Assembly: GCA_963776275.1 (NCBI GenBank)
Contig: CAVZMI010000020.1
Location: 96,001-160,000, forward strand
Direction of reading: 5' to 3'
Source: Ignavibacteriota bacterium
GTDB taxonomy: Bacteria; Bacteroidota; Ignavibacteria; UBA10030; CAVZMI01
DNA length: 64,000 bases
The position numbers were made by a program, and so were the translations under genes. The notes under the pieces were generated by a model, which saw nothing but the letters and a program-made list of their open reading frames with translations, searched no databases and was not told where the DNA came from. Shown here piece by piece: positions 1-64,000 of this stretch (its first letter is position 1; every line of letters starts with the position of its first letter).

Positions 1-93
1 GCCTTTGTACCTGTAGTACTGCAATCCAGGCCGACGACGAAACTCTCCTCCTTTTTTCTTTGACTGAATTTCATTCTTGTTGATAGCACTTCA

Positions 94-1143
94 TTAATCT
101 ATAGAAATTATGGCCTTCATGACGCCGTCTCTATAATTTGCTACCAGATCGAAGGCATGTTTGGTTTCTTCCAACGGAAAGCGATGTGTCACCATCGAAT
201 CCATGTTTATTTGATGCAGAGCAAGCAGATCGATTGCTTTTTGTGTACAGTGAACCTGCCTGCGTATGTTTATAATGGTGATTTCCTTCCGCCTTAATTC
301 ATGTATGGAAAAGGAGATTTCGTCTACTCCGGGAATTCCGACAAGCACAAGGGCACCCCCCGGTTTCAATAATTGTACAGCCTGGCCGATCGCTTCTTCA
401 TCACCGCTGCATTCATAGACAACGTCCAGCAATAGCGGCTCGATCTTCGATATTTCCTTTATAATATCAATGCGATCCGGGTTTCCAGACCACCTGGGAA
501 GTAATTTTTTCGAGAACGCAAGACGCTCCTCTATTTTATCCGTAACATAAACATCACCGGCACTTTTCGTCCGCAATACATGAAATACGGACATTCCAAT
601 AGGGCCGACTCCAAGAATGGCAACATTAGCTTTATCAGGGAGAAGTGATTTTTCAATGGAATAGACGGCTATTGACAGCGGCTCGGATAGAGCTGCCTGT
701 TCAAACGTCATACTATCTTTTATCGGAAAACAACATTTTTCGTGAAGCACTATAAATTCACGCAGACAGCCTTCGAGTTGTTTCGGGGTTCCCAGAAAAT
801 GAATCTCACGGCAGGTATTTTCCCTGCCGGCTTTGCATTGATCGCAGCGGCCGCAAGACACAGCCGGATCGATCGCAATTCTCTGACTGGGTTTTACCCT
901 TGTTACTTTCTTCCCAATTTTCTCCACGGTGCCTGCCGTTTCATGCCCGATGATAAATGGAAATTGAACAATTTGGGAACCGATTCTTCCCGAAGTATAA
1001 TAGTGAATATCCGAACCGCAGACACCCACCGTTTTTATCCTGATTAGCACATCGGTATCATTAATTATTTTGGGATCCGGCACCTGCCCGATTTCAAATT
1101 GCCTTATTCCTGTAAGTAATGCTGCTTTCATTGCACGACTCAA
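94..1143 (-). CDS. Zinc-dependent alcohol/polyol dehydrogenase (MDR family, sorbitol/L-iditol DH-like)
   Basis: GVCGSD, GHE, structural Zn motif CGRCDQC...C, GxGxxG (GVGPIG); likely start MKAALL at 1131. Confidence 0.9.
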   Translation of the reverse strand: MSRAMKAALLTGIRQFEIGQVPDPKIINDTDVLIRIKTVGVCGSDIHYYTSGRIGSQIVQFPFIIGHETAGTVEKIGKKVTRVKPSQRIAIDPAVSCGRCDQCKAGRENTCREIHFLGTPKQLEGCLREFIVLHEKCCFPIKDSMTFEQAALSEPLSIAVYSIEKSLLPDKANVAILGVGPIGMSVFHVLRTKSAGDVYVTDKIEERLAFSKKLLPRWSGNPDRIDIIKEISKIEPLLLDVVYECSGDEEAIGQAVQLLKPGGALVLVGIPGVDEISFSIHELRRKEITIINIRRQVHCTQKAIDLLALHQINMDSMVTHRFPLEETKHAFDLVANYRDGVMKAIISID

Positions 1144-1327
1144 AAAATTTTTAAGCTTGTTTTTTTCTCGTGTAGTTCATTCTGTTTTGAACTGCACTCT
1201 ATACCAATATACTAAATAATTTGCTTAAACTATCTTGCTTCTCACGATAAACCTTTTTACCATTTGATGAAGCAATTACCGGTCGTATTTTCCCTTAAGA
1301 AGAGCAAATCAATCAACAGGAGTCTGA

Positions 1328-2590
1328 ATGATGAAAGCAAAGTCATTGTATTTATTTCTATGGGCACATATGCTCATTCTCTCTGTATGTTTTGCACAGG
1401 AAGATATTTCAGCAAAGCTGACGCAATCTGCTATAGATGCCCGTATAGCTGAAATCCGTATGGGCGATATAGTCATAAAAACCAAGCCGGGCGCGGATAT
1501 CAAGGTGCAGCAGCTGCGTCACGAATTTTTATTCGGCACCGCCGTGCCTGACCAGCTTGCAGAAAAAGATTCGAATGCAATGTCGCCCGAAGACAGAAAG
1601 ATGTATCTGAAAATTCTCGGCGAGAATTTCAATTATGCCGTTCACGAGAACGCCTTGAAATGGTACGACTGTGAAGCTGAGCAGAAAGTAGTAAATTATT
1701 ATTTAGCGGATAGAATATGGGAGCTTTGTCATGAACTTAATATACCGATGCGGGGCCACTGCATATTCTGGGAGAAAGACAAGTACATTATGCCCTGGCT
1801 AAAAAAGCTGAATAATGACGAGCTGCGCGCGGCAGTCCACCGTCGTGCCGTTGGTGTCACGGAACACTTTAAGGGCCGCATCAATGAGTTTGACTTGAAC
1901 AATGAAATGGTTCAGGGCAATTTTTTCCGCCGATGCCTCGGCTACGGCATCGTCAATGAAATGGCATATATGGCCAAAGCGGGAAATCCGGATATTGTTC
2001 TCTATGTAAACGACTACGGCGTTCTTGTCGAGGGGGGCTTCAATGCCCAAGCGTATATAACTCAAATCGAAAACTTACTGGCAATGGGCGTCCCCATCGG
2101 CGGGATCGGATGCCAGGGCCATTTTATCACTTCCAACAAAACCGACTCCTCCGGCAGAGCCGCAACGAAACCCGAGCATGTTCAGAGGACTCTGGACCGG
2201 CTTGCGAAGTTCAATCTACCAATCAAAATCACAGAATGTCTTTTCATGGCCGACAATGATGAAGGCAAAGCCGAAGAGCTCCAGAAATTTTTCCCGATTT
2301 TCTTTGCACACCCCGGCGTCGAAGCGATTGTGATGTGGGGCTTCTGGGAGAAGGGTCACTGGGTACCCGAGACGGCAATGTGGAAAACAGACTGGACACC
2401 AACACCCCAGGCATTAGCTTATCGCGATCTTGTTTTTAATAAGTGGTGGACGCAGATTTCCGGCAAGGCCGATAAGATGGGGGTATTCAAAGCACATGCG
2501 TTTTACGGTGATTATTTAATTACTTCGGACGGAACAACAAAAAAAATCATACTCAGTAAAAAGGATAAATCAATACAGGTTACTTTTTGA
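1328..2590 (+). CDS. GH10 endo-1,4-beta-xylanase-like glycoside hydrolase, secreted
   Basis: Signal peptide; ENALKW, RGHCIFW, NNEM acid/base, YVNDY, GIGCQGH and ITE nucleophile motifs. Confidence 0.9.
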   Translation: MMKAKSLYLFLWAHMLILSVCFAQEDISAKLTQSAIDARIAEIRMGDIVIKTKPGADIKVQQLRHEFLFGTAVPDQLAEKDSNAMSPEDRKMYLKILGENFNYAVHENALKWYDCEAEQKVVNYYLADRIWELCHELNIPMRGHCIFWEKDKYIMPWLKKLNNDELRAAVHRRAVGVTEHFKGRINEFDLNNEMVQGNFFRRCLGYGIVNEMAYMAKAGNPDIVLYVNDYGVLVEGGFNAQAYITQIENLLAMGVPIGGIGCQGHFITSNKTDSSGRAATKPEHVQRTLDRLAKFNLPIKITECLFMADNDEGKAEELQKFFPIFFAHPGVEAIVMWGFWEKGHWVPETAMWKTDWTPTPQALAYRDLVFNKWWTQISGKADKMGVFKAHAFYGDYLITSDGTTKKIILSKKDKSIQVTF

Positions 2591-2666
2591 TAGATAAGGC
2601 ATTTCGATAGGATATTCGTATTTTCATTTCATAGAGATCATATCACAATTATATAGGAGGAAAACA

Positions 2667-3539
2667 ATGTCGGAAGAATTTGCAATCAACTGGTGGTTTA
2701 TTCTTGGTGCCTTTGTGTTTATAGTATTTCTCTTCGGCATCCGGATTATCCGTCCCACGCGACGCGGACTGATTGAGCGTTTGGGTAAGTATCATAGCTT
2801 TGCAAATCCCGGTTTCCATTGGATCATGCCTGGAATCGAAAAATTATATCAGGTCAACATTACCGAGCAAATGATCGACGCCGAACCGCAGGAAATCATT
2901 ACGAATGATAACCTGAATGCTTTCGTTGACGCACAGATATATTTCAAAGTGAAACCCGATGAGCTGAACGTAAAAAACTCACAATACAATGTGAATAATG
3001 TCACGTTTCAGATCGTGAATCTTGCACGGACGACACTGCGTAATATCATCGGCACACTGACATTGAAATCGGCGAACAGCGAACGGGGTAAAATCAACGA
3101 GGAACTTCACCGGATCCTGATCAATGAAACAACAACCTGGGGTATCGACATCGTCCGGGCGGAATTGAAGCAGATCGATCCGCCGAAAGATGTCCAGGAA
3201 ACGATGAACAAGATAGTCAAGGCCGAGAACGAAAAGATTGCCGCCATCGACTTCGCCACCGCTGCCGAGACGACAGCCGACGGTAAAAAGCGTGCCGCCA
3301 TTAAGGAGTCGGAAGGCATCCGCCAGGCTCGAATTCTCCAGGCCGAAGGCGACGCTGAAGCCATCCGCCTCGTGAATGAAGCTGCTGAAAAATATTTTGT
3401 AGGCAACGCACAGTTACTTAAGCGGCTCGAGACCGTCCAGCGCTCCCTTGAAAACAATGCAAAAATCGTTGTGCCCGAAAACACACAACTTGTAAATGTT
3501 ATTGGCGATATTGCAGGAGTGTTACCGCTGAAAAAATAG
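2667..3539 (+). CDS. SPFH/band 7/stomatin-family membrane protein
   Basis: N-terminal TM; ERLGKY, QEIITNDN, LARTTLRNIIG, WGIDI motifs; coiled-coil C-terminus; GGAGG RBS. Confidence 0.9.
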   Translation: MSEEFAINWWFILGAFVFIVFLFGIRIIRPTRRGLIERLGKYHSFANPGFHWIMPGIEKLYQVNITEQMIDAEPQEIITNDNLNAFVDAQIYFKVKPDELNVKNSQYNVNNVTFQIVNLARTTLRNIIGTLTLKSANSERGKINEELHRILINETTTWGIDIVRAELKQIDPPKDVQETMNKIVKAENEKIAAIDFATAAETTADGKKRAAIKESEGIRQARILQAEGDAEAIRLVNEAAEKYFVGNAQLLKRLETVQRSLENNAKIVVPENTQLVNVIGDIAGVLPLKK

Positions 3540-3567
3540 CCTCATTCATATGCTGAGGGAAACGAAT

Positions 3568-4053
3568 ATGAATGATTTTCTCCATGATCTCTACGGCCAT
3601 CAGGCATGGGCTGACGCCGAGCACTGGCGTGTCATCGAAGCACACACCGAGGCACACGGCGACGAAAAAATTCGCGCCCGTTTGTACCATTATCAGCTCA
3701 CACAGAACGCTTTTTTACTTATTGCGAAGGCAGAGGAACTCGTCTTCCCGAAGCTGGATGAAATTCCACCCATGAGCATACTCAAGAGGTATGCACGCAA
3801 ATATCATAAAGAGGCTGTTGCTTTTGTGAACAGTGTGAGTGATGACAGGTTGGAGGAAATCGTTACTATTCCCTGGTTCAAAGATCCACCCATTCAGATT
3901 ACAGTTGCGCAGGGACTCACACAGGCGGCGATGCACAGTCATTACCACCGTGGTCAAAATGCAACGCGACTACGCGAGCTTGGTATCGAGCCGCCGTCGA
4001 CCGATCTGATCCTCTGGTGGTGGAAGGGACGGCCGAATCCACAATGGGAATAA
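3568..4053 (+). CDS. DinB/YfiT-family protein
   Basis: HQAWAD start, His-rich HSHYHRGQ and PPSTD C-terminal motif. Confidence 0.8.
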   Translation: MNDFLHDLYGHQAWADAEHWRVIEAHTEAHGDEKIRARLYHYQLTQNAFLLIAKAEELVFPKLDEIPPMSILKRYARKYHKEAVAFVNSVSDDRLEEIVTIPWFKDPPIQITVAQGLTQAAMHSHYHRGQNATRLRELGIEPPSTDLILWWWKGRPNPQWE

Positions 4054-5816
4054 TGTCGACCTACTACGACACACTGGGTATCGACAGGAATGCCAGTCCG
4101 CAGCAGATCAAAGTAGCGTACCGGAATCTGATGAAACACCATCATCCAGACCTTCATGAGAATTCTGAAGAAGCAACAGAGCGTGCCCAGAATCTCAACA
4201 AGGCATATGCCGTATTGAAGGATCCTGTTCAACGATATGAGTACGATAATCTCCTGATGCTGCAACGAAATCCTGTCGATCCGCTGGAGGACCTCTCGCT
4301 TGATCTATCGGAGGACGGACTTTCAATTTCTGAAGTTCCGCAATATGTCTGCGAGGGTTGTGGCCGGCATGATCCCACGCTTCGTGTCACGATATTCATC
4401 TGGGTTGTCAGTTTGATTCTTACATTGAAACGCGGATGGGGGCGGATTCTCTGCTCACGATGCCGGTTAAAGTACAGCATTCTATGGAACATCGAGGTCT
4501 GGTTTGCAGGCTGGTGGGGCATTCCATACGGCCCACCTCACACCATTGAAGCATTGATGAAAAATTCCACAGGCGGCATTCAACCCGAGGAAAACAACGC
4601 CACGCTTCTTGCCGCTCTTGCAGATGATTTCTATCATCAACACCGTTATCTCGAAGCCTATCAGGCTTTGCAGACAAGTCTTAAATTGCGCATGTCGAAA
4701 AGCGGTCTGGAATTTCTTCAACATCTCAAACAACTTATTCATCAGGATCATTCGAACGGTGTGCTGAAAGACAGTCAATCGCTTCATCCATTGATTTTTC
4801 ATATTCCGATACTTACAGTTCTTTTCATTTTATCACTGTCGTTCATAACGTCGGTTTTTTATCCATTGCCGGAAATTCATCAAAATATTCCAGCTCAGAT
4901 CCCGGTAAATGAGACAATGAGCACGACGCACGACATTCCTGCATCGAATTTGGGAGTTAGTCTCGATATCATTGAACAAGCGCTTCAGATTTGCAGAAAC
5001 AGTAGAACAAGTGTAGCCAGCCATATTGTATCACAATCGCCTACGAGCACAACGGAGCAGACCGGAGAAGCACAACCTGTCGTAGTGACCCTTAATTGGA
5101 CAAAACTCGATGAACAACTCATCCACCAGCAGACCGAGAATACTCGCATCGCTTTTGAACAGGCTTCACCCGAGATCCAGAAACTTGCACCGATCGATGC
5201 AGAAGACCTATCTAGCGTCGACAAATCATCATTAACATTTTCTCAAGATCTGCACTCAAAATTTAACGAGATGCTATCGATCTACTTTAATTGTGCGATC
5301 CTCGAATACGGCACAACTCTGGTGAAACGATACAGTTCATCACAAGGTACATTTCCCCGGAATATAATTGATAATATCCGTCAACTCGGACTCCAGCCGG
5401 ATATTGCCGCCTGGCTGAAACAGGTCCAGCTTGACAGCGCATACAATCAATTGATCGAGACCGTTACTAAAACTCAGATGGAAGATGGCCGATACAATGT
5501 GATGACCGGACGCTTGACAACGCTGCGGGGATTTGTTCGGGATGATAGTGCCGTCATGGCAAATTTGAGCCGGAAATTGGAATACTATAAAAATACTCAT
5601 ATGATCCCGGAATATAATCAGGTCGTGGCTATTTATAATCAAAGAATTCCTCAAACGCAGGCTCATATTCAGGAGTACAACGATTACCTCCAGAAGTACA
5701 ATGAATTTGTGGGATCGTTGAAAGACCAGGGATTGATTACAGCACTGCATGCATGTTTAAATCAAAACGTCTTGTTCCCTGAAGCGAAACAGGAAGGTTC
5801 CTTACCACGCCAGTAA
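4053..5816 (+). CDS. Membrane-anchored J-domain (DnaJ-like) protein
   Basis: N-terminal J-domain with HPD motif (YYDTLG...HHPD...AYAVLKDP), CxxC...CxxC, TM segments, coiled-coil C-terminus; TAATG overlap with the upstream stop. Confidence 0.75.
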   Translation: MSTYYDTLGIDRNASPQQIKVAYRNLMKHHHPDLHENSEEATERAQNLNKAYAVLKDPVQRYEYDNLLMLQRNPVDPLEDLSLDLSEDGLSISEVPQYVCEGCGRHDPTLRVTIFIWVVSLILTLKRGWGRILCSRCRLKYSILWNIEVWFAGWWGIPYGPPHTIEALMKNSTGGIQPEENNATLLAALADDFYHQHRYLEAYQALQTSLKLRMSKSGLEFLQHLKQLIHQDHSNGVLKDSQSLHPLIFHIPILTVLFILSLSFITSVFYPLPEIHQNIPAQIPVNETMSTTHDIPASNLGVSLDIIEQALQICRNSRTSVASHIVSQSPTSTTEQTGEAQPVVVTLNWTKLDEQLIHQQTENTRIAFEQASPEIQKLAPIDAEDLSSVDKSSLTFSQDLHSKFNEMLSIYFNCAILEYGTTLVKRYSSSQGTFPRNIIDNIRQLGLQPDIAAWLKQVQLDSAYNQLIETVTKTQMEDGRYNVMTGRLTTLRGFVRDDSAVMANLSRKLEYYKNTHMIPEYNQVVAIYNQRIPQTQAHIQEYNDYLQKYNEFVGSLKDQGLITALHACLNQNVLFPEAKQEGSLPRQ

Positions 5817-5921
5817 AGAAAAAATGCCGCTTTAATGACTAATACGACAGACTTGAAAAATTAAGAAAAAATTCTAAAATTTGTTAAACGGATCTTGTCT
5901 TTCAAATAGAGGGAAATCGCA

Positions 5922-6650
5922 ATGAAAAATGTAATTTATTTTTATGCCTGTTTCTTTCTTCTTACCACACTTGCCTATAGTGCACTTGTCAAAAATACGC
6001 CGGACACCATTAAGACCAAAAAGGGGAATCTGATCATCCACTGCATCGAGCATGGATCATTGATGCTGGATTATCATGGAATTAAAATTTACGTCGACCC
6101 GATTGGCCGTTATGCCGATATTTCGAAAATGCCCAAAGCCGATATCATTCTCATAACGCACGAGCATCCTGATCATTTTCTTGAACCGGCTATTCGTCAC
6201 TTTACTAAAAAAGGAACAAACATTATTCTTAACAAATCTACCTTCGACATTTTGAAAACAGGAATGGTAATGACAAATGGCGAATCGAAAACAATCAAAG
6301 GTATTCTCATTGAAGCAGTACCTGCATACAATACAACACCGGGGTGCGAAAAGTATCATCCCAAAGGGCGTGATAACGGCTACGTCCTGACACTCGGCGA
6401 GATACGCATTTATATCGCAGGCGATACGGAAGATATTACCGAAATGAAAGATCTTAAGAACATCGATATCGCTTTTTTACCGATGAATCAGCCGTGGACG
6501 ATGACTCCGGAACAGGTTGCTCGCTCAGCGAAAACATTCATGCCGAAAATTCTTTATCCTTACCACTACGGCGATACTGATGTCTCAAAGCTTATAGAAT
6601 TACTCAAAGATACAAAGAGTATAGAGATCAGGATAAAGGATATGAAGTGA
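5922..6650 (+). CDS. MBL-fold metallo-hydrolase
   Basis: THEHPDH, AGDT, PYHY motifs; signal peptide. Confidence 0.88.
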   Translation: MKNVIYFYACFFLLTTLAYSALVKNTPDTIKTKKGNLIIHCIEHGSLMLDYHGIKIYVDPIGRYADISKMPKADIILITHEHPDHFLEPAIRHFTKKGTNIILNKSTFDILKTGMVMTNGESKTIKGILIEAVPAYNTTPGCEKYHPKGRDNGYVLTLGEIRIYIAGDTEDITEMKDLKNIDIAFLPMNQPWTMTPEQVARSAKTFMPKILYPYHYGDTDVSKLIELLKDTKSIEIRIKDMK

Positions 6651-6868
6651 GGGTTGATATTTTGATTTTTTATCAATACAAAAAAAATCCAAACAGTCCC
6701 GTCGTCAAGCGTATCTGCTGACTTAAAAGCCGTATCGAGGCGATCGTTTTCTCCCGATAAGTATATGCTCACTTCGTATGGTCATTCCATCCCGCCATAC
6801 CCATCCCTCCAGTGAGTTGAAGAATACGATCAAAGAAATAGAGAGGCTTGGAGCGTTCCCCGGAAATC

Positions 6869-7573
6869 TCAGGCAAGATTTTTCTTCAATGCGACAGCGG
6901 ACAATCCGGCAAATGCGGCACCAACAACAATCACAATAATCTTTACAATATTCATCGATTCAAAAAATGACGAACTCTCGGAACCTTCACCCTGGAAAGT
7001 AACCGAGGAGATAATTTGTGTAAATACTTTTTCATGTCTCCAATAATCGCCGCTGCTTGAATAGCAATAGATTTTCAGCATCCCGTCCGAAGTCGGAATG
7101 AATCCTGCAAGCATGTGAATTAACGGAACTCCTCCCAAGAGGGCAGCAGTTTTTATCCAGATGATATTTGATTTTTGAGAAAAGTTGATGCTGTCAACTC
7201 TCATAAACGGTGTGATGGAACCTGCCAGCCCTTTCCCTTTTCTCATTATTTCCGGAGTATATAGCGCCTCATATTGATCAAGACTCAGCCGCCGGGGATT
7301 TGCCAGCTCCTTATATTCGACGAGAATGTGAGGATTCGAAAACCAGTCTTTCAGATTCTTCGGTTGAAACGCAAACTCAATTTTTTGTCTGGCAAATGTC
7401 GAATCAACCTTTGCAACTTCATCAATGACCTCTGAAATAACCCGGCTGGGAATCGATCTCCAGTCATCTGGAAGCGTTATTAAATATCCGCGGTCTTTAC
7501 TCTTGACGGTATTCGCAGCAGAAAATGAGAACAGTGCAATGCATAGTATCGCGATAATGGCTGGTTTTTTCAT
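6869..7573 (-). CDS. Hypothetical secreted protein with C-terminal membrane anchor
   Basis: Signal peptide, C-terminal hydrophobic helix followed by basic tail. Confidence 0.65.
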   Translation of the reverse strand: MKKPAIIAILCIALFSFSAANTVKSKDRGYLITLPDDWRSIPSRVISEVIDEVAKVDSTFARQKIEFAFQPKNLKDWFSNPHILVEYKELANPRRLSLDQYEALYTPEIMRKGKGLAGSITPFMRVDSINFSQKSNIIWIKTAALLGGVPLIHMLAGFIPTSDGMLKIYCYSSSGDYWRHEKVFTQIISSVTFQGEGSESSSFFESMNIVKIIVIVVGAAFAGLSAVALKKNLA

Positions 7574-7800
7574 TCGAGAGGTTTCCTCAATTTGCCGAGT
7601 ACAAATAAATGAATTTATCTATTGTGTATATCGAATAACGAACATTCAACGATACTTCAGATTTCTCAATCCCGTACTTTGAGCCGGGAGGCAGCTCAAT
7701 GGGCGGTCATTCTTGTTAAACTTACAGGAGAGAATTCAAAAAAGCAAGCGGAAAAAATGGCTTGCGAATATCATTATCGAATCTTACATTGTTCTGAACT

Positions 7801-8163
7801 ATGCATGAACTCTCAATAGCACAGAATATAATCGACATCGTGTGCCAGCACCTGCCTGTTGAAGGGCCGCAACAGGTTCGGATAGTGAGAGTCCGTATCG
7901 GCGATATGGCGGGCGTTGTCCCCGATTCACTGGATTTTTGTTTCAATGCAATAATCGGTAACACGCCTCTGGAAGGTGCAGCACTTGTCATAGAGCACAT
8001 TCCGGTTGTTATACGCTGCACGCAATGCGGGAAAGAAAATTTGCTCGATCATTCTGCTTTTTACTGTCAGTTCTGCAACAGTACGGATGTGCGGATGATA
8101 TCAGGGAACGAGCTCCAGGTAGTGGAGATTGAAGTTACAGATGAACAAACGGAGGCTCCATGA
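7801..8163 (+). CDS. hypA: Hydrogenase maturation nickel metallochaperone HypA
   Basis: MHELSIA start, two CxxC motifs, SGNEL C-terminus. Confidence 0.95.
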   Translation: MHELSIAQNIIDIVCQHLPVEGPQQVRIVRVRIGDMAGVVPDSLDFCFNAIIGNTPLEGAALVIEHIPVVIRCTQCGKENLLDHSAFYCQFCNSTDVRMISGNELQVVEIEVTDEQTEAP

Positions 8164-8813
8164 GTTTTATTACAATAGAACGAAAAGTACTGGATAAAAA
8201 TGACGAGGTAGCCCGGCAAAATCGGGAACTGTTCCGACAACACAGCCTTTTTGTTATCAATATAGTCAGCTCACCCGGCTCGGGGAAAACAAGCATCCTT
8301 GAAAAAACTCTTGAGTATCTGCGGGAGAAGATACGAATTGCGGTCATCGAAGGGGATGTCCAGACCGATCTGGACGCAAAGCGAGTTGCGCGTTTTGGGA
8401 TTCCGACAATTCAGATTGTCACGAACGGCGGTTGCCACCTTGATGCAAAATTGGTTCAAAATGCCCTGGAAAACCTCCATCTATCTTCACTTGAAATTGT
8501 TATCATTGAGAATGTGGGAAACCTCGTCTGCCCGGCTAATTATGATCTTGGGGAAGCGTTGAAGGTTGTCGTAGCAAGCACTACCGAAGGCGACGATAAA
8601 CCGCTTAAGTATCCGGCGATGTTCAGAAATGCTTCCGTGTTAATTATCAATAAAATTGACCTCGTTCCTTACGTCCAGTGCAGTCTCGACACACTCAAAA
8701 AAAATGCGCTTCAGATTAACCCGTCTCTGACCGTTTTTCAAACATCATGTACAACAAATGAAGGGATTGAATTGTGGTGCGAATGGCTATCCAGTCAGGT
8801 GAAGAAAAAGTGA
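8160..8813 (+). CDS. hypB: Hydrogenase nickel incorporation GTPase HypB
   Basis: SSPGSGKT, IEGD, GGCHLDA, ENVGNLVCP, DDKPLKYP, NKID. Confidence 0.96.
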   Translation: MSFITIERKVLDKNDEVARQNRELFRQHSLFVINIVSSPGSGKTSILEKTLEYLREKIRIAVIEGDVQTDLDAKRVARFGIPTIQIVTNGGCHLDAKLVQNALENLHLSSLEIVIIENVGNLVCPANYDLGEALKVVVASTTEGDDKPLKYPAMFRNASVLIINKIDLVPYVQCSLDTLKKNALQINPSLTVFQTSCTTNEGIELWCEWLSSQVKKK

Positions 8814-8831
8814 CATGATGTTCTGAGGGTA

Positions 8832-11317
8832 ATGCAAAAGCAACGTCTGCATATTGTGATTCGCGGTGCGGTTCAGGGAGTCGGCTTCCGTCCGTTTATC
8901 TATCGCCTTGCCACCGACATGCGCCTCGCCGGATGGGTGATCAATTCTACTCAGGGTGTTCTCATCGAGGTTGAAGGCGAAAGACCTGATCTCGATGAGT
9001 TCATTCTGCGTTTAACGCATGAAAAACCTCCTCGTGCTTTTATCCAGAGTCTGGAGCCGTCACTGCTTGATCCTGTCGGTTTTACATCGTTTGAAATCCG
9101 GGAGAGCGATGACCGGGGTACCCCGAGCGCACTCGTTATGCCCGATATAGCAACATGTCCGGACTGCCTTCGGGAAATATTTGATCCGACAAATCGCCGG
9201 TATCGTTATCCTTTTACAAACTGTACAAATTGCGGACCCAGATTCACAATCATTGAATCACTTCCCTACGACCGGCCTTCAACGACAATGAAGCAATTTA
9301 TCATGTGCGACATGTGCCGGAAGGAATATGAAGACCCGCTAGACCGGCGCTTTCATGCACAGCCGAATGCCTGTCCGGAATGCGGCCCCCACCTCGAACT
9401 CTGGAATATTCAGGGAAATATTACAGCAACGCATTTTGAAGCTTTAAAAACTGCAGCAGAGATGATCCGGTCTGGAAATATTGTTGCCGTCAAAGGACTC
9501 GGAGGATTTCATCTCATTGTCGATGCACGGAACGATGATGCTGTTCTAAACCTTCGCGCCCGTAAACATCATGAAGAAAAACCGTTTGCGGTTATGGTCC
9601 CTTCGCTCGACACCGTAAAAAAGCTCTGTGAGGTCTCGGCACTCGAAGAACGACTTCTCATATCGCCGGAATCTCCAATTGTTCTATTGCAAAAAAGAGA
9701 TGACTATCAAGACTTTCAACTTTCAACTTTCAACCCGAAACTATCGAACGCCGTTTCCCCCGGCAATCCTTATCTCGGCATCATGCTCCCGTATACTCCA
9801 CTCCATCATTTACTCATGAAAGAACTCGGGTTCCCGGTCGTCGCGACCAGCGGAAATCTTTCAGACGAACCTATTTGTATCGATGAACATGAAGCCCTGT
9901 CGCGTCTCCAGCATATAGCCGATGCATTTCTTATACACAACCGGTCCATACTGCGTCATGTCGACGATTCCATTGTACGTATAATGGCAGGCCGGGAGCT
10001 CGTTCTACGACGAGCACGGGGGTTTGCTCCGCTCCCAATTCCAATGCGCGTGTCTGAAATTCCTTCGATGCTTGCAGTCGGCGCCCATTTGAAAAACACC
10101 GTCGCGATCACGGCGGGCAGTAATACATTTATCAGTCAGCACATAGGCGATCTCGAAACACACGAAGCATTGACGGCATTTAAGAATGTGATCGCGAGTC
10201 TGCAGACGCTCTATTCGTTTACACCGACGACAGTAGTGTGTGATGAGCATCCTGATTATCTCTCGACAAAACATGCCCGCAGTATGGGAATCGAGATTCT
10301 TCCGGTTCAGCATCATTATGCCCACATCGCTTCATGCATGGCGGAAAACGAACTGAATGGCAAGGTTCTAGGAGTTTCATGGGACGGAACGGGCTATGGC
10401 CTTGACGGGACAATCTGGGGTGGAGAATTTTTATTAATAGATGAGAACGGATTCAATCGCGTCGCAACGTTTCGTCCTTTCCCTCTTCCGGGAGGCGATC
10501 AGGCAATTCGTGAACCGCGAAGAATCGCCCTTGGAATGTTGTATGCAAAAGCAGGAGACGAAGCATTCAAACAGAACGATCTTGCCTGTATAAAAGCATT
10601 CACACAATCTGAGCTTTCGGTCATTCAGACAATGCTTCAAAAGAAAATCAATTCTCCTTTGACGTCGAGTATCGGACGGCTTTTCGACGGTGTTGCCTCG
10701 ATAATCGGACTTCGACAGCGGACGAATTACGAGGGCGAAACAGCCATGGAACTAGAATTTGCTACGATCCGGCAAGTTACCGATGAATCATATTCTTATA
10801 CTATAGTGGAAGGAAAAACCGATAACCTTCAACCTTCAACTCTCGCCCTGAGCGATCCCGAGCGAGTCCCGCGGTCCGTCCCGAGCGAACCCTGAGCTTG
10901 CTTGCCGCGAGCTCGGTCGAGCGGTCGAAGGGTGTCGAGGGAAGCGGGACGAGTCGAGGGGAAGTCGAAGGGTTATACCTTAAACATCTTTTTTATATAG
11001 ATTGGTTTCCCATGATTGGAGGAATAGTATCTGACCATACTCATGGAATTGCGGTCGGTCATATTTCAACAAAATTCCATAATACATTGACTGAGATTAT
11101 TATTTCCGTTGTAAAAAAAATTCAACAACAACGCGTGGCACTCAGCGGCGGATGTTTTCAAAACAAATATCTTACCGAGAGAACAATCCGGCGTCTTCAG
11201 GAAGAAGGCTTCAAGCCATACTGGCACCAACGTGTGCCGCCGAATGATGGGGGCATTTCGCTCGGACAAATTGCCGCAGCACTTCGACTGAAAAAAGGAA
11301 TTGATAAACTGCATTAA
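8832..11317 (+). CDS. hypF: Carbamoyltransferase HypF, split by a one-base frame break inside a nested palindromic insertion
   Basis: VQGVGFRP acylphosphatase domain, zinc fingers, KGLGGFHL, QHHYAH, DGTGYG; C-terminal ALSGGCFQN and PNDGGISLGQ lie in a different frame (10898-11317). Confidence 0.92.
9712..9742 (+). repeat. Heptamer tandem tract (ACTTTCA)3 inside hypF, in frame
   Basis: actttca actttca actttca acccgaa act, encoding DFQLSTFNPKL. Confidence 0.7.
10842..10972 (+). repeat. Six-layer nested palindromic (REP-like) insertion in hypF
   Basis: Concentric arm pairs such as CCCTGAGCGA/AGTCGAAGGG, TCCCGC/GCGGGA and CCCTGAGCTTG/TCGAAGGG around CCGCGAGCTCGGTCGAGCGG. Confidence 0.85.
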
Positions 11318-11426
11318 ACACCATTACTCGACTTGATGTCGAGTGTGGTGATTAAATTTTTATTGATAATTGTATCACTGGTAAAAATCTCGTACACTAA
11401 TATTATTATTCCTATAGGGAGTTTGT

Positions 11427-11687
11427 ATGTGTCTGGCAATACCGGGGAAGGTTTTAGAAATATACCGCTCAGGCGATCTGTTAATGGGCAAGGTGAGTTT
11501 TGGAGGGATTCAGAAAGAGGTGTGCCTTGATTGGGAGCCGGAGGTGAAGGTTGGTGAATATGTGATTGTCCATGTCGGTTTTGCCATAAGTACAATGGAT
11601 GAAGAAGAAGCCCGGGAGACGCTGAAGATGCTGGAACAGATGGAGAGGGGATCGGACGAACTGAAAGATCTTGATCCGAACGCGTGA
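11427..11687 (+). CDS. hypC: Hydrogenase assembly chaperone HypC/HupF
   Basis: MCLAIPG start, YVIVHVGFAI. Confidence 0.96.
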   Translation: MCLAIPGKVLEIYRSGDLLMGKVSFGGIQKEVCLDWEPEVKVGEYVIVHVGFAISTMDEEEARETLKMLEQMERGSDELKDLDPNA

Positions 11688-11724
11688 CTCACACCCTTTT
11701 TCCCTCGATCAGGAGAATTCAACA

Positions 11725-12465
11725 ATGAAAATATTTTCGACAATTCTTTTTTTTATTATCTTTTACTCCCCTCTCTTTCCACAATCAGCCGAGGAAATTA
11801 TCAGGAAATCAGAAAATCTCATAAAGGGAAACTCATGCCAGGGAACGTTTATCATGACCGTCGTAACTCCCGATTACAGCCGCCGCATGGAAATGGAAAG
11901 CTGGTGGGTGGGAAATGATAAGGCGCTCATTGTGATCAAGTCTCCGAAAAAAGAAGCAGGCAATAAAACGCTGAAGATTAAAAACGAAATGTGGAGCTAT
12001 TTGAAGAATACGGAAACAACAATAAAATTACCCCCGTCGATGATGCTGCAATCGTGGAATGGATCCGACTTCACAAACGATGACCTTGTTCGCGAATCAA
12101 ACCTGAACGAAGATTACGTACAAAAAATTATAGGGCAGGATGATGTGCAGGGAGAGCGGTGCTGGAAGATCGAGCTCCTTCCGAGACCTACTGCACCTGT
12201 AGTTTGGGGACGGCTGTTATACTGGGTAAGACAGGCAGATTATCTCCCTGCAACCGTCGAGTATTACGATGAAAAAGGAAAGTTGATGCGTTCAATGGTG
12301 TATTCGGATTTCAAGATAATGGGCGGCCGGAAACTTCCGAGTCGATGGGAAATGGTGAATAAGGTAAAGCCGGGACATTCGACGACATTCGAGCTCGTCG
12401 ATGTGACATTTGATATACCGATCAGCAATAAGATTTTTTCATTTCGTGAATTGGAACGGAGATAG
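11725..12465 (+). CDS. Outer-membrane lipoprotein-sorting (LolA-like) periplasmic protein
   Basis: Signal peptide, SMMLQSWNGSDFTNDD motif; precedes FtsX-like permeases; AGGAG RBS. Confidence 0.8.
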   Translation: MKIFSTILFFIIFYSPLFPQSAEEIIRKSENLIKGNSCQGTFIMTVVTPDYSRRMEMESWWVGNDKALIVIKSPKKEAGNKTLKIKNEMWSYLKNTETTIKLPPSMMLQSWNGSDFTNDDLVRESNLNEDYVQKIIGQDDVQGERCWKIELLPRPTAPVVWGRLLYWVRQADYLPATVEYYDEKGKLMRSMVYSDFKIMGGRKLPSRWEMVNKVKPGHSTTFELVDVTFDIPISNKIFSFRELERR

Positions 12466-12491
12466 TATTTTTGGTAATATATTGACTTCAA

Positions 12492-12745
12492 CTCTGTGAC
12501 CTTTGCGGATTCTCTTGCGCCGGAGGCACGCCTACGGCAAAGCCTTCGGCGTCCGTAGGCGCATGCGCCTTTGGCGCAGTGTCCTCCGCGGCAGTGCTCC
12601 TAATATTAATTTCGATTCAGAGAAGGGAGCACAGCACTACAAAAAGGCTGTTCGCAACTGGGGTATTATATTTAATCATGGTAAAAATATAACCACAGAA
12701 TACACGGAGTACTCTTCAATGGCTTTATAGGCGGAGGACACAGAG
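12492..12745. repeat. Long inverted-repeat structure whose left arm is split by a 63-bp nested hairpin (12516-12578)
   Basis: ctct|insert|gtgtcctccgc is complementary to gcggaggacacagag (12731-12745). Confidence 0.75.
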
Positions 12746-12775
12746 ATTTAAAAATCATTTTCAGTCCATACAGAT

Positions 12776-14002
12776 ATGAAACTTCTTCTAAAACTTGGCT
12801 GGCGAAATATCTGGCGAAACAAGCGGCGCTCGCTTCTGACGATTCTGGCCGTTGTCTTTGCCGTGTTTCTCACCATTGTCATGCGTGGGGCACAGGTCGG
12901 AACATGGGAAGAGAACATCAAGGCCATGGCGAAAATGTTTTCGGGATATGTCCAGATCCAGCGGGAAGGATATCAGAAGAATCCATCTCTTCAGCTCTGT
13001 GTTGTTCAAACGGATTCACTTCGAACCCTCATCGCGGGGAATCCGGCAATTGCCGCTGCGACACCCCGTATTTACGGAGAGGGACTTGCCAGTTATAAGG
13101 AACATTCGCTTGGCGTCATGATCCTCGGCATCTCGCCGGCAACCGAGCAGCGCGTATCAACCTTTCAGTCGCGGCTCAACCGGGGAACATTCTTTTCCTC
13201 AGATACCGGTACTGCGATTGTTGTCGGATATAAACTCCTGCAGAATCTCAATGCTGCAATAGGTGATACTATCGTTGTGCTTGCACAGGGAATCGACGGA
13301 TCGCTCGGAAACATGAAATATACGATCACCGGCACTGTGAAAACCGGAGCTCCGGAATTCGACGCCATGGGAATTTTCATGGGACTCGCCGCAGCACAGG
13401 ACCTTCTCGGTATGCAGAACCGGGTCCACGCGATCGTACTTACTCTCAACAATCTTGACGATATTCCCGGCGTCCAGCATTACCTGACACAATCGCTCGA
13501 TCCGCATCTTACCGCCATGACGTGGGAAGATGTTAATCCGGACCTGAAACAGCATATGGAGGTGGATACAACCAGCGCCATTTTGTATGCCGGCATCCTC
13601 ATGGTTATTGTCGCATTCGGCATTTTGAACACCGTGCTAATGTCCGTCACGGAGCGTTTCCGCGAATTCGGTGTTTCACTTTCCATGGGAATGCCGAATT
13701 CGACTCTTGTGAAATTGATTTTTCTCGAGACGGCTTTCATGGCAGTCGTCGGTATCATCATCGGGAATATCATCGCAGCAATCATCAATTATACGATCAT
13801 CACTCATCCGATTATTATCGGAGGTAATCTGGGTGATCTCTATCAGCAATACGGGTTTATGCCGAAGATCGTCTCAAGTCTTAAATTTCACCTTTTTCGA
13901 AATGCGTCTATATCAATTTTTATTATTTCACTTATTTCGTGCATTTATCCTGCATATCGTGTGGCAAAATTAGAACCGTTAAAGGGTTTACATCACGTAT
14001 AA
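12776..14002 (+). CDS. ABC transporter permease (FtsX/LolE/MacB-like)
   Basis: WRNIWRNKRRS start, GILNTVLMSVTERFREFG, C-terminal YPAYRVAKLEP. Confidence 0.9.
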   Translation: MKLLLKLGWRNIWRNKRRSLLTILAVVFAVFLTIVMRGAQVGTWEENIKAMAKMFSGYVQIQREGYQKNPSLQLCVVQTDSLRTLIAGNPAIAAATPRIYGEGLASYKEHSLGVMILGISPATEQRVSTFQSRLNRGTFFSSDTGTAIVVGYKLLQNLNAAIGDTIVVLAQGIDGSLGNMKYTITGTVKTGAPEFDAMGIFMGLAAAQDLLGMQNRVHAIVLTLNNLDDIPGVQHYLTQSLDPHLTAMTWEDVNPDLKQHMEVDTTSAILYAGILMVIVAFGILNTVLMSVTERFREFGVSLSMGMPNSTLVKLIFLETAFMAVVGIIIGNIIAAIINYTIITHPIIIGGNLGDLYQQYGFMPKIVSSLKFHLFRNASISIFIISLISCIYPAYRVAKLEPLKGLHHV

Positions 14003-14007
14003 CGACT

Positions 14008-15222
14008 ATGCTCTTCAAACTTTCATGGCGGAATATATGGCGCAATAAACGCCGGTCATTGATCGTGATGACTGCAATCGCGATCGGAATCACGGCGCTT
14101 GTCCTGACCGATGCAATTTATAACGGACTCCTCATCGAGATGCTCGATAATCAGATCCGGTCGCACATTGCGCATATCGAAATCCACTCCAGGGGATTCA
14201 ACGATAACAAGATAATTGAAAATTCCATGAAGGAATATGAGAACGTAGAAAAGGTTCTCAGCACCAACCCGAACATTGCATGTTTCAGCAGACGAGTCAT
14301 CACGTACGGTATAATCAGCAGTGCCTCCAACTCTTCGGGAATAACCATCGTCGGAGTTGATCCGGCCAGGGAAGCAAATATTACAAAAATCAAAGCGTCT
14401 ATTATTGCCGGACATTATCTCGACTCAACTAAAAACGAAATCATTATCAGTAAAAAACTGGCTGAAAAACTCTCGGTTGAACTTGAGGACAAGATTGTCC
14501 TTATGGCTTCAGACGCTGATGGACGCGTGAGCTCCGATGCTTTCCGTGTCATCGGAATATTCGAGACTTCAGGAGCTGATTTCGATCGTGCATATATTTT
14601 TATTACTCTTCACCATGCCCAAAAGATGCTGGGATTAAACAATGCCATTTCGGAAATTGCGGTCATCACAAAGAACACCGACCAGCTTGCACAGACACAA
14701 TCCACAATTGTCTCATCGATTGGTGAATCATATGAAGTGCTTACATACTTTGATCTGATTCCGAATATCATCATGGTCGTCGAAGTGGGCAGACAGGCAA
14801 TGGTCATCTATTATCTAATCATCGGTATAGCCATACTTTTTGGTATCATCAACACCATGCTGATGTCCGTATTCGAGCGTACACGCGAGCTCGGAATTCT
14901 GATGGCGACCGGAATGAAAAATGTGCGCATTTTCAACATGATAATCGTTGAAGCCCTTTTTCTGAGTGCGATCGGAACCGTGGTCGGAATCGTCATAGGC
15001 TTGCTCATTTATGCACCTCTTGTTTCGAATGGCATTAACCTTTCGGCTGTAGGTGAAGGACTCACACTTGTTGGAGCGAGTCCCATCATCCATCCGATCC
15101 TGACGGTACAGGGAATGATAAATGCGATCACCATTATTCCTCTGATCTCGATGATCGCGGCAATTTATCCGGCATTCAAAGCGACGAGATTAGAGCCCGT
15201 ACGTGCAATTCAATATATTTGA
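14008..15222 (+). CDS. ABC transporter permease (FtsX/LolE/MacB-like), paralog of the upstream gene
   Basis: WRNIWRNKRRS, GIINTMLMSVFERTRELG. Confidence 0.9.
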   Translation: MLFKLSWRNIWRNKRRSLIVMTAIAIGITALVLTDAIYNGLLIEMLDNQIRSHIAHIEIHSRGFNDNKIIENSMKEYENVEKVLSTNPNIACFSRRVITYGIISSASNSSGITIVGVDPAREANITKIKASIIAGHYLDSTKNEIIISKKLAEKLSVELEDKIVLMASDADGRVSSDAFRVIGIFETSGADFDRAYIFITLHHAQKMLGLNNAISEIAVITKNTDQLAQTQSTIVSSIGESYEVLTYFDLIPNIIMVVEVGRQAMVIYYLIIGIAILFGIINTMLMSVFERTRELGILMATGMKNVRIFNMIIVEALFLSAIGTVVGIVIGLLIYAPLVSNGINLSAVGEGLTLVGASPIIHPILTVQGMINAITIIPLISMIAAIYPAFKATRLEPVRAIQYI

Positions 15223-15240
15223 TCTGACTTGAGGTATTCC

Positions 15241-15924
15241 ATGGAAATAATTCACACCGAACACATCGAAAAAATATATGACGACGACGGGGTCCCCGTC
15301 CACGCACTCCACAACGTCACATTTTCAATACAAAAAGGCGAATTTCTTGCCATCGCCGGTCCTTCCGGTTCGGGTAAGACAACGCTCCTGAACATTATCG
15401 GTGCACTGGACAAGCCGACAAATGGAGAGGTCATTCTTGACGGCGACAAACTGACTGATAAACAGAAAGGGACTCTCTCAACACTTCGTCTCAATAAGAT
15501 CGGATTTGTATTCCAGGCGTACAATCTTATTCCCGTTCTTTCCGCTATGGAAAATATTGAATTTAAAATGATGCTGTTAAATATCCCTGAGCAGGTTCGA
15601 AGAGAACAATCAATGAAGATCATGGAGGAGCTCGGGATAGCCGAACTGGCCCACAAACGCCCCAATGAGATGAGCGGCGGACAGCAGCAGCGGGTTGCTG
15701 TCGCCCGGGCAATCGTGAATAATCCGCCGATTGTTCTGGCCGATGAACCTACGGCAAACCTCGATTCCGTAACGGCATTTTCACTGATTGATATCATGAG
15801 AAAAATGAATGAAGAAAAAAAGATCACGTTCGTTTTTTCATCACATGATCATCAGGTATTACAGAATGCCCGTCGTGTCATCCTTTTGCGTGACGGCCGT
15901 ATCGAGCAGGATATCGCGCAATGA
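15241..15924 (+). CDS. ABC transporter ATP-binding protein (LolD-like)
   Basis: GPSGSGKT, MSGGQQQR, LADEPT. Confidence 0.93.
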   Translation: MEIIHTEHIEKIYDDDGVPVHALHNVTFSIQKGEFLAIAGPSGSGKTTLLNIIGALDKPTNGEVILDGDKLTDKQKGTLSTLRLNKIGFVFQAYNLIPVLSAMENIEFKMMLLNIPEQVRREQSMKIMEELGIAELAHKRPNEMSGGQQQRVAVARAIVNNPPIVLADEPTANLDSVTAFSLIDIMRKMNEEKKITFVFSSHDHQVLQNARRVILLRDGRIEQDIAQ

Positions 15925-15947
15925 AAATGACGCTTTGCCACGATGTT

Positions 15948-16027
15948 CGTCATTCCGTTCCGGCTTTTTACCCTGAGCCTGCCTGCCCCGAGCCTGTCGA
16001 GGGGTCGAAGGGTGTCGGGACGGGATC
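15948..16027 (+). repeat. Nested palindromic repeat (three to four layers)
   Basis: cgtcattccgttccggc..[ccctgagcctg[cctgccccgagcctgtcgagggg]tcgaaggg]tgtcgggacgggatc. Confidence 0.8.
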
Positions 16028-16117
16028 TGATAAATAGATCGGTTGTATACAATTATGTGAAATCTTATTTGTCCAAAATAAACTCAAAAAAATACATAAT
16101 CATTAGTCGGTTACTGA

Positions 16118-16308
16118 GTCCCGATAGGGACGGAATCTTGTTAGGATTTTTTAAATAGTCAATATAATTCATAACCCCGTCAGGGGTGAAATCTGCTCTT
16201 TCCAGATGTCGCTCCTGTCGGAGCTCGAATTCTCTATTGCCTGTCGAATTCTGCCAAGATTTCACGTCCGCCGACCTATCGGTCGTCGAGATCGTTGACC
16301 TACGGCGT
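16118..16308. repeat. Cluster of four short REP-like hairpins, two forward and two reverse
   Basis: gtcccgatagggac-ggaatct, accccgtcaggggt-gaaatct, agatgtc-gctcctgtcggagc, agatttc-acg...cctacggcgt (last one interrupted). Confidence 0.65.
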
Positions 16309-16406
16309 TCTTTCAAAAAACGAAATTATCAAATCTTATTCGTTCTAGGATTTATTTTGGACAGCACTGATGTGAAATATATTTTGAGAATGAGCAATAT
16401 CTAAAT

Positions 16407-17564
16407 ATGAGATTTATGAACCGTTTTTTCTTAACTATTATAATTCTTTTTTTATTTTCACAATCTACCCTCGCCCAATACGAATTTTCGTTCTCCGGGT
16501 ATGTTGTCGACCTCCCCGTCTATCAACGGATGAACGATTGGATCTCGAATCTTATCCGGGCCGACAGGGATCAATTCGTCAATGTAACACGGCTTCGACT
16601 TCGCCCCGACCTTACGCTCTGGACCGATGCGCGTCTGGTACTCGAATACGAAGCAACTTCGGCCTACCACTCGACCTCCGTATTGATGCCACTCCAGCAG
16701 GAGGAACCCCGCCGGCAGGTCATGAAGCTGACATGGCAGCCTGTCAACGAATCGCACTTTTCATTGCTCCATTTTATCGATCGATTTACATTCACACAAC
16801 GACTCGGCAGTATCGAATTTGTCCTCGGACGACAGAGAATCTCCTGGGGAACCGGACGCATCTGGAATCCGACGGACCTTTTCAATCCGCTCAACCCGAC
16901 CAGCTTTGCAAAAATCGAGAAAGATGGCGTCGATGCATTTTCGACAAAATTCTTCCTCGGTGAATTTACCGATCTTCAATTTGTCGTTAACCCGCAAAAA
17001 AACCAGCACGGCAATGCCGGCTACCGGTTCCGTACGAATTTCGAGGAATTTGATATTTCAACCGTCGGCGGGATTTTCGACGACCGATTGATCATCGGCG
17101 GTGATTTCGCAGGGAATTTACTCGATGCAGGCGTCCGCGGTGAACTGATCGTTTCCACAGAGCGCGAGAACTTGAGCTCAAATTTCACTACATTTATTCT
17201 TGGAGCCGATTATCAGTTTACCTCGAAATTGTACGCTCTGGTTGAGTATCACCATAACGGAGAAGGGAAAAACGACCGAACATTGTACGAGCTCGTACGT
17301 TTAATCAACGGGGAGATCTTAAACCTGGCGCGCGACTATCTTGCCGTTCAGGCAATGTATCAGATCCATCCACTGGTCACGGCTTCGATCTCGACAATTG
17401 GAAACTTGAACGACGGGAGTCGGTTTTTCGCCATAATGGCAACATACTCCGTTACAGAAAATGCATCGCTGACACTCGGCGGACAGATTTTTATCGGAGA
17501 TCAGTTCACTGAATATTGGTACTACCCCGGCTCAATATTCTTAAAGGGTGAATTCTATTTTTGA
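16407..17564 (+). CDS. Putative outer-membrane beta-barrel protein of the ABC export cassette
   Basis: Signal peptide, GRQRISWGTG...WNPTD motif, C-terminal aromatic (EFYF). Confidence 0.75.
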   Translation: MRFMNRFFLTIIILFLFSQSTLAQYEFSFSGYVVDLPVYQRMNDWISNLIRADRDQFVNVTRLRLRPDLTLWTDARLVLEYEATSAYHSTSVLMPLQQEEPRRQVMKLTWQPVNESHFSLLHFIDRFTFTQRLGSIEFVLGRQRISWGTGRIWNPTDLFNPLNPTSFAKIEKDGVDAFSTKFFLGEFTDLQFVVNPQKNQHGNAGYRFRTNFEEFDISTVGGIFDDRLIIGGDFAGNLLDAGVRGELIVSTERENLSSNFTTFILGADYQFTSKLYALVEYHHNGEGKNDRTLYELVRLINGEILNLARDYLAVQAMYQIHPLVTASISTIGNLNDGSRFFAIMATYSVTENASLTLGGQIFIGDQFTEYWYYPGSIFLKGEFYF

Positions 17565-17573
17565 TGGTGAGGG

Positions 17574-18689
17574 ATGCGTTTCATTGACGAATACCGGGAT
17601 GCCGGCACTGCAAAAAAGTACGCCGAAAAAATCGCCGCTCTGATCACACATCCGTGGACAATCATGGAAATCTGCGGCGGTCAGACACATACGATAGTGA
17701 AATATGGAGTCGAATCTATGCTGCCCGATTCCATCACTCTTGTTCACGGTCCCGGCTGTCCTGTGTGTGTCACACCGCTGGAAATCATAGAAAAAGCAAT
17801 CCGCATAGCTTCGCAACCCGGGGTGATCTTTACCTCGTTCGGCGACATGCTGCGCGTCCCGGGTACACAAAAAGACCTGCTGACCGTTAAAGCCGAAGGC
17901 GGCGATATTCGAATCGTCTATTCTCCACTCGATGCCGTTAAAATAGCTCAAGAGAATCCCGAGAAGAAGGTTGTCTTTTTTGCAGTCGGTTTCGAGACTA
18001 CAGCACCCGCAAATGCAATGGCTGTATGGCAGGCAAAAAAAAACGGACTGAAAAATTTTTCGATTCTCTGCTCGCACGTTCTTGTTCCTCCGGCGATGGA
18101 GGCAATACTTTCATCGCCGACAAATTGTGTCCAGGGCTTTCTTGCAGCCGGACATGTTTGCACAGTCATGGGATTCGAGGAATACATACCGATTGCAGAA
18201 CGATATCATGTCCCCATTGTTGTCACCGGATTCGAACCGGTCGATATATTCCAGGGTCTGTATATGGTTATAAAACAGCTTGAAGAGGGTCGAACAGAAG
18301 TCGAGAACCAATACGGCCGATCGGTCCGGAAAGAAGGAAACCGGCCTGCACAAAAGTTGATAAGAGAAGTCTTTGCCACGACGCACCGGAAGTGGCGCGG
18401 CATCGGCGAAATTCCAATGAGCGGATACAGACTAAATGAAGATTATGCAGAATTTGATGCTGATAATCTCTTTAATTTAACCGGACTTGAAGTTCATGAA
18501 TCCCCGCTCTGCATCGCAGGCATTATACTTCAGGGTCGGAAGAAGCCTAACGATTGTACTGCATTCGGCACACAATGTACACCTGAACATCCTCTGGGGG
18601 CACCAATGGTCTCTTCGGAAGGAGCATGTGCTGCATATTATCATTATCAAAAGAATATCGGGAATGATGGTAATACATCTACACGGTAA
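17574..18689 (+). CDS. hypD: Hydrogenase formation protein HypD
   Basis: [35 protein letters not shown]. Confidence 0.96.
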
Positions 18690-18733
18690 TTTTTTTCACC
18701 ATAAAAATTTCCAATAGAAAAAAAGAGGCTTTC

Positions 18734-19345
18734 GTGAAAAAAATTAATTTTAAGAAAGAACTAAAGCAATTATACAGTGCCCCGACAAAGACGCCGGTCA
18801 TGGTCAAAGTCCCAAGAATGAATTTTCTGATGATCTACGGAACCGGTGATCCCAATACATCTGTTAATTTTAAAAACGCTATCGAAGCTTTGTACAGTTT
18901 ATCGTATACAATGAAATTTGCTCTTAAAAAAGGAAAACCATCAATTGATTACGGAGTTCCTCCGCTTGAAGGATTATGGTGGACCGATTCAATGGCAGAT
19001 TTCAGTGTAGAAAATAAGGACATATGGAAATGGACCGTCATGATCATGCAGCCGAAGTATGTTACCCGGCTGCTTGTCAACCATGCGATCGAGAACGTGA
19101 GACAGAAAAAAGAGCTTCCTGCTCTTGATGCTGTCCGCTTTGAAGCCTATGCAGAAGCACATTCCGCACAGATAATGCATATAGGCCCTTTTTCTACAGA
19201 AGGACCGACAATTCAAAAATTACATTCATATATTAAAGAGAACGGATACAGTCTCCGCGGTAAACATCACGAGATTTATCTCAGTGATTTCCGGCGGGTC
19301 GCCCCGGAAAAATGGAAAACAATACTACGTCAACCATTAGAATAA
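18734..19345 (+). CDS. GyrI-like small-molecule-binding domain protein
   Basis: GTGDPN, PLEGLWW, HIGPF, HHEIYLSD, KTILRQP. Confidence 0.85.
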   Translation: MKKINFKKELKQLYSAPTKTPVMVKVPRMNFLMIYGTGDPNTSVNFKNAIEALYSLSYTMKFALKKGKPSIDYGVPPLEGLWWTDSMADFSVENKDIWKWTVMIMQPKYVTRLLVNHAIENVRQKKELPALDAVRFEAYAEAHSAQIMHIGPFSTEGPTIQKLHSYIKENGYSLRGKHHEIYLSDFRRVAPEKWKTILRQPLE

Positions 19346-19372
19346 AAAATCTTTAAGGAAGGAGAGAGGCGC

Positions 19373-19669
19373 ATGACTACAGCCCTCGTATTACTCACTG
19401 TTGCTCACGACAAAGTATCAAAAGTTGCAGAACTGCTTGCCGAAATGCCGGGGATCACCGAAGTATATTCCGTCGCCGGGAGATTCGACCTCGTGGCCAT
19501 AATTCGTGTAAAAGAAAACGAGCAGCTCGCTACGATCGTCTCCGATAGAATCCGGAAAGTAGAGGGAATTGAGAAATCCGAAACACTCATCGCATTCCGT
19601 GTCTATTCCCGCTATGATCTGGAAATGGCTTTCTCGCTCGGTTCTCTCGGTTCGGAAAACGCACATTAA
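19373..19669 (+). CDS. Lrp/AsnC ligand-binding-domain protein
   Basis: EVYSVAGRFDLVA motif, no HTH domain. Confidence 0.85.
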   Translation: MTTALVLLTVAHDKVSKVAELLAEMPGITEVYSVAGRFDLVAIIRVKENEQLATIVSDRIRKVEGIEKSETLIAFRVYSRYDLEMAFSLGSLGSENAH

Positions 19670-20346
19670 TGATGGATATGAAATCGAAGCGATTCATCGA
19701 TGTCAGTCATACCATCGAACATGGCATGCCGACATATCCCGGAATTCCGGCGCCTGTGATAACTGATTTTCTTACAAGGTCGGATTCACGCAAGCATTAC
19801 GCTGACGGGACTGAGTTTTACATCGGTAAGATCGAGATGGCAGCCAATACCGGCACGTATATCGATTCACCGTTTCATCGCTATGAAAACGGGGCCGATC
19901 TTTCAGAGCTTCGGCTCGAATCTCTCGCCGATCTTGAAGGAATAATCATTCGCTGTCCATTTGTGAACGGCCGTGCAGTGAATAAACAATGTCTGGAAAA
20001 ATATGACGTGAAGGGAAAAGCCGTGCTTATTCACACGGGCTGGGACGTGCACTGGCATAGTGAACAGTATTTTCAGGGACATCCGTATCTTACAAGAGAT
20101 GCAGCCAATTTTCTTGTTCACGAAAGAGCAATCCTCATCGGCATCGATTCAATGAACATCGACGATACGGACGACCTCACCCGGCCGGTGCATTCTCTCC
20201 TTCTCAGAGCGAATATCCCAATCGTCGAGCATATGTGTAATCTTCAATCCGTCCCCGATCACGGATTCAAATTCTACGCAGTACCCGTCAAAATCCGGCA
20301 CTTTGGTTCTTTTTCTGTCCGTGCATTTTGTATCATCTCAGAATAA
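19669..20346 (+). CDS. Cyclase-family (kynurenine formamidase-like) protein
   Basis: NTGTYIDSPFH, LIHTGW, GIDS, IVEH. Confidence 0.85.
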   Translation: MMDMKSKRFIDVSHTIEHGMPTYPGIPAPVITDFLTRSDSRKHYADGTEFYIGKIEMAANTGTYIDSPFHRYENGADLSELRLESLADLEGIIIRCPFVNGRAVNKQCLEKYDVKGKAVLIHTGWDVHWHSEQYFQGHPYLTRDAANFLVHERAILIGIDSMNIDDTDDLTRPVHSLLLRANIPIVEHMCNLQSVPDHGFKFYAVPVKIRHFGSFSVRAFCIISE

Positions 20347-20363
20347 TTGTAGGGAGGAATATC

Positions 20364-20711
20364 ATGTTTTGTCCCAATTGCCGTGCAGAATATATTGATG
20401 GAATCACCGAGTGCAAAGAATGCGATGTTCCGCTTGTCGAATCGATCCCGGCTGAACCCGAGATGTATAAATTCGTCAAACTATTGTCGACTTTTAATCT
20501 CGTCGATATTGCAGTAATCAAATCCCTTCTCGACGACGGTGAGATTACTTATTACTTTATCGGAGAGAATTTCAACCAGATCGACCAGTTAGTACAACCG
20601 GCACGCCTCTTCGTCCGGGAAGATCAGGTTGAAGAAGCACGCGGACTTTTAAAAGACCTGAGTATTACGTATCTGGGACTTTCATCGTTATCCAGAGAAG
20701 AAGAAGAATAA
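20364..20711 (+). CDS. Zinc-ribbon/DUF2007-like small protein
   Basis: CPNC...CKEC then KSLL..GEI...LFVREDQVEEA; GGAGG RBS. Confidence 0.7.
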   Translation: MFCPNCRAEYIDGITECKECDVPLVESIPAEPEMYKFVKLLSTFNLVDIAVIKSLLDDGEITYYFIGENFNQIDQLVQPARLFVREDQVEEARGLLKDLSITYLGLSSLSREEEE

Positions 20712-20733
20712 ATAATTAATGAGATTCATGAAG

Positions 20734-20888
20734 TATGATTGATGATTTATAAATTTAAAAAACGACTCGGATTATTCATCCAAGGAACCTTTGATCCCTA
20801 TTACTTTGTAAATTTAGAGGTTAGACATCAGACTTTGTGATGAGGGAAAAAATGAAATGCCTTCTCCCCTCATAAATCATCAATCATA
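20734..20888. repeat. 17-bp perfect inverted repeat made of heptamer-period units
   Basis: tatgattgatgatttat (20734-20750) / ataaatcatcaatcata (20872-20888). Confidence 0.75.
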
Positions 20889-20925
20889 AATCGACAATAA
20901 AAAAAGTACTTTTTAAAAATAGATC

Positions 20926-21582
20926 ATGTATCAACGCGACTATTTGCTCCGCATGATCGAGATGCTTGCACGGGCCCTTTCCAAAGTCCTTGGCCAGAAA
21001 GACCTGAAGTCAACAGAGGATGCCCTCCTCGAAATAGATGATGCCGGTAAGATGTATATCGGACTCGGCTCGGCCATGGTTTCTTCTTTTTCAGATGAAG
21101 ACATGATCACCCTCTTCCATTCGGGCGGTACCTTTGATACAAATAAGTGTCTCGCTATTTCTGAGCTTCTATATGCCGAGGGACAGGTGTTTGAGCTTCG
21201 CAAGGATGACGACCAGTACCGTTTGCGGTATCAAAGATCACTCCATTTCCTCCTCGAGGCGTTAACAGAGGATAATGATATCGCGGTAGGATCATACGAC
21301 GAGAGAATCGACATTCTCCTACGGGGGCTTTATGATGTTGTATTGCCACCTGCCGTTATGAAAAAACTTTTTCATTATTATGAACAGCGGGGAGCGTATG
21401 CAAAAGCAGAGGATGTTCTGTTCGAACTTATTGAAACAAATCAGGCTGAAATGAAAAATGATGGAATCGGATTCTATAAACGTTTGTTATGTAAGACAGA
21501 CGATGAACTCCGGCGGGGAAATCTTCCCCGAAATGAAGTCGAAGAGGGAATGCAAGAATTGATGAAAAGATCGCAGATGTAA
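20926..21582 (+). CDS. DUF6483-like all-helical protein
   Basis: RDYLLRMIE start, YAKAEDVLF, GNLPRNEVEEG. Confidence 0.7.
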   Translation: MYQRDYLLRMIEMLARALSKVLGQKDLKSTEDALLEIDDAGKMYIGLGSAMVSSFSDEDMITLFHSGGTFDTNKCLAISELLYAEGQVFELRKDDDQYRLRYQRSLHFLLEALTEDNDIAVGSYDERIDILLRGLYDVVLPPAVMKKLFHYYEQRGAYAKAEDVLFELIETNQAEMKNDGIGFYKRLLCKTDDELRRGNLPRNEVEEGMQELMKRSQM

Positions 21583-21636
21583 GTCGGATTATCAAAGCCG
21601 GATCATCTATTATTTTACCATCAAAGGAGATACATT

Positions 21637-22479
21637 ATGCTCATATATAAACGAAAGTTGTGGACGGCATTTTATATCGTCATCATACTTGCTCTCTGTA
21701 TCGCTCAATCACAGTCACAGCAGCTTCAAGTACCGCGTTTGAGTCAGGGGGCAAAGATATCCCAGACTGTGGGTCTAAGCGAAATATCCGTCTCGTATCA
21801 TCGTCCCGGTGTGAAAGGACGGGAGATCTGGGGAAAGCTGGTCCCATACAACGAGATCTGGAGAACCGGCGCCAACGAACCGACGCTGGTGACATTGGGT
21901 GACGATACAATAATTGAAGGAAAGAAAATCGCCGCAGGAACATACCGCCTCGTGACTATCCCGACTCCCAAGGAATGGACGGTCGTTTTTAATACCGAGA
22001 CAAAGAACTGGGGGACGATTTACAATGCAAAGTATGACAGCATCCGGTTTAAAGTCATACCTGAATCCGGTCCGCACGAAGAGTGGATGTCGTTCAATTT
22101 CACCGATCTCACTCCGAATTCAGCTCGCCTTGTTCTGGCATGGGAAAAACTTAGGATCGGATTCAAGATCGAATTCAATACGCTTTCAAAACTTCAGGCT
22201 TCCATGGGTAAATGGGAGGTATTGAATGAAGCGGCACGATTTTCCCTTGATAACAAGTTGTATTTGAACGAAGCGATGACATGGATTGACCGATCGATCG
22301 CTCTCGATAAAAATTATTTTAACCTGAGAACAAAAGCCGAACTACTGGCCCGTTCCGGAAAATACAGCGTAGCAATAACCACAGCGGAAGAGGCGATCAA
22401 AGTCGGAAAAACGAAAGATCAGAAACTCGACACATCCGTAGTCGAGAAGCTTATCGCTGACTGGAAAACAAAGAAATAA
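21637..22479 (+). CDS. DUF2911 domain protein with TPR-like C-terminus
   Basis: YHRPGVKGREIWGKLVPY..WRTGANE. Confidence 0.85.
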   Translation: MLIYKRKLWTAFYIVIILALCIAQSQSQQLQVPRLSQGAKISQTVGLSEISVSYHRPGVKGREIWGKLVPYNEIWRTGANEPTLVTLGDDTIIEGKKIAAGTYRLVTIPTPKEWTVVFNTETKNWGTIYNAKYDSIRFKVIPESGPHEEWMSFNFTDLTPNSARLVLAWEKLRIGFKIEFNTLSKLQASMGKWEVLNEAARFSLDNKLYLNEAMTWIDRSIALDKNYFNLRTKAELLARSGKYSVAITTAEEAIKVGKTKDQKLDTSVVEKLIADWKTKK

Positions 22480-22680
22480 CAATGAGATTGCCGGGGTATG
22501 TCGATATCCTTAAAAAAGTTAAAAATGTAAGCAGGAATCGGATTCTCTTGACATTATCCACCACATTTCGTAATCTATATCGAATCACATTTGTCGCCTC
22601 CGGACTTGAATTGATATCTCAATCCCTGATGTGCAAAAATTTTATTTATTCCGAATTATCACATTCTTCAAGAGTATCGG

Positions 22681-23898
22681 ATGAAATTAAGGACTAGAAG
22701 CATTCTCCCCGGAATTATTCTGGGTATTATTGTAGGAACGATGTTGATATATCTGTGGATATATCTCGGGATTCCCGTTTTTTCTCTTCGTACATATTTT
22801 GTTTTCTTTATCCTTTGCTATGTCAATATCTACATCCATGAACTAGGACATGTTCTTGCCGCTAAGTCAGTGCACTTCAAGGTAAATAGGGTGATGATTG
22901 GTAATGGCCGGACAATTTTTCAAAAGCACATGTTCGGCATCCTCGTTGTGATTACCAGGGGAATCGCCAGCGGTCAGACATTTTTGAGTACACATGATTC
23001 AACAAATATTCGAACACGCATGGCAATCGTTTCGGGTGGAGGATTACTCCTACAGACGTTGGCAATATTGGCAGTCATTATTCTGGGAGATTTCGACATC
23101 AATAGATTCCTGGGCAGACATAATTTTCATCTACCGACGATATTTGTCATGTCCAATATCTTTATGGCCGCCTCAGCGATATTGCCAATAAAGGTTGCAT
23201 CACGCGGCATCAGGATACCCAGTGATGGATTACGATTGCTAAAAGCGCCTTTTATGAAGGAGGAGGAAATTGCAGAGTTTCTGGCATACAGCGATGTGAT
23301 TGAAGCGCAGGAATTGTTCGAGAATCAAAACTACCATGCTGCGAACGAGATATATCGAAGATCTCTTGAGAAATTTCCTTTATCCGGGGTACCTGTTCTT
23401 TCCTATTCGATGTCGCTTATTCGTCTTCATCAATACGACGAGGCGGTAGCGACACTCGAGTCAGTCCTTCACCGAGCACACGATCATAAGTATGACATAG
23501 GTCTTAATAATAACATTGCATGGGCATATTTGTTAAAGAACGACCCAGAATCACTTCAAAAAGCTGGAATATATTCAGAAAGGGCATATAATGAGAATCA
23601 TTCTGTTCCCCCGATCGTTGGTACCCGGGGTTGTGTTTTGATTGAATTAGGGCAACTCGATGAGGGAATAAGACTTCTTAAACAGGTCTCGTCGCTTCAT
23701 AGTGCAATTGATGAGAAAACGAACAATGCTGCCGAATTCGTATATCTGGCCTTTGCGTATTTTCAAAAAGAAAAACCAAACGAGGCAATACGTTACCTGA
23801 ATCATTTAGATCGCTATTCATCAAAAATAGATGCTGATTCACGCTACTTGTTTGATCTCATGAAAAACAAAACAAATAATTTTGGACATTATGTATGA
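22681..23898 (+). CDS. M50-family (site-2) metalloprotease with TPR repeats
   Basis: HELGH in TM region, PSDG motif, TPR C-terminus. Confidence 0.8.
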   Translation: MKLRTRSILPGIILGIIVGTMLIYLWIYLGIPVFSLRTYFVFFILCYVNIYIHELGHVLAAKSVHFKVNRVMIGNGRTIFQKHMFGILVVITRGIASGQTFLSTHDSTNIRTRMAIVSGGGLLLQTLAILAVIILGDFDINRFLGRHNFHLPTIFVMSNIFMAASAILPIKVASRGIRIPSDGLRLLKAPFMKEEEIAEFLAYSDVIEAQELFENQNYHAANEIYRRSLEKFPLSGVPVLSYSMSLIRLHQYDEAVATLESVLHRAHDHKYDIGLNNNIAWAYLLKNDPESLQKAGIYSERAYNENHSVPPIVGTRGCVLIELGQLDEGIRLLKQVSSLHSAIDEKTNNAAEFVYLAFAYFQKEKPNEAIRYLNHLDRYSSKIDADSRYLFDLMKNKTNNFGHYV

Positions 23899-24215
23899 AA
23901 CATCTTCTCAAAGCTCTACTCCTCGGCGTATGCGCCGGTGTTATTGATGTCATTCCCATGATCGCTCAAGGACTCAATTGGTACGCGAACGCCTCGGCTT
24001 TCATTCAATGGATTGTTCTGGGGATCATCATTACACACATCGAGATCGGTCTGAAAAGCTGGTTGAAGGGACTCGTCGTGGCCGAACTCTGTGCAATCCC
24101 GATTATGATTATTGTCTCGATGGATGGCTTCTCTGCAGTTATCCCGATCATTGTGGCGACAGCGATCCTGGGTAGTTGCATTGGATACTTTGGCGATAAA
24201 TATGTCAGAAAATAA
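23895..24215 (+). CDS. Small four-TM hypothetical membrane protein
   Basis: Hydrophobic helices, ATGA overlap with the upstream gene. Confidence 0.7.
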   Translation: MKHLLKALLLGVCAGVIDVIPMIAQGLNWYANASAFIQWIVLGIIITHIEIGLKSWLKGLVVAELCAIPIMIIVSMDGFSAVIPIIVATAILGSCIGYFGDKYVRK

Positions 24216-24335
24216 ATCCATCGCAAAAAAAGCCCGTTCGTTTTACAATACCGGCGTTCAAAGTTTGATTTCTTAAACATAATTCCGTACCATCACAATA
24301 TATTATGTGATACTCCTTAGAGAGGATACTGCGCC

Positions 24336-25124
24336 ATGAAGTATTATCACGTTGACGCGTTTACAAGCAAAATATTTGCCGGTAACCCGGCTGGCGTTTG
24401 CATCCTGACAGCGCCAAAAGATGAACAATGGATGCAAAATATTGCCGCAGAAATGAACCTCCCCATAACGGCATTTTTAATGAAGCAAGAGAACAGTTTT
24501 GACCTCCGGTGGTTTACACCGACCAGTGAAATCGGTCTCTGCGGCCATGGGACGCTTGCTTCAGCTCATATCCTTCGCGAAAAAGGAATACTTCGTGTTG
24601 ATGAAAAAGCGAGGTTTCTTACAAAGAGCGGACCACTCATCGCTTCAAAAGTAGGTAACCTTATCGAGCTTGATTTTCCGCTTGAAGAAATTCGAGAGGC
24701 CGCGGCTCCGCCCGATCTACTCGAAGAACTGAAAGTACAACCTACGTATGTCGGCAAGAGTCGTACGGACTATCTCATTGAGGTAGAATCGGAAGAAATT
24801 CTTCGAAATATCGCACCCGATTTTGCCCTTTTGAAAAAAGTTAAAATGCGCGGGGTGATGATAACGAGTCGTTCATCCAACCCTGCATTTGATTTTGTTT
24901 CACGATTCTTCGCTCCCGCTGTCGGTGTCAATGAGGATCACGTCACCGGTTCATCGCATTGCTGCCTCGGCCCGTATTGGCAAAAGAAGTTAAACAAAAC
25001 CAACCTCCTCGCCTATCAGGCGTCCGCGCGAGGCGGTGTCGTTAGTGTAAGGATCGGCAACGAGAGAGTTTTTCTCGGTGGCGAAGCAGTCACTGTCTTC
25101 ACGGCAGATCTCAAAGACGAATAG
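24336..25124 (+). CDS. PhzF-family isomerase
   Basis: VDAFT..FAGNPAGV, LRWFTP..E..LCGHGTLA, EDHVTGS. Confidence 0.92.
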   Translation: MKYYHVDAFTSKIFAGNPAGVCILTAPKDEQWMQNIAAEMNLPITAFLMKQENSFDLRWFTPTSEIGLCGHGTLASAHILREKGILRVDEKARFLTKSGPLIASKVGNLIELDFPLEEIREAAAPPDLLEELKVQPTYVGKSRTDYLIEVESEEILRNIAPDFALLKKVKMRGVMITSRSSNPAFDFVSRFFAPAVGVNEDHVTGSSHCCLGPYWQKKLNKTNLLAYQASARGGVVSVRIGNERVFLGGEAVTVFTADLKDE

Positions 25125-25253
25125 GTACGAATCAGAAACAAAATATCATCACAGCACGACTTATAATCCCTTGCATTTGTTCAATTATCCTGATATTCTA
25201 CTATATCTTCTCCACGACAAATATCTTGATTATATGGAAAGGAACTCTTTAAT

Positions 25254-26096
25254 ATGAAAAAAATGCTTCTATTAACCTTTCTTTTCATTTTCTTTATTCG
25301 AATTACCTATGCTCAGAGCGTCGAGCGCTACAGCAGCAATCCCATTCCGAGACTGAACGTCGTTGCTCTCGCGCTTGCTGAAGATATGGCGACGGCCAAA
25401 AAGAACGTCGAAGAAAATTTTCGAGGCAATATGAAGATGGAGATGAAGTATCCGATACTGGTGGATTCAACATACAAGAAATTGAAGGAACAGAAAACAT
25501 TCGATATTTCCTTTTTCGGGAAAAGTACAAGCGGCAAGAAATTTTATTCCTATGCCGATTCTGTTCTGGCCTTGAATGCAAATCTCTCCAGCATTATTGT
25601 AGTTGACCGCCAGAAAAAGGTCCGGGCCATTTCGCAGGCTCTGATGGTCGATATTGAGCAGTTCTGCCATCTTATCGAGGAGCTTCTTTTAAACCTTGAT
25701 GGAAAGGAAATCATCGATATTGCAGTCGAAAAGGGATGGTCTACAGACCTTGCAAAGGAAAATTACGACAAGAAACCTAAGGCATTGATCAATCTTGGTC
25801 CCGGTGATGAAGATCGATGGTATGCATACCTCGGTAAAAAAATACCGGATCTGAAATTGAAAACTCTCGATGGCACCGATACCACACTCTATGGTGCCGT
25901 GAATGGAAAGGTTACCGTATTGTTTGTATTCGCCGCTTCCGTGGAACCCGACGTATTACAGAACATAGCCGGTACGGCAATGACAGCCAAACTTATGGAT
26001 AATCTGTATCACGGTTTTGGTCTTGGCGAAGTGGAACCGGGAAGCGAATTTGTAAAAAATGCGGTGACCGATAGCACGGAACTTATCCGCAAATAA
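25254..26096 (+). CDS. Hypothetical secreted protein
   Basis: Signal peptide; C-terminal part weakly redoxin-like, without CxxC. Confidence 0.6.
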   Translation: MKKMLLLTFLFIFFIRITYAQSVERYSSNPIPRLNVVALALAEDMATAKKNVEENFRGNMKMEMKYPILVDSTYKKLKEQKTFDISFFGKSTSGKKFYSYADSVLALNANLSSIIVVDRQKKVRAISQALMVDIEQFCHLIEELLLNLDGKEIIDIAVEKGWSTDLAKENYDKKPKALINLGPGDEDRWYAYLGKKIPDLKLKTLDGTDTTLYGAVNGKVTVLFVFAASVEPDVLQNIAGTAMTAKLMDNLYHGFGLGEVEPGSEFVKNAVTDSTELIRK

Positions 26097-26119
26097 ATCT
26101 CGTGTCACATACGCATGAA

Positions 26120-26161
26120 AAAAAATCCAGGTGAGGATGAAACTCCACGCTTGGATTTTTT
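26120..26161. terminator. Probable bidirectional intrinsic terminator
   Basis: aaaaaatcca...tggatttttt hairpin between convergent genes. Confidence 0.55.
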
Positions 26162-26232
26162 CTTTTAGTAAAGCCGTAATTCAGTAAATGATTACAATCC
26201 CTTTGTACTATTATATATTGTCTCTTTTCAAC

Positions 26233-26264
26233 ATTCACAATTCACCATTCACCATTCACAATTC
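26233..26264. repeat. Heptamer tandem tract (ATTCACM)n
   Basis: attcaca attcacc attcacc attcaca attc. Confidence 0.75.
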
Positions 26265-26274
26265 CTATAGCCAT

Positions 26275-27612
26275 TTAAAAAGAGTATCCGCTTTCACCAT
26301 GCTGACTCAGGTCAAGTCCTTCTAATTCATCCTGATCTTCAACCCGTAAACCCATCAATTTTTGCAGGACTTTCAGCATTACCCATGTCATGGTAAAAGA
26401 ATATATAATTGCGACAATAACGCTTAATGCCTGTACTCCAAGAAGTGAAATATTTCCCAGAAGAAGACCATCCGAACCAGACGGATTAATGAGTTTCGAA
26501 GCAAAGATACCTGTCGCAAGTGCACCAAGAGTACCACCGACACCATGAACCCCGACAACATCGAGTGAATCATCGTAATTAAACCGACTCTTGAATCTGA
26601 TTGCTGTGTAGCATAATGCTCCGGCGAGTATTCCGATAACAATTGCTGCTAACGGACCGACAAAGCCCGAGGCCGGTGTTATGGCAACGAGTCCTGCGAC
26701 ACAGCCTGATGCTGCGCCGAGAACCGTGGGTTTACCACGTTGTAACCATTCGACCACAAGCCACGATAAAGTGGCGGCCGCGGCTGCACAATGCGTAGCG
26801 GTAAATGCGGAGACGGCAAGAGCACCCGAAGCGATTGCGCTGCCAGCATTGAACCCGAACCAGCCAAACCAGAGTAAGGCTGCGCCGGTGAGCGTCATCG
26901 TGAGATTATGTGGCGGTGTAAGCTCTCCGGTGTGTCCTCGTCGCCGTCCGATGACCAGCGCTGCTGCGAGAGCAGAAATACCGGAACTGATATGGACAAC
27001 AAGTCCGCCGGCAAAATCAAGCGCACCGAGATTTCTTATCCACCCCCCTGTTCCCCATACCCAGTGCGCTATCGGGTCATAGACAATCGTCGACCACAAA
27101 AAAAGAAAAACAAGATATGTTTTAAATTTGAATCTTTCGGCAAATGCACCGGTTATGAGTGCGGGGGTAATAACCGCGAACATCATCTGAAACATCATGA
27201 AGGCCTGATGGGGAACCGTTGCACCGTAGTCGGCATTTGGTTCTAATCCGACTCCGTTAAGTCCGGCCCACGAAAGATTTCCTATAATGTGGCCGACATC
27301 CGGTCCGAATGCAAGACTGTAGCCCCACAGTACCCACTGGATTGAAATAATTCCCAGAGCTACAAAGCTTTGCATAATCGTTCCGAGAACATTCTTGCGT
27401 CTCACCATACCGCCGTAAAATAATGCAAGGCCGGGTGTCATCAGCATTACCAGAGCGGTAGCGATTAAAAGCCACGCAGTATCGGCAGTATCAACATGAA
27501 CGGCAGATGCAGTCCCCTGTGCCTCGACTACTGTCGTGTTTAACAAGAACAGCATGATATACCCCGCTAATTCTAACACTTTTTTGTTTTTTGGGAACTC
27601 TGCTTTTTCCAT
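26275..27612 (-). CDS. amtB: Ammonium transporter
   Basis: PGLALFYGG, DFAGGLVVH, WFGWFGFNAGS, DDSLDVVGVHG. Confidence 0.96.
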   Translation of the reverse strand: MEKAEFPKNKKVLELAGYIMLFLLNTTVVEAQGTASAVHVDTADTAWLLIATALVMLMTPGLALFYGGMVRRKNVLGTIMQSFVALGIISIQWVLWGYSLAFGPDVGHIIGNLSWAGLNGVGLEPNADYGATVPHQAFMMFQMMFAVITPALITGAFAERFKFKTYLVFLFLWSTIVYDPIAHWVWGTGGWIRNLGALDFAGGLVVHISSGISALAAALVIGRRRGHTGELTPPHNLTMTLTGAALLWFGWFGFNAGSAIASGALAVSAFTATHCAAAAATLSWLVVEWLQRGKPTVLGAASGCVAGLVAITPASGFVGPLAAIVIGILAGALCYTAIRFKSRFNYDDSLDVVGVHGVGGTLGALATGIFASKLINPSGSDGLLLGNISLLGVQALSVIVAIIYSFTMTWVMLKVLQKLMGLRVEDQDELEGLDLSQHGESGYSF

Positions 27613-27815
27613 GATGTTTCCCGGGAAATATATTATTAATGTATTTTAATATGTTAACCTTAATTATTAAGGTACTGTTATCATAAATATATAATTATTG
27701 AGTATATTGTCAAGTCCTACTTTCATTATTAGATATAGCGGGTTTCCCGTGAGTGTCGTACATTGTATCTACCGGCTCGTTCATCACGGATATATTACAA
27801 ACGAAGATTCATCGA

Positions 27816-28283
27816 ATGATCACAGTGCACTTCGTCACAACAGCGGATGAAATTAAGATTATCCGCGCTCTTTTCACAGAATACGAGTTTTCTCTCGGTA
27901 TAGATTTATCGTTCCAAAAATTTGACGAGGAGCTCGGCACACTCCCGGGTGAGTATTCGCCGCCAGCAGGTCGTTTAATCCTTGCATATAGAAGCGACGA
28001 ACCGGCAGGGTGTGCTGCGGTACAGAAAATTATGGATGATATCTGCGAATTAAAACGTATGTATGTTCGTCCGGCCTTCAGAGGTCAGGGAATTGGAAAA
28101 CAGCTTGCCGTTGCTGCAATCGAAGCGGCACGACAGATTGGATACCACCGGATGCGCCTTGATACACTGCCGGACATGACGGCGGCAATTACCCTTTATC
28201 AATCACTCGGCTTTACATACATCCTTCCGTATCGTCATAATCCCGTCCCCGGTGCATTTTTCATGGAACTGAAACTGCAATAA
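27816..28283 (+). CDS. GNAT-family N-acetyltransferase
   Basis: ELKRMYVRPAFRGQGIG, RLDTLP, LYQSLGF. Confidence 0.9.
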   Translation: MITVHFVTTADEIKIIRALFTEYEFSLGIDLSFQKFDEELGTLPGEYSPPAGRLILAYRSDEPAGCAAVQKIMDDICELKRMYVRPAFRGQGIGKQLAVAAIEAARQIGYHRMRLDTLPDMTAAITLYQSLGFTYILPYRHNPVPGAFFMELKLQ

Positions 28284-28394
28284 TGCATTATCATTATCTC
28301 TTTTACGAAATGTTCCTTTTTTTAATTTCTTCATTGAATCAAATCGCATACTTGATTATATTAACTATTCATTCGTAAGAAGGATTATGTCTTT

Positions 28395-30917
28395 GTGAGA
28401 ACCATTCACTCAACACTTCTACTTTCAATCGTCGTAATGATATCAACCATACATACAGCCCGGGCAGTACCCCAATATCCGGTTCATGTAATCCCCGAAC
28501 CTCAACGAATTGAATTGCAGCCTTTACTGTTCACAATTACACCGAACACAGTAATAGTTATCGGACGAGGTTCGACATATCGCGAATACTTTTCGGCACA
28601 ACAGCTTCAGGAAGAGATCAGACAGCTCTCGTCATATACCTTAAAAATTATCGAGGAGGGAAAACCGACCCTTCCAAAGAACTGCATCATTCTTACATGC
28701 GATACGGGATCGACATATGTCCGGGATGCCCAACTCTCATTTTCACCTGAGATGTTCAAAGAGGGATATGCTATATCTGTTTCTTCACATCGCACCATTA
28801 TTGCAGGTCAAACGTCAAAAGGTATTTTCTACGGGGTGATGACACTCTGTCAGATGCTGACAAAAGACGAAGATAAAATTGTCGTTCCTGGCGCGCGTAT
28901 TAACGATTGGCCGCTCATGTCGTATCGCGGTATCTCCGACGATATGAGCCGCGGGCAATCCTCAACGATGGAGAATCTGAAACGCATCATTCGAAACCTC
29001 GCACGCTATAAATATAATGTCTATTCCCCGTATATCGAGGACATTTTTGCTTTTGAAAAATACCCTTCGATCTGGAAAGGCCGCGGCGCGCTGACGCATG
29101 AGCAAATCAGAGAACTCGAAGAGTACGCCGACCAGTTTTATATTGAAATCATCCCGATCTTCGAAACACTGGGACACTTTGAAAACATTCTGCTAAAACC
29201 AGAATTCGTGAAGTATGCCGAATTCCCCGGCGCTCAGGTATTAAACACGACTTCGGAAGAAGCATATGCGTTTCTTCAAGATCTGATCGATGATATCGCG
29301 CCGGCATTCCGTTCACCCTACTTTAATATGGCGGCAGACGAGACCTATGATGTCGGACTCGGAGCAAGCAAAGAACGGCTGGCAAAATCAGATATCGCTA
29401 CGGTTCATGCCGAGCATTATCAGCGAGTCCTCCAGATGCTGAAAAAACACAATAAAAAGGTGATGCTCTATGCCGATGTTATCCTTGATCATCCTGAGAT
29501 TTTCGAAAAAATCACAAATGATTTTATCCTTATAGATTGGCAATACCACGCGTCGTTTTCCTATCCGACAATCGAAAAAATCAAGAAATTCGGATTCCCG
29601 TTTATTACATCTCCCAGCGTCCGGAACTATGTCAATCCTTTCCCCAATAACGCGATTGCCTTTCCGGATATCCAAAACGTGACGCGCGAAGGCTATCTGG
29701 CCGGCGCGATAGGTTCATCCGTTTCAAATTGGGGAGACTACGGCGGCGAAACGCTGCGCGAGCTGATATGGTACGGGAATGCATGGGGAGCCGAATGCGC
29801 ATGGTCACCGTTGACTTCCGACATCGGGAAATTCAACAAAAAATTCTTTGCCGATTTTTACGGAACGACCGGTGATGAAATGGCCACAATCTATGCCATC
29901 CTTAACGATCCTTTCAACCAGGAATTCTGGAATGAAATATGGAGGCATCCGTTTGTACCGCTGAAAGATGATTATCTGACATCGATACTACCTCAACGGG
30001 TTATGAGCATCGAGTCAACGATGCCTCTTGCACGGCGACTTCTCGATAGTGCAGAAAAAAAAGTGACAAAAAACCGCGATCACCTTGATTATCTCCGGTT
30101 TATTGTTCATCTGAACGAGTGGTTTGCAAAAAAGATCAAGGTGGCGGTCGACGTTAAACGGATTGCCTCGGAAACTCCTTTACAGAACGAGATCGATCAG
30201 ACTATTATCCGCTGTTCGGATGTGCGTGATGATTTAAAAAAACTCAAAGAGGAATTCAACGCGGCGTGGCTGAAAAATTATCGTCCGGACAACCTTGACC
30301 TTTTACTAAAGCGGTATGATTACCAGATATCATACTGGCAGGAAAAGATCGACGAACTGCGCAGAGGCAACCGCGATGTGAATCCTCTTATCGAAAGCGC
30401 GACAATTTATGCCCCCGGTTCGAATCCCGGTAAAAGAGATGTGCCGCAAGTGAAGAAAGCGTATTTCAGAAAAACCTTCTCGGTTGATTCAACTGTGACA
30501 TCAGCCCTTCTCCAGTTGATCGGTGATACATGGGCACGCGTATTTGTCAACGATTCGCTCATCGGCGAGGTGTACGGGAGGCGATCTCTTTCGCTGATTG
30601 TTGAATTCCAGCGTGTAAAACTATTCGATATCGCACCGCTGTTAAAATCCGGAAAAAACATTATAGCGGTTGAGGTTCAGAACTTCGACAGAAACGGTTC
30701 TGCAGGAGTGAACATTTACACCGAAATTACCACGTTAAAAGGAATGCAAAAAATACCCACAGATTCAACATGGAAAGTGTCGGAAAAAGAACACGGCAAG
30801 TGGACTTCATCATCGTTCAATGATTCATTATGGATGTTTGCAGCGGCGAAAGATAATGGAATGACCATCATCCGGCCTGACTTTGTCACACGCCGCACTT
30901 CATGGATTGAACGGTAA
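28395..30917 (+). CDS. GH20-family beta-N-acetylhexosaminidase-like protein
   Basis: IPEPQ, EGY, DWP..YRGISDDMSRG, catalytic DE (AADET); C-terminal beta-sandwich. Confidence 0.85.
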   Translation: MRTIHSTLLLSIVVMISTIHTARAVPQYPVHVIPEPQRIELQPLLFTITPNTVIVIGRGSTYREYFSAQQLQEEIRQLSSYTLKIIEEGKPTLPKNCIILTCDTGSTYVRDAQLSFSPEMFKEGYAISVSSHRTIIAGQTSKGIFYGVMTLCQMLTKDEDKIVVPGARINDWPLMSYRGISDDMSRGQSSTMENLKRIIRNLARYKYNVYSPYIEDIFAFEKYPSIWKGRGALTHEQIRELEEYADQFYIEIIPIFETLGHFENILLKPEFVKYAEFPGAQVLNTTSEEAYAFLQDLIDDIAPAFRSPYFNMAADETYDVGLGASKERLAKSDIATVHAEHYQRVLQMLKKHNKKVMLYADVILDHPEIFEKITNDFILIDWQYHASFSYPTIEKIKKFGFPFITSPSVRNYVNPFPNNAIAFPDIQNVTREGYLAGAIGSSVSNWGDYGGETLRELIWYGNAWGAECAWSPLTSDIGKFNKKFFADFYGTTGDEMATIYAILNDPFNQEFWNEIWRHPFVPLKDDYLTSILPQRVMSIESTMPLARRLLDSAEKKVTKNRDHLDYLRFIVHLNEWFAKKIKVAVDVKRIASETPLQNEIDQTIIRCSDVRDDLKKLKEEFNAAWLKNYRPDNLDLLLKRYDYQISYWQEKIDELRRGNRDVNPLIESATIYAPGSNPGKRDVPQVKKAYFRKTFSVDSTVTSALLQLIGDTWARVFVNDSLIGEVYGRRSLSLIVEFQRVKLFDIAPLLKSGKNIIAVEVQNFDRNGSAGVNIYTEITTLKGMQKIPTDSTWKVSEKEHGKWTSSSFNDSLWMFAAAKDNGMTIIRPDFVTRRTSWIER

Positions 30918-32026
30918 TGCGATTCTCTCTTCGAAATATCATCAACTACATCAGCAGTCTTGTCATCGCTGCGGTGTTCCTTTATCTTGCTTTCCGAGGA
31001 ACGGATTTCAATCAAATCTGGCAGGCAACAAAAAACGTCAATATCTACTGGACGTTAATGATTCTCCCCTGTTTGTTTGTGAGTCATTTTTTTCGTGCCT
31101 GGCGGTGGCAGTACCTTCTCATACCGGTGAAAAACCGGGTTTCGCTCAGAAACTGCTGGTCGGCCCTGATGATCGGATACCTGGCAAATAATGTTCTTCC
31201 CCGTGCTGGCGAGTTCGTGCGTCCGTTTTCACTCGGAAAGCTCGAAAAAATCTCGAAGTCCTCCGCACTCGGTTCGGTGCTGTTCGAACGGATCCTTGAC
31301 ATTCTTTCATTTCTCCTCATCCTGATCGTGATCCTTTTTTTCATACATCAAAAAGTGAGCTCGGCATTCCCTGAATTTGCATTCTTGGGATTCCGGTTTT
31401 CCATTATGACATTCGTAATTGTGTTGAGCATCATCGAAGCTGTCGGCACAGGAATGATCGGCCTGCTGGTATTCAAAAGAGAGCTCGGAACAAAAATTTT
31501 TGATCTTGTATTCCGTTTTTTACCCAAGAAGTTTTCTCAACGCGCACATCGGATTCTTCATTCGCTGCTCGATGGTTTCCTTTCGATGAAGGACACGAAG
31601 AATTATCTCATGATAATTTTACTGAGCATCATCACATGGGGTCTATACGCTTTTATGATGTATTTCCCCCTTCTGGCGTTTGAGAAAATGCCGCCGGATG
31701 CCCGGACACTCCCGGCCGCCATTGTTTTACTGGCCATTTCGAACATCGGGATTGTTATTCCCACACCGGGAAGTATCGGCACCTATCACTTCTTCGTCAT
31801 TCAAACGCTTCAGCGAATTTATTCCGTCGACGCCGGACAGGCAATGAGCTATGCCGTGGTGACCCATGCAATGGGTTTCATTTCGACGACATTTGTCGGA
31901 CTCGCCTATTTCATAAAGCGACCACCTCTCACTGAAAGAAACGCTCCAGGCCGACTTCAACTCCAACGCCGATCAGCCCGCAAACGGAGATCAATAACCT
32001 ACAATTTTTTCCGTACGTGGGGATAA
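30917..32026 (+). CDS. Lysylphosphatidylglycerol synthase TM-domain / flippase-like protein
   Basis: RAWRWQYL, NNVLPRAGEFVR, ERILD, PTPGSIGTYH; C-terminal tail may be frameshifted near 31915. Confidence 0.85.
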   Translation: MRFSLRNIINYISSLVIAAVFLYLAFRGTDFNQIWQATKNVNIYWTLMILPCLFVSHFFRAWRWQYLLIPVKNRVSLRNCWSALMIGYLANNVLPRAGEFVRPFSLGKLEKISKSSALGSVLFERILDILSFLLILIVILFFIHQKVSSAFPEFAFLGFRFSIMTFVIVLSIIEAVGTGMIGLLVFKRELGTKIFDLVFRFLPKKFSQRAHRILHSLLDGFLSMKDTKNYLMIILLSIITWGLYAFMMYFPLLAFEKMPPDARTLPAAIVLLAISNIGIVIPTPGSIGTYHFFVIQTLQRIYSVDAGQAMSYAVVTHAMGFISTTFVGLAYFIKRPPLTERNAPGRLQLQRRSARKRRSITYNFFRTWG

Positions 32027-32107
32027 TGGACGGTTTGCCCATGAGTCAAATCCTTTGTATATTTTCTGCTGCCGGAAAGTCAGCATCCAGATTTTAGGAG
32101 GAAAATT

Positions 32108-32731
32108 ATGATGCTTTCTGTTCATCCAGAGAACCCTCAGGATAGGGCAATTACAAAAGCTGTCGAGATTCTCCGGAATGGCGGGATCATCGTGTATCCT
32201 ACAGACACTGTTTACGGACTGGGCTGTGATCTTCACAATAAAAATGCCATCGAACGTATTTACCAATTAAAAAGACTAGACCGGATAAAACCGTTTAGCT
32301 TTCTCTGTTCCGATTTGAAACATATCAGTGAATACGCAAAAGTATCGAACCATGCATTTCGGTTCATGAAACATCTTATTCCCGGTCCTTATACGTTTGT
32401 GCTTCCGGCAACACGACTCAAGACAATTCCGAAATCGGTTGTGAGCAAGCGAAAGAGCGTCGGGATTCGCGTGCCGGATAATAAAATCTGTCGTGCAATC
32501 ATCGCAGCGCTTGGTAATCCGATCATCAACACGAGTGTCACGGATGAGCGCGGAGAGATACTATCTGATCCGGTATATATCCAAAAGTATTTTGGGTATC
32601 AAGTCGATATGATTCTCGATGCAGGGATTCTTCCGACAATTCCATCAACCGTCTTCGAACTGACCGGCGATACACCGGTCATCGTCCGGAAAGGGGCGGG
32701 TGATTTTTCTCAAATCCAACAATATATGTGA
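32108..32731 (+). CDS. Sua5/YciO/YrdC-family threonylcarbamoyl-AMP synthase-like protein
   Basis: YPTDTVYGLGC, PGPYTF, GIRVP, PST. Confidence 0.9.
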   Translation: MMLSVHPENPQDRAITKAVEILRNGGIIVYPTDTVYGLGCDLHNKNAIERIYQLKRLDRIKPFSFLCSDLKHISEYAKVSNHAFRFMKHLIPGPYTFVLPATRLKTIPKSVVSKRKSVGIRVPDNKICRAIIAALGNPIINTSVTDERGEILSDPVYIQKYFGYQVDMILDAGILPTIPSTVFELTGDTPVIVRKGAGDFSQIQQYM

Positions 32732-32741
32732 GTTCATTGTT

Positions 32742-33845
32742 ATGAAATCAACTACACTTCATCGTATCGGCATTCTCACCGGCGGCGGCGACTGCCCCGG
32801 ATTAAACGCTGTTATCCGGAGCGTTGCAAAACCGGCAATGAATGATTTCGGAGCAACGGTCATCGGCATTGAAGATGGATTCGAAGGGCTGGTCGAGGGA
32901 AAAATGAGAATCCTGGCCAATACGGATGTGTCGGGAATATTAAGTCTTGGAGGAACAATCCTCGGCACATCGAATAAAGGCGATCCGTTCCACTGGCCCG
33001 TCGTAAAAAAAGATGGATCGGTGTCCATCATCGATGCCTCGAAAAAAGCTCTTAAGAACTACAGGAGGTGGCGATTGAACGCGCTCGTTGCCATCGGCGG
33101 CGACGGCACAATGAACATCGCCGATAAGTTAGGCAATATGGGAATGAATATCGTCGGCGTGCCGAAAACCATCGACAATGACCTTCAGGCGACCGATGTA
33201 ACCTTCGGATACGATTCGGCATTATTTGTCGCTACCGAAGCAATCGACCGCCTCCATACAACCGCATCGTCACATCATCGCGTGATGGTAATCGAGGTCA
33301 TGGGCCGTTACGCCGGATGGATTGCACTCGGGGCCGGACTTGCCGGCGGAGCCGATATCATTCTTATTCCTGAGATCCCGTTCTCTTGGGACATCATCAA
33401 TAAAAAGGTGATCGAGCGGAGCAAACATGGTAAAAGGTTCAGTATCGTCTGTGTTGCCGAAGGAGCAAAACCGGCAGGCGGCGATCTTGTCGTGAAAGCA
33501 TTCGATCCGAAACGTACCGATGCGAAACAGCTTGGAGGAATCGGCGAGCTTGTAGCAAAGCGTCTCACGGAAGATACAGGCGTTGAGACACGCATAACCG
33601 TGCTCGGGCATCTGCAGCGCGGAGGGAGTCCGACCCCGTTCGACCGTATTCTTGCGACAAAATTCGGATCGATGGCGTGCCAGCTTGCAGCGGCCGATCA
33701 GTTCGGCTATATGGTAAGCCTTCATGGAACCGAAGTGACCGGCGTTTTGATCAAAGACGCAATCGCGAAACAGCGTCTTGTTTCACCGAATGATCAGCTC
33801 GTTATCGCGGCCCGGGCTGTGGGGACCTGTTTTGGAGACCGGTGA
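32742..33845 (+). CDS. pfkA: 6-phosphofructokinase
   Basis: GGDCPGLN, GGTILGT, GGDGT, PKTIDND, MGRYAGW, LGHLQRGG. Confidence 0.95.
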   Translation: MKSTTLHRIGILTGGGDCPGLNAVIRSVAKPAMNDFGATVIGIEDGFEGLVEGKMRILANTDVSGILSLGGTILGTSNKGDPFHWPVVKKDGSVSIIDASKKALKNYRRWRLNALVAIGGDGTMNIADKLGNMGMNIVGVPKTIDNDLQATDVTFGYDSALFVATEAIDRLHTTASSHHRVMVIEVMGRYAGWIALGAGLAGGADIILIPEIPFSWDIINKKVIERSKHGKRFSIVCVAEGAKPAGGDLVVKAFDPKRTDAKQLGGIGELVAKRLTEDTGVETRITVLGHLQRGGSPTPFDRILATKFGSMACQLAAADQFGYMVSLHGTEVTGVLIKDAIAKQRLVSPNDQLVIAARAVGTCFGDR

Positions 33846-33887
33846 TAAATTCATTCTATTATCATCTAAAAATTGCAGGAGATTAAT

Positions 33888-34082
33888 ATGGCCCGAAGGA
33901 AAAAAGATGTTAGCCTTTTTTCGATAACGGTTGGAGATATACAGCATGAAGCAATTGAAAAAATTGGGAGAACTCTGACTCAAGATGAATTACTAATTGC
34001 CAAGAAAGGTCTGGAATATGGCCTCCATACTGATATTGACATTATTTATTCAGCAATATTTTATGAAATGATTGGTTCTTAA
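33888..34082 (+). CDS. Small hypothetical protein (paralog of 34166-34354)
   Basis: GGAG RBS; shares the ITxxDIQxxAxExxGRxLxxxE motif. Confidence 0.65.
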   Translation: MARRKKDVSLFSITVGDIQHEAIEKIGRTLTQDELLIAKKGLEYGLHTDIDIIYSAIFYEMIGS

Positions 34083-34165
34083 AAAATTATCATTAAATTC
34101 CGGTAGCATCGTACGATGGGTCAATAATTATATTCTAAATTGAAAAATAAATTATAAAAACCACC

Positions 34166-34354
34166 ATGACTTCAAGAAAACATATCTATTACATCACCAT
34201 TTCTGACATTCAGAATGTCGCAAAAGAAATACTTGGACGTAATCTTGATAACGAAGAATTTTTAAGAGTGACTGATAGACTGCTTGATAAAATTCAGTGG
34301 TATGATCCTCTCGAAGCGTTAATTCTCTCCGAGGGTAAAAGTTCTCACTATTGA
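34166..34354 (+). CDS. Small hypothetical protein (paralog of 33888-34082)
   Basis: ITISDIQNVAKEILGRNLDNEE. Confidence 0.65.
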   Translation: MTSRKHIYYITISDIQNVAKEILGRNLDNEEFLRVTDRLLDKIQWYDPLEALILSEGKSSHY

Positions 34355-34480
34355 ATTCTCGATAGGCTTTTATGACAAGATAAGTGTTTAAGGGAAAAAA
34401 TTAGTTGAATTTAACAGCGGTAATCTGCAAAAAATGAAATCCTGAGTTTAGCTAATCAATTTGCAACTCGTTCCAAGCAT

Positions 34481-34501
34481 ACCATGTCGAAAACCTCTTC
34501 A
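34481..34501 (+). repeat. 21-bp direct repeat of the fni 5' end (second copy at 36498-36518)
   Basis: accatgtcgaaaacctcttca is identical at both sites. Confidence 0.85.
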
Positions 34502-34685
34502 AGGAAGAACGATGAAAATCCAATTTAATATTACATATTTTTACACGATTGTATACAACAGCCGTATACCATTATGATAAAACTTATAATATAACGTACT
34601 CCTTTTCATAATAGCGTAATTCTAACCGTTTTCTAAGTGTTTCACCTAATAAGCAGTTTTACAAAATAATGAAATAACAAATATA

Positions 34686-34732
34686 GTGAAAAAACCTTGA
34701 CATTTATTTAATAATGTTATATTTTTTTACAC
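34686..34732 (+). promoter_or_regulatory. Putative sigma70 promoter with overlapping imperfect inverted repeat upstream of the abiE operon
   Basis: TTGACA at 34697-34702, AT-rich -10 near 34718-34725; gtgaaaaaa..acatt / aatgt..ttttttacac symmetry. Confidence 0.5.
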
Positions 34733-34759
34733 CTTAGTGACCTCTTGGAGGGTATTATC

Positions 34760-35566
34760 GTGGAAAAAAATATATCTATTCTTGGCCCGAAAGAGGCAGA
34801 ATTTTTATCTATTGTCTCCGCACACAACAAGCAGGGTTTTGGCATTAATACCGCTATTCAGTATTGGGGCAGTAGAGAAATCGCCAAGAAAAAACTTTAT
34901 CAGTTGGAGAAGAAAGGGTGGGTCGCTCGGATAGAGCGTGGTAAGTACTTGGTCATCCCACTGGAAGCGGGACCCACACGGCAGTGGAGTGAAGATTCCT
35001 ATCTCATTGCTGCCGCATTAGTGCATCCGGCTGTCATTGCCTATTGGTCTGCTATACGCCATTGGAATTGGACAGAGCAATTCCCGCGAATTCTCTATGT
35101 CCAAACTACACAACGGAAGAAATATAATGATCGAACTGTTTTCGGCGTCAAGTATGAATTCATAACTGTGAACAGGCGTAAGTTTTATGGGAACGTGAAG
35201 GAATGGCGCAGCGGTATACCGGTACTCGTCACTGACAAAGAAAAAACTTTGATTGACTGCGCCGACGATGTCGAGCGTGCCGGAAGTATCGAAGAGCTTT
35301 TAAAAGCTGTCAAGGCCTCGGTGGCCGAGATCTCGTGGCAGAGACTTCATGGGTACATTTCACGATTTCCAAACGGTGCTGTGAAGAAACGCCTGGGTTA
35401 TCTTTTTGAAAAGCTTATTCCTAATCTATCAGAAGAAGCCAGGGACATTCTTGAAAAATGGCAGCAATCGCTTAGTGCCGGAATAGTACCTCTTCAACCA
35501 TCGGGAAGAAAATCTGGAAAAATCGTCACTCGATGGCGTATTCTCGTCAATGCGGAGGTCAGGTGA
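34760..35566 (+). CDS. Type IV toxin-antitoxin AbiEi-family antitoxin / transcriptional regulator
   Basis: wHTH N-terminus (LEKKGWVARIERGKY), AYWSA..HW..TEQ, TDKEKTLIDC, KRLGYL. Confidence 0.85.
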   Translation: MEKNISILGPKEAEFLSIVSAHNKQGFGINTAIQYWGSREIAKKKLYQLEKKGWVARIERGKYLVIPLEAGPTRQWSEDSYLIAAALVHPAVIAYWSAIRHWNWTEQFPRILYVQTTQRKKYNDRTVFGVKYEFITVNRRKFYGNVKEWRSGIPVLVTDKEKTLIDCADDVERAGSIEELLKAVKASVAEISWQRLHGYISRFPNGAVKKRLGYLFEKLIPNLSEEARDILEKWQQSLSAGIVPLQPSGRKSGKIVTRWRILVNAEVR

Positions 35567-36408
35567 TCGACCAGAACGAAATACGCCGGATCGCCGGTTC
35601 ATTGGGAGTCGATCCGATGATCATAAATCATGATTACGTCCTCGGCTGCTTTATGCATTTTCTGAGTACTCAGGAGACTGTAAAAAAATCCTGGGTGTTC
35701 AAAGGTGGAACATCGCTTGCGAAATGTTACTTTGAGAATTACAGATTCTCGGAAGATCTCGATTTTACTCTCCTGAGCACCATCACAGAAGAAACGCTCA
35801 TAACAATTGTCGATTCTGCGAAGTCAATCATGCAGGAAGAAATCGGTATTCGCACTGATGCCGAAAAATCAAAGGTCGAGATTATCAACGACGAATACGG
35901 TGAGGAATCATTAGAAGCAAGATTTTATTATCGCGAACCATGGGATTACGCGGGTTCTCCTCGTTCAGTGCAAATTCACACAAACAGAGATGAAAAAATT
36001 GTCTTTCAAACGGTTGAAAAATCGTTTAAACATGGTTACTCTGATGGCAGTACCTTGCCTCATGTCTCAATCCAGACATATTCACTCGAAGAGATCCTTG
36101 TGGAAAAACTTCGGGCATTCTCGGGTCAACGCAGATACGCTATATCGAGGGATATATTCGATATTCATTATCTCTCGTCACAAAAGGTAAATATTTCAGC
36201 AACGATAAAAGCATTTGAAAAAAAATGTCGTGCTAAAGATTTGAAAATCGATGAATTACGTCTCTCGAAAGTGGAAAACCGGAAAGAGGAATATAGAACG
36301 AATTGGAAAAATCAGCTTGAACATCTTATTCCTAAAAATATTAAAGTTCCCTTTGAAGAAGCATGGAATACATCTATTGAAATGCTCAGGAGTGTGCTGA
36401 CTTCATGA
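35563..36408 (+). CDS. AbiEii/AbiGii-family nucleotidyltransferase toxin
   Basis: FKGGTSL, YRFSEDLDF, EEILVEKLRA, RDIFD; GTGA overlap with the antitoxin. Confidence 0.92.
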   Translation: MIDQNEIRRIAGSLGVDPMIINHDYVLGCFMHFLSTQETVKKSWVFKGGTSLAKCYFENYRFSEDLDFTLLSTITEETLITIVDSAKSIMQEEIGIRTDAEKSKVEIINDEYGEESLEARFYYREPWDYAGSPRSVQIHTNRDEKIVFQTVEKSFKHGYSDGSTLPHVSIQTYSLEEILVEKLRAFSGQRRYAISRDIFDIHYLSSQKVNISATIKAFEKKCRAKDLKIDELRLSKVENRKEEYRTNWKNQLEHLIPKNIKVPFEEAWNTSIEMLRSVLTS

Positions 36409-36500
36409 TGGTTTCATATATGACGACATATCATAATATTTGACTATTTCTTTACCGTTTGATATTCTAATCTCATTTTCATATTTTAAAAGAAAACACC

Positions 36501-37550
36501 ATGTCGAAAACCTCTTCACGAAAGAAAGAGCATATCGATATTACCCTCACCCACGACGTTGCGTTCAGGGGAAAAACAACGGGATTAGAGCAGTGGGAAT
36601 TCGTCAATAATGCATTGCCGGAAATTGACTTTACTGACATCGATCCCTCCGTTGAATTTCTCGGACACAAGCTCTCGTTGCCACTAATTATCTCCGGCAT
36701 GACGGGGGGGTATCATGATGCTGAACGGCTTAATCGCGGACTCGCCGAAGCTTGTCAGGCAAAAAATATTGCTATGGGTGTGGGAAGTCAGCGGCAGGCG
36801 ATGGAGAGCAATTTATTTCACTCTTCGTATCGGGTTGTCCGGGAAGTCGCTCCGTCAATTCCGCTAATCGGGAATATCGGGGCCGTTGAAGTCGCATCGC
36901 TGTCCGATGTTTCACCGATCGCGCGGCTTGTGGAATTAATTCAGGCGAACGCGTTTGCCGTTCATCTCAATCCGCTTCAGGAGCTCCTCCAGCCGGAGGG
37001 AAAACCGCAATTTGCCGGTGTTCTTGATGGAATCGAAATGCTCGTGCGGCAGCTCGACATCCCTGTCATCGTTAAAGAAATCGGCGCGGGAATTTCTGCC
37101 GATGTCGCTCAGCGTCTTCTCAATGCCGGCGTACGGATCATCGATGTAGCCGGCGCCGGGGGAACAAGCTGGGCCGGCGTCGAAATCATCCGCAGTGGTG
37201 AAAATCCGGCGACAGAAAAATTCTGGGACTGGGGAATCCCGACCGCGGAAGCACTAAGACAGGTCGTTCCCTTCAAGAACCGCTATCGCGATCTCAGTGT
37301 CATTGCGTCCGGAGGAATTTCAGATGGACTCGAGATGGCAAAAGCAATCGGACTCGGCGCCGACATTGCCGCTTCGGCTCGACCGATGTTAAAAGCAGTT
37401 GTGGATGGCGGAACCGAGGCCCTTGTTGCGATGCTCGATGAGTGGGATCTCGACTTACGCAGCGTGATGTTCTTAACCGGATCAAAAACTATTCCCGAAC
37501 TTCAAAAGGCACCGATACACCGACGCGATGAACCACACGCTCAATCATAA
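36501..37550 (+). CDS. fni: Type 2 isopentenyl-diphosphate delta-isomerase
   Basis: RKKEHI, GMTGG, GVGSQR, HLNPLQE, KEIG, GAGGTSW. Confidence 0.95.
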   Translation: MSKTSSRKKEHIDITLTHDVAFRGKTTGLEQWEFVNNALPEIDFTDIDPSVEFLGHKLSLPLIISGMTGGYHDAERLNRGLAEACQAKNIAMGVGSQRQAMESNLFHSSYRVVREVAPSIPLIGNIGAVEVASLSDVSPIARLVELIQANAFAVHLNPLQELLQPEGKPQFAGVLDGIEMLVRQLDIPVIVKEIGAGISADVAQRLLNAGVRIIDVAGAGGTSWAGVEIIRSGENPATEKFWDWGIPTAEALRQVVPFKNRYRDLSVIASGGISDGLEMAKAIGLGADIAASARPMLKAVVDGGTEALVAMLDEWDLDLRSVMFLTGSKTIPELQKAPIHRRDEPHAQS

Positions 37551-38448
37551 ACAGCCATATGGTCCAATTCTTGTATTCTGTTGCCTTTGTTTGATTTGGG
37601 GATCGACCTGGTTGGCCATAAAAGTCGGGCTTGATTATTTTTCACCCTTTTTGTTCGCAGGAATTCGTTTCCTCATCGGTGGATCTGTACTCGTGATACC
37701 GCTCCTGCTGATGGGAAAACGCTATCCCCGGGATATACAGGCGTGGGTATTTATATGCAGATTGGGAATTCTTCAAATCGTTATACCGTACGCGCTGGTC
37801 TTCTGGGGCGAGCAATATATTTCATCCGGACTGGCGGCAATATTGTTTGCAATTATCCCGTTCTTTGTCACCATCATCGCCCACTATGCAATACCCGGCG
37901 AACAGTGGTCGCTTATAAAATTTTCAGGAATTGTGGTGAGTTTCACAGGACTTATTATTATTTTTATTAAAGACCTGATGCTCGACTCACAATCTGTATG
38001 GGGCGGATGTGCAATCGTCGGGGCGGCGTTAAGTGCTGCGATAGCAAATGTTATCGGAAAACGCTCCGGTACACATTTTAATCCGCTAATCAATGTCTCT
38101 GTACAACTAAGCCTCGGCGGAATAGTACTGACCGCGCTGAGTCTCATCATTGAGCCTCATATGCGATGGTCTTTTGCTTTTCCTGCGATTGGCGCGATGC
38201 TTTTTCTGAGTTTATTCGGATCGTCGTTAGGATTTGTGGGATTGTACTGGCTTTTTACAAAAATGGAAGTGACAAAAGTCTCTCTAATTTCATTTATAAC
38301 ACCGGTTGTTGCTGTCCTGTGCGGTGCAATCTTTCTTGGCGAGCACATCACACTAAATATTATTGTCGGAACTATTCTTATTTTAACGGGCGTGTATTTT
38401 GTCACATTGCAGCGATCACATCATGCATCGACGTTTTCACACGATTGA
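37528..38448 (+). CDS. EamA/DMT-family transporter
   Basis: IWGSTW, two five-TM repeats, FLGE. Confidence 0.9.
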   Translation: MNHTLNHKQPYGPILVFCCLCLIWGSTWLAIKVGLDYFSPFLFAGIRFLIGGSVLVIPLLLMGKRYPRDIQAWVFICRLGILQIVIPYALVFWGEQYISSGLAAILFAIIPFFVTIIAHYAIPGEQWSLIKFSGIVVSFTGLIIIFIKDLMLDSQSVWGGCAIVGAALSAAIANVIGKRSGTHFNPLINVSVQLSLGGIVLTALSLIIEPHMRWSFAFPAIGAMLFLSLFGSSLGFVGLYWLFTKMEVTKVSLISFITPVVAVLCGAIFLGEHITLNIIVGTILILTGVYFVTLQRSHHASTFSHD

Positions 38449-39406
38449 GCACCGCTATCTCGCGCTTATCGAGCAGGCGCTTCGACGCAGTGTTCACGCA
38501 CGGCAGCCGAATTCGGTGTACGAACCAGCACGGTATCTTCTTGATGCCGGAGGAAAACGAATGCGCCCGATGCTAGTGATGCTCTCCTGTGCTGCCGCAG
38601 GAGGCGATGTACGAAAGTCCGTTCACGCGGCGGCAGCCCTTGAGATCCTGCATACATTCACGCTGGTTCATGACGATATTATGGATAACGCCTCATCACG
38701 GCGCGGCCGGACGACAGTCCACACAAGATGGAATACCAATGTCGCCATCCTTGTGGGCGACGAATTGCTGGCTCTTGCGTACCGCTCCCTTCTTCGAACC
38801 GAGCATAAAAACTTAAAGAGAATTGCGGAGCTTTTTACCGAAGGCGTCGTCGAGGTATGTGAGGGGCAGGGGTATGACAAAGAATATGAATCCCGGAACG
38901 ATGTCTCGTTCGATGAATACCGGATGATGATCACAAAAAAAACCGCGCGCTTGCTGGCAGTAGGATGCGAAATCGGTGGGATCCTCGGCGGTGCAAATGA
39001 GCGCCGCTGCCGCGCCCTCCGAAAATTCGGTGAACACATCGGCCGCGCATTCCAGATTCAGGATGATCTGCTCGACATAATCGGCGACGAAAAAACATTC
39101 GGTAAAATCATCGGCGGCGACCTGCGCGAAGGAAAGAAAACTTTTTTGCTATTGACCGCGCTCGAATACACGACGGGACAAGATCATGAACTGGTAAGCC
39201 GTGTAGTGAACGAGAAAGGCGTTCCGGACACACTCGTTCCGGCAATAAAAGAGATATATGAACGATGTGGTATTATAGAAAAAACGCGTACCGCGATCGA
39301 AAAAGAATGTACACTGGGAATTCGATACCTGAAAACTCTTCCAGCAATAGCGGGACGGGAGATGCTGCGTAGGTATGCCTTACAACTCGCAGGGAGGACA
39401 TTCTAG
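38423..39406 (+). CDS. Polyprenyl (GGPP-type) synthetase
   Basis: GGKRMRP, LVHDDIMD..RRG, GQ..D, KTA, FQIQDD. Confidence 0.93.
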   Translation: MHRRFHTIEHRYLALIEQALRRSVHARQPNSVYEPARYLLDAGGKRMRPMLVMLSCAAAGGDVRKSVHAAAALEILHTFTLVHDDIMDNASSRRGRTTVHTRWNTNVAILVGDELLALAYRSLLRTEHKNLKRIAELFTEGVVEVCEGQGYDKEYESRNDVSFDEYRMMITKKTARLLAVGCEIGGILGGANERRCRALRKFGEHIGRAFQIQDDLLDIIGDEKTFGKIIGGDLREGKKTFLLLTALEYTTGQDHELVSRVVNEKGVPDTLVPAIKEIYERCGIIEKTRTAIEKECTLGIRYLKTLPAIAGREMLRRYALQLAGRTF

Positions 39407-39412
39407 AGAACA

Positions 39413-39682
39413 ATGATTGAACTAGAAGTGGCCATAAAAAACCGGGCAGGACTGCATACGCGACCGGCGGCGACACTGGTAAAGCTTGCATCAAAGTATA
39501 CATCAGATTTTTTCATATACAAAGATGGAATGGAAATTAACGGGAAGAGCATCATCGGCGTTATGACGCTTGCCGCTGAACGTGGAAGCACATTGAGTTT
39601 ACGGTTCGACGGTCCCGACGAAGCCGCAGCAGCACAGGCAATGCGCGAACTGTTCGATCGCGGTTTTGATGAACCCATGTAA
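39413..39682 (+). CDS. ptsH: Phosphocarrier protein HPr
   Basis: GLHTRPA, NGKSIIGV. Confidence 0.93.
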   Translation: MIELEVAIKNRAGLHTRPAATLVKLASKYTSDFFIYKDGMEINGKSIIGVMTLAAERGSTLSLRFDGPDEAAAAQAMRELFDRGFDEPM

Positions 39683-39703
39683 CACAATCATCGAGAATGG
39701 ACT

Positions 39704-41464
39704 ATGAGCCCTGACAATCCCGATCCGAAAGAAAGTGTCCTCAAAGGTATCGCCGCAGCACCGGGCATTACCATGGGATATCTGTATCTGTATTTGAAAC
39801 AAATTCTCAAGGTCGAGGAACGATCGATTTCCGAAAAAGAGATCGAAGACGAAATCCGCCGGCTCCAGGGAGCCATCGAGCGATCAGAAAAAGAATTACA
39901 GAAAATTCTATCGTTTGCGCAACAAAGACTCGGCGATACGAAGGCCTATATCTTCGAAGCGGAAATTATGATTCTTAATGACCACCTTCTCTTCGGAGCA
40001 ATCGCAAAGCGGATTCGGACAGAACGGAAAAATGCCGATTTCATCCTGGACGACGAAATCGGCAAGTACCAGCACCGCATGCTCGCGTCCGGTGACGAAT
40101 ATATGCGCGAGCGAGTTCATGATGTTGAAGACGTTAAGAACCGCATCATCCGCAACCTCCAGGAAGAAAAACTCTTCTCGCGCCTCGAAGGAAAAGCAAT
40201 CATAGCCGCCGAGACTCTGACACCGGCGGACACAATTTTGTTCAGCAGAAACGATGTCCTTGGATATGCAACCGATCTCGGAAGCGTGACATCACACACA
40301 GCGATTCTTTCACGATCTCTGAAAATTCCGGCAGTGGTCGGCCTCCGGACAATAACAAAACAGGTGCAAACCGGCGATTACGTCATCCTCGACGGACACA
40401 GCGGAGTCGTCATCGTCCATCCCACGCCAAAAACTATCCGCGAGTACGAACTAAAGCATCAAAAATATCTTGCCTTCGATCGGAAATTGGAGGGATTACG
40501 CGAGCTTCCCTCCGAGACAAAAGACGGAAGACGCATCGAGCTTTCGGCCAATGTAGAATTCGAGGAAGAGCTCGATTTTCTCAACGTCCAGGGAGCCGAA
40601 GGAATTGGCTTGTATCGATCGGAGAGCCTGCTGATCGGCCGTTCCAGTTTCCCAAGTGAAGACGAGCAACTCGAGATGTATCAAAAAGTGGCGGATAGAA
40701 TGTACCCTAACCGGGTGATTATTAGAACATTCGATATCGGCGGCGATAAACTTCTGCCGGATACCATTGCCGAACCAAATCCATTCCTCGGATGGCGCGG
40801 CATCCGAATCGGACTCGACCGGCCCGATGTCCTGTTGACTCAACTCAAGGCAATTCTTCGCTCAAGCACCAAAAAAAATGTTTACATAATGTTCCCGATG
40901 ATATCAACGGTAACGGAGGTCAGAAAGGCAAAAGAAATACTCGTGCAGGCAAAGCGCGATCTTCGCGAAGCTAAAGTAAAATTCGATCCCGGCCTTAAAA
41001 TAGGCGTGATGATCGAGGTCCCTTCCGCTGCCGTCATGGCTGAAGAGATAGCACGGGAAGTCGATTTTCTCAGTATCGGTACAAACGACCTGATTCAATA
41101 TTTATTGGCTGTCGATCGAGGCAACCCTATCGTGTCGGGCCTTTATAAGGAATTTCATCCGGCTGTGCTCCGGACAATCAGAAGCATAATCGACGCAGGT
41201 CACAGGTCGAAAATCTGGGTCGGTATGTGCGGTGAAATGGCCGGCGACCCATTGGCGACAATGATTCTTGTGGGACTGGGACTCGACGAGTTCAGCGTTA
41301 TACCCACGGTTCTCCCTGAAATCAAGAAGATAATTCGCGCGATCCGGTTCGATCATGCAAAATTGATTGCGACGAAAGCGCTCTCATTCGGCACACGCGA
41401 AGAGGTGGAAAAATTTGTTCACAGCATCATGCGGAAAAAATTCCCCGATATTCCAATATCATGA
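39704..41464 (+). CDS. ptsP: PEP-protein phosphotransferase (PTS enzyme I)
   Basis: TSHTAIL, GIGLYRSE, NPFLGWRG, SIGTNDL, GMCGEMAGD. Confidence 0.94.
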   Translation: MSPDNPDPKESVLKGIAAAPGITMGYLYLYLKQILKVEERSISEKEIEDEIRRLQGAIERSEKELQKILSFAQQRLGDTKAYIFEAEIMILNDHLLFGAIAKRIRTERKNADFILDDEIGKYQHRMLASGDEYMRERVHDVEDVKNRIIRNLQEEKLFSRLEGKAIIAAETLTPADTILFSRNDVLGYATDLGSVTSHTAILSRSLKIPAVVGLRTITKQVQTGDYVILDGHSGVVIVHPTPKTIREYELKHQKYLAFDRKLEGLRELPSETKDGRRIELSANVEFEEELDFLNVQGAEGIGLYRSESLLIGRSSFPSEDEQLEMYQKVADRMYPNRVIIRTFDIGGDKLLPDTIAEPNPFLGWRGIRIGLDRPDVLLTQLKAILRSSTKKNVYIMFPMISTVTEVRKAKEILVQAKRDLREAKVKFDPGLKIGVMIEVPSAAVMAEEIAREVDFLSIGTNDLIQYLLAVDRGNPIVSGLYKEFHPAVLRTIRSIIDAGHRSKIWVGMCGEMAGDPLATMILVGLGLDEFSVIPTVLPEIKKIIRAIRFDHAKLIATKALSFGTREEVEKFVHSIMRKKFPDIPIS

Positions 41465-41642
41465 TTGAGTTGAGATAACCGTAAGTTTTCCACTAACTCT
41501 GTGTCCCAGTTTCATCGGAACCCTTTGTGACCTTTGTGTTTATATTTTAAAAATATCATATGTGATAATAGAACCCACTTTTTAAAAAATAGAATTAAGA
41601 AGAAGCTATAACCTAGTATTAATTTAAAATAATAGAGGAACT

Positions 41643-42695
41643 ATGGACGAAAATCTCATTCAAAGTGTCGATCCATCCGATCAGCGGAAAGCCATCCATG
41701 AATTTTTCCATCAAGTTGAACAAGCGGTCGCAATCGGAAATTCCACGAAAGTGAAAATTCCACGGAAAGGAATCCGCACGATTGTGCTGACAGGCCTTGG
41801 CGGTTCGGCAATCGGCGGCGATTTACTACGGTCATACCTTTCCGGGGAAATTGCAGTCCCTATCATCATCAACCGGTTCTATTCGCTTCCAGAGTTTGTC
41901 GATTCTTCCACACTTGTGATTATCTCGAGCTATTCAGGAAATACCGAGGAGACAATTTCGGCGTACAAAGATGCAATTCGGAAAAAAGCGGCAATTCTCT
42001 GCATCACCACAGGCGGTGTTGTTGCGGCCATGGCCAAGAAATATCGCCATCCCCGGATCTCGATCCCGGCCGGACTTCAACCGCGCGCGGCGCTCGGTTA
42101 CTCTTTCTTTCCTCTTCTTGTGACACTTTCCCGCAACGGATATATCAAGAACAAAGCAAAAGATATCAAGGAAACCATCGCTTTGCTTCATGACCTTGCT
42201 GAAAAATATAGTTCGAATGATACTGCAACAAACGACGCTTTGTCTCTTGCAGAGCACGTACATGGAAAACTCCCCATTATATACTCATCGACGGAGAAAT
42301 TCGACAGTGTAAACCTCCGATGGCGCGGTCAGATTTGTGAGAATGCCAAGCAGCTTGCCTACGGCAATGTGTTCCCGGAATTAAACCATAACGAACTGGT
42401 TGGGTGGAAAGTATTAAGAGATCTCATGAAACAATTCGAACTTGTAGTGTTACGGGATAAAGACGATCACAAACGTGTTGCAGCTCGAATGGATATTACA
42501 CAGCAGCTTCTGCGCGAATATGCTGGAAATGTGACCGAGATTCACTCACAGGGAAAATCACTTCTGGCAAGAATGTTCTCTCTTATTCATTTCGGCGATT
42601 GGGTAAGCTACTGGCTGGCGATACTGAACCATGAAGACCCCGCTCCGGTGAAGGCGATTGATTTTTTGAAGAGTAAGCTGGCAGAATTGAAATAG
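41643..42695 (+). CDS. Bifunctional phosphoglucose/phosphomannose isomerase (SIS family)
   Basis: GLGGSAIGG, SYSGNTEET, QPRAA, ENAK, PELNHNE. Confidence 0.92.
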   Translation: MDENLIQSVDPSDQRKAIHEFFHQVEQAVAIGNSTKVKIPRKGIRTIVLTGLGGSAIGGDLLRSYLSGEIAVPIIINRFYSLPEFVDSSTLVIISSYSGNTEETISAYKDAIRKKAAILCITTGGVVAAMAKKYRHPRISIPAGLQPRAALGYSFFPLLVTLSRNGYIKNKAKDIKETIALLHDLAEKYSSNDTATNDALSLAEHVHGKLPIIYSSTEKFDSVNLRWRGQICENAKQLAYGNVFPELNHNELVGWKVLRDLMKQFELVVLRDKDDHKRVAARMDITQQLLREYAGNVTEIHSQGKSLLARMFSLIHFGDWVSYWLAILNHEDPAPVKAIDFLKSKLAELK

Positions 42696-42789
42696 TAGAA
42701 GGCGCAGGTTCTATGGGGGTTGTCTAAAAAGTAATTCTTACCGTAACAAAATCTCAGACAGTAAATAATATCAACATGATCTTTTTCAT

Positions 42790-42948
42790 GGTTGTCTCGA
42801 TACATCCCGTCCCGCTTAGGCGGGACGGGATTACTCGACAACCTGGCTATTTCCTTATGTGTTATATAGCCAGGTTACCGAGCGACGCACTGAGCATGTC
42901 GAAGTGTAGTCCTGCCCTGTTTTTTGAGCAGGGCGTATCGAGGTAACC
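42790..42948. repeat. Inverted doublet of REP-like units, each carrying nested hairpins
   Basis: ggttgtctcgatac[atcccgtcccgcttaggcgggacgggat]tactcgacaacc and ggttaccgagcg..[cactgagcatgtcgaagtg]..[gccctg..cagggc]gtatcgaggtaacc. Confidence 0.78.
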
Positions 42949-43097
42949 TATGTCGAAAGCATCTGAATAATTGGTAGAAATATTTTCTTTTTGGACAGCC
43001 CCTATGATGAACTAAACTCCAATTGACTTAAGTCACCCATATTCAGAATAAATCGGGTAAATATTGGGTTAAAACCCATACAATATCCTTCATTTAA

Positions 43098-43155
43098 TAG
43101 CCACGAACTGACCCCACTGGAAAGCGTGGGGCGTAAAAGCACGAGTTCGTGGCTA
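43098..43155. repeat. 12-bp-stem palindrome with nested inner hairpin
   Basis: tagccacgaact..[ccccac..gtgggg]..agttcgtggcta. Confidence 0.7.
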
Positions 43156-43245
43156 TATCCTATATCCGAGAAAAAAATTATTAGTTTCGGGCTGAGTGAG
43201 AGCATTTCTCTATCCCCTTGAACTTTTACACGGTTAACGCTTTCC

Positions 43246-45891
43246 CTATCCGTTCCACCAGTATGTCATTTTTATCATGAAGATATTGTCAGGCACCATG
43301 TGCCAGAGTTTATCGGCAGCTGGTCTGAAGTTGAACTCTCCGATTGATTTATCGTTCGAACGGCTTTGAGTCCATACGAAATAGAGAACAGAGCCGGGCA
43401 TGTACTCCCATCGCAATACGGCGTTTCCCCGAATTGATGTGTAATTGTATTGCGGATTGTCGAAGCTGAAAGTGGATGCCGGTCCGCTTCCATCCGGATC
43501 GACTGTGTAGGTATTATCGTCTTTGGTAATTGTTGATCCGTCCGTTCCATACACAAGCAAATCGTGGGAACGGGGACGCGCAAGTTCCTTGAAGTCGAGA
43601 AAATCTCCGGCCGAGATCAAAGGCTGTAGGAACAGTTGTAGACTGAGCTGCGGTGTGAACGTCCAATCAAGCCGTATGTTTGCGGATAATGTCGTTTGAT
43701 CCATTTTCCCGAAGACGTACCGCTTCCCATACGTCTCAGTTGCATACGGATCGTCGAATACATCAATCCATTGCGTGTTTTCAATGTTCCTGGTGTAATC
43801 GGGTCCGAAACTAAAAGAGATATTTGCCGCGGGATGCCACGTCAATCCGATACCGCCGTTCCAATTCTTTGAATCATCGCCGAGGTATGCATTGAAATAA
43901 GTATTCAAAACAATCTGCTGTTTGCTGTCCGAATTCGCGTAGAGATTCGCCTGGTAACCGCGGTGGTTGAGAGTGAGCGGTCCTCCACGGGTTCTTCGAT
44001 TGTTGATGGTCTCGGGATTATAGGCACCCCATATTTCGATATAATAGTAGTTAAGCATTTGTATCCAAGAATCAAAAAAGATCCCCTTCCACGTAACATT
44101 TCCATCAAAATCAAAATTCTGGAACCCGGCCACGATCCCACCCAGCTGCCGGTAAAACGATCCCGGTTCTGTCCTCCGGTATCCTCCTCCGACATGCATG
44201 TTGATGATATCTGTTCGCGAGAGATAACCGAGATCATTATTATCGAATCTCGGGTTCAAAATCCCGAAACTCGAGTTAAAAATGATATTCCCTTTTTGTT
44301 TGTTCACCAGCAGACGCCCTGCGTAGCCTGTCATCGACGTCGCCGAACTATCTACTTTGTACGATTTCGCATCAGGTCTCTGAAAATAGTGTTGCGAATT
44401 CTCCTGCAGCGAAATCATCTGTTCTGTCGTGCCACGGACGTACGACATTTGTGTCCAGCCGGAGAGAACCCAGGTTTTATCAGAATCGAAAAATGTCCAG
44501 CCGTCGATCCCGACGGTATGAGAGCTGCCGTTCATGTCGGTTTTGAGTCTGTCGTCTCCGAACGAACGGATCGTACTGGTTGTCATAAAACCGATTCCCT
44601 GGTGTGAATCATTGAATTCACTCTGACCGCGTATGATGCCGTAGTAGGTCGGTGGTTCGACTTCGAGACGGTCTGTAATCCCCGCATTTGAAAGCCGGGC
44701 AGATTCGCGTCCGGTCATAGCCTGTATTGTTCCGAAATTCCATGAACCGATAAGTTTCCCCGTGAGTTTTGCAGCGCCTAGAATTCTTGTTCCCGAAGGG
44801 ACATCCATATAGTCTGCGTCGGGAAGACTTCCGTGCGGAGCACGTCCGATCCGTCGTGTGTAGAAAAAGGTCGGGGTGGGATAATTAAAATTCCAAAAGC
44901 TAGTAGCCCCTCCGTACCCGAAATTAAAAATCGTCGCTCCTTCAATGAAGAAGGGCCGCTTTTCCTGAAAGTACGTCTCGACATCGCTCAGGTTGACCAC
45001 TGCAGGATCGACTTCCACCTGTCCGAAATCGGGATTAATAGTACCTGTAAGAGTCAGATTACTACCGAGTCCTAATTTCAAATCCAAACCGACATCCGGC
45101 GAGAGTTTCGATCCGTTGTGGAATGGATCGCCGGAGGGATAGTGAAGGTATTCGGCTCGTGTGGTTACGTACGGCATAATTTCTACTTGATGAGACGGCG
45201 GCAGGTTTTCAATACCGAGGAGATGGACAAATCGCGAAACAAAACCGCTCCCGTTTTTTGGCGTATAGACAATATAATCTTCTTCGTTTTTTCTTCTGTT
45301 ATCCCTTAAAAAATCTATACCCCACACCTGGTGATCGTTGTTGTGGAACCGGAGCTGTGAGAACGGGATACGCATTTCAACACACCACCCGAGCGAATCA
45401 ACTGTCGTTTTTCCTTCCCAGACACCGTCCCAGGAGCCGTCGGTCCAGTCATCATTATAGAGAACACCGTCATAGTATGTCCCGGCGGCGTTGAGTCCGA
45501 AATAGAATCCGGTCTGGTGGTCATTATAACAATCGAATCCCACAAAAAAATCGTCCGAGTTCTGGTCGCCATCGCGCCGTACGAGCCGACCGATAATCGA
45601 ATCGGGCGCATGGTCGTACATACGGGCTCCGACATAAATGGCGTTATCATCATACAGTATCAGGACATTCGTTTTCTCTGTCGGCTGCGCTCCCTCGGTC
45701 GGGTTCCTCTGGAGAAAATCCGAGGTTACCGGAGCTCTCTGCCATGCACTCTCGGAAAGGATCCCATCGATAACGATCGATTCATGAGTGCGAACAGCAC
45801 GGATGTCAGGACGAGGGGTGCTCGTCGAATCGGTCTCCGCTGCATAGCCGATGGCGGTGAATAGAATAAACAGAACGATAAAGGCTTTCAT
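43246..45891 (-). CDS. CBM9-like plus DUF5916 outer-membrane protein
   Basis: IDGILSESAW, WDGVWE, EMRIPFSQLRF, INPDFGQVEVD...EKRPFF, FYTRRIGR. Confidence 0.85.
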   Translation of the reverse strand: MKAFIVLFILFTAIGYAAETDSTSTPRPDIRAVRTHESIVIDGILSESAWQRAPVTSDFLQRNPTEGAQPTEKTNVLILYDDNAIYVGARMYDHAPDSIIGRLVRRDGDQNSDDFFVGFDCYNDHQTGFYFGLNAAGTYYDGVLYNDDWTDGSWDGVWEGKTTVDSLGWCVEMRIPFSQLRFHNNDHQVWGIDFLRDNRRKNEEDYIVYTPKNGSGFVSRFVHLLGIENLPPSHQVEIMPYVTTRAEYLHYPSGDPFHNGSKLSPDVGLDLKLGLGSNLTLTGTINPDFGQVEVDPAVVNLSDVETYFQEKRPFFIEGATIFNFGYGGATSFWNFNYPTPTFFYTRRIGRAPHGSLPDADYMDVPSGTRILGAAKLTGKLIGSWNFGTIQAMTGRESARLSNAGITDRLEVEPPTYYGIIRGQSEFNDSHQGIGFMTTSTIRSFGDDRLKTDMNGSSHTVGIDGWTFFDSDKTWVLSGWTQMSYVRGTTEQMISLQENSQHYFQRPDAKSYKVDSSATSMTGYAGRLLVNKQKGNIIFNSSFGILNPRFDNNDLGYLSRTDIINMHVGGGYRRTEPGSFYRQLGGIVAGFQNFDFDGNVTWKGIFFDSWIQMLNYYYIEIWGAYNPETINNRRTRGGPLTLNHRGYQANLYANSDSKQQIVLNTYFNAYLGDDSKNWNGGIGLTWHPAANISFSFGPDYTRNIENTQWIDVFDDPYATETYGKRYVFGKMDQTTLSANIRLDWTFTPQLSLQLFLQPLISAGDFLDFKELARPRSHDLLVYGTDGSTITKDDNTYTVDPDGSGPASTFSFDNPQYNYTSIRGNAVLRWEYMPGSVLYFVWTQSRSNDKSIGEFNFRPAADKLWHMVPDNIFMIKMTYWWNG

Positions 45892-45949
45892 TCGAAATCC
45901 CGGGGGTGGAGAGATTAATCTTGAATTGCTTTTACTAATTAAAAAGTAA

Positions 45950-46010
45950 CCCTTCGGCTCTCCGCCTACGCTCCACCAGTGCGGAGCTTCGGCGGATCGC
46001 TCAGGGCAAG
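45950..46010 (-). repeat. 61-bp nested palindromic insertion splitting a 19-bp inverted-repeat arm
   Basis: Minus strand cttgccctgagcga[tccgccgaagctccgcactggtggagcgtaggcgga]gagccgaaggg; its removal gives aagtaaaaaggaaaaatta, the complement of 46073-46091. Confidence 0.82.
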
Positions 46011-46109
46011 AAAGGAAAAATTATAAAAGATTAGACGATTTAAAATTGATTGTTATACCACTTTATAATTTTTAATTTTTCCTTTTTACTTAACAACCGC
46101 CTTTGAATA

Positions 46110-47255
46110 TTACTTCTTGACTCCCCTGATTTCTATATCTGAGTTTACGGTCTTTAAATCGATTTGTTGCCCCCCGCCATTAAGAATATACGAACCCCGA
46201 ATTTCATGCTCCTTTTCACTCTTTTCCTCGGATGACGCCTTAAAATCGGACCGGATCGAATAGTCGTTCATCCTCGACTTCCACCGTCCTTCAACACGAA
46301 TACGTGCATCGATTGTTGCCTTTGCATCCTCGGGAATTGAAAGCACCACTCTCCCGCCGGCAGTCGATAGTGTACTGCGATCGTTTCCTTCGGGAATCAG
46401 GTCGACTTCGACATCCCCACCCGCTGTTCTTGCATCCGCGGAACCGGTAATATTATGCAATCTGATATTCCCACCGGCTGTTTTCGCGGTCACAGATAAA
46501 CCTCCCTCAAGAAGCTCGATATCTCCCCCGGCAGTCTTCATCGTAAGCTTGCCGCTGCTCTTCTGTCCTTTAATGCTACCTCCGGCGGTATGAACATCGA
46601 CTGTTCCCCGTACTTCACCAAAAGTAATGTTGCCCCCGGCAGTCGATGCCTTCAAATTCTTACCGACACCATTCACACGAATTGACCCTCCGGCAGTCCG
46701 CAGTGTAGCCTCACCATTGACCCACCCGGTCTCAATATTCCCACCCGAAGTTTTGAGAACAAGATCACCCATGATATCTTTGGTATTAATATCGCCCCCG
46801 GCAGTCTCCATTTCAACGTCGCCGGTCACACTCTCAAGCCGTATGTCTCCACCCGATGTGTGCCCTTTGATTTTTCCTGTCATATTTCCGGCAATAACTA
46901 GATCTCCTCCTGAAGTCTCGATATCGATATCAAATTGTGACGGTACATTGATACGGAAACGGGCGTCGGATGAATGATCGTAAGACCGGAATTGAACATC
47001 GATTTTATTTCCCGACTGGCTCATGCTCAACCCTTCGGCTTCCTCGTCGTCAAGGTTTTCGGCCTGCACATAGACTTCATTTTTCTCCCATGGTTCGATA
47101 CGAATTGAGCCGACATCAGTCGATACGTTCAGTATTCCGCCTTTCTCAACAGTAAATGACTGCGATTTCTTATCGGGTTGGGCGGCAGCAAACAGGAACG
47201 ATGCTGCCAACCCCCATATAAATATTATATGGAATATTGCAGAATGTTTTTTCAT
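46110..47255 (-). CDS. DUF4097 beta-strand-repeat (adhesin-like) protein
   Basis: Repeated T[SA]GG[DNS]I units, signal peptide. Confidence 0.88.
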   Translation of the reverse strand: MKKHSAIFHIIFIWGLAASFLFAAAQPDKKSQSFTVEKGGILNVSTDVGSIRIEPWEKNEVYVQAENLDDEEAEGLSMSQSGNKIDVQFRSYDHSSDARFRINVPSQFDIDIETSGGDLVIAGNMTGKIKGHTSGGDIRLESVTGDVEMETAGGDINTKDIMGDLVLKTSGGNIETGWVNGEATLRTAGGSIRVNGVGKNLKASTAGGNITFGEVRGTVDVHTAGGSIKGQKSSGKLTMKTAGGDIELLEGGLSVTAKTAGGNIRLHNITGSADARTAGGDVEVDLIPEGNDRSTLSTAGGRVVLSIPEDAKATIDARIRVEGRWKSRMNDYSIRSDFKASSEEKSEKEHEIRGSYILNGGGQQIDLKTVNSDIEIRGVKK

Positions 47256-48280
47256 TGTTGTACTCCTTCCAGGAAAGTTGTTGCACGTGCACGTATATAT
47301 ATATTTTCATCGGATTGCATTTTCTTCTGGAGCACCGAAATAACGTCGGAATCGAGCCGGAGTCCCTCGGCCTGTACTCTTGTCAATGCGTTAATGACTC
47401 CGATACGCATACCTGAATTTTTATCTTTCATGAGTACTGTAAGATATGCGTGTTTTACCTGTTCGTCATACGGAAATTTTTGTAACGCTGCTAGGGCTTC
47501 TTTTCGGACTCCGGGATTTTCATCGGTCTCCAGAGCCGTGATTAATGCGCCTCTGATATCTACATCATGTGTGACGGTGGCTGTCGTTTGTGCCGCGAGT
47601 ATATTAGCCGTTTGAAGCCGGGTGCCGGGATTTTGACTGCTCATTAAAGCATAGGCAAGAATTCTCTGTACACGCTGATCGTTGATATTTCCTTTCACAT
47701 GAATCGGCGTGAGGGCATCGAAACTCAGATCGATGAAGCCTTCATTACTCGCCATATCGGAAAATCTCACATTGGTGATCCGCGATCCCGACTGCATCGA
47801 GGAAGCCTTTTCAAACATAATCTCTGTCATGGATCGTTCTGTTGGAACTGGAGGGACAAAAAGAGTGTACCCGAGCACCACACCGATGACAAATACAGCA
47901 ACTCCTCCGAAAACAATACCGACAGGACGGCGAAGCAGTCCTTTAGGGCGGCGAAGCAGTCCTTTAGGGCGGCGAAGCAGTCCTTTAGGGCGGCGGACAA
48001 GACGTGCAATTCCTTCGGTAACCATGCTCACAATAGATTGTTTTGATCGTTCCTCCATTAATGCTGTCCGGAATTGCCGGCGGGCATCCTGCAGCAGTTG
48101 ATTATCGACATCCACTGTCTTTCGCTGAGAAAGGATCTGATTGAAAGCTTTGAGATGCCCGAGCTCTGCCCGGCATCCAGCGCACTCTTTGAGATGCTCG
48201 TCAAGAGTCTCTTGCTGCAGCGGATCCAATTCGCCGTAGAGCGAGAGCAGCAGCCATTCCCGATAGTGATCGTGATTCAT
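47252..48280 (-). CDS. Zinc-finger (zf-HC2) anti-sigma factor with TM and HEAT-like domain
   Basis: HLKECAGC, TM helix, repeated NPGTR/NPGVR/NSGMR helices. Confidence 0.85.
   Translation of the reverse strand: MNHDHYREWLLLSLYGELDPLQQETLDEHLKECAGCRAELGHLKAFNQILSQRKTVDVDNQLLQDARRQFRTALMEERSKQSIVSMVTEGIARLVRRPKGLLRRPKGLLRRPKGLLRRPVGIVFGGVAVFVIGVVLGYTLFVPPVPTERSMTEIMFEKASSMQSGSRITNVRFSDMASNEGFIDLSFDALTPIHVKGNINDQRVQRILAYALMSSQNPGTRLQTANILAAQTTATVTHDVDIRGALITALETDENPGVRKEALAALQKFPYDEQVKHAYLTVLMKDKNSGMRIGVINALTRVQAEGLRLDSDVISVLQKKMQSDENIYIRARATTFLEGVQQ
47928..47995. repeat. Perfect 21-bp tandem repeat x3 in the anti-sigma gene (RRPKGLL x3)
   Basis: cggcgaagcagtcctttaggg x3 plus cggcg. Confidence 0.92.
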
Positions 48281-48283
48281 AAT

Positions 48284-48868
48284 CTATATCCTTTCTTCAT
48301 TCAATTCTCTCAATAACTCACGCATTCGACGCGTAGCAATAAAAAGATATTTCTTCACAGCCCCCTCAGAACAATCGAGCATTGATGCGATCTCTTTAAG
48401 GCGATAATTCTGATAATGCCTGAGTGTAAATACCATCCGTTGTTTTGGCGAAAGCTTTTGCAGAGCGTTTTCGACATATACAGCAACTTCTTTATTTAAA
48501 ACCGTTTCATCCGCGGTTGAATCATCCGTAATATTATCTGTTTCTGTGTGAGTCTGTTCCTCTCCATCGCTTTCAGCATCGAGCGACCTGTGAAGATGCC
48601 GGCGTCGGCGCTGCCGGTATGTCATACATACATTGGTGACAATCCGGAATAACCACGTGGCAAAACTACTTTGAAACTTGAACCGTGGAAGCCCCCGATA
48701 TACACGAAGGAAGACTTCTTGATATATATCCTTCGCGTCCTCGGCGTTATTCACATAATGCGCAGCCAGCGAGATCACCTGCTTGTCGTAGCAATAGACA
48801 AGCTGCTGAAAAGCTGTCATATCGCCCTGCTGAGCACTGCGTATTATCTCGATTTCATCTGTTGCCAT
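48284..48868 (-). CDS. ECF RNA polymerase sigma factor
   Basis: DAKDIYQEVF, FATWLFRI, region 4 LSPKQR..EIASML. Confidence 0.93.
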   Translation of the reverse strand: MATDEIEIIRSAQQGDMTAFQQLVYCYDKQVISLAAHYVNNAEDAKDIYQEVFLRVYRGLPRFKFQSSFATWLFRIVTNVCMTYRQRRRRHLHRSLDAESDGEEQTHTETDNITDDSTADETVLNKEVAVYVENALQKLSPKQRMVFTLRHYQNYRLKEIASMLDCSEGAVKKYLFIATRRMRELLRELNEERI

Positions 48869-48885
48869 ATCGCCTCTATGCGGAA

Positions 48886-48914
48886 TTAGACTCGGTATTC
48901 AAAAAAAGGTTGTC
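48886..48914 (-). promoter_or_regulatory. Putative ECF autoregulatory promoter
   Basis: Minus strand gacAAC-N17-GTCtaa immediately upstream of the sigma start. Confidence 0.6.
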
Positions 48915-49094
48915 GGTGGCGGTGCTGGAACCGCTCTAAGAATTCACTTCCTCAAATAATAACTAATAAATAAGGGCGGTTTAAATAAATATACTACTCT
49001 ATTGCATTAAAGACATCGATGCGGCGTACTGTTGAATGTAAATCTGGAGGAATAACGGGATTTCAGGTTGGGAAGTTGAAGGTTTAAGGTTATA

Positions 49095-50339
49095 TCAACT
49101 TACATCGAGTCCAATCAGAATTTCAATATCGTCTGTACCTGGAAACATATCGAGAGGAACGGCCTTAGAAGGATAATAGCCCGATTTTTTCCACCGGGAA
49201 AGCTCCTGAGGGATGCGATCGACATCGCAAAAAATATGTACTACCCTTTCCGGCCGGCGTGCGGCGATCGTCTCTATAACTCCCTCCGATGTACCGCCGC
49301 GGGGCGGATCGAGAATAACCGAAAACTGCTGCGGAGCTTTTTGTAAGAGCACCTCCATCGATTCCTGCGTAATATCACGGCGCAAAAATCGGACGTGCTG
49401 CTCGTGCTGCCGGATGGCGTTAGATTTTGCCGCTTCAACCGAAGCACCCGTTATTTCAACTCCGGTCGCCGATGCGACTTTCCCGGCGAAGGAAAGCGCG
49501 AAAAGTCCGTAACCGCAATACAAATCATAAAGATGCATCTCACGGTGAGGCGAGATCAGAGTCTCAACGCGCCTGACCATCTCTTCGACCATCGATTGAT
49601 TGATCTGGGAGAACGATAAGGGCGAATACAGAAAGCTTTTCCCGAGGATCTTCTGATATATTTCTTTCTTCCCGTACACGCGCCGGAACGAATGCTCCTC
49701 TCCTTCGCCGGACGAAAGATAATACCGCGATCGCTTCTCATCGTGATAGAGAAAAATACCTGTAACCTCTTTCACTGCCGCCGTCAGGGCTTTCGACAAT
49801 GCATTAATTTTTTTCAGAACGGCGGGTTCGATCGCTTTGACATTCAGAATAACCGTCAGCTCGGCATAGCTCCCTTTGATGATGACATAATTCAATGCAT
49901 CTGCAAGACGCCGCTCTTTTGCCGTATCGAGAAATTTCTGCACACACGCATACACTCGCGCGTGCGCCTCCGGTTCGATCATACATTGCACGACATCGAT
50001 GGCGCCTGCATGCCCGCCGCCTCTTTGTGAAATGCCGATTAGGCCGAGCCGCGCTTTCCCACGGGATGGAAATACCCTTCGTTTCGTGACAGTACGATAG
50101 AATCGCCCGAGTGACGAAGGAATAATGGAATCGATCGAGATGGGTAGTTTATTCCTTCTCCAGAATTTTTTCAGTACGTCGTTTTTTATACGGAGTTCAT
50201 CGTCATAATTTAGCATCACCGCATGACAGAGCGAACATCGTTTTCCGTAAGGAGTCTGGCATTCACCGTCACGAAGCGCTCGTTGAGGGATGTGCGCTGC
50301 TTGGATGGCTCGCGTGTAACATTCTTCAAAATGGATCAT
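49095..50339 (-). CDS. RlmD/TrmA-like RNA m5U methyltransferase
   Basis: FSQIN, DLYCGYG, LDPPRGG, DMFPGT. Confidence 0.85.
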   Translation of the reverse strand: MIHFEECYTRAIQAAHIPQRALRDGECQTPYGKRCSLCHAVMLNYDDELRIKNDVLKKFWRRNKLPISIDSIIPSSLGRFYRTVTKRRVFPSRGKARLGLIGISQRGGGHAGAIDVVQCMIEPEAHARVYACVQKFLDTAKERRLADALNYVIIKGSYAELTVILNVKAIEPAVLKKINALSKALTAAVKEVTGIFLYHDEKRSRYYLSSGEGEEHSFRRVYGKKEIYQKILGKSFLYSPLSFSQINQSMVEEMVRRVETLISPHREMHLYDLYCGYGLFALSFAGKVASATGVEITGASVEAAKSNAIRQHEQHVRFLRRDITQESMEVLLQKAPQQFSVILDPPRGGTSEGVIETIAARRPERVVHIFCDVDRIPQELSRWKKSGYYPSKAVPLDMFPGTDDIEILIGLDVS

Positions 50340-50369
50340 ATCATGATGCGGAAGAGTAAAAAAAGGAAA

Positions 50370-50798
50370 CTACACACGACCTTTCTTGACGTATTCAACG
50401 GAACATACCGTATGAACGCCGCCGCGAACTTTATAGTCGGCCGTAACCTGCATCTGTTTGGGCTTGCAGCATGCGACAAGATCTTCCAGGATTTTATTGA
50501 CGACATGCTCCTGATAAATACCGACATTCCGGTACGAGAGAAGATAATATTTGAACGAACGTAATTCGATGATTTTTTTATCGGGTACATAATCGACTTT
50601 GATCGTCGCGAAATCGGGAAGTCCCGACCATGGACAAACAGCCGTGAATTCGTCTGTTTCAATGTGAATCTTTTGATCCCGTGTGGGATATTCGTATGGA
50701 AATGTGTCGAGTACTGAAGCATCGATTGTCTCGACGCTCTGTACATCGTATCGCCGGTCGAGGGGCTGGAATTTTGCTTTTTGAGATTTCTTTTTCAT
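50370..50798 (-). CDS. queF: NADPH-dependent preQ0 reductase
   Basis: EFTAVCPWSGLPDF, ELRSFKYYL, RGG. Confidence 0.92.
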   Translation of the reverse strand: MKKKSQKAKFQPLDRRYDVQSVETIDASVLDTFPYEYPTRDQKIHIETDEFTAVCPWSGLPDFATIKVDYVPDKKIIELRSFKYYLLSYRNVGIYQEHVVNKILEDLVACCKPKQMQVTADYKVRGGVHTVCSVEYVKKGRV

Positions 50799-51062
50799 AA
50801 GATAAAAGTATCAAAGAGATAGCAATCTAAACTCTGTGTCCTCTGCGCGAGAATGCTATTTTGAAGTTCCTCCGTGGACTCTGTGTTTTTCTTTTTATCA
50901 ACGATTTCTTTTTGGTAAAATCAAATATAGCTAAATCGTCCACCAAATGCTATGAACCTCGAAGGAAGACAGATCATAAAATTAATAATAAGTTGATATT
51001 CTTCGGGAGATTTGCTATATCACATAGGCACGATATTTTACATAAACACTCGAAGTGAACTC

Positions 51063-51803
51063 ATGAAGTGGTACGAAGACGATCGGTTTTGGGAAGTAAT
51101 GGGCCCGAAAATGTTCACACCGGAACAATGGCAGAAGGCTGCTTCTAATGTGGACGACATTGAAAAACTTCTGCACATCGAGAAAGAAATGGCAATCCTC
51201 GATCTCTGCTGCGGCCCGGGCCGTCACTCGCTTGAATTTTTGCGCCGGGGATACAGGGTCACAAGCGTCGACCGAACTGCCGGATATCTTGACGAGCTGA
51301 AATCGCGGGCAGATTCAGAACACTTGCCGGCTGAAATCATCCGGGAAGATATGCGCACTTTTATCCGTCCGTCGTCGTTTGATGTCGCATTAAGTCTTTT
51401 TACTTCATTCGGATACTTTGATGATCAGGAAAATTTGCAGGTTCTCCAGAACATACATACTTCACTGAAAATTGGCGGACAGATTATTATCGAAATGATG
51501 GGGAAAGAAATCATTGCCCATATTTACCAGAAACACGACTGGAACGAAGAAAACGGCATTCTCTTCCTGGAAGAACGCATTGTGCATGACTCATGGAACC
51601 GGATGACCAATCGATGGATTAAAATCGACGGTTCCAAACGATCGGAGTATACTTTTTCTATCAGGTTGTATTCGGGAAGAGAACTGATTGAGATGGTACA
51701 ATTGGTGGGTTTTGGCGATGTCAGAATCTACGGAAGCCTCGGCGGTACACCCTACGATCAGAATGCAGAACGGCTTGTGCTTACAGCCGTCAAAAGAACA
51801 TAA
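51063..51803 (+). CDS. Class I SAM-dependent methyltransferase
   Basis: LDLCCGPGRH, DMR, FTSFGYF. Confidence 0.9.
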   Translation: MKWYEDDRFWEVMGPKMFTPEQWQKAASNVDDIEKLLHIEKEMAILDLCCGPGRHSLEFLRRGYRVTSVDRTAGYLDELKSRADSEHLPAEIIREDMRTFIRPSSFDVALSLFTSFGYFDDQENLQVLQNIHTSLKIGGQIIIEMMGKEIIAHIYQKHDWNEENGILFLEERIVHDSWNRMTNRWIKIDGSKRSEYTFSIRLYSGRELIEMVQLVGFGDVRIYGSLGGTPYDQNAERLVLTAVKRT

Positions 51804-51885
51804 ATTGAAATTCAAAAGAACATTGATAACTATCGTTAATGATTTAATAATGTTCATACAATGATTATGATCAAGGAGAATTTCC

Positions 51886-53286
51886 GTGCCATCGGGAATA
51901 GGTGAAACTTTACGCGGCCTCACAATCGGTGTCGAGGAGGAAGTACCCGTCATCGATGGAAAGAAACGCCGCTATATCAATTTTGATAATGCAGCGAGCA
52001 CGCCGACACTCAGGCCGATCGTAGAAAAGGTCGATGAATTCCTGAAATGGTACAGTAATGTTCACCGGGGGACAGGATTCAAGTCTAAACTCTCATCATG
52101 GGCATTTGAAAAATCGCGCGAAAAAATCGCCGCGTTTGTAAATGGCAATCAGAAAGAGCGAATCGTTCTCTTTGCAAAAAATACAACCGAGGCGATCAAC
52201 CATCTTTCACGTCGACTTCTATTCCGGAAGGATGCGATCGTTCTTACCACCGTCATGGAACACCACTCGAACGAACTTCCATGGCGGAAAGCCGCACAGG
52301 TAATACATATCGGTGTTCTTCCAGACGGCCGTATCGATGAGAACGACTTCCGGCAGAAATTGCAAATGTACCGGGATCGCATCCAGCTAGTTGCCGTCAC
52401 CGGCGCTTCAAATGTTACCGGCTATGTGAATCCTGTTCATTCGTATGCAAAATGGACTCATGCAGTCGGGGCAAAATTCTTTTGCGATGCAGCCCAGCTT
52501 GCGCCTCACCGCCCGATCGATATGAAATTGCCGGAAGATCCCGAATGCATCGATTATCTGGCGTTTTCCGCCCATAAAATGTATGCTCCGTACGGACTCG
52601 GCGTGCTCATCGCTGAACGAAAACCCTTTGAACAGGGTGATCCGGATATCGTCGGGGGCGGCACCGTCGATATCGTGAACCTTGAAAACGCGTACTGGAC
52701 AGATTTACCCGATAAGGAAGAAGCCGGCACGCCCGACATCGTCGGTGCTGTGGCTCTTGCAGCAGCTATCAATTTTCTCAATAATGCGGGATGGAAGGCT
52801 ATCATCGATCATGAATCGGAATTGACCCGCTATACACTGGAGAGATTCAGGGATATACCCCGTATCATCCTCTATGGTGATGCCGATCCTGACCGTACAC
52901 ATGAAAGACTTGGCGTCATATCATTTAATATCGAAAACATTCCACATGCACTAACAGCGGCTATCTTAAATTACGAATGGGCAATCGGAACCCGGAACGG
53001 TTGTTTCTGCGCGCATCCTTATGTAAAAGCCATTATGCATGTAAATGAACAACTCGCGAGGCAGATGGAAGAAGAAATTCATCGTCGCGACAGGTCACAT
53101 CTGCCGGGGACAGTCCGCGTCAGTTTTGGAATCTACAACACCACAGAAGAAATCGATATTCTCTGTGAAGCGCTCCGTGCAATTTCATCAGGGAAATATC
53201 AGACTGGTTACATCCTTAATAAAGAGCGGGGTGAATATTACCGTGAAGATACAGATGAGAGGTTCGATCACTATTTTTCTCTTTAA
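51886..53286 (+). CDS. Class V PLP aminotransferase (SufS-like cysteine desulfurase family)
   Basis: FDNAAST, EHHSN, DAAQ, SAHK, RNGCFCAHP. Confidence 0.9.
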   Translation: MPSGIGETLRGLTIGVEEEVPVIDGKKRRYINFDNAASTPTLRPIVEKVDEFLKWYSNVHRGTGFKSKLSSWAFEKSREKIAAFVNGNQKERIVLFAKNTTEAINHLSRRLLFRKDAIVLTTVMEHHSNELPWRKAAQVIHIGVLPDGRIDENDFRQKLQMYRDRIQLVAVTGASNVTGYVNPVHSYAKWTHAVGAKFFCDAAQLAPHRPIDMKLPEDPECIDYLAFSAHKMYAPYGLGVLIAERKPFEQGDPDIVGGGTVDIVNLENAYWTDLPDKEEAGTPDIVGAVALAAAINFLNNAGWKAIIDHESELTRYTLERFRDIPRIILYGDADPDRTHERLGVISFNIENIPHALTAAILNYEWAIGTRNGCFCAHPYVKAIMHVNEQLARQMEEEIHRRDRSHLPGTVRVSFGIYNTTEEIDILCEALRAISSGKYQTGYILNKERGEYYREDTDERFDHYFSL

Positions 53287-53456
53287 ATTACAATGATGAA
53301 AAGGGATGAAAAATCCTTTCCAGAGTCATATAACACTTTTTAATTTTTCCTTTTTCCTTTTTCCTTAAAAAAATGCCTTATAACTGTATCTTATTACTGC
53401 TGTCCAAGACATTCCAGCTTGAATTTATTTTGGAAAAGTACTATATAAGATAAAAG

Positions 53457-53786
53457 ATGAAAATCCAGGACGTTCCTTTTTCCACCGTGGAGTGGGATAA
53501 AATCCCTCCCATCGAGTACAAGGGTGAAACCGGCACCTCGTGGTGCAAAACCATCGAACAGGGAAATATCCGTGTTCGAGTAGTCGAGTACGGGGCGGGA
53601 TACAGGGCCAACCATTGGTGCGACCGCGGTCATGTAGTTTTTATTCTGAATGGAGAAATCGACATAGAGATCGAAAACGGAAAAACATATCACTTATTCC
53701 CAGGAATGAGTTTCCATGTTGCCGATGGTCTCGATATCCACCGGGCGTTTTCAGAGAAAGGTGCAAAGGTTTTTATTATTGATTAA
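53457..53786 (+). CDS. DHCW-motif cupin-fold protein
   Basis: GETG, YRANHWCDRGH. Confidence 0.85.
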   Translation: MKIQDVPFSTVEWDKIPPIEYKGETGTSWCKTIEQGNIRVRVVEYGAGYRANHWCDRGHVVFILNGEIDIEIENGKTYHLFPGMSFHVADGLDIHRAFSEKGAKVFIID

Positions 53787-53908
53787 TCTACCCTTGATTT
53801 TGACACCGGATTTTCTCATTTTAGCTTGTCGATCATTCTACTGCAGTAACATTCTGCAGGAATCAACCGTCGGTTTAATACAGATTTCTTAAGTTTTTAG
53901 GATCCATA

Positions 53909-54928
53909 ATGAAATATTCCGCCCTGATACTCGTCGTGCTGGCGTGCAGCACTGCAAATGCCGGTGAAACGAAAGTGGCAAAATATGCAGGAGAATTTCT
54001 CTCGATCGGTGTCGGCGGCCGGGCTCTTGGAATGGGGAGCGCCGCTGTCGCAATCGCCGGCGACGTGACCGCAGGATATTGGAATCCTGCGGGTCTCAGC
54101 GACATCAAGTATCCGGAAGTCATTTTCATGCATGACGAAGGTTTCGGAAGTCTTATCAGTTACGACTATGGTGCCGCTGCAATCCCTTACGGCCCTTCTT
54201 CGAGTTTCGGATTAAGCGTGATGCGGCTTGGCGTCGACGGCATTCCCGACACGAGGAACGCACTGATCGATGTTAACGGTAATAACAGATTCGATGGTGC
54301 TGATCGAATCGATTATTCCCGTGTGACATATTTTACAACCGCTGATTGGGTTTTTTATGCATCATATGCTAAAAAAGTCTCATCTGAATTTTCATACGGC
54401 GCGAACCTCAAATTCATCCGCCGTTCGCTCGCAGACGCTTCGGCAACCGGTATCGGATTTGATGTTGCCGTTCAGTACATCCCATTCGAGAATGTCCGCC
54501 TGGGAGCAAATGTTCAGGATGTGACAACGACACTGGTTGCATGGAGCACGGGTTTAAACGAATTGATCTCCCCGACAGTTAAGGTCGGAGGAGCATATCT
54601 CATGGAATTATTTGGCGGACAACTTACACCGGAAGTTGATTTTGACCTCCGCTTTGAAAATCGGCGGACAGCATCGACAGCATACGTCGGCCCGGTGAGT
54701 ATCGATGTCCGTGGTGGTATGGAGTATGCCTATAAAAATGTCATTGCCGTACGTATCGGGTATACAGATATAAAACAGTTGACTCTGGGTGCAGGATTAC
54801 GGTTACCGAAATTGGATATCGATTATTCATTTGCAAAATTCGACGGAACCGGTCAGCTCGGGAATACTCATCGAATTTCACTAAAGCTGACAATCGACAG
54901 TGAAAAATACGCTCGGCCGACAGAATGA
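53909..54928 (+). CDS. PorV/PorQ-family outer-membrane protein
   Basis: FLSIGVGGRALGMG, YWNPAGL, THRISL. Confidence 0.85.
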   Translation: MKYSALILVVLACSTANAGETKVAKYAGEFLSIGVGGRALGMGSAAVAIAGDVTAGYWNPAGLSDIKYPEVIFMHDEGFGSLISYDYGAAAIPYGPSSSFGLSVMRLGVDGIPDTRNALIDVNGNNRFDGADRIDYSRVTYFTTADWVFYASYAKKVSSEFSYGANLKFIRRSLADASATGIGFDVAVQYIPFENVRLGANVQDVTTTLVAWSTGLNELISPTVKVGGAYLMELFGGQLTPEVDFDLRFENRRTASTAYVGPVSIDVRGGMEYAYKNVIAVRIGYTDIKQLTLGAGLRLPKLDIDYSFAKFDGTGQLGNTHRISLKLTIDSEKYARPTE

Positions 54929-55863
54929 AGTCTTTTATCAATTTTTTATCAATCCACTCGCACTGCAATTCGTCGTTCCCGCAGGTAAACGAGAAGCAAA
55001 AATCTGAGATCCGACGGAAAGTTGAAAAATACTTACTCGGCGTAATATCTTCCGATGATTGTAAAGCGAAATTCTTTTTCCTTTTTTTTTACTTTTTAGT
55101 TTTTACCCCTCTGCTCACCCGACCCATAGAACGGGTCGGATTCGCTCGGGGCAAGCTTTTTTCCCCATCGGCTCGTTCAACCCGGTACCCTTCGATCACT
55201 CGACCCCTCGATAAACTCGGGGCAGGCAAGGTCTCGACAGGCTCGACCCAAGGCTCGCGGCAAGCAAGCTCAGGGCAAGTCATCGGGATTCACTCGGTCA
55301 AGATGTACTTTTTCCTTTTTACTTTTTACTTTTTCCTTTTGTTTTCCGGATGCGCCTCTCTAAAATACCCTTCCTCATATCCGATGACCCGTGAAATTGT
55401 TCGATCACTTCAAGGCGGAATTACGGTTCAAGTTCCTCAGGGATGGTTTAATTCCACCGATGCAAATGTCTCTCCCGGATTGTTACTATGGTTGGTAAAA
55501 AAAGATTATACAGCGGCGATAACATTAACGGAGCTTCACATTGACGAAATCGGAAGCAAACAGGTCATAATTGATGGTCTTGAAACACTAGCCTCAATCA
55601 GCTTTTCATTGAAGAAAGAACGGGTTCAAGAGGGAATACAATTAATCGGGACGTATGAAATATTTACACTGGGTGGAAAAAAATATTGCGCGTATGAATA
55701 TTCGACCGATCAGGGAAAGACTATAGAAAGGGTGATTGTGTTTGGAGGTGTCGGAAAATGGTTCGAACTATCGGCTGTTCCATTCCAAAAAAGAGGTCGT
55801 TTTATCGATCATGAAAGCCTATTCTCCGTCCAAAATTCTCTTCTTAATTCACTTCGTTTTTAA
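54925..55863 (+). CDS. Putative lipoprotein with a repeat-expanded N-terminus (alternative start 55303)
   Basis: Lipobox LFSGC; ATGA overlap with the upstream gene; frame stays open through the nested repeats. Confidence 0.6.
   Translation: MKSFINFLSIHSHCNSSFPQVNEKQKSEIRRKVEKYLLGVISSDDCKAKFFFLFFYFLVFTPLLTRPIERVGFARGKLFSPSARSTRYPSITRPLDKLGAGKVSTGSTQGSRQASSGQVIGIHSVKMYFFLFTFYFFLLFSGCASLKYPSSYPMTREIVRSLQGGITVQVPQGWFNSTDANVSPGLLLWLVKKDYTAAITLTELHIDEIGSKQVIIDGLETLASISFSLKKERVQEGIQLIGTYEIFTLGGKKYCAYEYSTDQGKTIERVIVFGGVGKWFELSAVPFQKRGRFIDHESLFSVQNSLLNSLRF
55106..55302 (-). repeat. Two nested palindromic insertions in a T-rich heptamer tract
   Basis: cccttcga...caagctcagggcaag (55188-55279) encloses cccctcgataaactcgggg, ggtctcgacaggctcgacc and gctcgcggcaag; a second nest lies at 55106-55155. 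Confidence 0.8.
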
Positions 55864-56030
55864 GCTGGTAAAGATAGGCTGTTTCTTTTCCCCATCTGGC
55901 TAATATTCGGCACATTTCCTTATCCTAATCCCATAAAATAAATGAAAAAGGCCGGTTCTCAATTTGGCATAGTTTTGGTGTTTTTCACTAAAGTATAATT
56001 ATAGAATTATCACTATTGGGAGATGTCATA

Positions 56031-56273
56031 ATGGCTGTGAAGCAGAATTTTAAGGAATGTAGCGGCTGTGGGAAAGTATGGCGTACAGCAGATACTTTCT
56101 TAAACGACAAATCACTGAAACTCAATGGATATCAGTGGAATTTGCTGCAGGAAAAATCAGGATTATTAGTCTATACGCATGAACGTAGTTACTGTGGAAG
56201 CACGATAAGCGTGAAAGCTCAGAGTTTCTCACATCACTCAGAAAAAGAACTAACCGACGAACGAAAGAATTGA
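56031..56273 (+). CDS. Small Cys/His-containing hypothetical protein
   Basis: CSGC..W, H...CGST; GGAG RBS. Confidence 0.65.
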   Translation: MAVKQNFKECSGCGKVWRTADTFLNDKSLKLNGYQWNLLQEKSGLLVYTHERSYCGSTISVKAQSFSHHSEKELTDERKN

Positions 56274-56332
56274 CGAAACTTCCGTCAGGTGGGATATCCT
56301 TGTGGAGGGGAAACCACGTGATGTCTTCATAG

Positions 56333-56369
56333 AAGCCCGGGTTTGTTTTAAGCAAATCGGGGCTTTTTT
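56333..56369 (+). terminator. Intrinsic terminator
   Basis: aagcccgggtttg / caaatcggggctt followed by a T-run. Confidence 0.6.
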
Positions 56370-56691
56370 ATTTGTTATTAAAAATCCTTAGCAATTCAGT
56401 AAATTTTCTAAGAATGACTTGCGTTCAACCGGGACATGTAGAGATGAAGTTAAATTATTGAGAGGAAAGTAGTTAATTCTTTTAGGGGACGACTACTTAA
56501 TGAGAATTTTTCCATTGGATTTTTATAAGGACTATATGAATATACTTCCCACAAATAACAGGCGGCGCGCATATTCCATTTTTTATGTACGGGAGGCACA
56601 CGCCTCATGGAATATACACACCGCCGTATCATGCCTCCAATTTGATATATCCCCCTGATATCAATCGGAGAACAGTGAGATGGCACAGGTT

Positions 56692-56868
56692 TTATTCAGT
56701 CACCGGATAGACATGAATGAAGCTTTCTCCCATCGGAAAAAGCATCGGCTCGAAATTCACATTTGAATTCCTGGCTGCTGAAGTGAGTTCCACGTCGACA
56801 TAATGATCGACTTGCTCCCCAGATGAACTGTAGACTTCAACAATAATTTCTTTTATGGCCTTTTTCAT
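56692..56868 (-). CDS. Unlisted 58-aa small ORF (MKKAIKEIIVEVYSSSGEQVDH...)
   Basis: Hand-translated; GGAGG 10 nt upstream of the ATG; below the ORF-track length cutoff. Confidence 0.45.
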   Translation of the reverse strand: MKKAIKEIIVEVYSSSGEQVDHYVDVELTSAARNSNVNFEPMLFPMGESFIHVYPVTE

Positions 56869-57283
56869 TTTAATCTGCCTCCCTTCGAAGCTCTTGGTTT
56901 TACATTTACTCCATTGGGAACATATGCTATGCCAAATATAAAAATGACCAAAATGAGGAGAATTTGAGGTTTCCTTATAAGAGTGCGAATTCGGGAATAG
57001 AAAATTCTACAATATTCTTTGAAATAAATAAAAACCCTAATAAAATCAGCTTTTTTTGGCATGGAATATGGTGTATGACTTTGGAAAGGTTCAGTTCAAG
57101 AAAAAATGAAGATTTTCTTCATAAATGCTATTTAACACTTGCGTTTTACAATTTTGGCATATATCTTTGTATGTACAAAAAGGGAGCAAAAGAGACCATA
57201 TTTGTGCAGAGTGTAAAAGTCGTATAATTACGCCAGAACTCAGTGTAATTCACAATACTTTCACTCTTCGAGGAGGAGTATCT

Positions 57284-57571
57284 ATGGGTAAAGCAATGTC
57301 TAAATCACAGGTTGCAGATCACTTTGCAAAAAAGTTTGAACTTAAGAAAAAAGTTGTTGCAGCATTATTTGCAGAACTTGCAAATCTAGCGTATAAAGAA
57401 GCAAGAAATTCATTCACGATTCCTGGCATCGGTAAACTGGTATTAGTCGACCGGAAAGCACGCATCGGAAGAAATCCGGCAACTGGTGAACAGATTCAGA
57501 TCCCAGCGAAGACTGTAGTGAAATTCCGGGTAGCAAAAGCTTGTAAAGACGCTGTGTTGGCGCAGAAATAA
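57284..57571 (+). CDS. hup: HU-family DNA-binding protein
   Basis: IPGIGKL..RKARIGRNPATGE.I.IPAK; GGAGG RBS. Confidence 0.92.
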   Translation: MGKAMSKSQVADHFAKKFELKKKVVAALFAELANLAYKEARNSFTIPGIGKLVLVDRKARIGRNPATGEQIQIPAKTVVKFRVAKACKDAVLAQK

Positions 57572-57613
57572 ACTACTGCAATTTTTAAAGATTTTTGGTG
57601 GGATATAAACAAC

Positions 57614-57650
57614 AATAGTCCCGTTGTTTTAGCGGGACTATTTCATTTTT
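57614..57650 (+). terminator. Intrinsic terminator after the HU gene
   Basis: aatagtcccg / cgggactatt hairpin followed by a T-rich tail. Confidence 0.7.
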
Positions 57651-57736
57651 TGTCGGGGCGACAGGATTCCCGCTCCGCCCCGCTCTTATGCCGCATTATC
57701 GGCGGAGCGGGGCGAGCGAACCTGCGACTTCTCGGT
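57646..57736 (-). repeat. Duplicated 3' half of tRNA-Pro with a 48-bp hairpin inserted in the T-loop
   Basis: 57646-57669 = 58082-58105 and 57718-57732 = 58106-58120; insert 57670-57717. Confidence 0.9.
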
Positions 57737-57979
57737 ATCTAAGATATTCTTTATTTTCTGTCGACCTGCACTACTTTTATAATATTTTTCACGTTTCAAA
57801 GCATCATCTCTGCTCATGAACTCCTCACTCCAAATCATTTCCCACGGTACATAAGCTTTCGTCGACTTAACTTTGCCACCGTTATGTTCTCCAATTCGCT
57901 TTTGAATGTTTTCAGTCTGGCCAACATATGTCCTTAGATGAGAAGACGAAAATAGTATATAAAGTGTGAAAACTGACAT
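57686..57979 (-). CDS. Small stand-alone GIY-YIG nuclease
   Basis: LYIL...YVGQT....R..EHN, AL.REK..K; C-terminus runs into the tRNA copy. Confidence 0.9.
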   Translation of the reverse strand: MSVFTLYILFSSSHLRTYVGQTENIQKRIGEHNGGKVKSTKAYVPWEMIWSEEFMSRDDALKREKYYKSSAGRQKIKNILDTEKSQVRSPRSADNAA

Positions 57980-58088
57980 AATAGTCTTTTAGGGGCTTTA
58001 TGGGACGATGATTTTCTAATGGCGGAAGTGAATAATTTCCTTAAAAATTAGACTGTGAGGAGATGTACTTCCATGAGAAGTTTTTTTG

Positions 58089-58163
58089 TCGGGGCGACAG
58101 GATTCGAACCTGCGACTTCTTGGTCCCAAACCAAGCGCTCTAGCCGGGCTGAGCTACGCCCCG
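58089..58163 (-). tRNA. tRNA-Pro(TGG)
   Basis: Cloverleaf CGGGGCG...CTTGG-TTTGGGA-CCAAG...GGTTCGAATCC...CGCCCCGA; CCA not encoded. Confidence 0.96.
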
Positions 58164-58563
58164 AAAAAACCTTGAGATTAAGATAACCGATTAAATGTCG
58201 AAAATCAATTTAGAAATGGAAAACTGGGTGATTATACGATTTGCAGCAAAGATTGAATGTCATTTTCAACCTCTGAAGAACTCAACTCCAACATTCACAA
58301 TAACTTGGCCTGCCTATAATTTTGTCATATTTCCATGACCCTTCGCTCATATATCGGTGATATTTTTCCGATAAAAAAATAATATAAAACGTTGTTCGGA
58401 CCGAATTCGTGATGCCGCCCGGGCTTTAGATCGAAGTAGAAGCAACTAAGGAGCCTCGATGTATGGATTAAAATGATGGAACCGGATTTCTTTTGCCTAG
58501 TCGTTCTTTAACGGGGACTTCGGCCCGGATAGTTTGCCAGATGATATTCTAAATAGTACAGGT

Positions 58564-59742
58564 TTATTGGTTATAAGTAAATTCATAAAGATGTCCAATA
58601 AATTGCAGCACATAGATTCTATTAGTACCATCGCCTCGTCCAGGTCCAACAGTCAAACCGTTTAATGATGTACTTCCATCCGTTGTCATTTGAGAGGATT
58701 TTATCCAAGAGTCATTGACGAAAGTATACTCAGCTAATCTGTCGAAATGTGCAGACCAATAGAGTCGATTTATTCCATCGTTACGCCCTATTCCACCACA
58801 TATTTGATTGATGCCTGGTTCGCTCCCAACCATGACTTTTGTCCATTGATCGTTAGTAAAATAAAATTCATAAAGGTTACCGCCATCGCCTGCAAAAACA
58901 GCTGGCCGGCCATTGTGAGTATTGGTAATTTCCACAACACTCCATGCCACAACATTTTCAGGGAGAGATATTAATTGACCTAAAGATGATTTTTTCCATG
59001 AGCCATTTTCAAAACTTATTTCGGATATTTCTGTAGTAAAATATGAAATATAAATACGATCCTTACCATCTCCACGACCATTACCGACACATATATCTGA
59101 TAAGTTATTATATTCTGTAACGACAAGAGTTTTTACCCAAATTCCGCTCCGAAAGCTAATTTCATATATTCCTCCAGCTCCAGATATATATAATGATTCA
59201 AATCCATCATTCTTTGGGTCTCCGATAACCAGGTAACCTCCACCAAGAGAATAGATATCTTGAATAGTCCATTGATTATTGGCAAAATCAAACTCACATA
59301 CTTTATTTGACGATACTCCATATAAGCGAAGTATTCCATCATTTTTACACCTTCCTATTGCAATCGAATTAAATCCTGAAATACCTTTATCTATCCTTGT
59401 TTTCGTCCAACTGTTATTACTATAACTAAACTCTTGAATGCCAATGCTTCCAAAAGGGTTACCAGCTAAAATATAGAGTCTTGAGATACCATCTCCTCTG
59501 AGACCAGCAATGATGATTTGACCACTCACACGATCCGTTGAAATTTGTCCAATGTCAACAGCGTTCCAATTTTTATCCTTTTCCAGTTCTATTTCCGGTT
59601 CTATCGATTGAGTTTTTGAACAAGAAATCAAAGCAAAGGCGAGTAACAACACGCAAAACCTAAATAGTTTTTCAATAGGAATTTTTCTCGTTGTATCATA
59701 CTGTTTCGATGTATGATTTGTGGATTGAGTAAATTGGATCAT
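58564..59742 (-). CDS. Putative lipoprotein with FG-GAP-like beta-propeller repeats
   Basis: Lipobox LISC; about seven repeats of G-x-G-R-[GN]-D-G-x-x-R-[IL]-Y...E-F/Y...W; AT-rich. Confidence 0.75.
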   Translation of the reverse strand: MIQFTQSTNHTSKQYDTTRKIPIEKLFRFCVLLLAFALISCSKTQSIEPEIELEKDKNWNAVDIGQISTDRVSGQIIIAGLRGDGISRLYILAGNPFGSIGIQEFSYSNNSWTKTRIDKGISGFNSIAIGRCKNDGILRLYGVSSNKVCEFDFANNQWTIQDIYSLGGGYLVIGDPKNDGFESLYISGAGGIYEISFRSGIWVKTLVVTEYNNLSDICVGNGRGDGKDRIYISYFTTEISEISFENGSWKKSSLGQLISLPENVVAWSVVEITNTHNGRPAVFAGDGGNLYEFYFTNDQWTKVMVGSEPGINQICGGIGRNDGINRLYWSAHFDRLAEYTFVNDSWIKSSQMTTDGSTSLNGLTVGPGRGDGTNRIYVLQFIGHLYEFTYNQ

Positions 59743-60212
59743 GATCGTTTATCCTCTTATGGTTGAATGCTTTTAGTTTCAAGATACACAACCACTAAAG
59801 GAAAGTTGTCACAACATTGTCAAAAGAATGTCATAAAATATTGGAGGGTTGCAATATCGTTCGTATAACTAAGTCATAAGCAATTCGTGTGTTCTAACAA
59901 TAATTAGACTGATCCGCATAAGATACTTATTTTAGGTTTTGTGTCCGTATAACAAGCCATGGGATTTCTTGCCGAAGGCGTGTTAAATCCTTGGCATTCC
60001 ATCGATCGTAACTGACGGCGACGCCACGATATATTTTTAAATCCAGCCTCTTAAGTCGGATGTTTTCGGAGGAACAATTGAATGTTACATAATCTTAGGC
60101 TAATAATCAAACGGCAGCCCTATTCGGAGCTGCCGCAGAGTGGGACTCGTGATAAGACTCATTTATTTTTTTGCCCAAATGTTTTGATTTGGTCTGAAGA
60201 CATACAGCCCGT

Positions 60213-61477
60213 TCATCTTAGTAAAACAAGTTTTTTCGTTTCAGTGTAATTCCCTGATTTAAGTCGATAGAAATAGACTCCACTCGGCAAATTAGCAGCA
60301 TTGAAGTTTACCTGATACACTCCGGCCGACTTTTGTTCGCTAACAAGTACATCCACTACCTGTCCAAGCACATTATAGACTTTAAGCGTGACGGACGATG
60401 CCTGCGGTAGTTCATAGCGAATGGTTGTACTCGGATTGAACGGGTTGGGATAGCACTGCATCAGATCAAATTTTTCGGGCAAAGATTCGCTTTTTGAAAT
60501 ACGGGTCGGTGCGATTTCACCTTGAAACAAAAAAGGAGGAGTGAAATAAAATATCGCATTTGAAAGATGAACGCATCCGGTTTTAAGATGAACGCCGTTC
60601 GTCGTTGACCCTGTAAAATGAAAACGATCTGCCGCTGAATAAACATCCACGGCGCCGACCGAAAAAACAGTCCTTCCCGTCATATTGAATACCATATCGG
60701 CGGAAGACAAATTGAATAGAACTTCTGTGAAACCCGACGAACGGTAACCGTTAATTCTGATATTCTTCGTGATTGTGGGAGCATCGGTATAATTACCTGC
60801 AGCGATGTTAATCATATCGTCGTCTCCAAGACCCACAATAATGACGTGTGAAATCGATGTCACCGGCCCTTGCCCGGGTAAGCCGGCGTCGGCGATAAAC
60901 CATTATATGCATCAAGGCCGGTAACGATATCGACATACCATGTCATCGGAGGAGGCGCCGTGCCTGCAGGAATACTCGTCTGAAACAAGAAAGGAGGAGC
61001 TATATAAAATATCGCTGTTGAGAGAAGAATTTCCCCTGAGTGCAGATAAATTCCCGTATTGTCTGATCCGGTAAAATAAAAACGGTCTGCAGCTAAAAGC
61101 CCGTAGGCGCTCACATCATCCAGACTAAATGTGGTAACGCCGCTCATATTGAATACCATGCTCGCCGTGGAAACGTTGAAAATTACGTCTGATAATCCGG
61201 TTATTTTATAGCCGTTGACGGTAATATTTTTGGAAATTGTCGGGGAGTCGGAATACGTCCCCGCGGCAATGTTTATGATGTCGCCGTCATTGAGTGCACC
61301 GGTGGCTATGACCTCCGAGATGGTACTTTTGGGGCCATTACCGGGAGGCGAATTTATCGGTGATAAACCGTTGTTCGCGCCCAAGCCACTCGTGATATCG
61401 ACGTACCAGGTTGTTTGAGAAGATAGGGTGCCTGTAAGTCCGATAAGAATAAAAAGTATCATTAATAGCTTTTTCAT
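60213..61477 (-). CDS. Secreted two-repeat protein with T9SS-type C-terminal sorting domain, frameshifted near 60865
   Basis: Two TWYVDI..G....NGLSP repeats; the second continues in another frame; YPNPFNPSTTIRY...SGVYFY...KKLVLLR C-terminus. Confidence 0.8.
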
Positions 61478-61560
61478 TTTTCAACTCCTTCCGGGTTTAA
61501 TGAAAATTCTACAATATATGAATGTATACACTTATGTGTATAGATGTATCGTTTCAGAGC

Positions 61561-61607
61561 CTTGTGTCGAGCTTGTGGTGAGCTTGTCGAACCATCAATT
61601 GAGACAC
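61561..61607 (+). repeat. Two-layer nested palindrome
   Basis: cttgtgtcgagcttg[tggtgagcttgtcgaacca]tcaattgagacac. Confidence 0.7.
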
Positions 61608-61776
61608 TAGCATACCAAAATAGGGTTGAAACAAAGAGATGGATTCTGGTATTATCCTTTCATGGAAGGAATGAAAATGTGCGACCAGAATCAACTTCAC
61701 ATCACTACAACCTATTCCGTCGGTATGATCAAACTTCCTAATCTTTGCATTCCTAAAACAAAGAGTACTTATCCAA

Positions 61777-62295
61777 TTACCTTCTCTCTCTGAATGGCGG
61801 AAGTATAACAAACATCGCATTTCCCTGTAGAATAGAACCTGACTTCAAATAAAAACCCGATGACGATGTACCTTTGAACTGAAACCGGTTTGCAGCAGGA
61901 TAATTATAACCGGGTCCGCTGATAGCTCTGATATTAAATAGCACCGTTCTGTCCCCGGGCACGTCAAACACCATATCGCCGGCGGTTAATTTAATTTCCA
62001 CCGCTCGCCCGGTACCGGAAGGATTATAGCCGATGAAATTAATAACTTTATCAACGGTTGGACTTTCATTATACGGCACACCGGTGGCGGCGATATAAAT
62101 GGTTGTACTATCGACCGCAGCAAGTAACGCATTAGAAATATGTTGTTTCGGTTCATCAGCGCCTCCCTTAAAAACCGGAGACAAACCATTATAGGAATCC
62201 ATACCAATCTTATTATTTACATACAATTTCATTTGAGCAAATGTCATACTTACCAAGACAATGATGAAGAAAAATACCATAAATAGTTTTTTCAT
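61777..62295 (-). CDS. Secreted single-domain paralog of the downstream repeat protein
   Basis: LYVN..G.DSYNGLSP, ANRFQFKG, PPF motifs shared with 60213-61477. Confidence 0.7.
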   Translation of the reverse strand: MKKLFMVFFFIIVLVSMTFAQMKLYVNNKIGMDSYNGLSPVFKGGADEPKQHISNALLAAVDSTTIYIAATGVPYNESPTVDKVINFIGYNPSGTGRAVEIKLTAGDMVFDVPGDRTVLFNIRAISGPGYNYPAANRFQFKGTSSSGFYLKSGSILQGNAMFVILPPFRERR

Positions 62296-62402
62296 TTTGT
62301 CATCTCCCTTTTGATAGTAATCCTTAATTAAAAACGGCAACCGTATATCGACACATGTGCCGGTTTTTTTGCTCCACTACCTTTTTGAGACTTTCCGTAT
62401 TC

Positions 62403-62966
62403 TTATACCATATGAGTAATAACAATCCGTATCCCGATAATACAGAGAATAATTCCCCCCACTATCTCCATTCTCTTTCCGAATTTTTCCCCGAGAACAT
62501 GACCGAGGCGCAAGCCGACAAGCGATAATATCCCTGTGATCACACCGATAATGATGCTCGGATACCAGATATCGATTCGTATGATCGCCAGACTGAGACC
62601 TACCGCCAGGGCATCGATGCTTGTGGCAACCGACAGAATAACGAGTGTTATACCGGTAGTGGGATCACCGGAAGATTCCTGAATCTCGGGCCCGGTTTTC
62701 AAACCGGCACGAATCATTTTGCCCCCCACATACATCAGAAGTGCGAATGCGATCCAGTGGTCGAATGCCTGTATGATCGGCTCGATCGTATACCCGATAT
62801 ACCATCCGATAACGGGCATGAAGAATTGAAAAAGTCCGAAATGAAACGAAATCCTGAATACCGGCCCTGGTCCTTTTCCATACCGGGACGATCCGACTCC
62901 CAGCGCAACTGCAAAGGCATCCATTGCCAATCCGATTGCTATCAAAATAATTTCTATCGTGGTCAT
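62403..62966 (-). CDS. mntP: Manganese efflux pump MntP
   Basis: LAMDAFAV, FQFFMP, DHWIAF, ATSIDALAVG. Confidence 0.93.
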   Translation of the reverse strand: MTTIEIILIAIGLAMDAFAVALGVGSSRYGKGPGPVFRISFHFGLFQFFMPVIGWYIGYTIEPIIQAFDHWIAFALLMYVGGKMIRAGLKTGPEIQESSGDPTTGITLVILSVATSIDALAVGLSLAIIRIDIWYPSIIIGVITGILSLVGLRLGHVLGEKFGKRMEIVGGIILCIIGIRIVITHMV

Positions 62967-62977
62967 CAATTATAAAA

Positions 62978-63020
62978 ATAAAAAAGGTGAATGCTGATGA
63001 AAAGATACTTGCATTCACCT
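62978..63020 (-). terminator. Intrinsic terminator after clpX
   Basis: aggtgaatgc / gcattcacct 10-bp stem followed by a T-run on the minus strand. Confidence 0.7.
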
Positions 63021-63043
63021 GATGCTTTGTTAGGACATCCTTT

Positions 63044-64000
63044 CTATGCGGTTGCCTTCCGGTCTTCGTAGAGATAAATCGGCTCGTTTTTTCTAAGAAT
63101 GGATTCTTTTGTGATAATACATTTTGTTATATTCTGTCGTGCGGGAAGATGGTACATAATGTCGAGCATAGTGTCTTCGATAATGGATCGAAGTGCGCGG
63201 GCACCTGTCCCGCGTTCCATGGCACGTTGCACAACACATTCCAGTGCATGCTTTTCAAACTCAAGCTCAACCCCTTCGATGGCGAAAAGTTTTTTATACT
63301 GTTTGATGAGAGCGTTCTTCGGCTCCGTGAGGATACTCAGCAGCGCGTTTTCCGAAAGTGAATGAAGAGTTGCGACAACATGAAGCCGGCCTACAAATTC
63401 CGGAATCAAACCGAATTTCAGAAGATCGTCGGGTTCAACAAGGTGGAGGAATTCATCAAGAGTCTCTTCCTTCCGTACCTTCAGCTCTGCGCCAAATCCG
63501 ATCGGATTCTGGCTCACCCTTCGCTCGATAATCTTTTCGAGTCCTTCAAACGCACCGCCGCAAATGAACAGTATATTTTTCGTGTTCAGGTTAATCAGGC
63601 TCTGTTCAGGATGTTTTCGTCCCCCTTTGGGCGGTACGCCTGCGATTGTACCCTCAAGGATTTTCAATAACGCCTGCTGGACACCTTCCCCTGAAACGTC
63701 GCGTGTGATCGAAGCGCTGTCGCTTTTCCGTGCAATTTTATCGATCTCGTCGATGTACACGATACCTCTCTCCGCCCGTTCCACATTGTAATCGGCATTC
63801 TGTAGGAGATAGACTAAAATTGTCTCGACATCATCACCGACATAGCCGGCCTCCGTCAGGGTTGTCGCGTCGGCAATAGCAAACGGTACGTCCAAAACCT
63901 TTGCAAGTGTCTGCGCAAGCATCGTTTTACCGACTCCGGTACGGACCAATCAGCAGAATATTGCTTTTTTCAATCTCGACATCATCGAGATTCTTCAACG
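63044..64000 (-). CDS. clpX: ATP-dependent Clp protease ATPase ClpX (5' part outside window; extra base at 63941)
   Basis: KSNILLIGP|[46 protein letters not shown]. Confidence 0.96.

Follow-up and report, generated by a model that had tools for sequence, protein, structure and literature searches.

Self-nesting 23-nt hairpin units in an Ignavibacteriota genome and a candidate partner among small GIY-YIG nucleases

Tagged hairpin repeats described so far

Among known systems, the one nearest to the repeats considered here is that of the Ssn nuclease and its SRM hairpins. Ssn nucleases (CDD family cd10448) bind NTS/SRM repeats and cut single-stranded DNA upstream of them (Chenal et al. 2025, Nat Commun, PMC11893778). 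In its available text this paper demonstrates cleavage and an effect on transformation, gives SRM flanking of genes as 71% and 42%, and points out an insertion-sequence-like NTS-ssnA-NTS layout as a hypothesis only; the word 'nested' does not occur in that text. The likenesses to our units are a ~100-amino-acid single-domain GIY-YIG protein, short hairpin repeats on both flanks of its gene, a conserved 5′ tag that orients the repeats, many copies scattered in the genome and occurrence in many phyla. Our units differ in having a 4-bp variable stem and a conserved 11-nt GAGC-YTG-TCGA top, whereas SRMs have a 7-8-bp stem with a small loop, and in carrying a CYTG tag in this genus.

REP and REPIN repeats with their RAYT transposases, as known from parts of the literature (PMC3116915, PMC3333891, PMC2817692) and general knowledge, are likewise short palindromes with a 5′ tetranucleotide tag. 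Like our units, they occur singly, as inverted doublets and in clusters, persist over long periods of vertical descent, create no target duplication and flank, on both sides, a gene present in single copy. In contrast, the tags here are CTTG, CCTG, CTCG and TTTA rather than GTAG, what moves seems to be a single 23-nt unit and not a doublet, the units nest, and the gene that accompanies them does not encode a Y1 transposase. The CGTC-tagged REPs, dRS3 and RPE of Proteobacteria, Bacteroidetes, Chlorobi and others are tagged hairpins, mostly head-to-head dimers, and REPs lie within larger palindromes in A. variabilis, T. roseum and H. neapolitanus (Di Nocera et al. 2013, PMC3733652). These traits recall our units; however, the CGTC-tagged repeats have stems of 8-9 bp, loops of 4-5 nt and a CCA tail, and the available text describes neither multilayer self-nesting nor a GIY-YIG link.

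IS200/IS605 elements, as generally known and in part from PMC6006769, are comparable in strand-specific insertion by tetranucleotide, lack of target duplication and single-stranded DNA hairpin recognition. They differ in that our unit is a single 23-nt hairpin with no transposase inside, and gene association does not indicate an HUH enzyme. An IS200/IS605 element with TnpA between subterminal hairpins was rejected, as units of 19-24 nt encode nothing. A DDE-type MITE was rejected on the lack of target duplication at exact filled/empty pairs and on an orientation bias of 32 to 5.

Unit grammar and occurrence

The window is a 64,000-nt stretch from an Ignavibacteriota bacterium (GCA_963776275.1 CAVZMI010000020.1:96001-160000), with positions counted from its start. 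At all the loci named in a preliminary description the contents were as described there (Table 1). That description had united them in a single window-wide family; instead, the loci are pooled from several repeat families, mixing GAGC/TCGA units, 44-nt AGCCAGGT frames, the GCCACGAACT REP and others. An Rfam scan of the window matched only the tRNA.

Table 1. Repeat loci and associated genes in the window
Feature	Position	Strand	Detail
Six-layer GAGC/TCGA nest	10842-10975	+	Innermost 24-nt unit 10901-10924
Hairpin-family nest without GAGC/TCGA core	12516-12590	+	33-nt insert 12524-12556
CCCT unit hosting a 23-nt CCTG-CCCC unit	15966-16016	+	Inner unit 15982-16004, directly after GAGCCTG
AGCCAGGT-type frame	42790-42850	-	Interior is a 35-nt perfect hairpin (42802-42836)
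AGCCAGGT-type frame TACC-GAGC...TCGA-GGTA	42876-42945	+	Hosts 19-nt CACT unit (42888-42906) and second hairpin
REP-like hairpin GCCACGAACT/AGTTCGTGGC	43098-43155	+	32-nt insert (43112-43143) in loop
61-nt composite	45950-46010	-	CCCT-GAGC...CGA-AGGG frame enclosing TCCGCC hairpin enclosing further hairpin
Composite unit CTTG-CCCC-GAGC-GA-(hairpin)-GAG-CAGA-GGGG	55106-55155	-	
Nest, CCCT unit enclosing CCGC unit	55175-55278	-	CCGC loop triplet: GGTC unit before, CCCC unit after
23-nt unit, CCTG tag, CCCC stem	55204-55226	-	In source genome only, versus G001
48-nt hairpin splitting partial tRNA-Pro 3′ copy	57669-57716		Encodes last codons of GIY-YIG ORF
97-aa single-domain GIY-YIG gene, tRNA-associated subtype	57686-57979	-	PF01541, E 1.0e-16
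tRNA-Pro (tgg)	58088-58163	-	Apparent target of GIY-YIG cassette
TGTC unit (TCGA decayed to TTGA) hosting TGGT unit	61561-61607	+	Inner unit 61576-61594, after GAGCTTG

The GAGC...TCGA core within a stem, proposed from the window, was borne out genome-wide. A strict pattern (stem4-GAGC-N1-5-TCGA-complementary stem4) matched 75 units with 20 different stems, compared with 1-10 matches for each of nine scrambled or swapped core pairs. GAGC[CT]TGTCGA occurred 60 times, in 47 cases with perfectly complementary 4-nt flanks; the loops of these 47 were TTG (41) or CTG (6). The strict units carried the 5′ tags CTTG (26), CCTG (11), CTCG (9) and TTTA (7), so that the CYYG-type tag noted earlier (CTTG, CCTG or CTCG) was present on 46 of 75. 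In this genus the 23-nt unit reads CYTG tag, 4-nt stem, GAGC, YTG, TCGA and complementary stem; units measure 19-24 nt and lack coding content. The published SRM motif HGTCWY...RNCYNB was not enriched: the genome gave 6 matches and the reversed genome 15, and the window has a single one. The units are weak hairpins, a 24-nt unit folding as DNA at -3.3 kcal/mol, and the nests showed no extra stability over shuffled sequence (z -1.2 to +0.45).

Of the 151 genomes examined in this order, 86 contained the 13-mer core (reversed-pattern control, 0-2 per genome), and inverted doublets were present across many phyla, in at least 120 stretches; the core is therefore not local. Tags in other genomes were GTCA (56 of 158), which is contained in the published Ssn-paper tag HGTCW, and TTCG (81 of 186). 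The consensus of Rfam RF02901 (AaHKsRNA41, Aggregatibacter sRNA 41) also carries the core twice, inverted. That family is listed as a gammaproteobacterial sRNA, and doublets from four genomes of the order reached at best 53.6 bits against a gathering score of 97, none attaining the threshold.

Nests, orthologous alleles and empty sites

Nests were built by units lying within one another's apical motif, in 23-nt steps. Inner and outer units had the same orientation in 32 cases and the opposite in 5. Reuse of an entry point after GAGCYTG, noted at several window loci, was confirmed as a parent-child spacing of (7,0), found for 23 of 87 pairs beside variants of (4,3) and (3,4); at 55175-55278 both edges of one loop served as entry. 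The 23-nt junction at 10890-10912 indeed recurs in reverse at 55253-55275, these being its only two copies in the genome, and the junction word GAGCYTGCYTGNNNNGAGY has 19 copies, 6 or 7 of them within one tandem array. In a loop-targeting test 30 of 85 hairpin inserts passed, as opposed to 1,809 of 20,000 random positions, a 3.6-fold excess but no absolute rule. Genome G084 has 37 core 13-mers yet no nest junction; therefore unit abundance alone does not make nests.

Alignment with relatives had been suggested as a check, and both empty and partly filled alleles were found in G001, a genome of the same genus with ~95% identity. As this is a comparison of two genomes, each difference may represent gain or precise loss. 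At the G001 site orthologous to 10842-10975 the whole 136-nt nest is absent and an ACCTTCA heptamer array is present instead. At 55175-55278 each of the two species has one private 23-nt layer on common outer layers, that of G001 lying in the loop of the GGTC unit; when both private units were taken out, the nests aligned without gaps, the first 82 columns containing 6 mismatches. The 12516 nest is identical base for base in the two genomes, and the intergenic surroundings of 15966-16016 could not be aligned with G001.

Further differences were seen, including in contigs from runs X1 and X2. The segment 42697-43093 is missing from G001 and from an X1 contig, and G001 and X1 have 31-32 further bases after 43137. 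A 147-154-nt segment around 45950-46010, with a 7-nt direct repeat on its flanks, is absent from G001 and X1, and the 68-nt segment 55088-55155 is absent from G001. A 109-nt contig of X2 joins 57645 to 58082 without the 436-nt GIY-YIG cassette.

Removal of an insert had been said to restore an intact sequence without target duplication at three loci, and it did so at each. Taking out 33 nt (12524-12556) gave a word found at five other places with 12+12 exact flanks; taking out the 61 nt of 45950-46010 gave an AT-rich word present eight times (9+9 flanks); and taking out the 48 nt of 57669-57716 gave the 3′ part of tRNA-Pro, intact at 58088-58163 (one copy). Microhomology at these three junctions was only 0-4 nt, and thus there is no regular target duplication. 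In silico deletion of 10901-10924 (24 nt) produced a joined word found 9-12 times, and deletion of 15982-16004 (23 nt) a word present once elsewhere with 9+9 flanks, which is weak.

Exact filled/empty paralogous pairs were found at C18:209586 and, in inverted orientation, at C28:46715. A 23-nt exact insert at C34:90994 lies within the loop of another hairpin, and one at C8:34318 has four empty sites. No target duplication was found at exact pairs, and microhomology at 23-24-nt events was 0-1 nt. Within nests, entry falls at either edge of the CYTG loop word; outside them the targets are AT-rich repeats that lack this word (C8:34318). Together with the orthologous alleles, the exact 23-24-nt pairs support the proposal that these are non-autonomous micro-elements whose insertion into the tops of hairpins, their own among them, is recorded in layers.

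A candidate nuclease and competing explanations

Small GIY-YIG genes had been listed among the candidates for a partner, and one such clade does accompany the units. Units lay within 1.5 kb of 48 of its 80 genes, usually bracketing the gene, whereas scrambled cores did so at 0-1 of the same 80 loci; no strict unit was found at the other 32. A plus-strand unit upstream combined with a minus-strand unit downstream occurred at 22 of 65 full-length loci. Protein P0001 (106 amino acids) matches PF01541 over residues 4-75 (E 1.6e-20), as do P0002 and P0003; the nearest solved chains are the UPF0213 proteins 1zg2 (7.3e-14) and 1ywl (3.7e-11), and an NCBIfam search returned no family. Of the 15 PF01541 matches in the source genome, 13 are small; units or frames adjoin 3 of the 15, and none has a clean bracket of CTTG-tagged 23-nt units. 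Genes at C22:3672 and C26:29335 have units and frames on both flanks, including intact 44-nt AGCCAGGT-type frames, and the gene at C8:55568 has units and degenerate frames downstream. In G001, two 20-nt units in inverted orientation enclose the gene at C4:190591. The window's own GIY-YIG gene (57686-57979), of the tRNA-associated subtype, has no GAGC/TCGA units beside it. Small GIY-YIG nucleases flanked by related units in many phyla may be what moves the units.

GIY-YIG enzymes act by hydrolysis, with no covalent intermediate. That they are not known to ligate would fit a different origin for the nests, in which replication of palindromic DNA leads to local template switching, slippage or gene conversion among neighbouring repeats. 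The GIY-YIG link would then reflect a non-mobile role of the repeats, for example the restriction of incoming single-stranded DNA as proposed for Neisseria. Tandem arrays of period 23, 46 and others do exist (C4:18621, C28:91229, C21:6957, C6:162232), nests sit in short tandem repeats, non-hairpin inserts also pass the loop test (21 of 81), and whole composites are duplicated as blocks, such as the 71-nt composite of the 12516 locus with 99% identical copies at C28:28183 and C28:28552. We nevertheless consider this origin unlikely. Inner and outer stems differ, each is perfectly complementary and the same stem types stand free elsewhere, so that a duplication route would need double compensatory changes many times over. 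Exact 23-nt units also occur at non-homologous, non-repeat targets (C34:90994, C8:34318), and the private layers at 55175-55278 occupy different positions of one orthologous nest.

HUH chemistry can join DNA by itself. Movement as REPs through a Y1 (HUH) transposase resembling those of RAYT or IS200/IS605, which would cut 3′ of a tetranucleotide and transfer the strand through a covalent tyrosine intermediate, would fit the absent target duplication, the strand-specific insertion and the 5′ tetranucleotide tag. The source genome has nine PF01797 matches. A nest and one degenerate unit lie less than 200 nt upstream of a RAYT-like 211-amino-acid gene (C38:31286-31918), whose pseudogene copy on C2 holds a unit inside. 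Other hairpin families flank classical Y1 genes and nest: the empty form of the GCCACGAACT REP at 43098 is found twice elsewhere and flanks the Y1 gene C28:53606 on either side. However, C38 and the C2 pseudogene are the only Y1 loci with GAGC/TCGA units nearby in the source genome. Across genomes, units were present at 0 of 80 loci of the C38-type, RAYT-like Y1 clade (the 11-nt core at 1 of 80) and at 1 of 30 PF01797 loci from five unit-rich genomes, and 80 doublet loci gave only one weak Y1 match. In many genomes that encode a strong C38-type homologue, the core 13-mer occurs 0-2 times (for example G057, G054, G044, G082, G063, G015), while some unit-rich genomes have no or only a weak homologue (G028, G072, G128). 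The analogy to REP/RAYT drawn in the preliminary description thus holds in its logic and fails for the enzyme (Y1 at 0/80 and 1/30, GIY-YIG at 48/80), leaving Y1 movement slightly less plausible still than template switching.

It is very improbable that the nests stem from misassembly at repetitive hairpins or are selected structures such as transcription terminators: although the assembly is a draft of 38 contigs, X1 contigs end at 55088/55237 and near 55306-55340, and several nests lie directly downstream of ORFs, two independent assemblies share the 12516 nest exactly and the outer layers at 55175-55278, an X1 contig has the same extra 31 bases as G001, folding is at shuffled level and no T run follows the nests.

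We favour, at a probability of roughly 0.6, the reading that GAGC/TCGA units are self-nesting mobile units, a lineage-specific form of a very widespread class of hairpin repeats whose cognate protein would be a small single-domain GIY-YIG nuclease of the Ssn (site-specific single-stranded DNA nuclease) kind. The ~100-amino-acid GIY-YIG gene between inverted units would represent the autonomous-looking form, and single units and doublets elsewhere its non-autonomous copies. Insertion or excision of the 23-nt units would be precise and strand-specific and would leave no target duplication. Entry would favour the apical motif, at the two edges of its CYTG word (GAG^C or GAGC^YTG, and YTG^TCGA), with short AT-rich tandem repeats as the other common landing ground. 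From its association with the units we infer a catalytic role for the nuclease, which would cut at the CYTG word in single-stranded DNA and leave the insertion to be finished by host replication or repair. Since entry would fall within existing units, repeated hits on the apical motif would build the nests. Self-targeting may have arisen in this lineage because tag and loop share the word CTTG here, whereas elsewhere the tag is GTCA or TTCG.

Anatomy of the units and their nests

The genome under study is a draft assembly of 3.70 Mb in 38 contigs with ∼45% G+C (C-numbers denote its contigs and bare positions those of the window). Its commonest building block consists of a CYTG tag, a 4-nt stem, GAGC, a spacer of 2-4 nt (mostly TTG), TCGA and the complementary stem, amounting to 23 nt including the tag. 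A regular expression for this arrangement recovered 75 strict units genome-wide, compared with 1-10 for nine scrambled or swapped core pairs. Perfectly complementary 4-nt flanks surrounded 47 of the 60 occurrences of GAGC[CT]TGTCGA (loop TTG in 41 and CTG in 6) and the strict units comprise 20 stem types, indicating that the stem sequence varies while its pairing is kept. The 5′ tags of the 75 units include CTTG (26), CCTG (11), CTCG (9) and TTTA (7).

When folded, a 24-nt unit formed a weak hairpin of −3.3 kcal/mol and the nests, in which units sit inside units, folded no better than shuffled sequences (z −1.2 to +0.45). The preliminary description of GC-rich hairpins overstated the structure; what is conserved is the 11-nt top and four base pairs. 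A structural (terminator) reading of the nests was dropped after this result. A hammerhead-like reading of CUGA...GAA was dropped by eye: the hammerhead requires G8, A9 and stem II, and the core seems to have none of these.

Inspection of the sequences confirmed the contents described for every locus. The loci had been assigned to a single window-wide family; they instead split into several repeat groups (see table), and nesting was seen in each of them. The nests are embedded in short AT-rich tandem repeats (10820-10841, 45940-45950, 55060-55105 and 55300-55340) made of ACCTTCA heptamers and TACTTTTT-like octamers.

Repeat groups, filled sites and unit-flanked nuclease genes
Feature	Position	Context
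GAGC/TCGA units	10842, 15966, 55106-55278, 61561
GAGC/TCGA unit	45950	Outer layer
44-nt frames, AGCCAGGT-stem-GAGC-N28-TCGA-stem	42790-42945
REP, GCCACGAACT/AGTTCGTGGC	43098	Empty copies flank Y1 gene on C28
Other hairpins	12516, 57669
Filled site, unit of 23-24-nt class	10901-10924	Joined word present 9-12 times
Filled site, complete CTCG-TCCT unit (23-24-nt class)	C8:34318	In AT-rich repeat; 4 empty paralogues
Filled site, complete CTTG-CCCT unit (23-24-nt class)	C34:90994	Within loop of unrelated hairpin
Additional filled/empty cases, 23-24 nt	C18:209586, C28:46715
GIY-YIG genes	C22:3672, C26:29335	44-nt frames and units on both flanks
GIY-YIG gene	C8:55568	Units and degenerate frames, downstream only
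GIY-YIG gene of same-genus relative G001	C4:190591	Two inverted 20-nt units bracket gene

Insertion positions within the nests are defined. In the commonest parent-child layout on one strand (23 of 87 pairs), the inner tag lies immediately 3′ of the outer GAGC-YTG and the inner unit abuts the outer TCGA (spacing (7,0)). The genome contains 19 copies of the junction word GAGCYTGCYTGNNNNGAGY, six or seven of them within one tandem array. A second entry point, used by GGTC-stem units and one inverted insert, lies 5′ of the loop triplet at GAGC^YTG, which one ambiguous base also allows to be read as GAG^C. At 55175-55278 one loop is filled at both edges, with a GGTC unit 5′ and a CCCC unit 3′ of the triplet. 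Excluding tandem arrays, 32 inner units shared the orientation of their host and 5 were opposed to it. Within one stem, the distance from GAGC to GTCGA forms a ladder of 2, 25, 48, 71, 94 and 117 nt, which is partly due to tandem arrays at C4:18621, C6:162232, C21:6957 and C28:91229.

Gain or loss of units

For a genome-wide scan, segments of 8-200 nt were excised and the restored 24-mer (12+12 exact flanks) was required elsewhere in the genome. This returned 505 filled sites, from which tandem repeats and a CRISPR array (C38, ∼14.8-17.4 kb, with repeats of ∼30 nt and spacers of ∼36 nt) were set aside. Events of the 23-24-nt class displayed microhomology of only 0-1 nt, and the target was therefore not duplicated. 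After duplicates were collapsed, 30 of 85 hairpin-bearing inserts were enclosed by a perfect stem of at least 5 bp, compared with 1809/20000 random and 492/5000 GC-rich positions; non-hairpin inserts passed the same test in 21 of 81 cases. The loop preference is real though not exclusive, and the scan events are not independent of one another. A scan using 9+9 flanks carries ∼0.6 chance matches per region, so that rows with one copy (15981, 42802 and 57669 among them) carry little weight by themselves.

Orthologous alleles were available from G001, which is syntenic with the window's contig C20 across ∼225 kb at ∼95% identity. At 10841-10976 the genome under study carries a nest of 136 nt where the relative has 5 nt, and the ACCTTCA heptamer array that traverses this site is uninterrupted at the empty site of the relative. 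G001 is also without segments 45937-46083 and 55088-55155, and without the 397-nt segment 42697-43093, which carries two frames. The reverse situation was found at 50010, where a 138-nt nest in G001, belonging to another hairpin family of CCTGCCCGCC type, corresponds to 9 nt (50010-50018) in the genome under study; the listed ORFs 49095-50339 (minus strand) and 49692-50030 (plus strand) overlie these positions. The nest at 12516 is identical in both genomes, and the insert at 43098 has 31-32 extra bases in G001 and likewise in a contig of sequencing run X1. This run (0.29 of the words) carries the G001-like relative, and runs X2 and X3 represent small shares, all as contigs; the window's own strain was not present at depth in any run.

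The most telling orthologous site is 55175-55278. A CCCT layer, a CCGC layer and the GGTC unit are common to both genomes. In addition, the genome under study has a private 23-nt CCCC unit (55204-55226), and G001 has a private 23-nt unit within the loop of the GGTC unit. Once one private unit was removed from each genome, the nests aligned gap-free, and the first 82 columns contained 6 mismatches. A relative thus carries alleles that are empty or partly filled, as proposed earlier for a check, reflecting either gain or precise loss. Together with the defined entry points, the exact changes by one unit and the private layers on common ones support the earlier suggestion that the elements target themselves and build layered records. 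The 23-nt units are gained or lost exactly and in one orientation, and the sites of change are AT-rich repeats or, in the top of an existing unit, the edges of the CYTG word.

Distribution of the repeat and its associated nuclease

The 13-mer TGAGCTTGTCGAA was present in 86 of 151 genomes sampled from the order, with 0-2 per genome for a reversed-pattern control. Counts were 39 in the genome under study, 37 in G084, 23 in G108, 19 in G092, 16 in G019 and 13 in G001. In other genera the core occurs as inverted doublets within elements of ∼110 nt. The doublet pattern matched at least 120 stretches in a species collection, and the record labels among the matches listed included Alpha-, Beta- and Gammaproteobacteria, Bacteroidota, Chloroflexota, Nitrospirota, Verrucomicrobiota, Actinomycetota, candidate phyla and others. 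Tags outside the genome under study include GTCA (56/158) and TTCG (81/186). Among the genomes of the order, the nest junction word had 19 copies in the genome under study, two in G001 and one or two in each of 14 others, but none in G084 despite its 37 cores. Self-nesting is a trait of this lineage and not of the repeat class.

At the gathering score, tRNA alone was matched by Rfam in the window. The consensus of RF02901 (AaHKsRNA41) contains the core twice, inverted, and the doublets match this family below threshold (loci L147-L157, from G084, G019, G072 and G048, were compared). RF02901 is filed as an sRNA of Aggregatibacter; as judged by this likeness, it may instead be a copy of the GAGC/TCGA repeat class and no dedicated sRNA.

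By analogy with REP elements, a RAYT transposase had been considered as catalyst. The genome has nine PF01797 (Y1) matches, of which the classical ones have repeats of other types on their flanks. Units do lie just upstream of one RAYT-like gene (211 aa, on C38), but this link does not generalize: units were found at none of 80 loci of its relatives and, across five genomes rich in units, at 1 of 30 PF01797 loci. Across the 151 genomes, co-occurrence of the C38-type protein with core counts was loose and the pattern was not clean. A RAYT-like pseudogene at C2:7205-7833 (stops two TGA and one TAG) has in its frame a 6-bp hairpin that encloses a GAGC/TCGA unit; the same 44-nt word is also found at C2:1082.

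Small GIY-YIG nucleases had been named as a further class to be checked for co-occurrence, and here one clade emerged. PF01541 (GIY-YIG) matched 15 proteins of the genome, 13 of them small, and the best GIY-YIG genes of G084, G019 and G001 adjoin units. An alignment of three unit-flanked proteins retrieved 80 relatives from many phyla. At least one unit was present within 1.5 kb of 48 of these 80 loci, compared with 0-1 of 80 for scrambled cores, and 22 of 65 full-length loci had units on both sides, plus-strand upstream and minus-strand downstream. The genes closest to this clade in the genome under study are those on C8, C22 and C26 (39-46% identity), and the nearest solved chains are UPF0213 proteins. 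Approached from the repeat side, 2 of 80 doublet loci had a GIY-YIG match and 1 of 80 a weak Y1 match, low numbers that are expected because a genome has many repeats and few such genes. The GAGC/TCGA repeat class accompanies one GIY-YIG clade; a small GIY-YIG nuclease, and not a RAYT, is the probable catalyst.

Other small GIY-YIG genes are associated with tRNAs. On the minus strand, 57686-57979 encodes a 97-aa GIY-YIG protein (region 57645-58163). The gene is flanked on one side by tRNA-Pro(tgg), which is intact, and on the other by a second, partial copy of the 3′ part of this tRNA, which a 48-nt hairpin (57669-57716) interrupts. In run X2, 57645 is joined to 58082 by a 109-nt contig (24 ambiguous letters) that lacks the 436-nt cassette. 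Given this contig and the tRNA copies, the cassette looks like a tRNA-targeted mobile GIY-YIG element. Further small GIY-YIG genes directly adjoin tRNA-Met, tRNA-Pro(ggg) and tRNA-Ser (C10:40699-41940, C21:75525 and C37:20836; L287, L279 and L284), and at C10:40699-41940 the gene occurs as four repeats with a period of 349 nt, accompanied by tRNA-like sequence.

A model for unit movement

The nearest published counterpart is the Ssn family of single-domain GIY-YIG proteins (cd10448), which bind a tagged hairpin repeat (NTS/SRM, including dRS3) and cut single-stranded DNA site-specifically upstream of the bound repeat (Chenal et al. 2025, PMC11893778). The repeat is found in 71% of Ssn homologue regions, on both sides in 42%, and the authors note the IS-like layout and propose domestication. 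The logic is common to both systems and, in other genomes, so is the tag (GTCA). In contrast, the published SRM motif is not enriched in the genome under study (6 matches versus 15 in the reversed genome), and the hairpin anatomy differs. A word search of the main text of PMC11893778 gave zero occurrences of 'nested', 'Bacteroid' and 'tRNA'. REPs inside larger palindromes are described from three species by Di Nocera et al. 2013 (PMC3733652); unlike here, multilayer nests are not reported for CGTC-type REPs in the relevant parts of that paper. Literature searches on bacterial REPs that nest, or palindromes that insert into themselves, turned up nothing relevant, although the GAGC/TCGA repeat may already be named, and searches with the core as DNA word and with short peptide words returned only unrelated primer matches. 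Relative to Ssn-repeat systems, self-nesting and unit-level mobility are new. To our knowledge, nobody has shown how Ssn repeats, which are abundant, multiply.

We propose that the nuclease would act on DNA exposed as a single strand, for instance at replication forks, where it would recognize the 4-bp stem together with the GAGC-YTG-TCGA top and nick at the tag word; repair of the resulting break would copy or ligate in a further unit. Tag and loop share the word CTTG in this genus (GAG-CTTG-TCGA), which would give each unit a second cleavage site in its top. The frequency of nests in this genome, and their rarity in G084 with its different tags, would then be accounted for. Because GIY-YIG enzymes are purely hydrolytic, host functions would have to supply the joining step, and this step is the weakest link of the model. 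Jointly, we tentatively read the 23-nt hairpin as a complete mobile unit, among the smallest known, whose movement would take place on single-stranded DNA and need a hydrolytic GIY-YIG nuclease plus host replication or repair, but no transposase. The tag cleavage word CTTG in every unit's apical motif in this genus would make the unit self-targeting, and each nest would be an ordered, readable record of insertions differing layer by layer between sister species. We assign this combined reading a probability of roughly 0.35.

Units read as coding sequence can produce spurious ORFs. Listed ORFs 8832-10895 and 10898-11317 respectively end and start inside the nest at 10842-10975, the former stopping at the TGA of the CCCTGAGC word and the latter starting at a TTG there; nest insertion may have changed a gene end at this site or created spurious ORFs.

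The nests provide sequence-level evidence for movement of Ssn-type repeats: units of exactly 23 nt are gained or lost, with a bias in strand and entry at defined points, and on shared layers each of two species has private ones. They also link a very widespread repeat, found in many phyla and present in Rfam as an sRNA, to one GIY-YIG clade. Should the nuclease prove to be what moves the units, the process would resemble transposition but dispense with a transposase, its natural pairs of hairpin and enzyme would be available for single-stranded DNA tools, and the nests would serve as lineage markers with their history recorded in the order of layers.

Follow-up and report, generated by a model that had tools for sequence, protein, structure and literature searches.

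At the hypF locus of the window, by which the whole 64-kb stretch of DNA analysed here is meant, the gene of a conserved hydrogenase-maturation enzyme, the carbamoyltransferase HypF, is interrupted by a block of tiny hairpins set one inside the other, which raises the question of how such a block came to lie there and whether HypF is still made. The gene reads in two frames, and the features concerned are these:

8832-10895, plus strand: 5′ frame of hypF, 687 aa up to a TGA in the nest (open reading frame list and translation)
10898-11317, plus strand: hypF downstream frame, which opens with a TTG 2 nt past the TGA and encodes 25 residues from the nest and the C-terminal 114 aa
10841-10976, plus strand: hairpin insert, 136 nt in place of CTTCA in a congener (net +131; blastn), with the nest proper at 10842-10972
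10824-10840, plus strand: 7-nt tandem repeat patch around the nest, AACCTTC in 2.4 copies (3.6 copies in the congener, empty site AACCTTCAACCTTCAACCTTCAACCTTAAAC)
9712-9734, plus strand: second 7-nt repeat patch in hypF, ACTTTCA in 3.3 copies, translated in frame (TRF, test of the reading frame, sequence)

Frame 0 from 8832 ends at the TGA at 10893-10895, which belongs to the fifth hairpin of the nest, and the other frame carries on to 11317. Matches to the Pfam profiles Acylphosphatase, zf-HYPF, Sua5_yciO_yrdC, HypF_C and positions 1-144 of HypF_C_2 lie in the 5′ frame and those to HypF_C_2 positions 145-241 in the downstream frame; the domain set of HypF (Acylphosphatase, two Zn fingers, YrdC-like, Kae1-like) is detected in full over the two frames, with the frame break dividing the Kae1-like second subdomain at profile positions 144/145. 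As assembled, the insert lacks one base for a length divisible by three, by which HypF stops at 10893-10895 and its last 114 residues are off-frame. The addition of one base anywhere in 10826-10892 (67 nt) yields a single open reading frame.

By sequence comparison, the block is judged to be a genuine lineage-specific DNA insertion. The present DNA belongs to a genome assembly termed G000, which can be aligned over 742 kb with G001, a genome of the same genus; HypF of G001 is intact and has CTTCA where G000 has the 136 nt, between flanks that are 95-96% identical (322/340 and 339/353 nt). On a contig from a peat metagenome (run X1), position 10840 is joined to 10977 via CTTCA at about 94% identity, and this empty form at that identity identifies X1 as a relative and not the source organism. 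The metagenome contig L205, the sole match of a metagenome scan with the upstream flank, likewise carries an empty, G001-like site, while a metagenome scan with the right junction of the nest gave 0 matches and none of the four sequencing runs listed for the locus (at most 0.16 of the words) covers 10842-10943. The lineages of G000 and G001 split at a dS of about 0.2, and the insertion postdates this split; comparison of the filled with the empty site displays replacement of CTTCA and no target duplication.

The 131-bp sequence at 10842-10972 had been reported correctly in an earlier interpretation made from the letters alone (hereafter the sequence-only reading), as had its six concentric complementary stems, which go far beyond chance. 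Outside-in, the stems are CCCT/AGGG, TCCC/GGGG, TCCCGC/GCGGGA, TCCC/GGGA, CCCT/AGGG and CCGC/GCGG, that is, five concentric YCNN-GAG...TCGA-NNGR hairpins and one TCCCGC/GCGGGA hairpin. All layers are read off the sequence, layers 1 and 4 with the aid of a nesting parse:

10846-10972, plus strand: layer 1, hairpin CCCT-GAGC...TCGA-AGGG, span 127 nt
10856-10961, plus strand: layer 2, hairpin TCCC-GAGC...TCGA-GGGG, span 106 nt, with a T.G outer pair
10867-10949, plus strand: layer 3, hairpin of the other type, TCCCGC...GCGGGA, span 83 nt
10879-10942, plus strand: layer 4, hairpin TCCC-GAGC...TCGA-GGGA, span 64 nt
10890-10932, plus strand: layer 5, hairpin CCCT-GAGC...TCGA-AGGG, span 43 nt
10901-10924, plus strand: layer 6, the innermost 24-nt unit CTTGCCGCGAGCTCGGTCGAGCGG

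Taken from stem to stem (20 nt for layer 6), these spans yield increments of 21, 23, 19, 21, 23 and 20 nt. Rfam models gave no match at the gathering threshold across the 64-kb window, nor one with E <= 1 across 10700-11100.

The insertion took place in an (AACCTTC)n patch, which codes for a disordered β-hairpin loop of HypF. In a structure model of the G001 protein (mean pLDDT 85, pTM 0.87), the site lies between the strands 273-277 and 292-296, with residues 279-290 below a pLDDT of 50, and the loop has 13 residues more than that of PDB 3VTH; among 22 orthologs, the loop length at the site differs by 0 to about 40 aa, and three of the 22 have heptamer-like repeats or hairpins in it. According to the model, the nest site is a disordered β-hairpin surface loop in the Kae1-like domain which tolerates insertions in many relatives, as the sequence-only reading had expected.

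We consider that the break in hypF is real and recent and that the gene has been newly inactivated in this lineage, with a probability of roughly 0.55, and a real recent break is judged more likely than a sequencing error. In that case, the locus is a dated case of hairpin DNA killing a gene, after the split at a dS of about 0.2 and without other decay. Apart from the frameshift, hypF bears no sign of decay with respect to lesions or to dN/dS, which is 0.16 in the N-terminal and 0.06 in the C-terminal part, compared with 0.03-0.31 in 18 neighbouring genes; other marks of decay in hypF had been named by the sequence-only reading as speaking against its own proposal.

The same purifying selection supports the explanation that comes next, according to which the consensus of a long-read assembly went wrong by one base, at GGTCC or at another point of the GC-rich nest, the true insert measures 132 or 129 nt and encodes a floppy loop of 44 or 43 aa, and HypF works; this is possible, though in our view rather unlikely. 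If so, HypF has gained a loop of 44 residues at one site in one or few events. Errors of this kind abound in the assembly: isolated 1-2-nt indels that break open reading frames number 64 in G000 and 3 in G001 over the 742 kb, 46 of the 64 at GGWCC, and GGWCC sites carry indels in 72 of 679 cases versus 6 of 1559 for control GCWGC sites. Because of the 64 such indels against 3, no single frameshift in the G000 assembly is trustworthy; its frameshifts cluster at GGWCC, and genes broken there are not to be taken for biology without reads. A hydrogenase large-subunit gene in G000 is likewise broken by an indel of the isolated type. Methylation-motif consensus errors are documented for Nanopore assemblies in the relevant parts of the work of Wick et al. 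(2019; PMC6591954). The cases treated there resemble the present one in that errors of a single base concentrate on a short palindromic motif and make many genes look frameshifted, while the motif in G000 is GGWCC as opposed to Dcm CCWGG, with platform and methylation in G000 deduced from the error pattern. In the surroundings of the nest the motif occurs once:

10873-10877, no strand assigned: GGTCC, the sole GGWCC in 10701-11100, inside the restoring interval 10826-10892

The position of this site, where one added base mends hypF, agrees with a consensus error, as does the downstream frame of the nest, which is open over the full length of the nest as expected if it is translated. Large indels between G000 and G001 accepted as lying within open reading frames were, moreover, multiples of three in five of five cases (177, 156, 129, 21 and 18 nt), three of the five frames being judged by length alone and a sixth indel of 75 nt being counted as intergenic; the latter, at 55087-55156, was rejected as intragenic since it precedes the start of a lipoprotein.

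Against the error stands the kind of error that is needed. Within the 67-nt interval just one site is error-prone and it reads GGTCC unaltered, and a loss of one base with the motif intact is rare (3 of the 46 GGWCC-linked frame-breaking indels, 29 of which are +1 and 15 are -1, with the motif intact in 3 of these 15). The common +1 error at GGTCC would imply a true insert of 130 nt, which is also out of frame, and homopolymer errors are rare in the coding parts of the assembly. For the needed error, the estimate per true site is (72/679) x (15/46) x (3/15), about 0.7%.

A break that is real while HypF is still made is unlikely; it would involve re-initiation at the TTG with two reassembling pieces, recoding at the nest, or a slip of the repeat patch by plus or minus 7 nt, which would switch the frame in a fraction of the population. 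The TGA at 10893-10895 and the TTG at 10898-10900 are spaced by only 2 nt and the split point falls within the disordered loop, and by arithmetic one more AACCTTC copy, as in G001, would bring the net insert to 138 nt and thus in frame. The adjoining hypA, hypB and hypD and a second [NiFe] hydrogenase gene of the genome are intact, which likewise speaks for a HypF that is still made. However, the frame-0 codons in 10826-10892, read by eye, contain no X XXY YYZ slippery heptamer as programmed -1 frameshifting has it, the predicted RNA fold of the nest is no better than that of dinucleotide shuffles (z = -0.75; 42 of 200 shuffles at least as stable), which argues against recoding at the nest, and the heptamer patch of just 2.4 copies speaks against switching by slippage.

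The inactivation of hypF that we favour would have been brought about by a family of mini-hairpins that is spread across the genome. Simple complementary units number 66, compared with 2-9 in five second-order Markov shuffles, and the top-level units comprise 258 of depth 1, 18 of depth 2, one of depth 3 and one of depth 5, the last being the hypF nest, for which only layers of the YCNN-GAG...TCGA-NNGR type are counted. It is the deepest nest in the genome; none other has five layers of this type, and 20 nests reach a depth of at least two. A loose census of motif islands and a generalised nest parser applied to foreign loci proved too noisy and were left out of these counts. Natural unit sizes in intergenic DNA are 22-24 nt, and tandem arrays of units have periods of 23 and 23-24 nt. 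One intergenic nest lies in the window itself:

15971-16012, plus strand: two-layer nest of the mini-hairpin family, with an inner unit at 15982-16004 of 23 nt, a length that had been given correctly before

Insertion of a single unit within the loop of one already in place is shown at C15:157783, where a 24-nt unit nearly identical to layer 6 of the hypF nest sits within the loop of an outer unit and is absent in G001; it is flanked by GAGCTTG and TCGA, and the filled and empty sites differ without target duplication. At C11:14650 G000 has a 23/24-nt unit that G001 lacks, and further presence/absence sites occur over the 742-kb alignment. New units insert into the loops of earlier units as well as into 7-nt repeat patches, and with insertion into loops nests grow from the inside; as to what moves them, our guess would be a trans-acting enzyme which recognises single-stranded DNA hairpins. 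The genome contains 9 Y1_Tnp matches. Some of the hypF nest, on the other hand, was probably inserted as composites already two or three layers deep, as composites elsewhere in the genome match its outer two or three layers and its inner two layers: the outer double arm occurs at six further sites, of which four have 7-nt repeats on their flanks (three such composites being those of C32, C30 and C23:332), and the inner layer pair in at least four, also as a 46-nt tandem array. A donor of the full nest was not found, the 96%-complete assembly holding no copy of more than 2-3 layers. Among period-7 arrays genome-wide, just 19 of 199 have an arm within 40 nt. Nests that are in frame occur in genes of this genus, and the core 19-mer of the unit is found letter for letter in many phyla. 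A bolder idea, which we regard as highly doubtful, is that the units are substrates of an insertion machinery common to bacterial phyla which targets the loops of earlier copies, so that one landing in a gene would set off a runaway nest, with nests and 7-nt slips serving as reversible frame switches or loop-growers in functioning enzymes, and that hypF would be caught in mid-process, off or in two pieces, but not dead.

The sequence-only reading had instead proposed that single units were inserted six times in a row, always with a length divisible by three, into a HypF kept functional throughout, and that one C was lost at 10857-10859 by sequencing error; this model is very unlikely. It is true that a base added at 10857-10859 unites the open reading frame, the 44-aa insert peptide following from the two frames, that insertion of units into loops is real and that the innermost layer is exactly 24 nt. 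The layer sizes of 24, 20, 21, 21, 21 and 24 nt on which the near-perfect preservation of the frame was based, however, depend on freely chosen boundaries, and of the stem-to-stem increments just two of six are divisible by three; 24 and 23 nt are, besides, the natural sizes of the family in intergenic DNA. Layer 3 has an un-nested form, TCCCGCGGAGCGGGA, at C23:88800-88900 of the same genome, and if this paralogous empty form stands for layer 3, layer 4 becomes 23 nt; three hypothetical un-nested layer forms were each counted 0 times in the genome. The supposed gap is not a gap in the family, since the paralogous double arms keep the spacing GAGCGA-4 nt-GAGC in six of six cases, the paralogs of layer 2 having CCCC...GGGG at identical spacing. 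The total insert is out of frame as assembled, which does not fit the working enzyme of the proposal, and the shallower nests it had foreseen at this site in relatives are missing, as G001, X1 and L205 are all fully empty. There is no layer-by-layer filter for reading frame; of the stepwise growth, the insertion of one unit into a loop holds, whereas the six separate steps are at odds with the fully empty sites and the ready-made composites. A nest that is absent from the organism, as a product of mis-assembly or a chimera, is scarcely credible, because, numerous as base-level errors in G000 are and although the runs and metagenome scans gave no independent copy of the filled site, these errors are 1-2-nt indels and not 131-nt insertions, unique and collinear hypF sequence flanks the block on both sides in a contig of more than 300 kb, and its six complementary stems follow the grammar of the family exactly.

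Miniature mobile DNA of this sort is already known as a kind, and the hypF nest leaves the gene out of frame, not neatly extended. In yeast mitochondria, mobile GC clusters and byp elements are small GC-rich hairpins that insert into each other and into coding sequence, and ribosomes skip over the byp elements. Those elements are mitochondrial, and nothing at the hypF nest indicates bypassing. Rickettsia palindromic elements are described, in the part of PMC10969869 devoted to them, as palindromic selfish DNA in protein genes which is translated where the fold tolerates it; each is one element of some 150 bp, nearly always in frame and with a conserved peptide, in contrast to the six stacked units of 20-24 nt in hypF, and an element of this type was rejected as the insert is composite, has 131 nt, not a multiple of three, and lacks a full-length paralog. 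REP/REPIN sequences, associated with RAYT proteins of the Y1 HUH type in the pertinent sections of PMC3116915 and PMC3733652, resemble the units as short GC-rich many-copy hairpins, and the Y1_Tnp matches fit in here; this identity was rejected too, the arms YCNNGAG/TCGANNGR being without a GTAG/CGTC tag, intragenic, and nested rather than paired. A MITE, defined by terminal inverted repeats with target-site duplication, was rejected as no duplication is seen at hypF or C15.

In their behaviour, the mini-hairpin units closely resemble two repeat classes of cyanobacteria, small dispersed repeats (SDR) and heptamer arrays (STRR). Elhai et al. are said to have described in 2008 how, in Nostocaceae, SDR4-6 lie nested inside STRR arrays of heptamers, and SDRs are reportedly hairpins of 21-27 nt which occur as copy within copy, are present or absent in relatives, go together with 7-nt repeats, lack a transposase of their own and are sometimes genic. 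The hypF nest shares with them hairpins of about 20-24 nt, complementary 4-6-nt stems in all six layers, copies within copies, presence/absence polymorphism (at hypF, C15:157783 and C11:14650) and, for the nest and the three composites, flanking 7-nt repeats, a trait that is said to be a defining one. It differs in its host, which is Ignavibacteria-like and not a cyanobacterium, in being six deep and in lying out of frame as assembled. SDR and STRR repeats are treated in passages of citing papers (PMC3116915; PMC5861425), and the passage in PMC5861425 holds that SDRs are not found outside Nostocaceae, unlike the core 19-mer with its wide occurrence; the likeness is one of description, not of SDR1-8 sequence. 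Full-text literature searches with the unit strings, which covered the articles proper, returned no match, and word searches on nested or heptamer repeats and Ignavibacteria returned nothing specific. The hypF locus points to mini-hairpins that reach protein loops by way of 7-nt repeat patches outside cyanobacteria too, and that can stack six layers deep within a conserved enzyme gene.

The hypF gene of the source assembly (G000; 3.70 Mb, 38 contigs; window at C20:96001-160000) is read in two frames and carries a nest of six concentric stems at a site which is empty in G001, a genome of the same genus. In window coordinates, with layers counted from outside inwards, the features are:

8832 to TGA 10893-10895, first frame of hypF; the rest of the gene lies in another frame to 11317
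10841-10976, insert, 136 nt where G001 has CTTCA, net +131 nt
stem 1 of the nest, CCCT/AGGG
stem 2, TCCC/GGGG
stem 3, TCCCGC/GCGGGA
stem 4, TCCC/GGGA
stem 5, CCCT/AGGG
stem 6, CCGC/GCGG

In G001 the HypF frame is open, the flanks match the window at 322/340 and 339/353 nt, and the empty site reads ...CTTCAACCTTCAAC-CTTCA-ACCTTAAAC. The four sequencing runs listed contain relatives only, one contig from them having the empty site as well, and of the metagenome scans one gave no match to the hypF site and the other the empty form. Nearby hypA, hypB and hypD are intact, and Pfam recovers all HypF domains, with the Kae1-like second subdomain (PF22521) split between profile positions 144 and 145.

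The proposal of the sequence-only reading that the insert sits in a loop tolerant of insertions is borne out by an alignment of 22 orthologs and the two window pieces, in which the length at the site varies from 0 to ~40 residues. Compared with PDB 3VTH, G001 HypF has 13 extra residues there, encoded by an AACCTTC patch. AlphaFold modelling of the C-terminal 400 residues of G001 HypF (17-sequence alignment; mean pLDDT 85.1, pTM 0.87) places the insertion point T286/F287 in a loop (residues 279-290, pLDDT <50) flanked by strands 273-277 and 292-296. In the DNA of three distant relatives, HypF loci from other families of the order (L006, L009 and L019), the same loop carries heptamer-like repeats or small hairpins in frame, which suggests that the loop is a long-lived landing pad. 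A second 7-nt tandem patch of hypF, ACTTTCA x3.3 at 9712-9734, is in frame and also found in the G001 protein (...FQLSTFNPKLSN...).

Layers of 24, 20, 21, 21, 21 and 24 nt had been taken as frame-preserving, yet these lengths hang on boundaries which can be shifted by a few bases, so that all layers but one can always come out divisible by three. Measured objectively, from where the 5' stem begins to where the 3' stem ends, the layers span 127, 106, 83, 64, 43 and 20 nt with increments of 21, 23, 19, 21, 23 and 20 nt, of which two of six are divisible by three; a per-layer reading-frame filter is not supported. With layer 3 taken as the paralogous empty form TCCCGCGGAGCGGGA, layer 4 becomes the canonical 23-nt unit. 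Nor is the asymmetric stem the trace of a lost C, because the spacing GAGCGA-4 nt-GAGC...TCGA-GGGG-R-AG is shared by all six paralogs of the double arm; hypF departs from them only in having T for C, so that a T.G pair remains.

The grammar YCNN-GAG...TCGA-NNGR fits five of the six stems, and its simple complementary units number 66 in the genome versus 2-9 in second-order Markov shuffles (n=5). A census of nesting counted 258 top-level units at depth 1, a class that takes in chance pairs, 18 at depth 2 and one each at depths 3 and 5, the sole depth-5 unit being the hypF nest. Its RNA stability is not unusual (z = -0.75; 42 of 200 shuffles fold as well or better), and no Rfam family matched it. 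The nest does not fit REP/RAYT elements, having no GTAG/CGTC tag, or MITEs, having no target duplication.

The nest belongs to an already known kind of element. In anatomy it matches the small dispersed repeats and heptamer STRRs of Nostocaceae, which were reportedly treated by Elhai et al. 2008. Palindromes located within genes, for example the Rickettsia RPEs, are similar as well (PMC10969869). Exact copies of the core 19-mer CCCTGAGCTTGTCGAAGGG are present in at least 120 contigs (L077-L196; 134 matches examined). The contigs span many phyla, and cultured Microbacterium, Sphingopyxis and Moraxella are among the hosts; often the 19-mer follows ccgttcg and is partnered by an inverted ggcttcgacaggctcagcccgaacgg. 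Searching literature full text for the unit strings found no paper. In a Candidatus Binatia MAG (L129, - strand, ~nt 95-240 of the stretch examined), six or seven opening arms are followed by an equal number of TCGA-closing arms; nests as deep as that of hypF therefore exist in other phyla.

How such nests grow is seen in the G001 sample (876 kb, of which ~742 kb aligned to G000), where 2 of 81 differences of >=10 nt are clean single units, namely the 24-nt unit CTTGCCGCGAGCTCAGTCGAGTGG at C15:157783, present in G000 and missing from G001, and a 23/24-nt unit at C11:14650. The former, which matches the innermost hypF layer in unit type, lies in an outer unit with GAGCTTG immediately on one side and TCGA immediately on the other; being polymorphic inside that unit's loop, it demonstrates insertion of a unit into a loop, a single step of the growth that had been proposed, and gives 24 nt as the unit's natural size in intergenic DNA. 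Six successive steps are not proven, since layers 1+2 and 5+6 are also seen as ready-made pairs at other loci. G000 has the double outer arm (arm-GA-arm) at six further places, and the 876 kb of G001 at none; a different inner hairpin is enclosed by the two sides of layers 1+2 at C32, C30 and C23:332, and these composites are flanked by 7-nt repeats. Layers 5+6 are found again at C15, C18 and C20, and on C28 as a 46-nt tandem array, and no locus joining more than two or three hypF layers was found in G000. The original observation was largely right; of its interpretation, the tolerant loop and the unit-in-loop growth stand, while the per-layer frame filter, the six steps as proven and the lost C fall away.

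Tandem arrays of units have periods of 23, 23-24, 32 and 46 nt; whole hairpin units or two-layer nests are arrayed at G000:C4:18786-18907, C21:6958-7218, C28:91300-91560 and C8:2214-2488 (periods 23, 32, 46 and ~35 nt). Intergenic hairpin nests at window 45936-46084 and 55087-55156, flanked by AAAAAGG/TTTTTCC-type 7-nt repeats, are missing from G001.

The G000 assembly is unreliable at single bases. A survey of 202 isolated 1-2-nt indels in the ~742 kb alignment gave 64 long ORFs broken in G000 versus 3 in G001, 46 of the 64 at a G001 GGWCC site, and indels hit 72/679 GGWCC sites versus 6/1559 control GCWGC sites. Such one-base indels are genome-wide (e.g. window 60881 and 63942; G000:C20:289814); outside the window, a [NiFe] hydrogenase large-subunit gene (G000:C20:288700-290250, - strand), which carries no repeat, is put out of frame by one additional G within GGTCC (G001 GGGTCCCG versus G000 GGGTGCCCG). 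Methylation-motif consensus errors are known for Nanopore assemblies, and the G000 indels show the same pattern (PMC6591954). They are most likely methylation-linked consensus errors of a long-read assembly, and we infer Nanopore-type reads.

Weighing the GGWCC error types against in-frame indels and the stop-free nest, we put a real, recent break of hypF at about 55%. No further damage was found in the gene; in comparison with G001, its N and C parts have dN/dS values of 0.163 and 0.060, respectively, and 18 other genes measured range over 0.03-0.31. As had been claimed, one added base gives a single ORF, and any position in 10826-10892 works. This interval includes a GGWCC at 10873-10877, within the nest and the only one in 10701-11100; an artefact would hide an in-frame loop of 43-44 residues in HypF. 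That the nest is stop-free in the downstream frame and that the other large in-ORF indels accepted as genic (177, 156, 129, 21 and 18 nt; three of the ORFs judged by length only) are all in frame speaks for this, but we consider it rather unlikely: 29 of the 46 GGWCC-linked breaks are +1 and 15 are -1, 3 of these 15 keeping the motif readable, as in hypF, and this frame-restoring type amounts to roughly 0.7% per true site. A +1 error at 10873-10877 would make the true insert 130 nt, with the frame still broken; the error counts do not favour a frame-restoring error there. It appears improbable that the break is real and that HypF is nevertheless produced, by re-initiation at TTG 10898 (two bases past TGA 10893-10895), recoding or a 7-nt slip in the heptamer patch.

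Three further differences concern other genes. Window 50009-50019 is an empty site in a tRNA (uracil-5)-methyltransferase-like gene (49095-50339, - strand), whose G001 ortholog contains an in-frame nest of 129 nt built from a different hairpin family (TCCGCC/GGCGGA type). Located 3 kb ahead of the window, G000:C20:92928 lacks 156 nt that G001 carries as a GC-rich 39-nt unit repeated four times in tandem, in frame in a 1086-nt ORF. A zf-HC2/HEAT anti-sigma-like gene (47252-48280, - strand) has a 21-nt in-frame insertion versus G001 at 47933-47954, composed of 20 + 1 nt and GCCGCCCTAAAGGACTGCTT-like.
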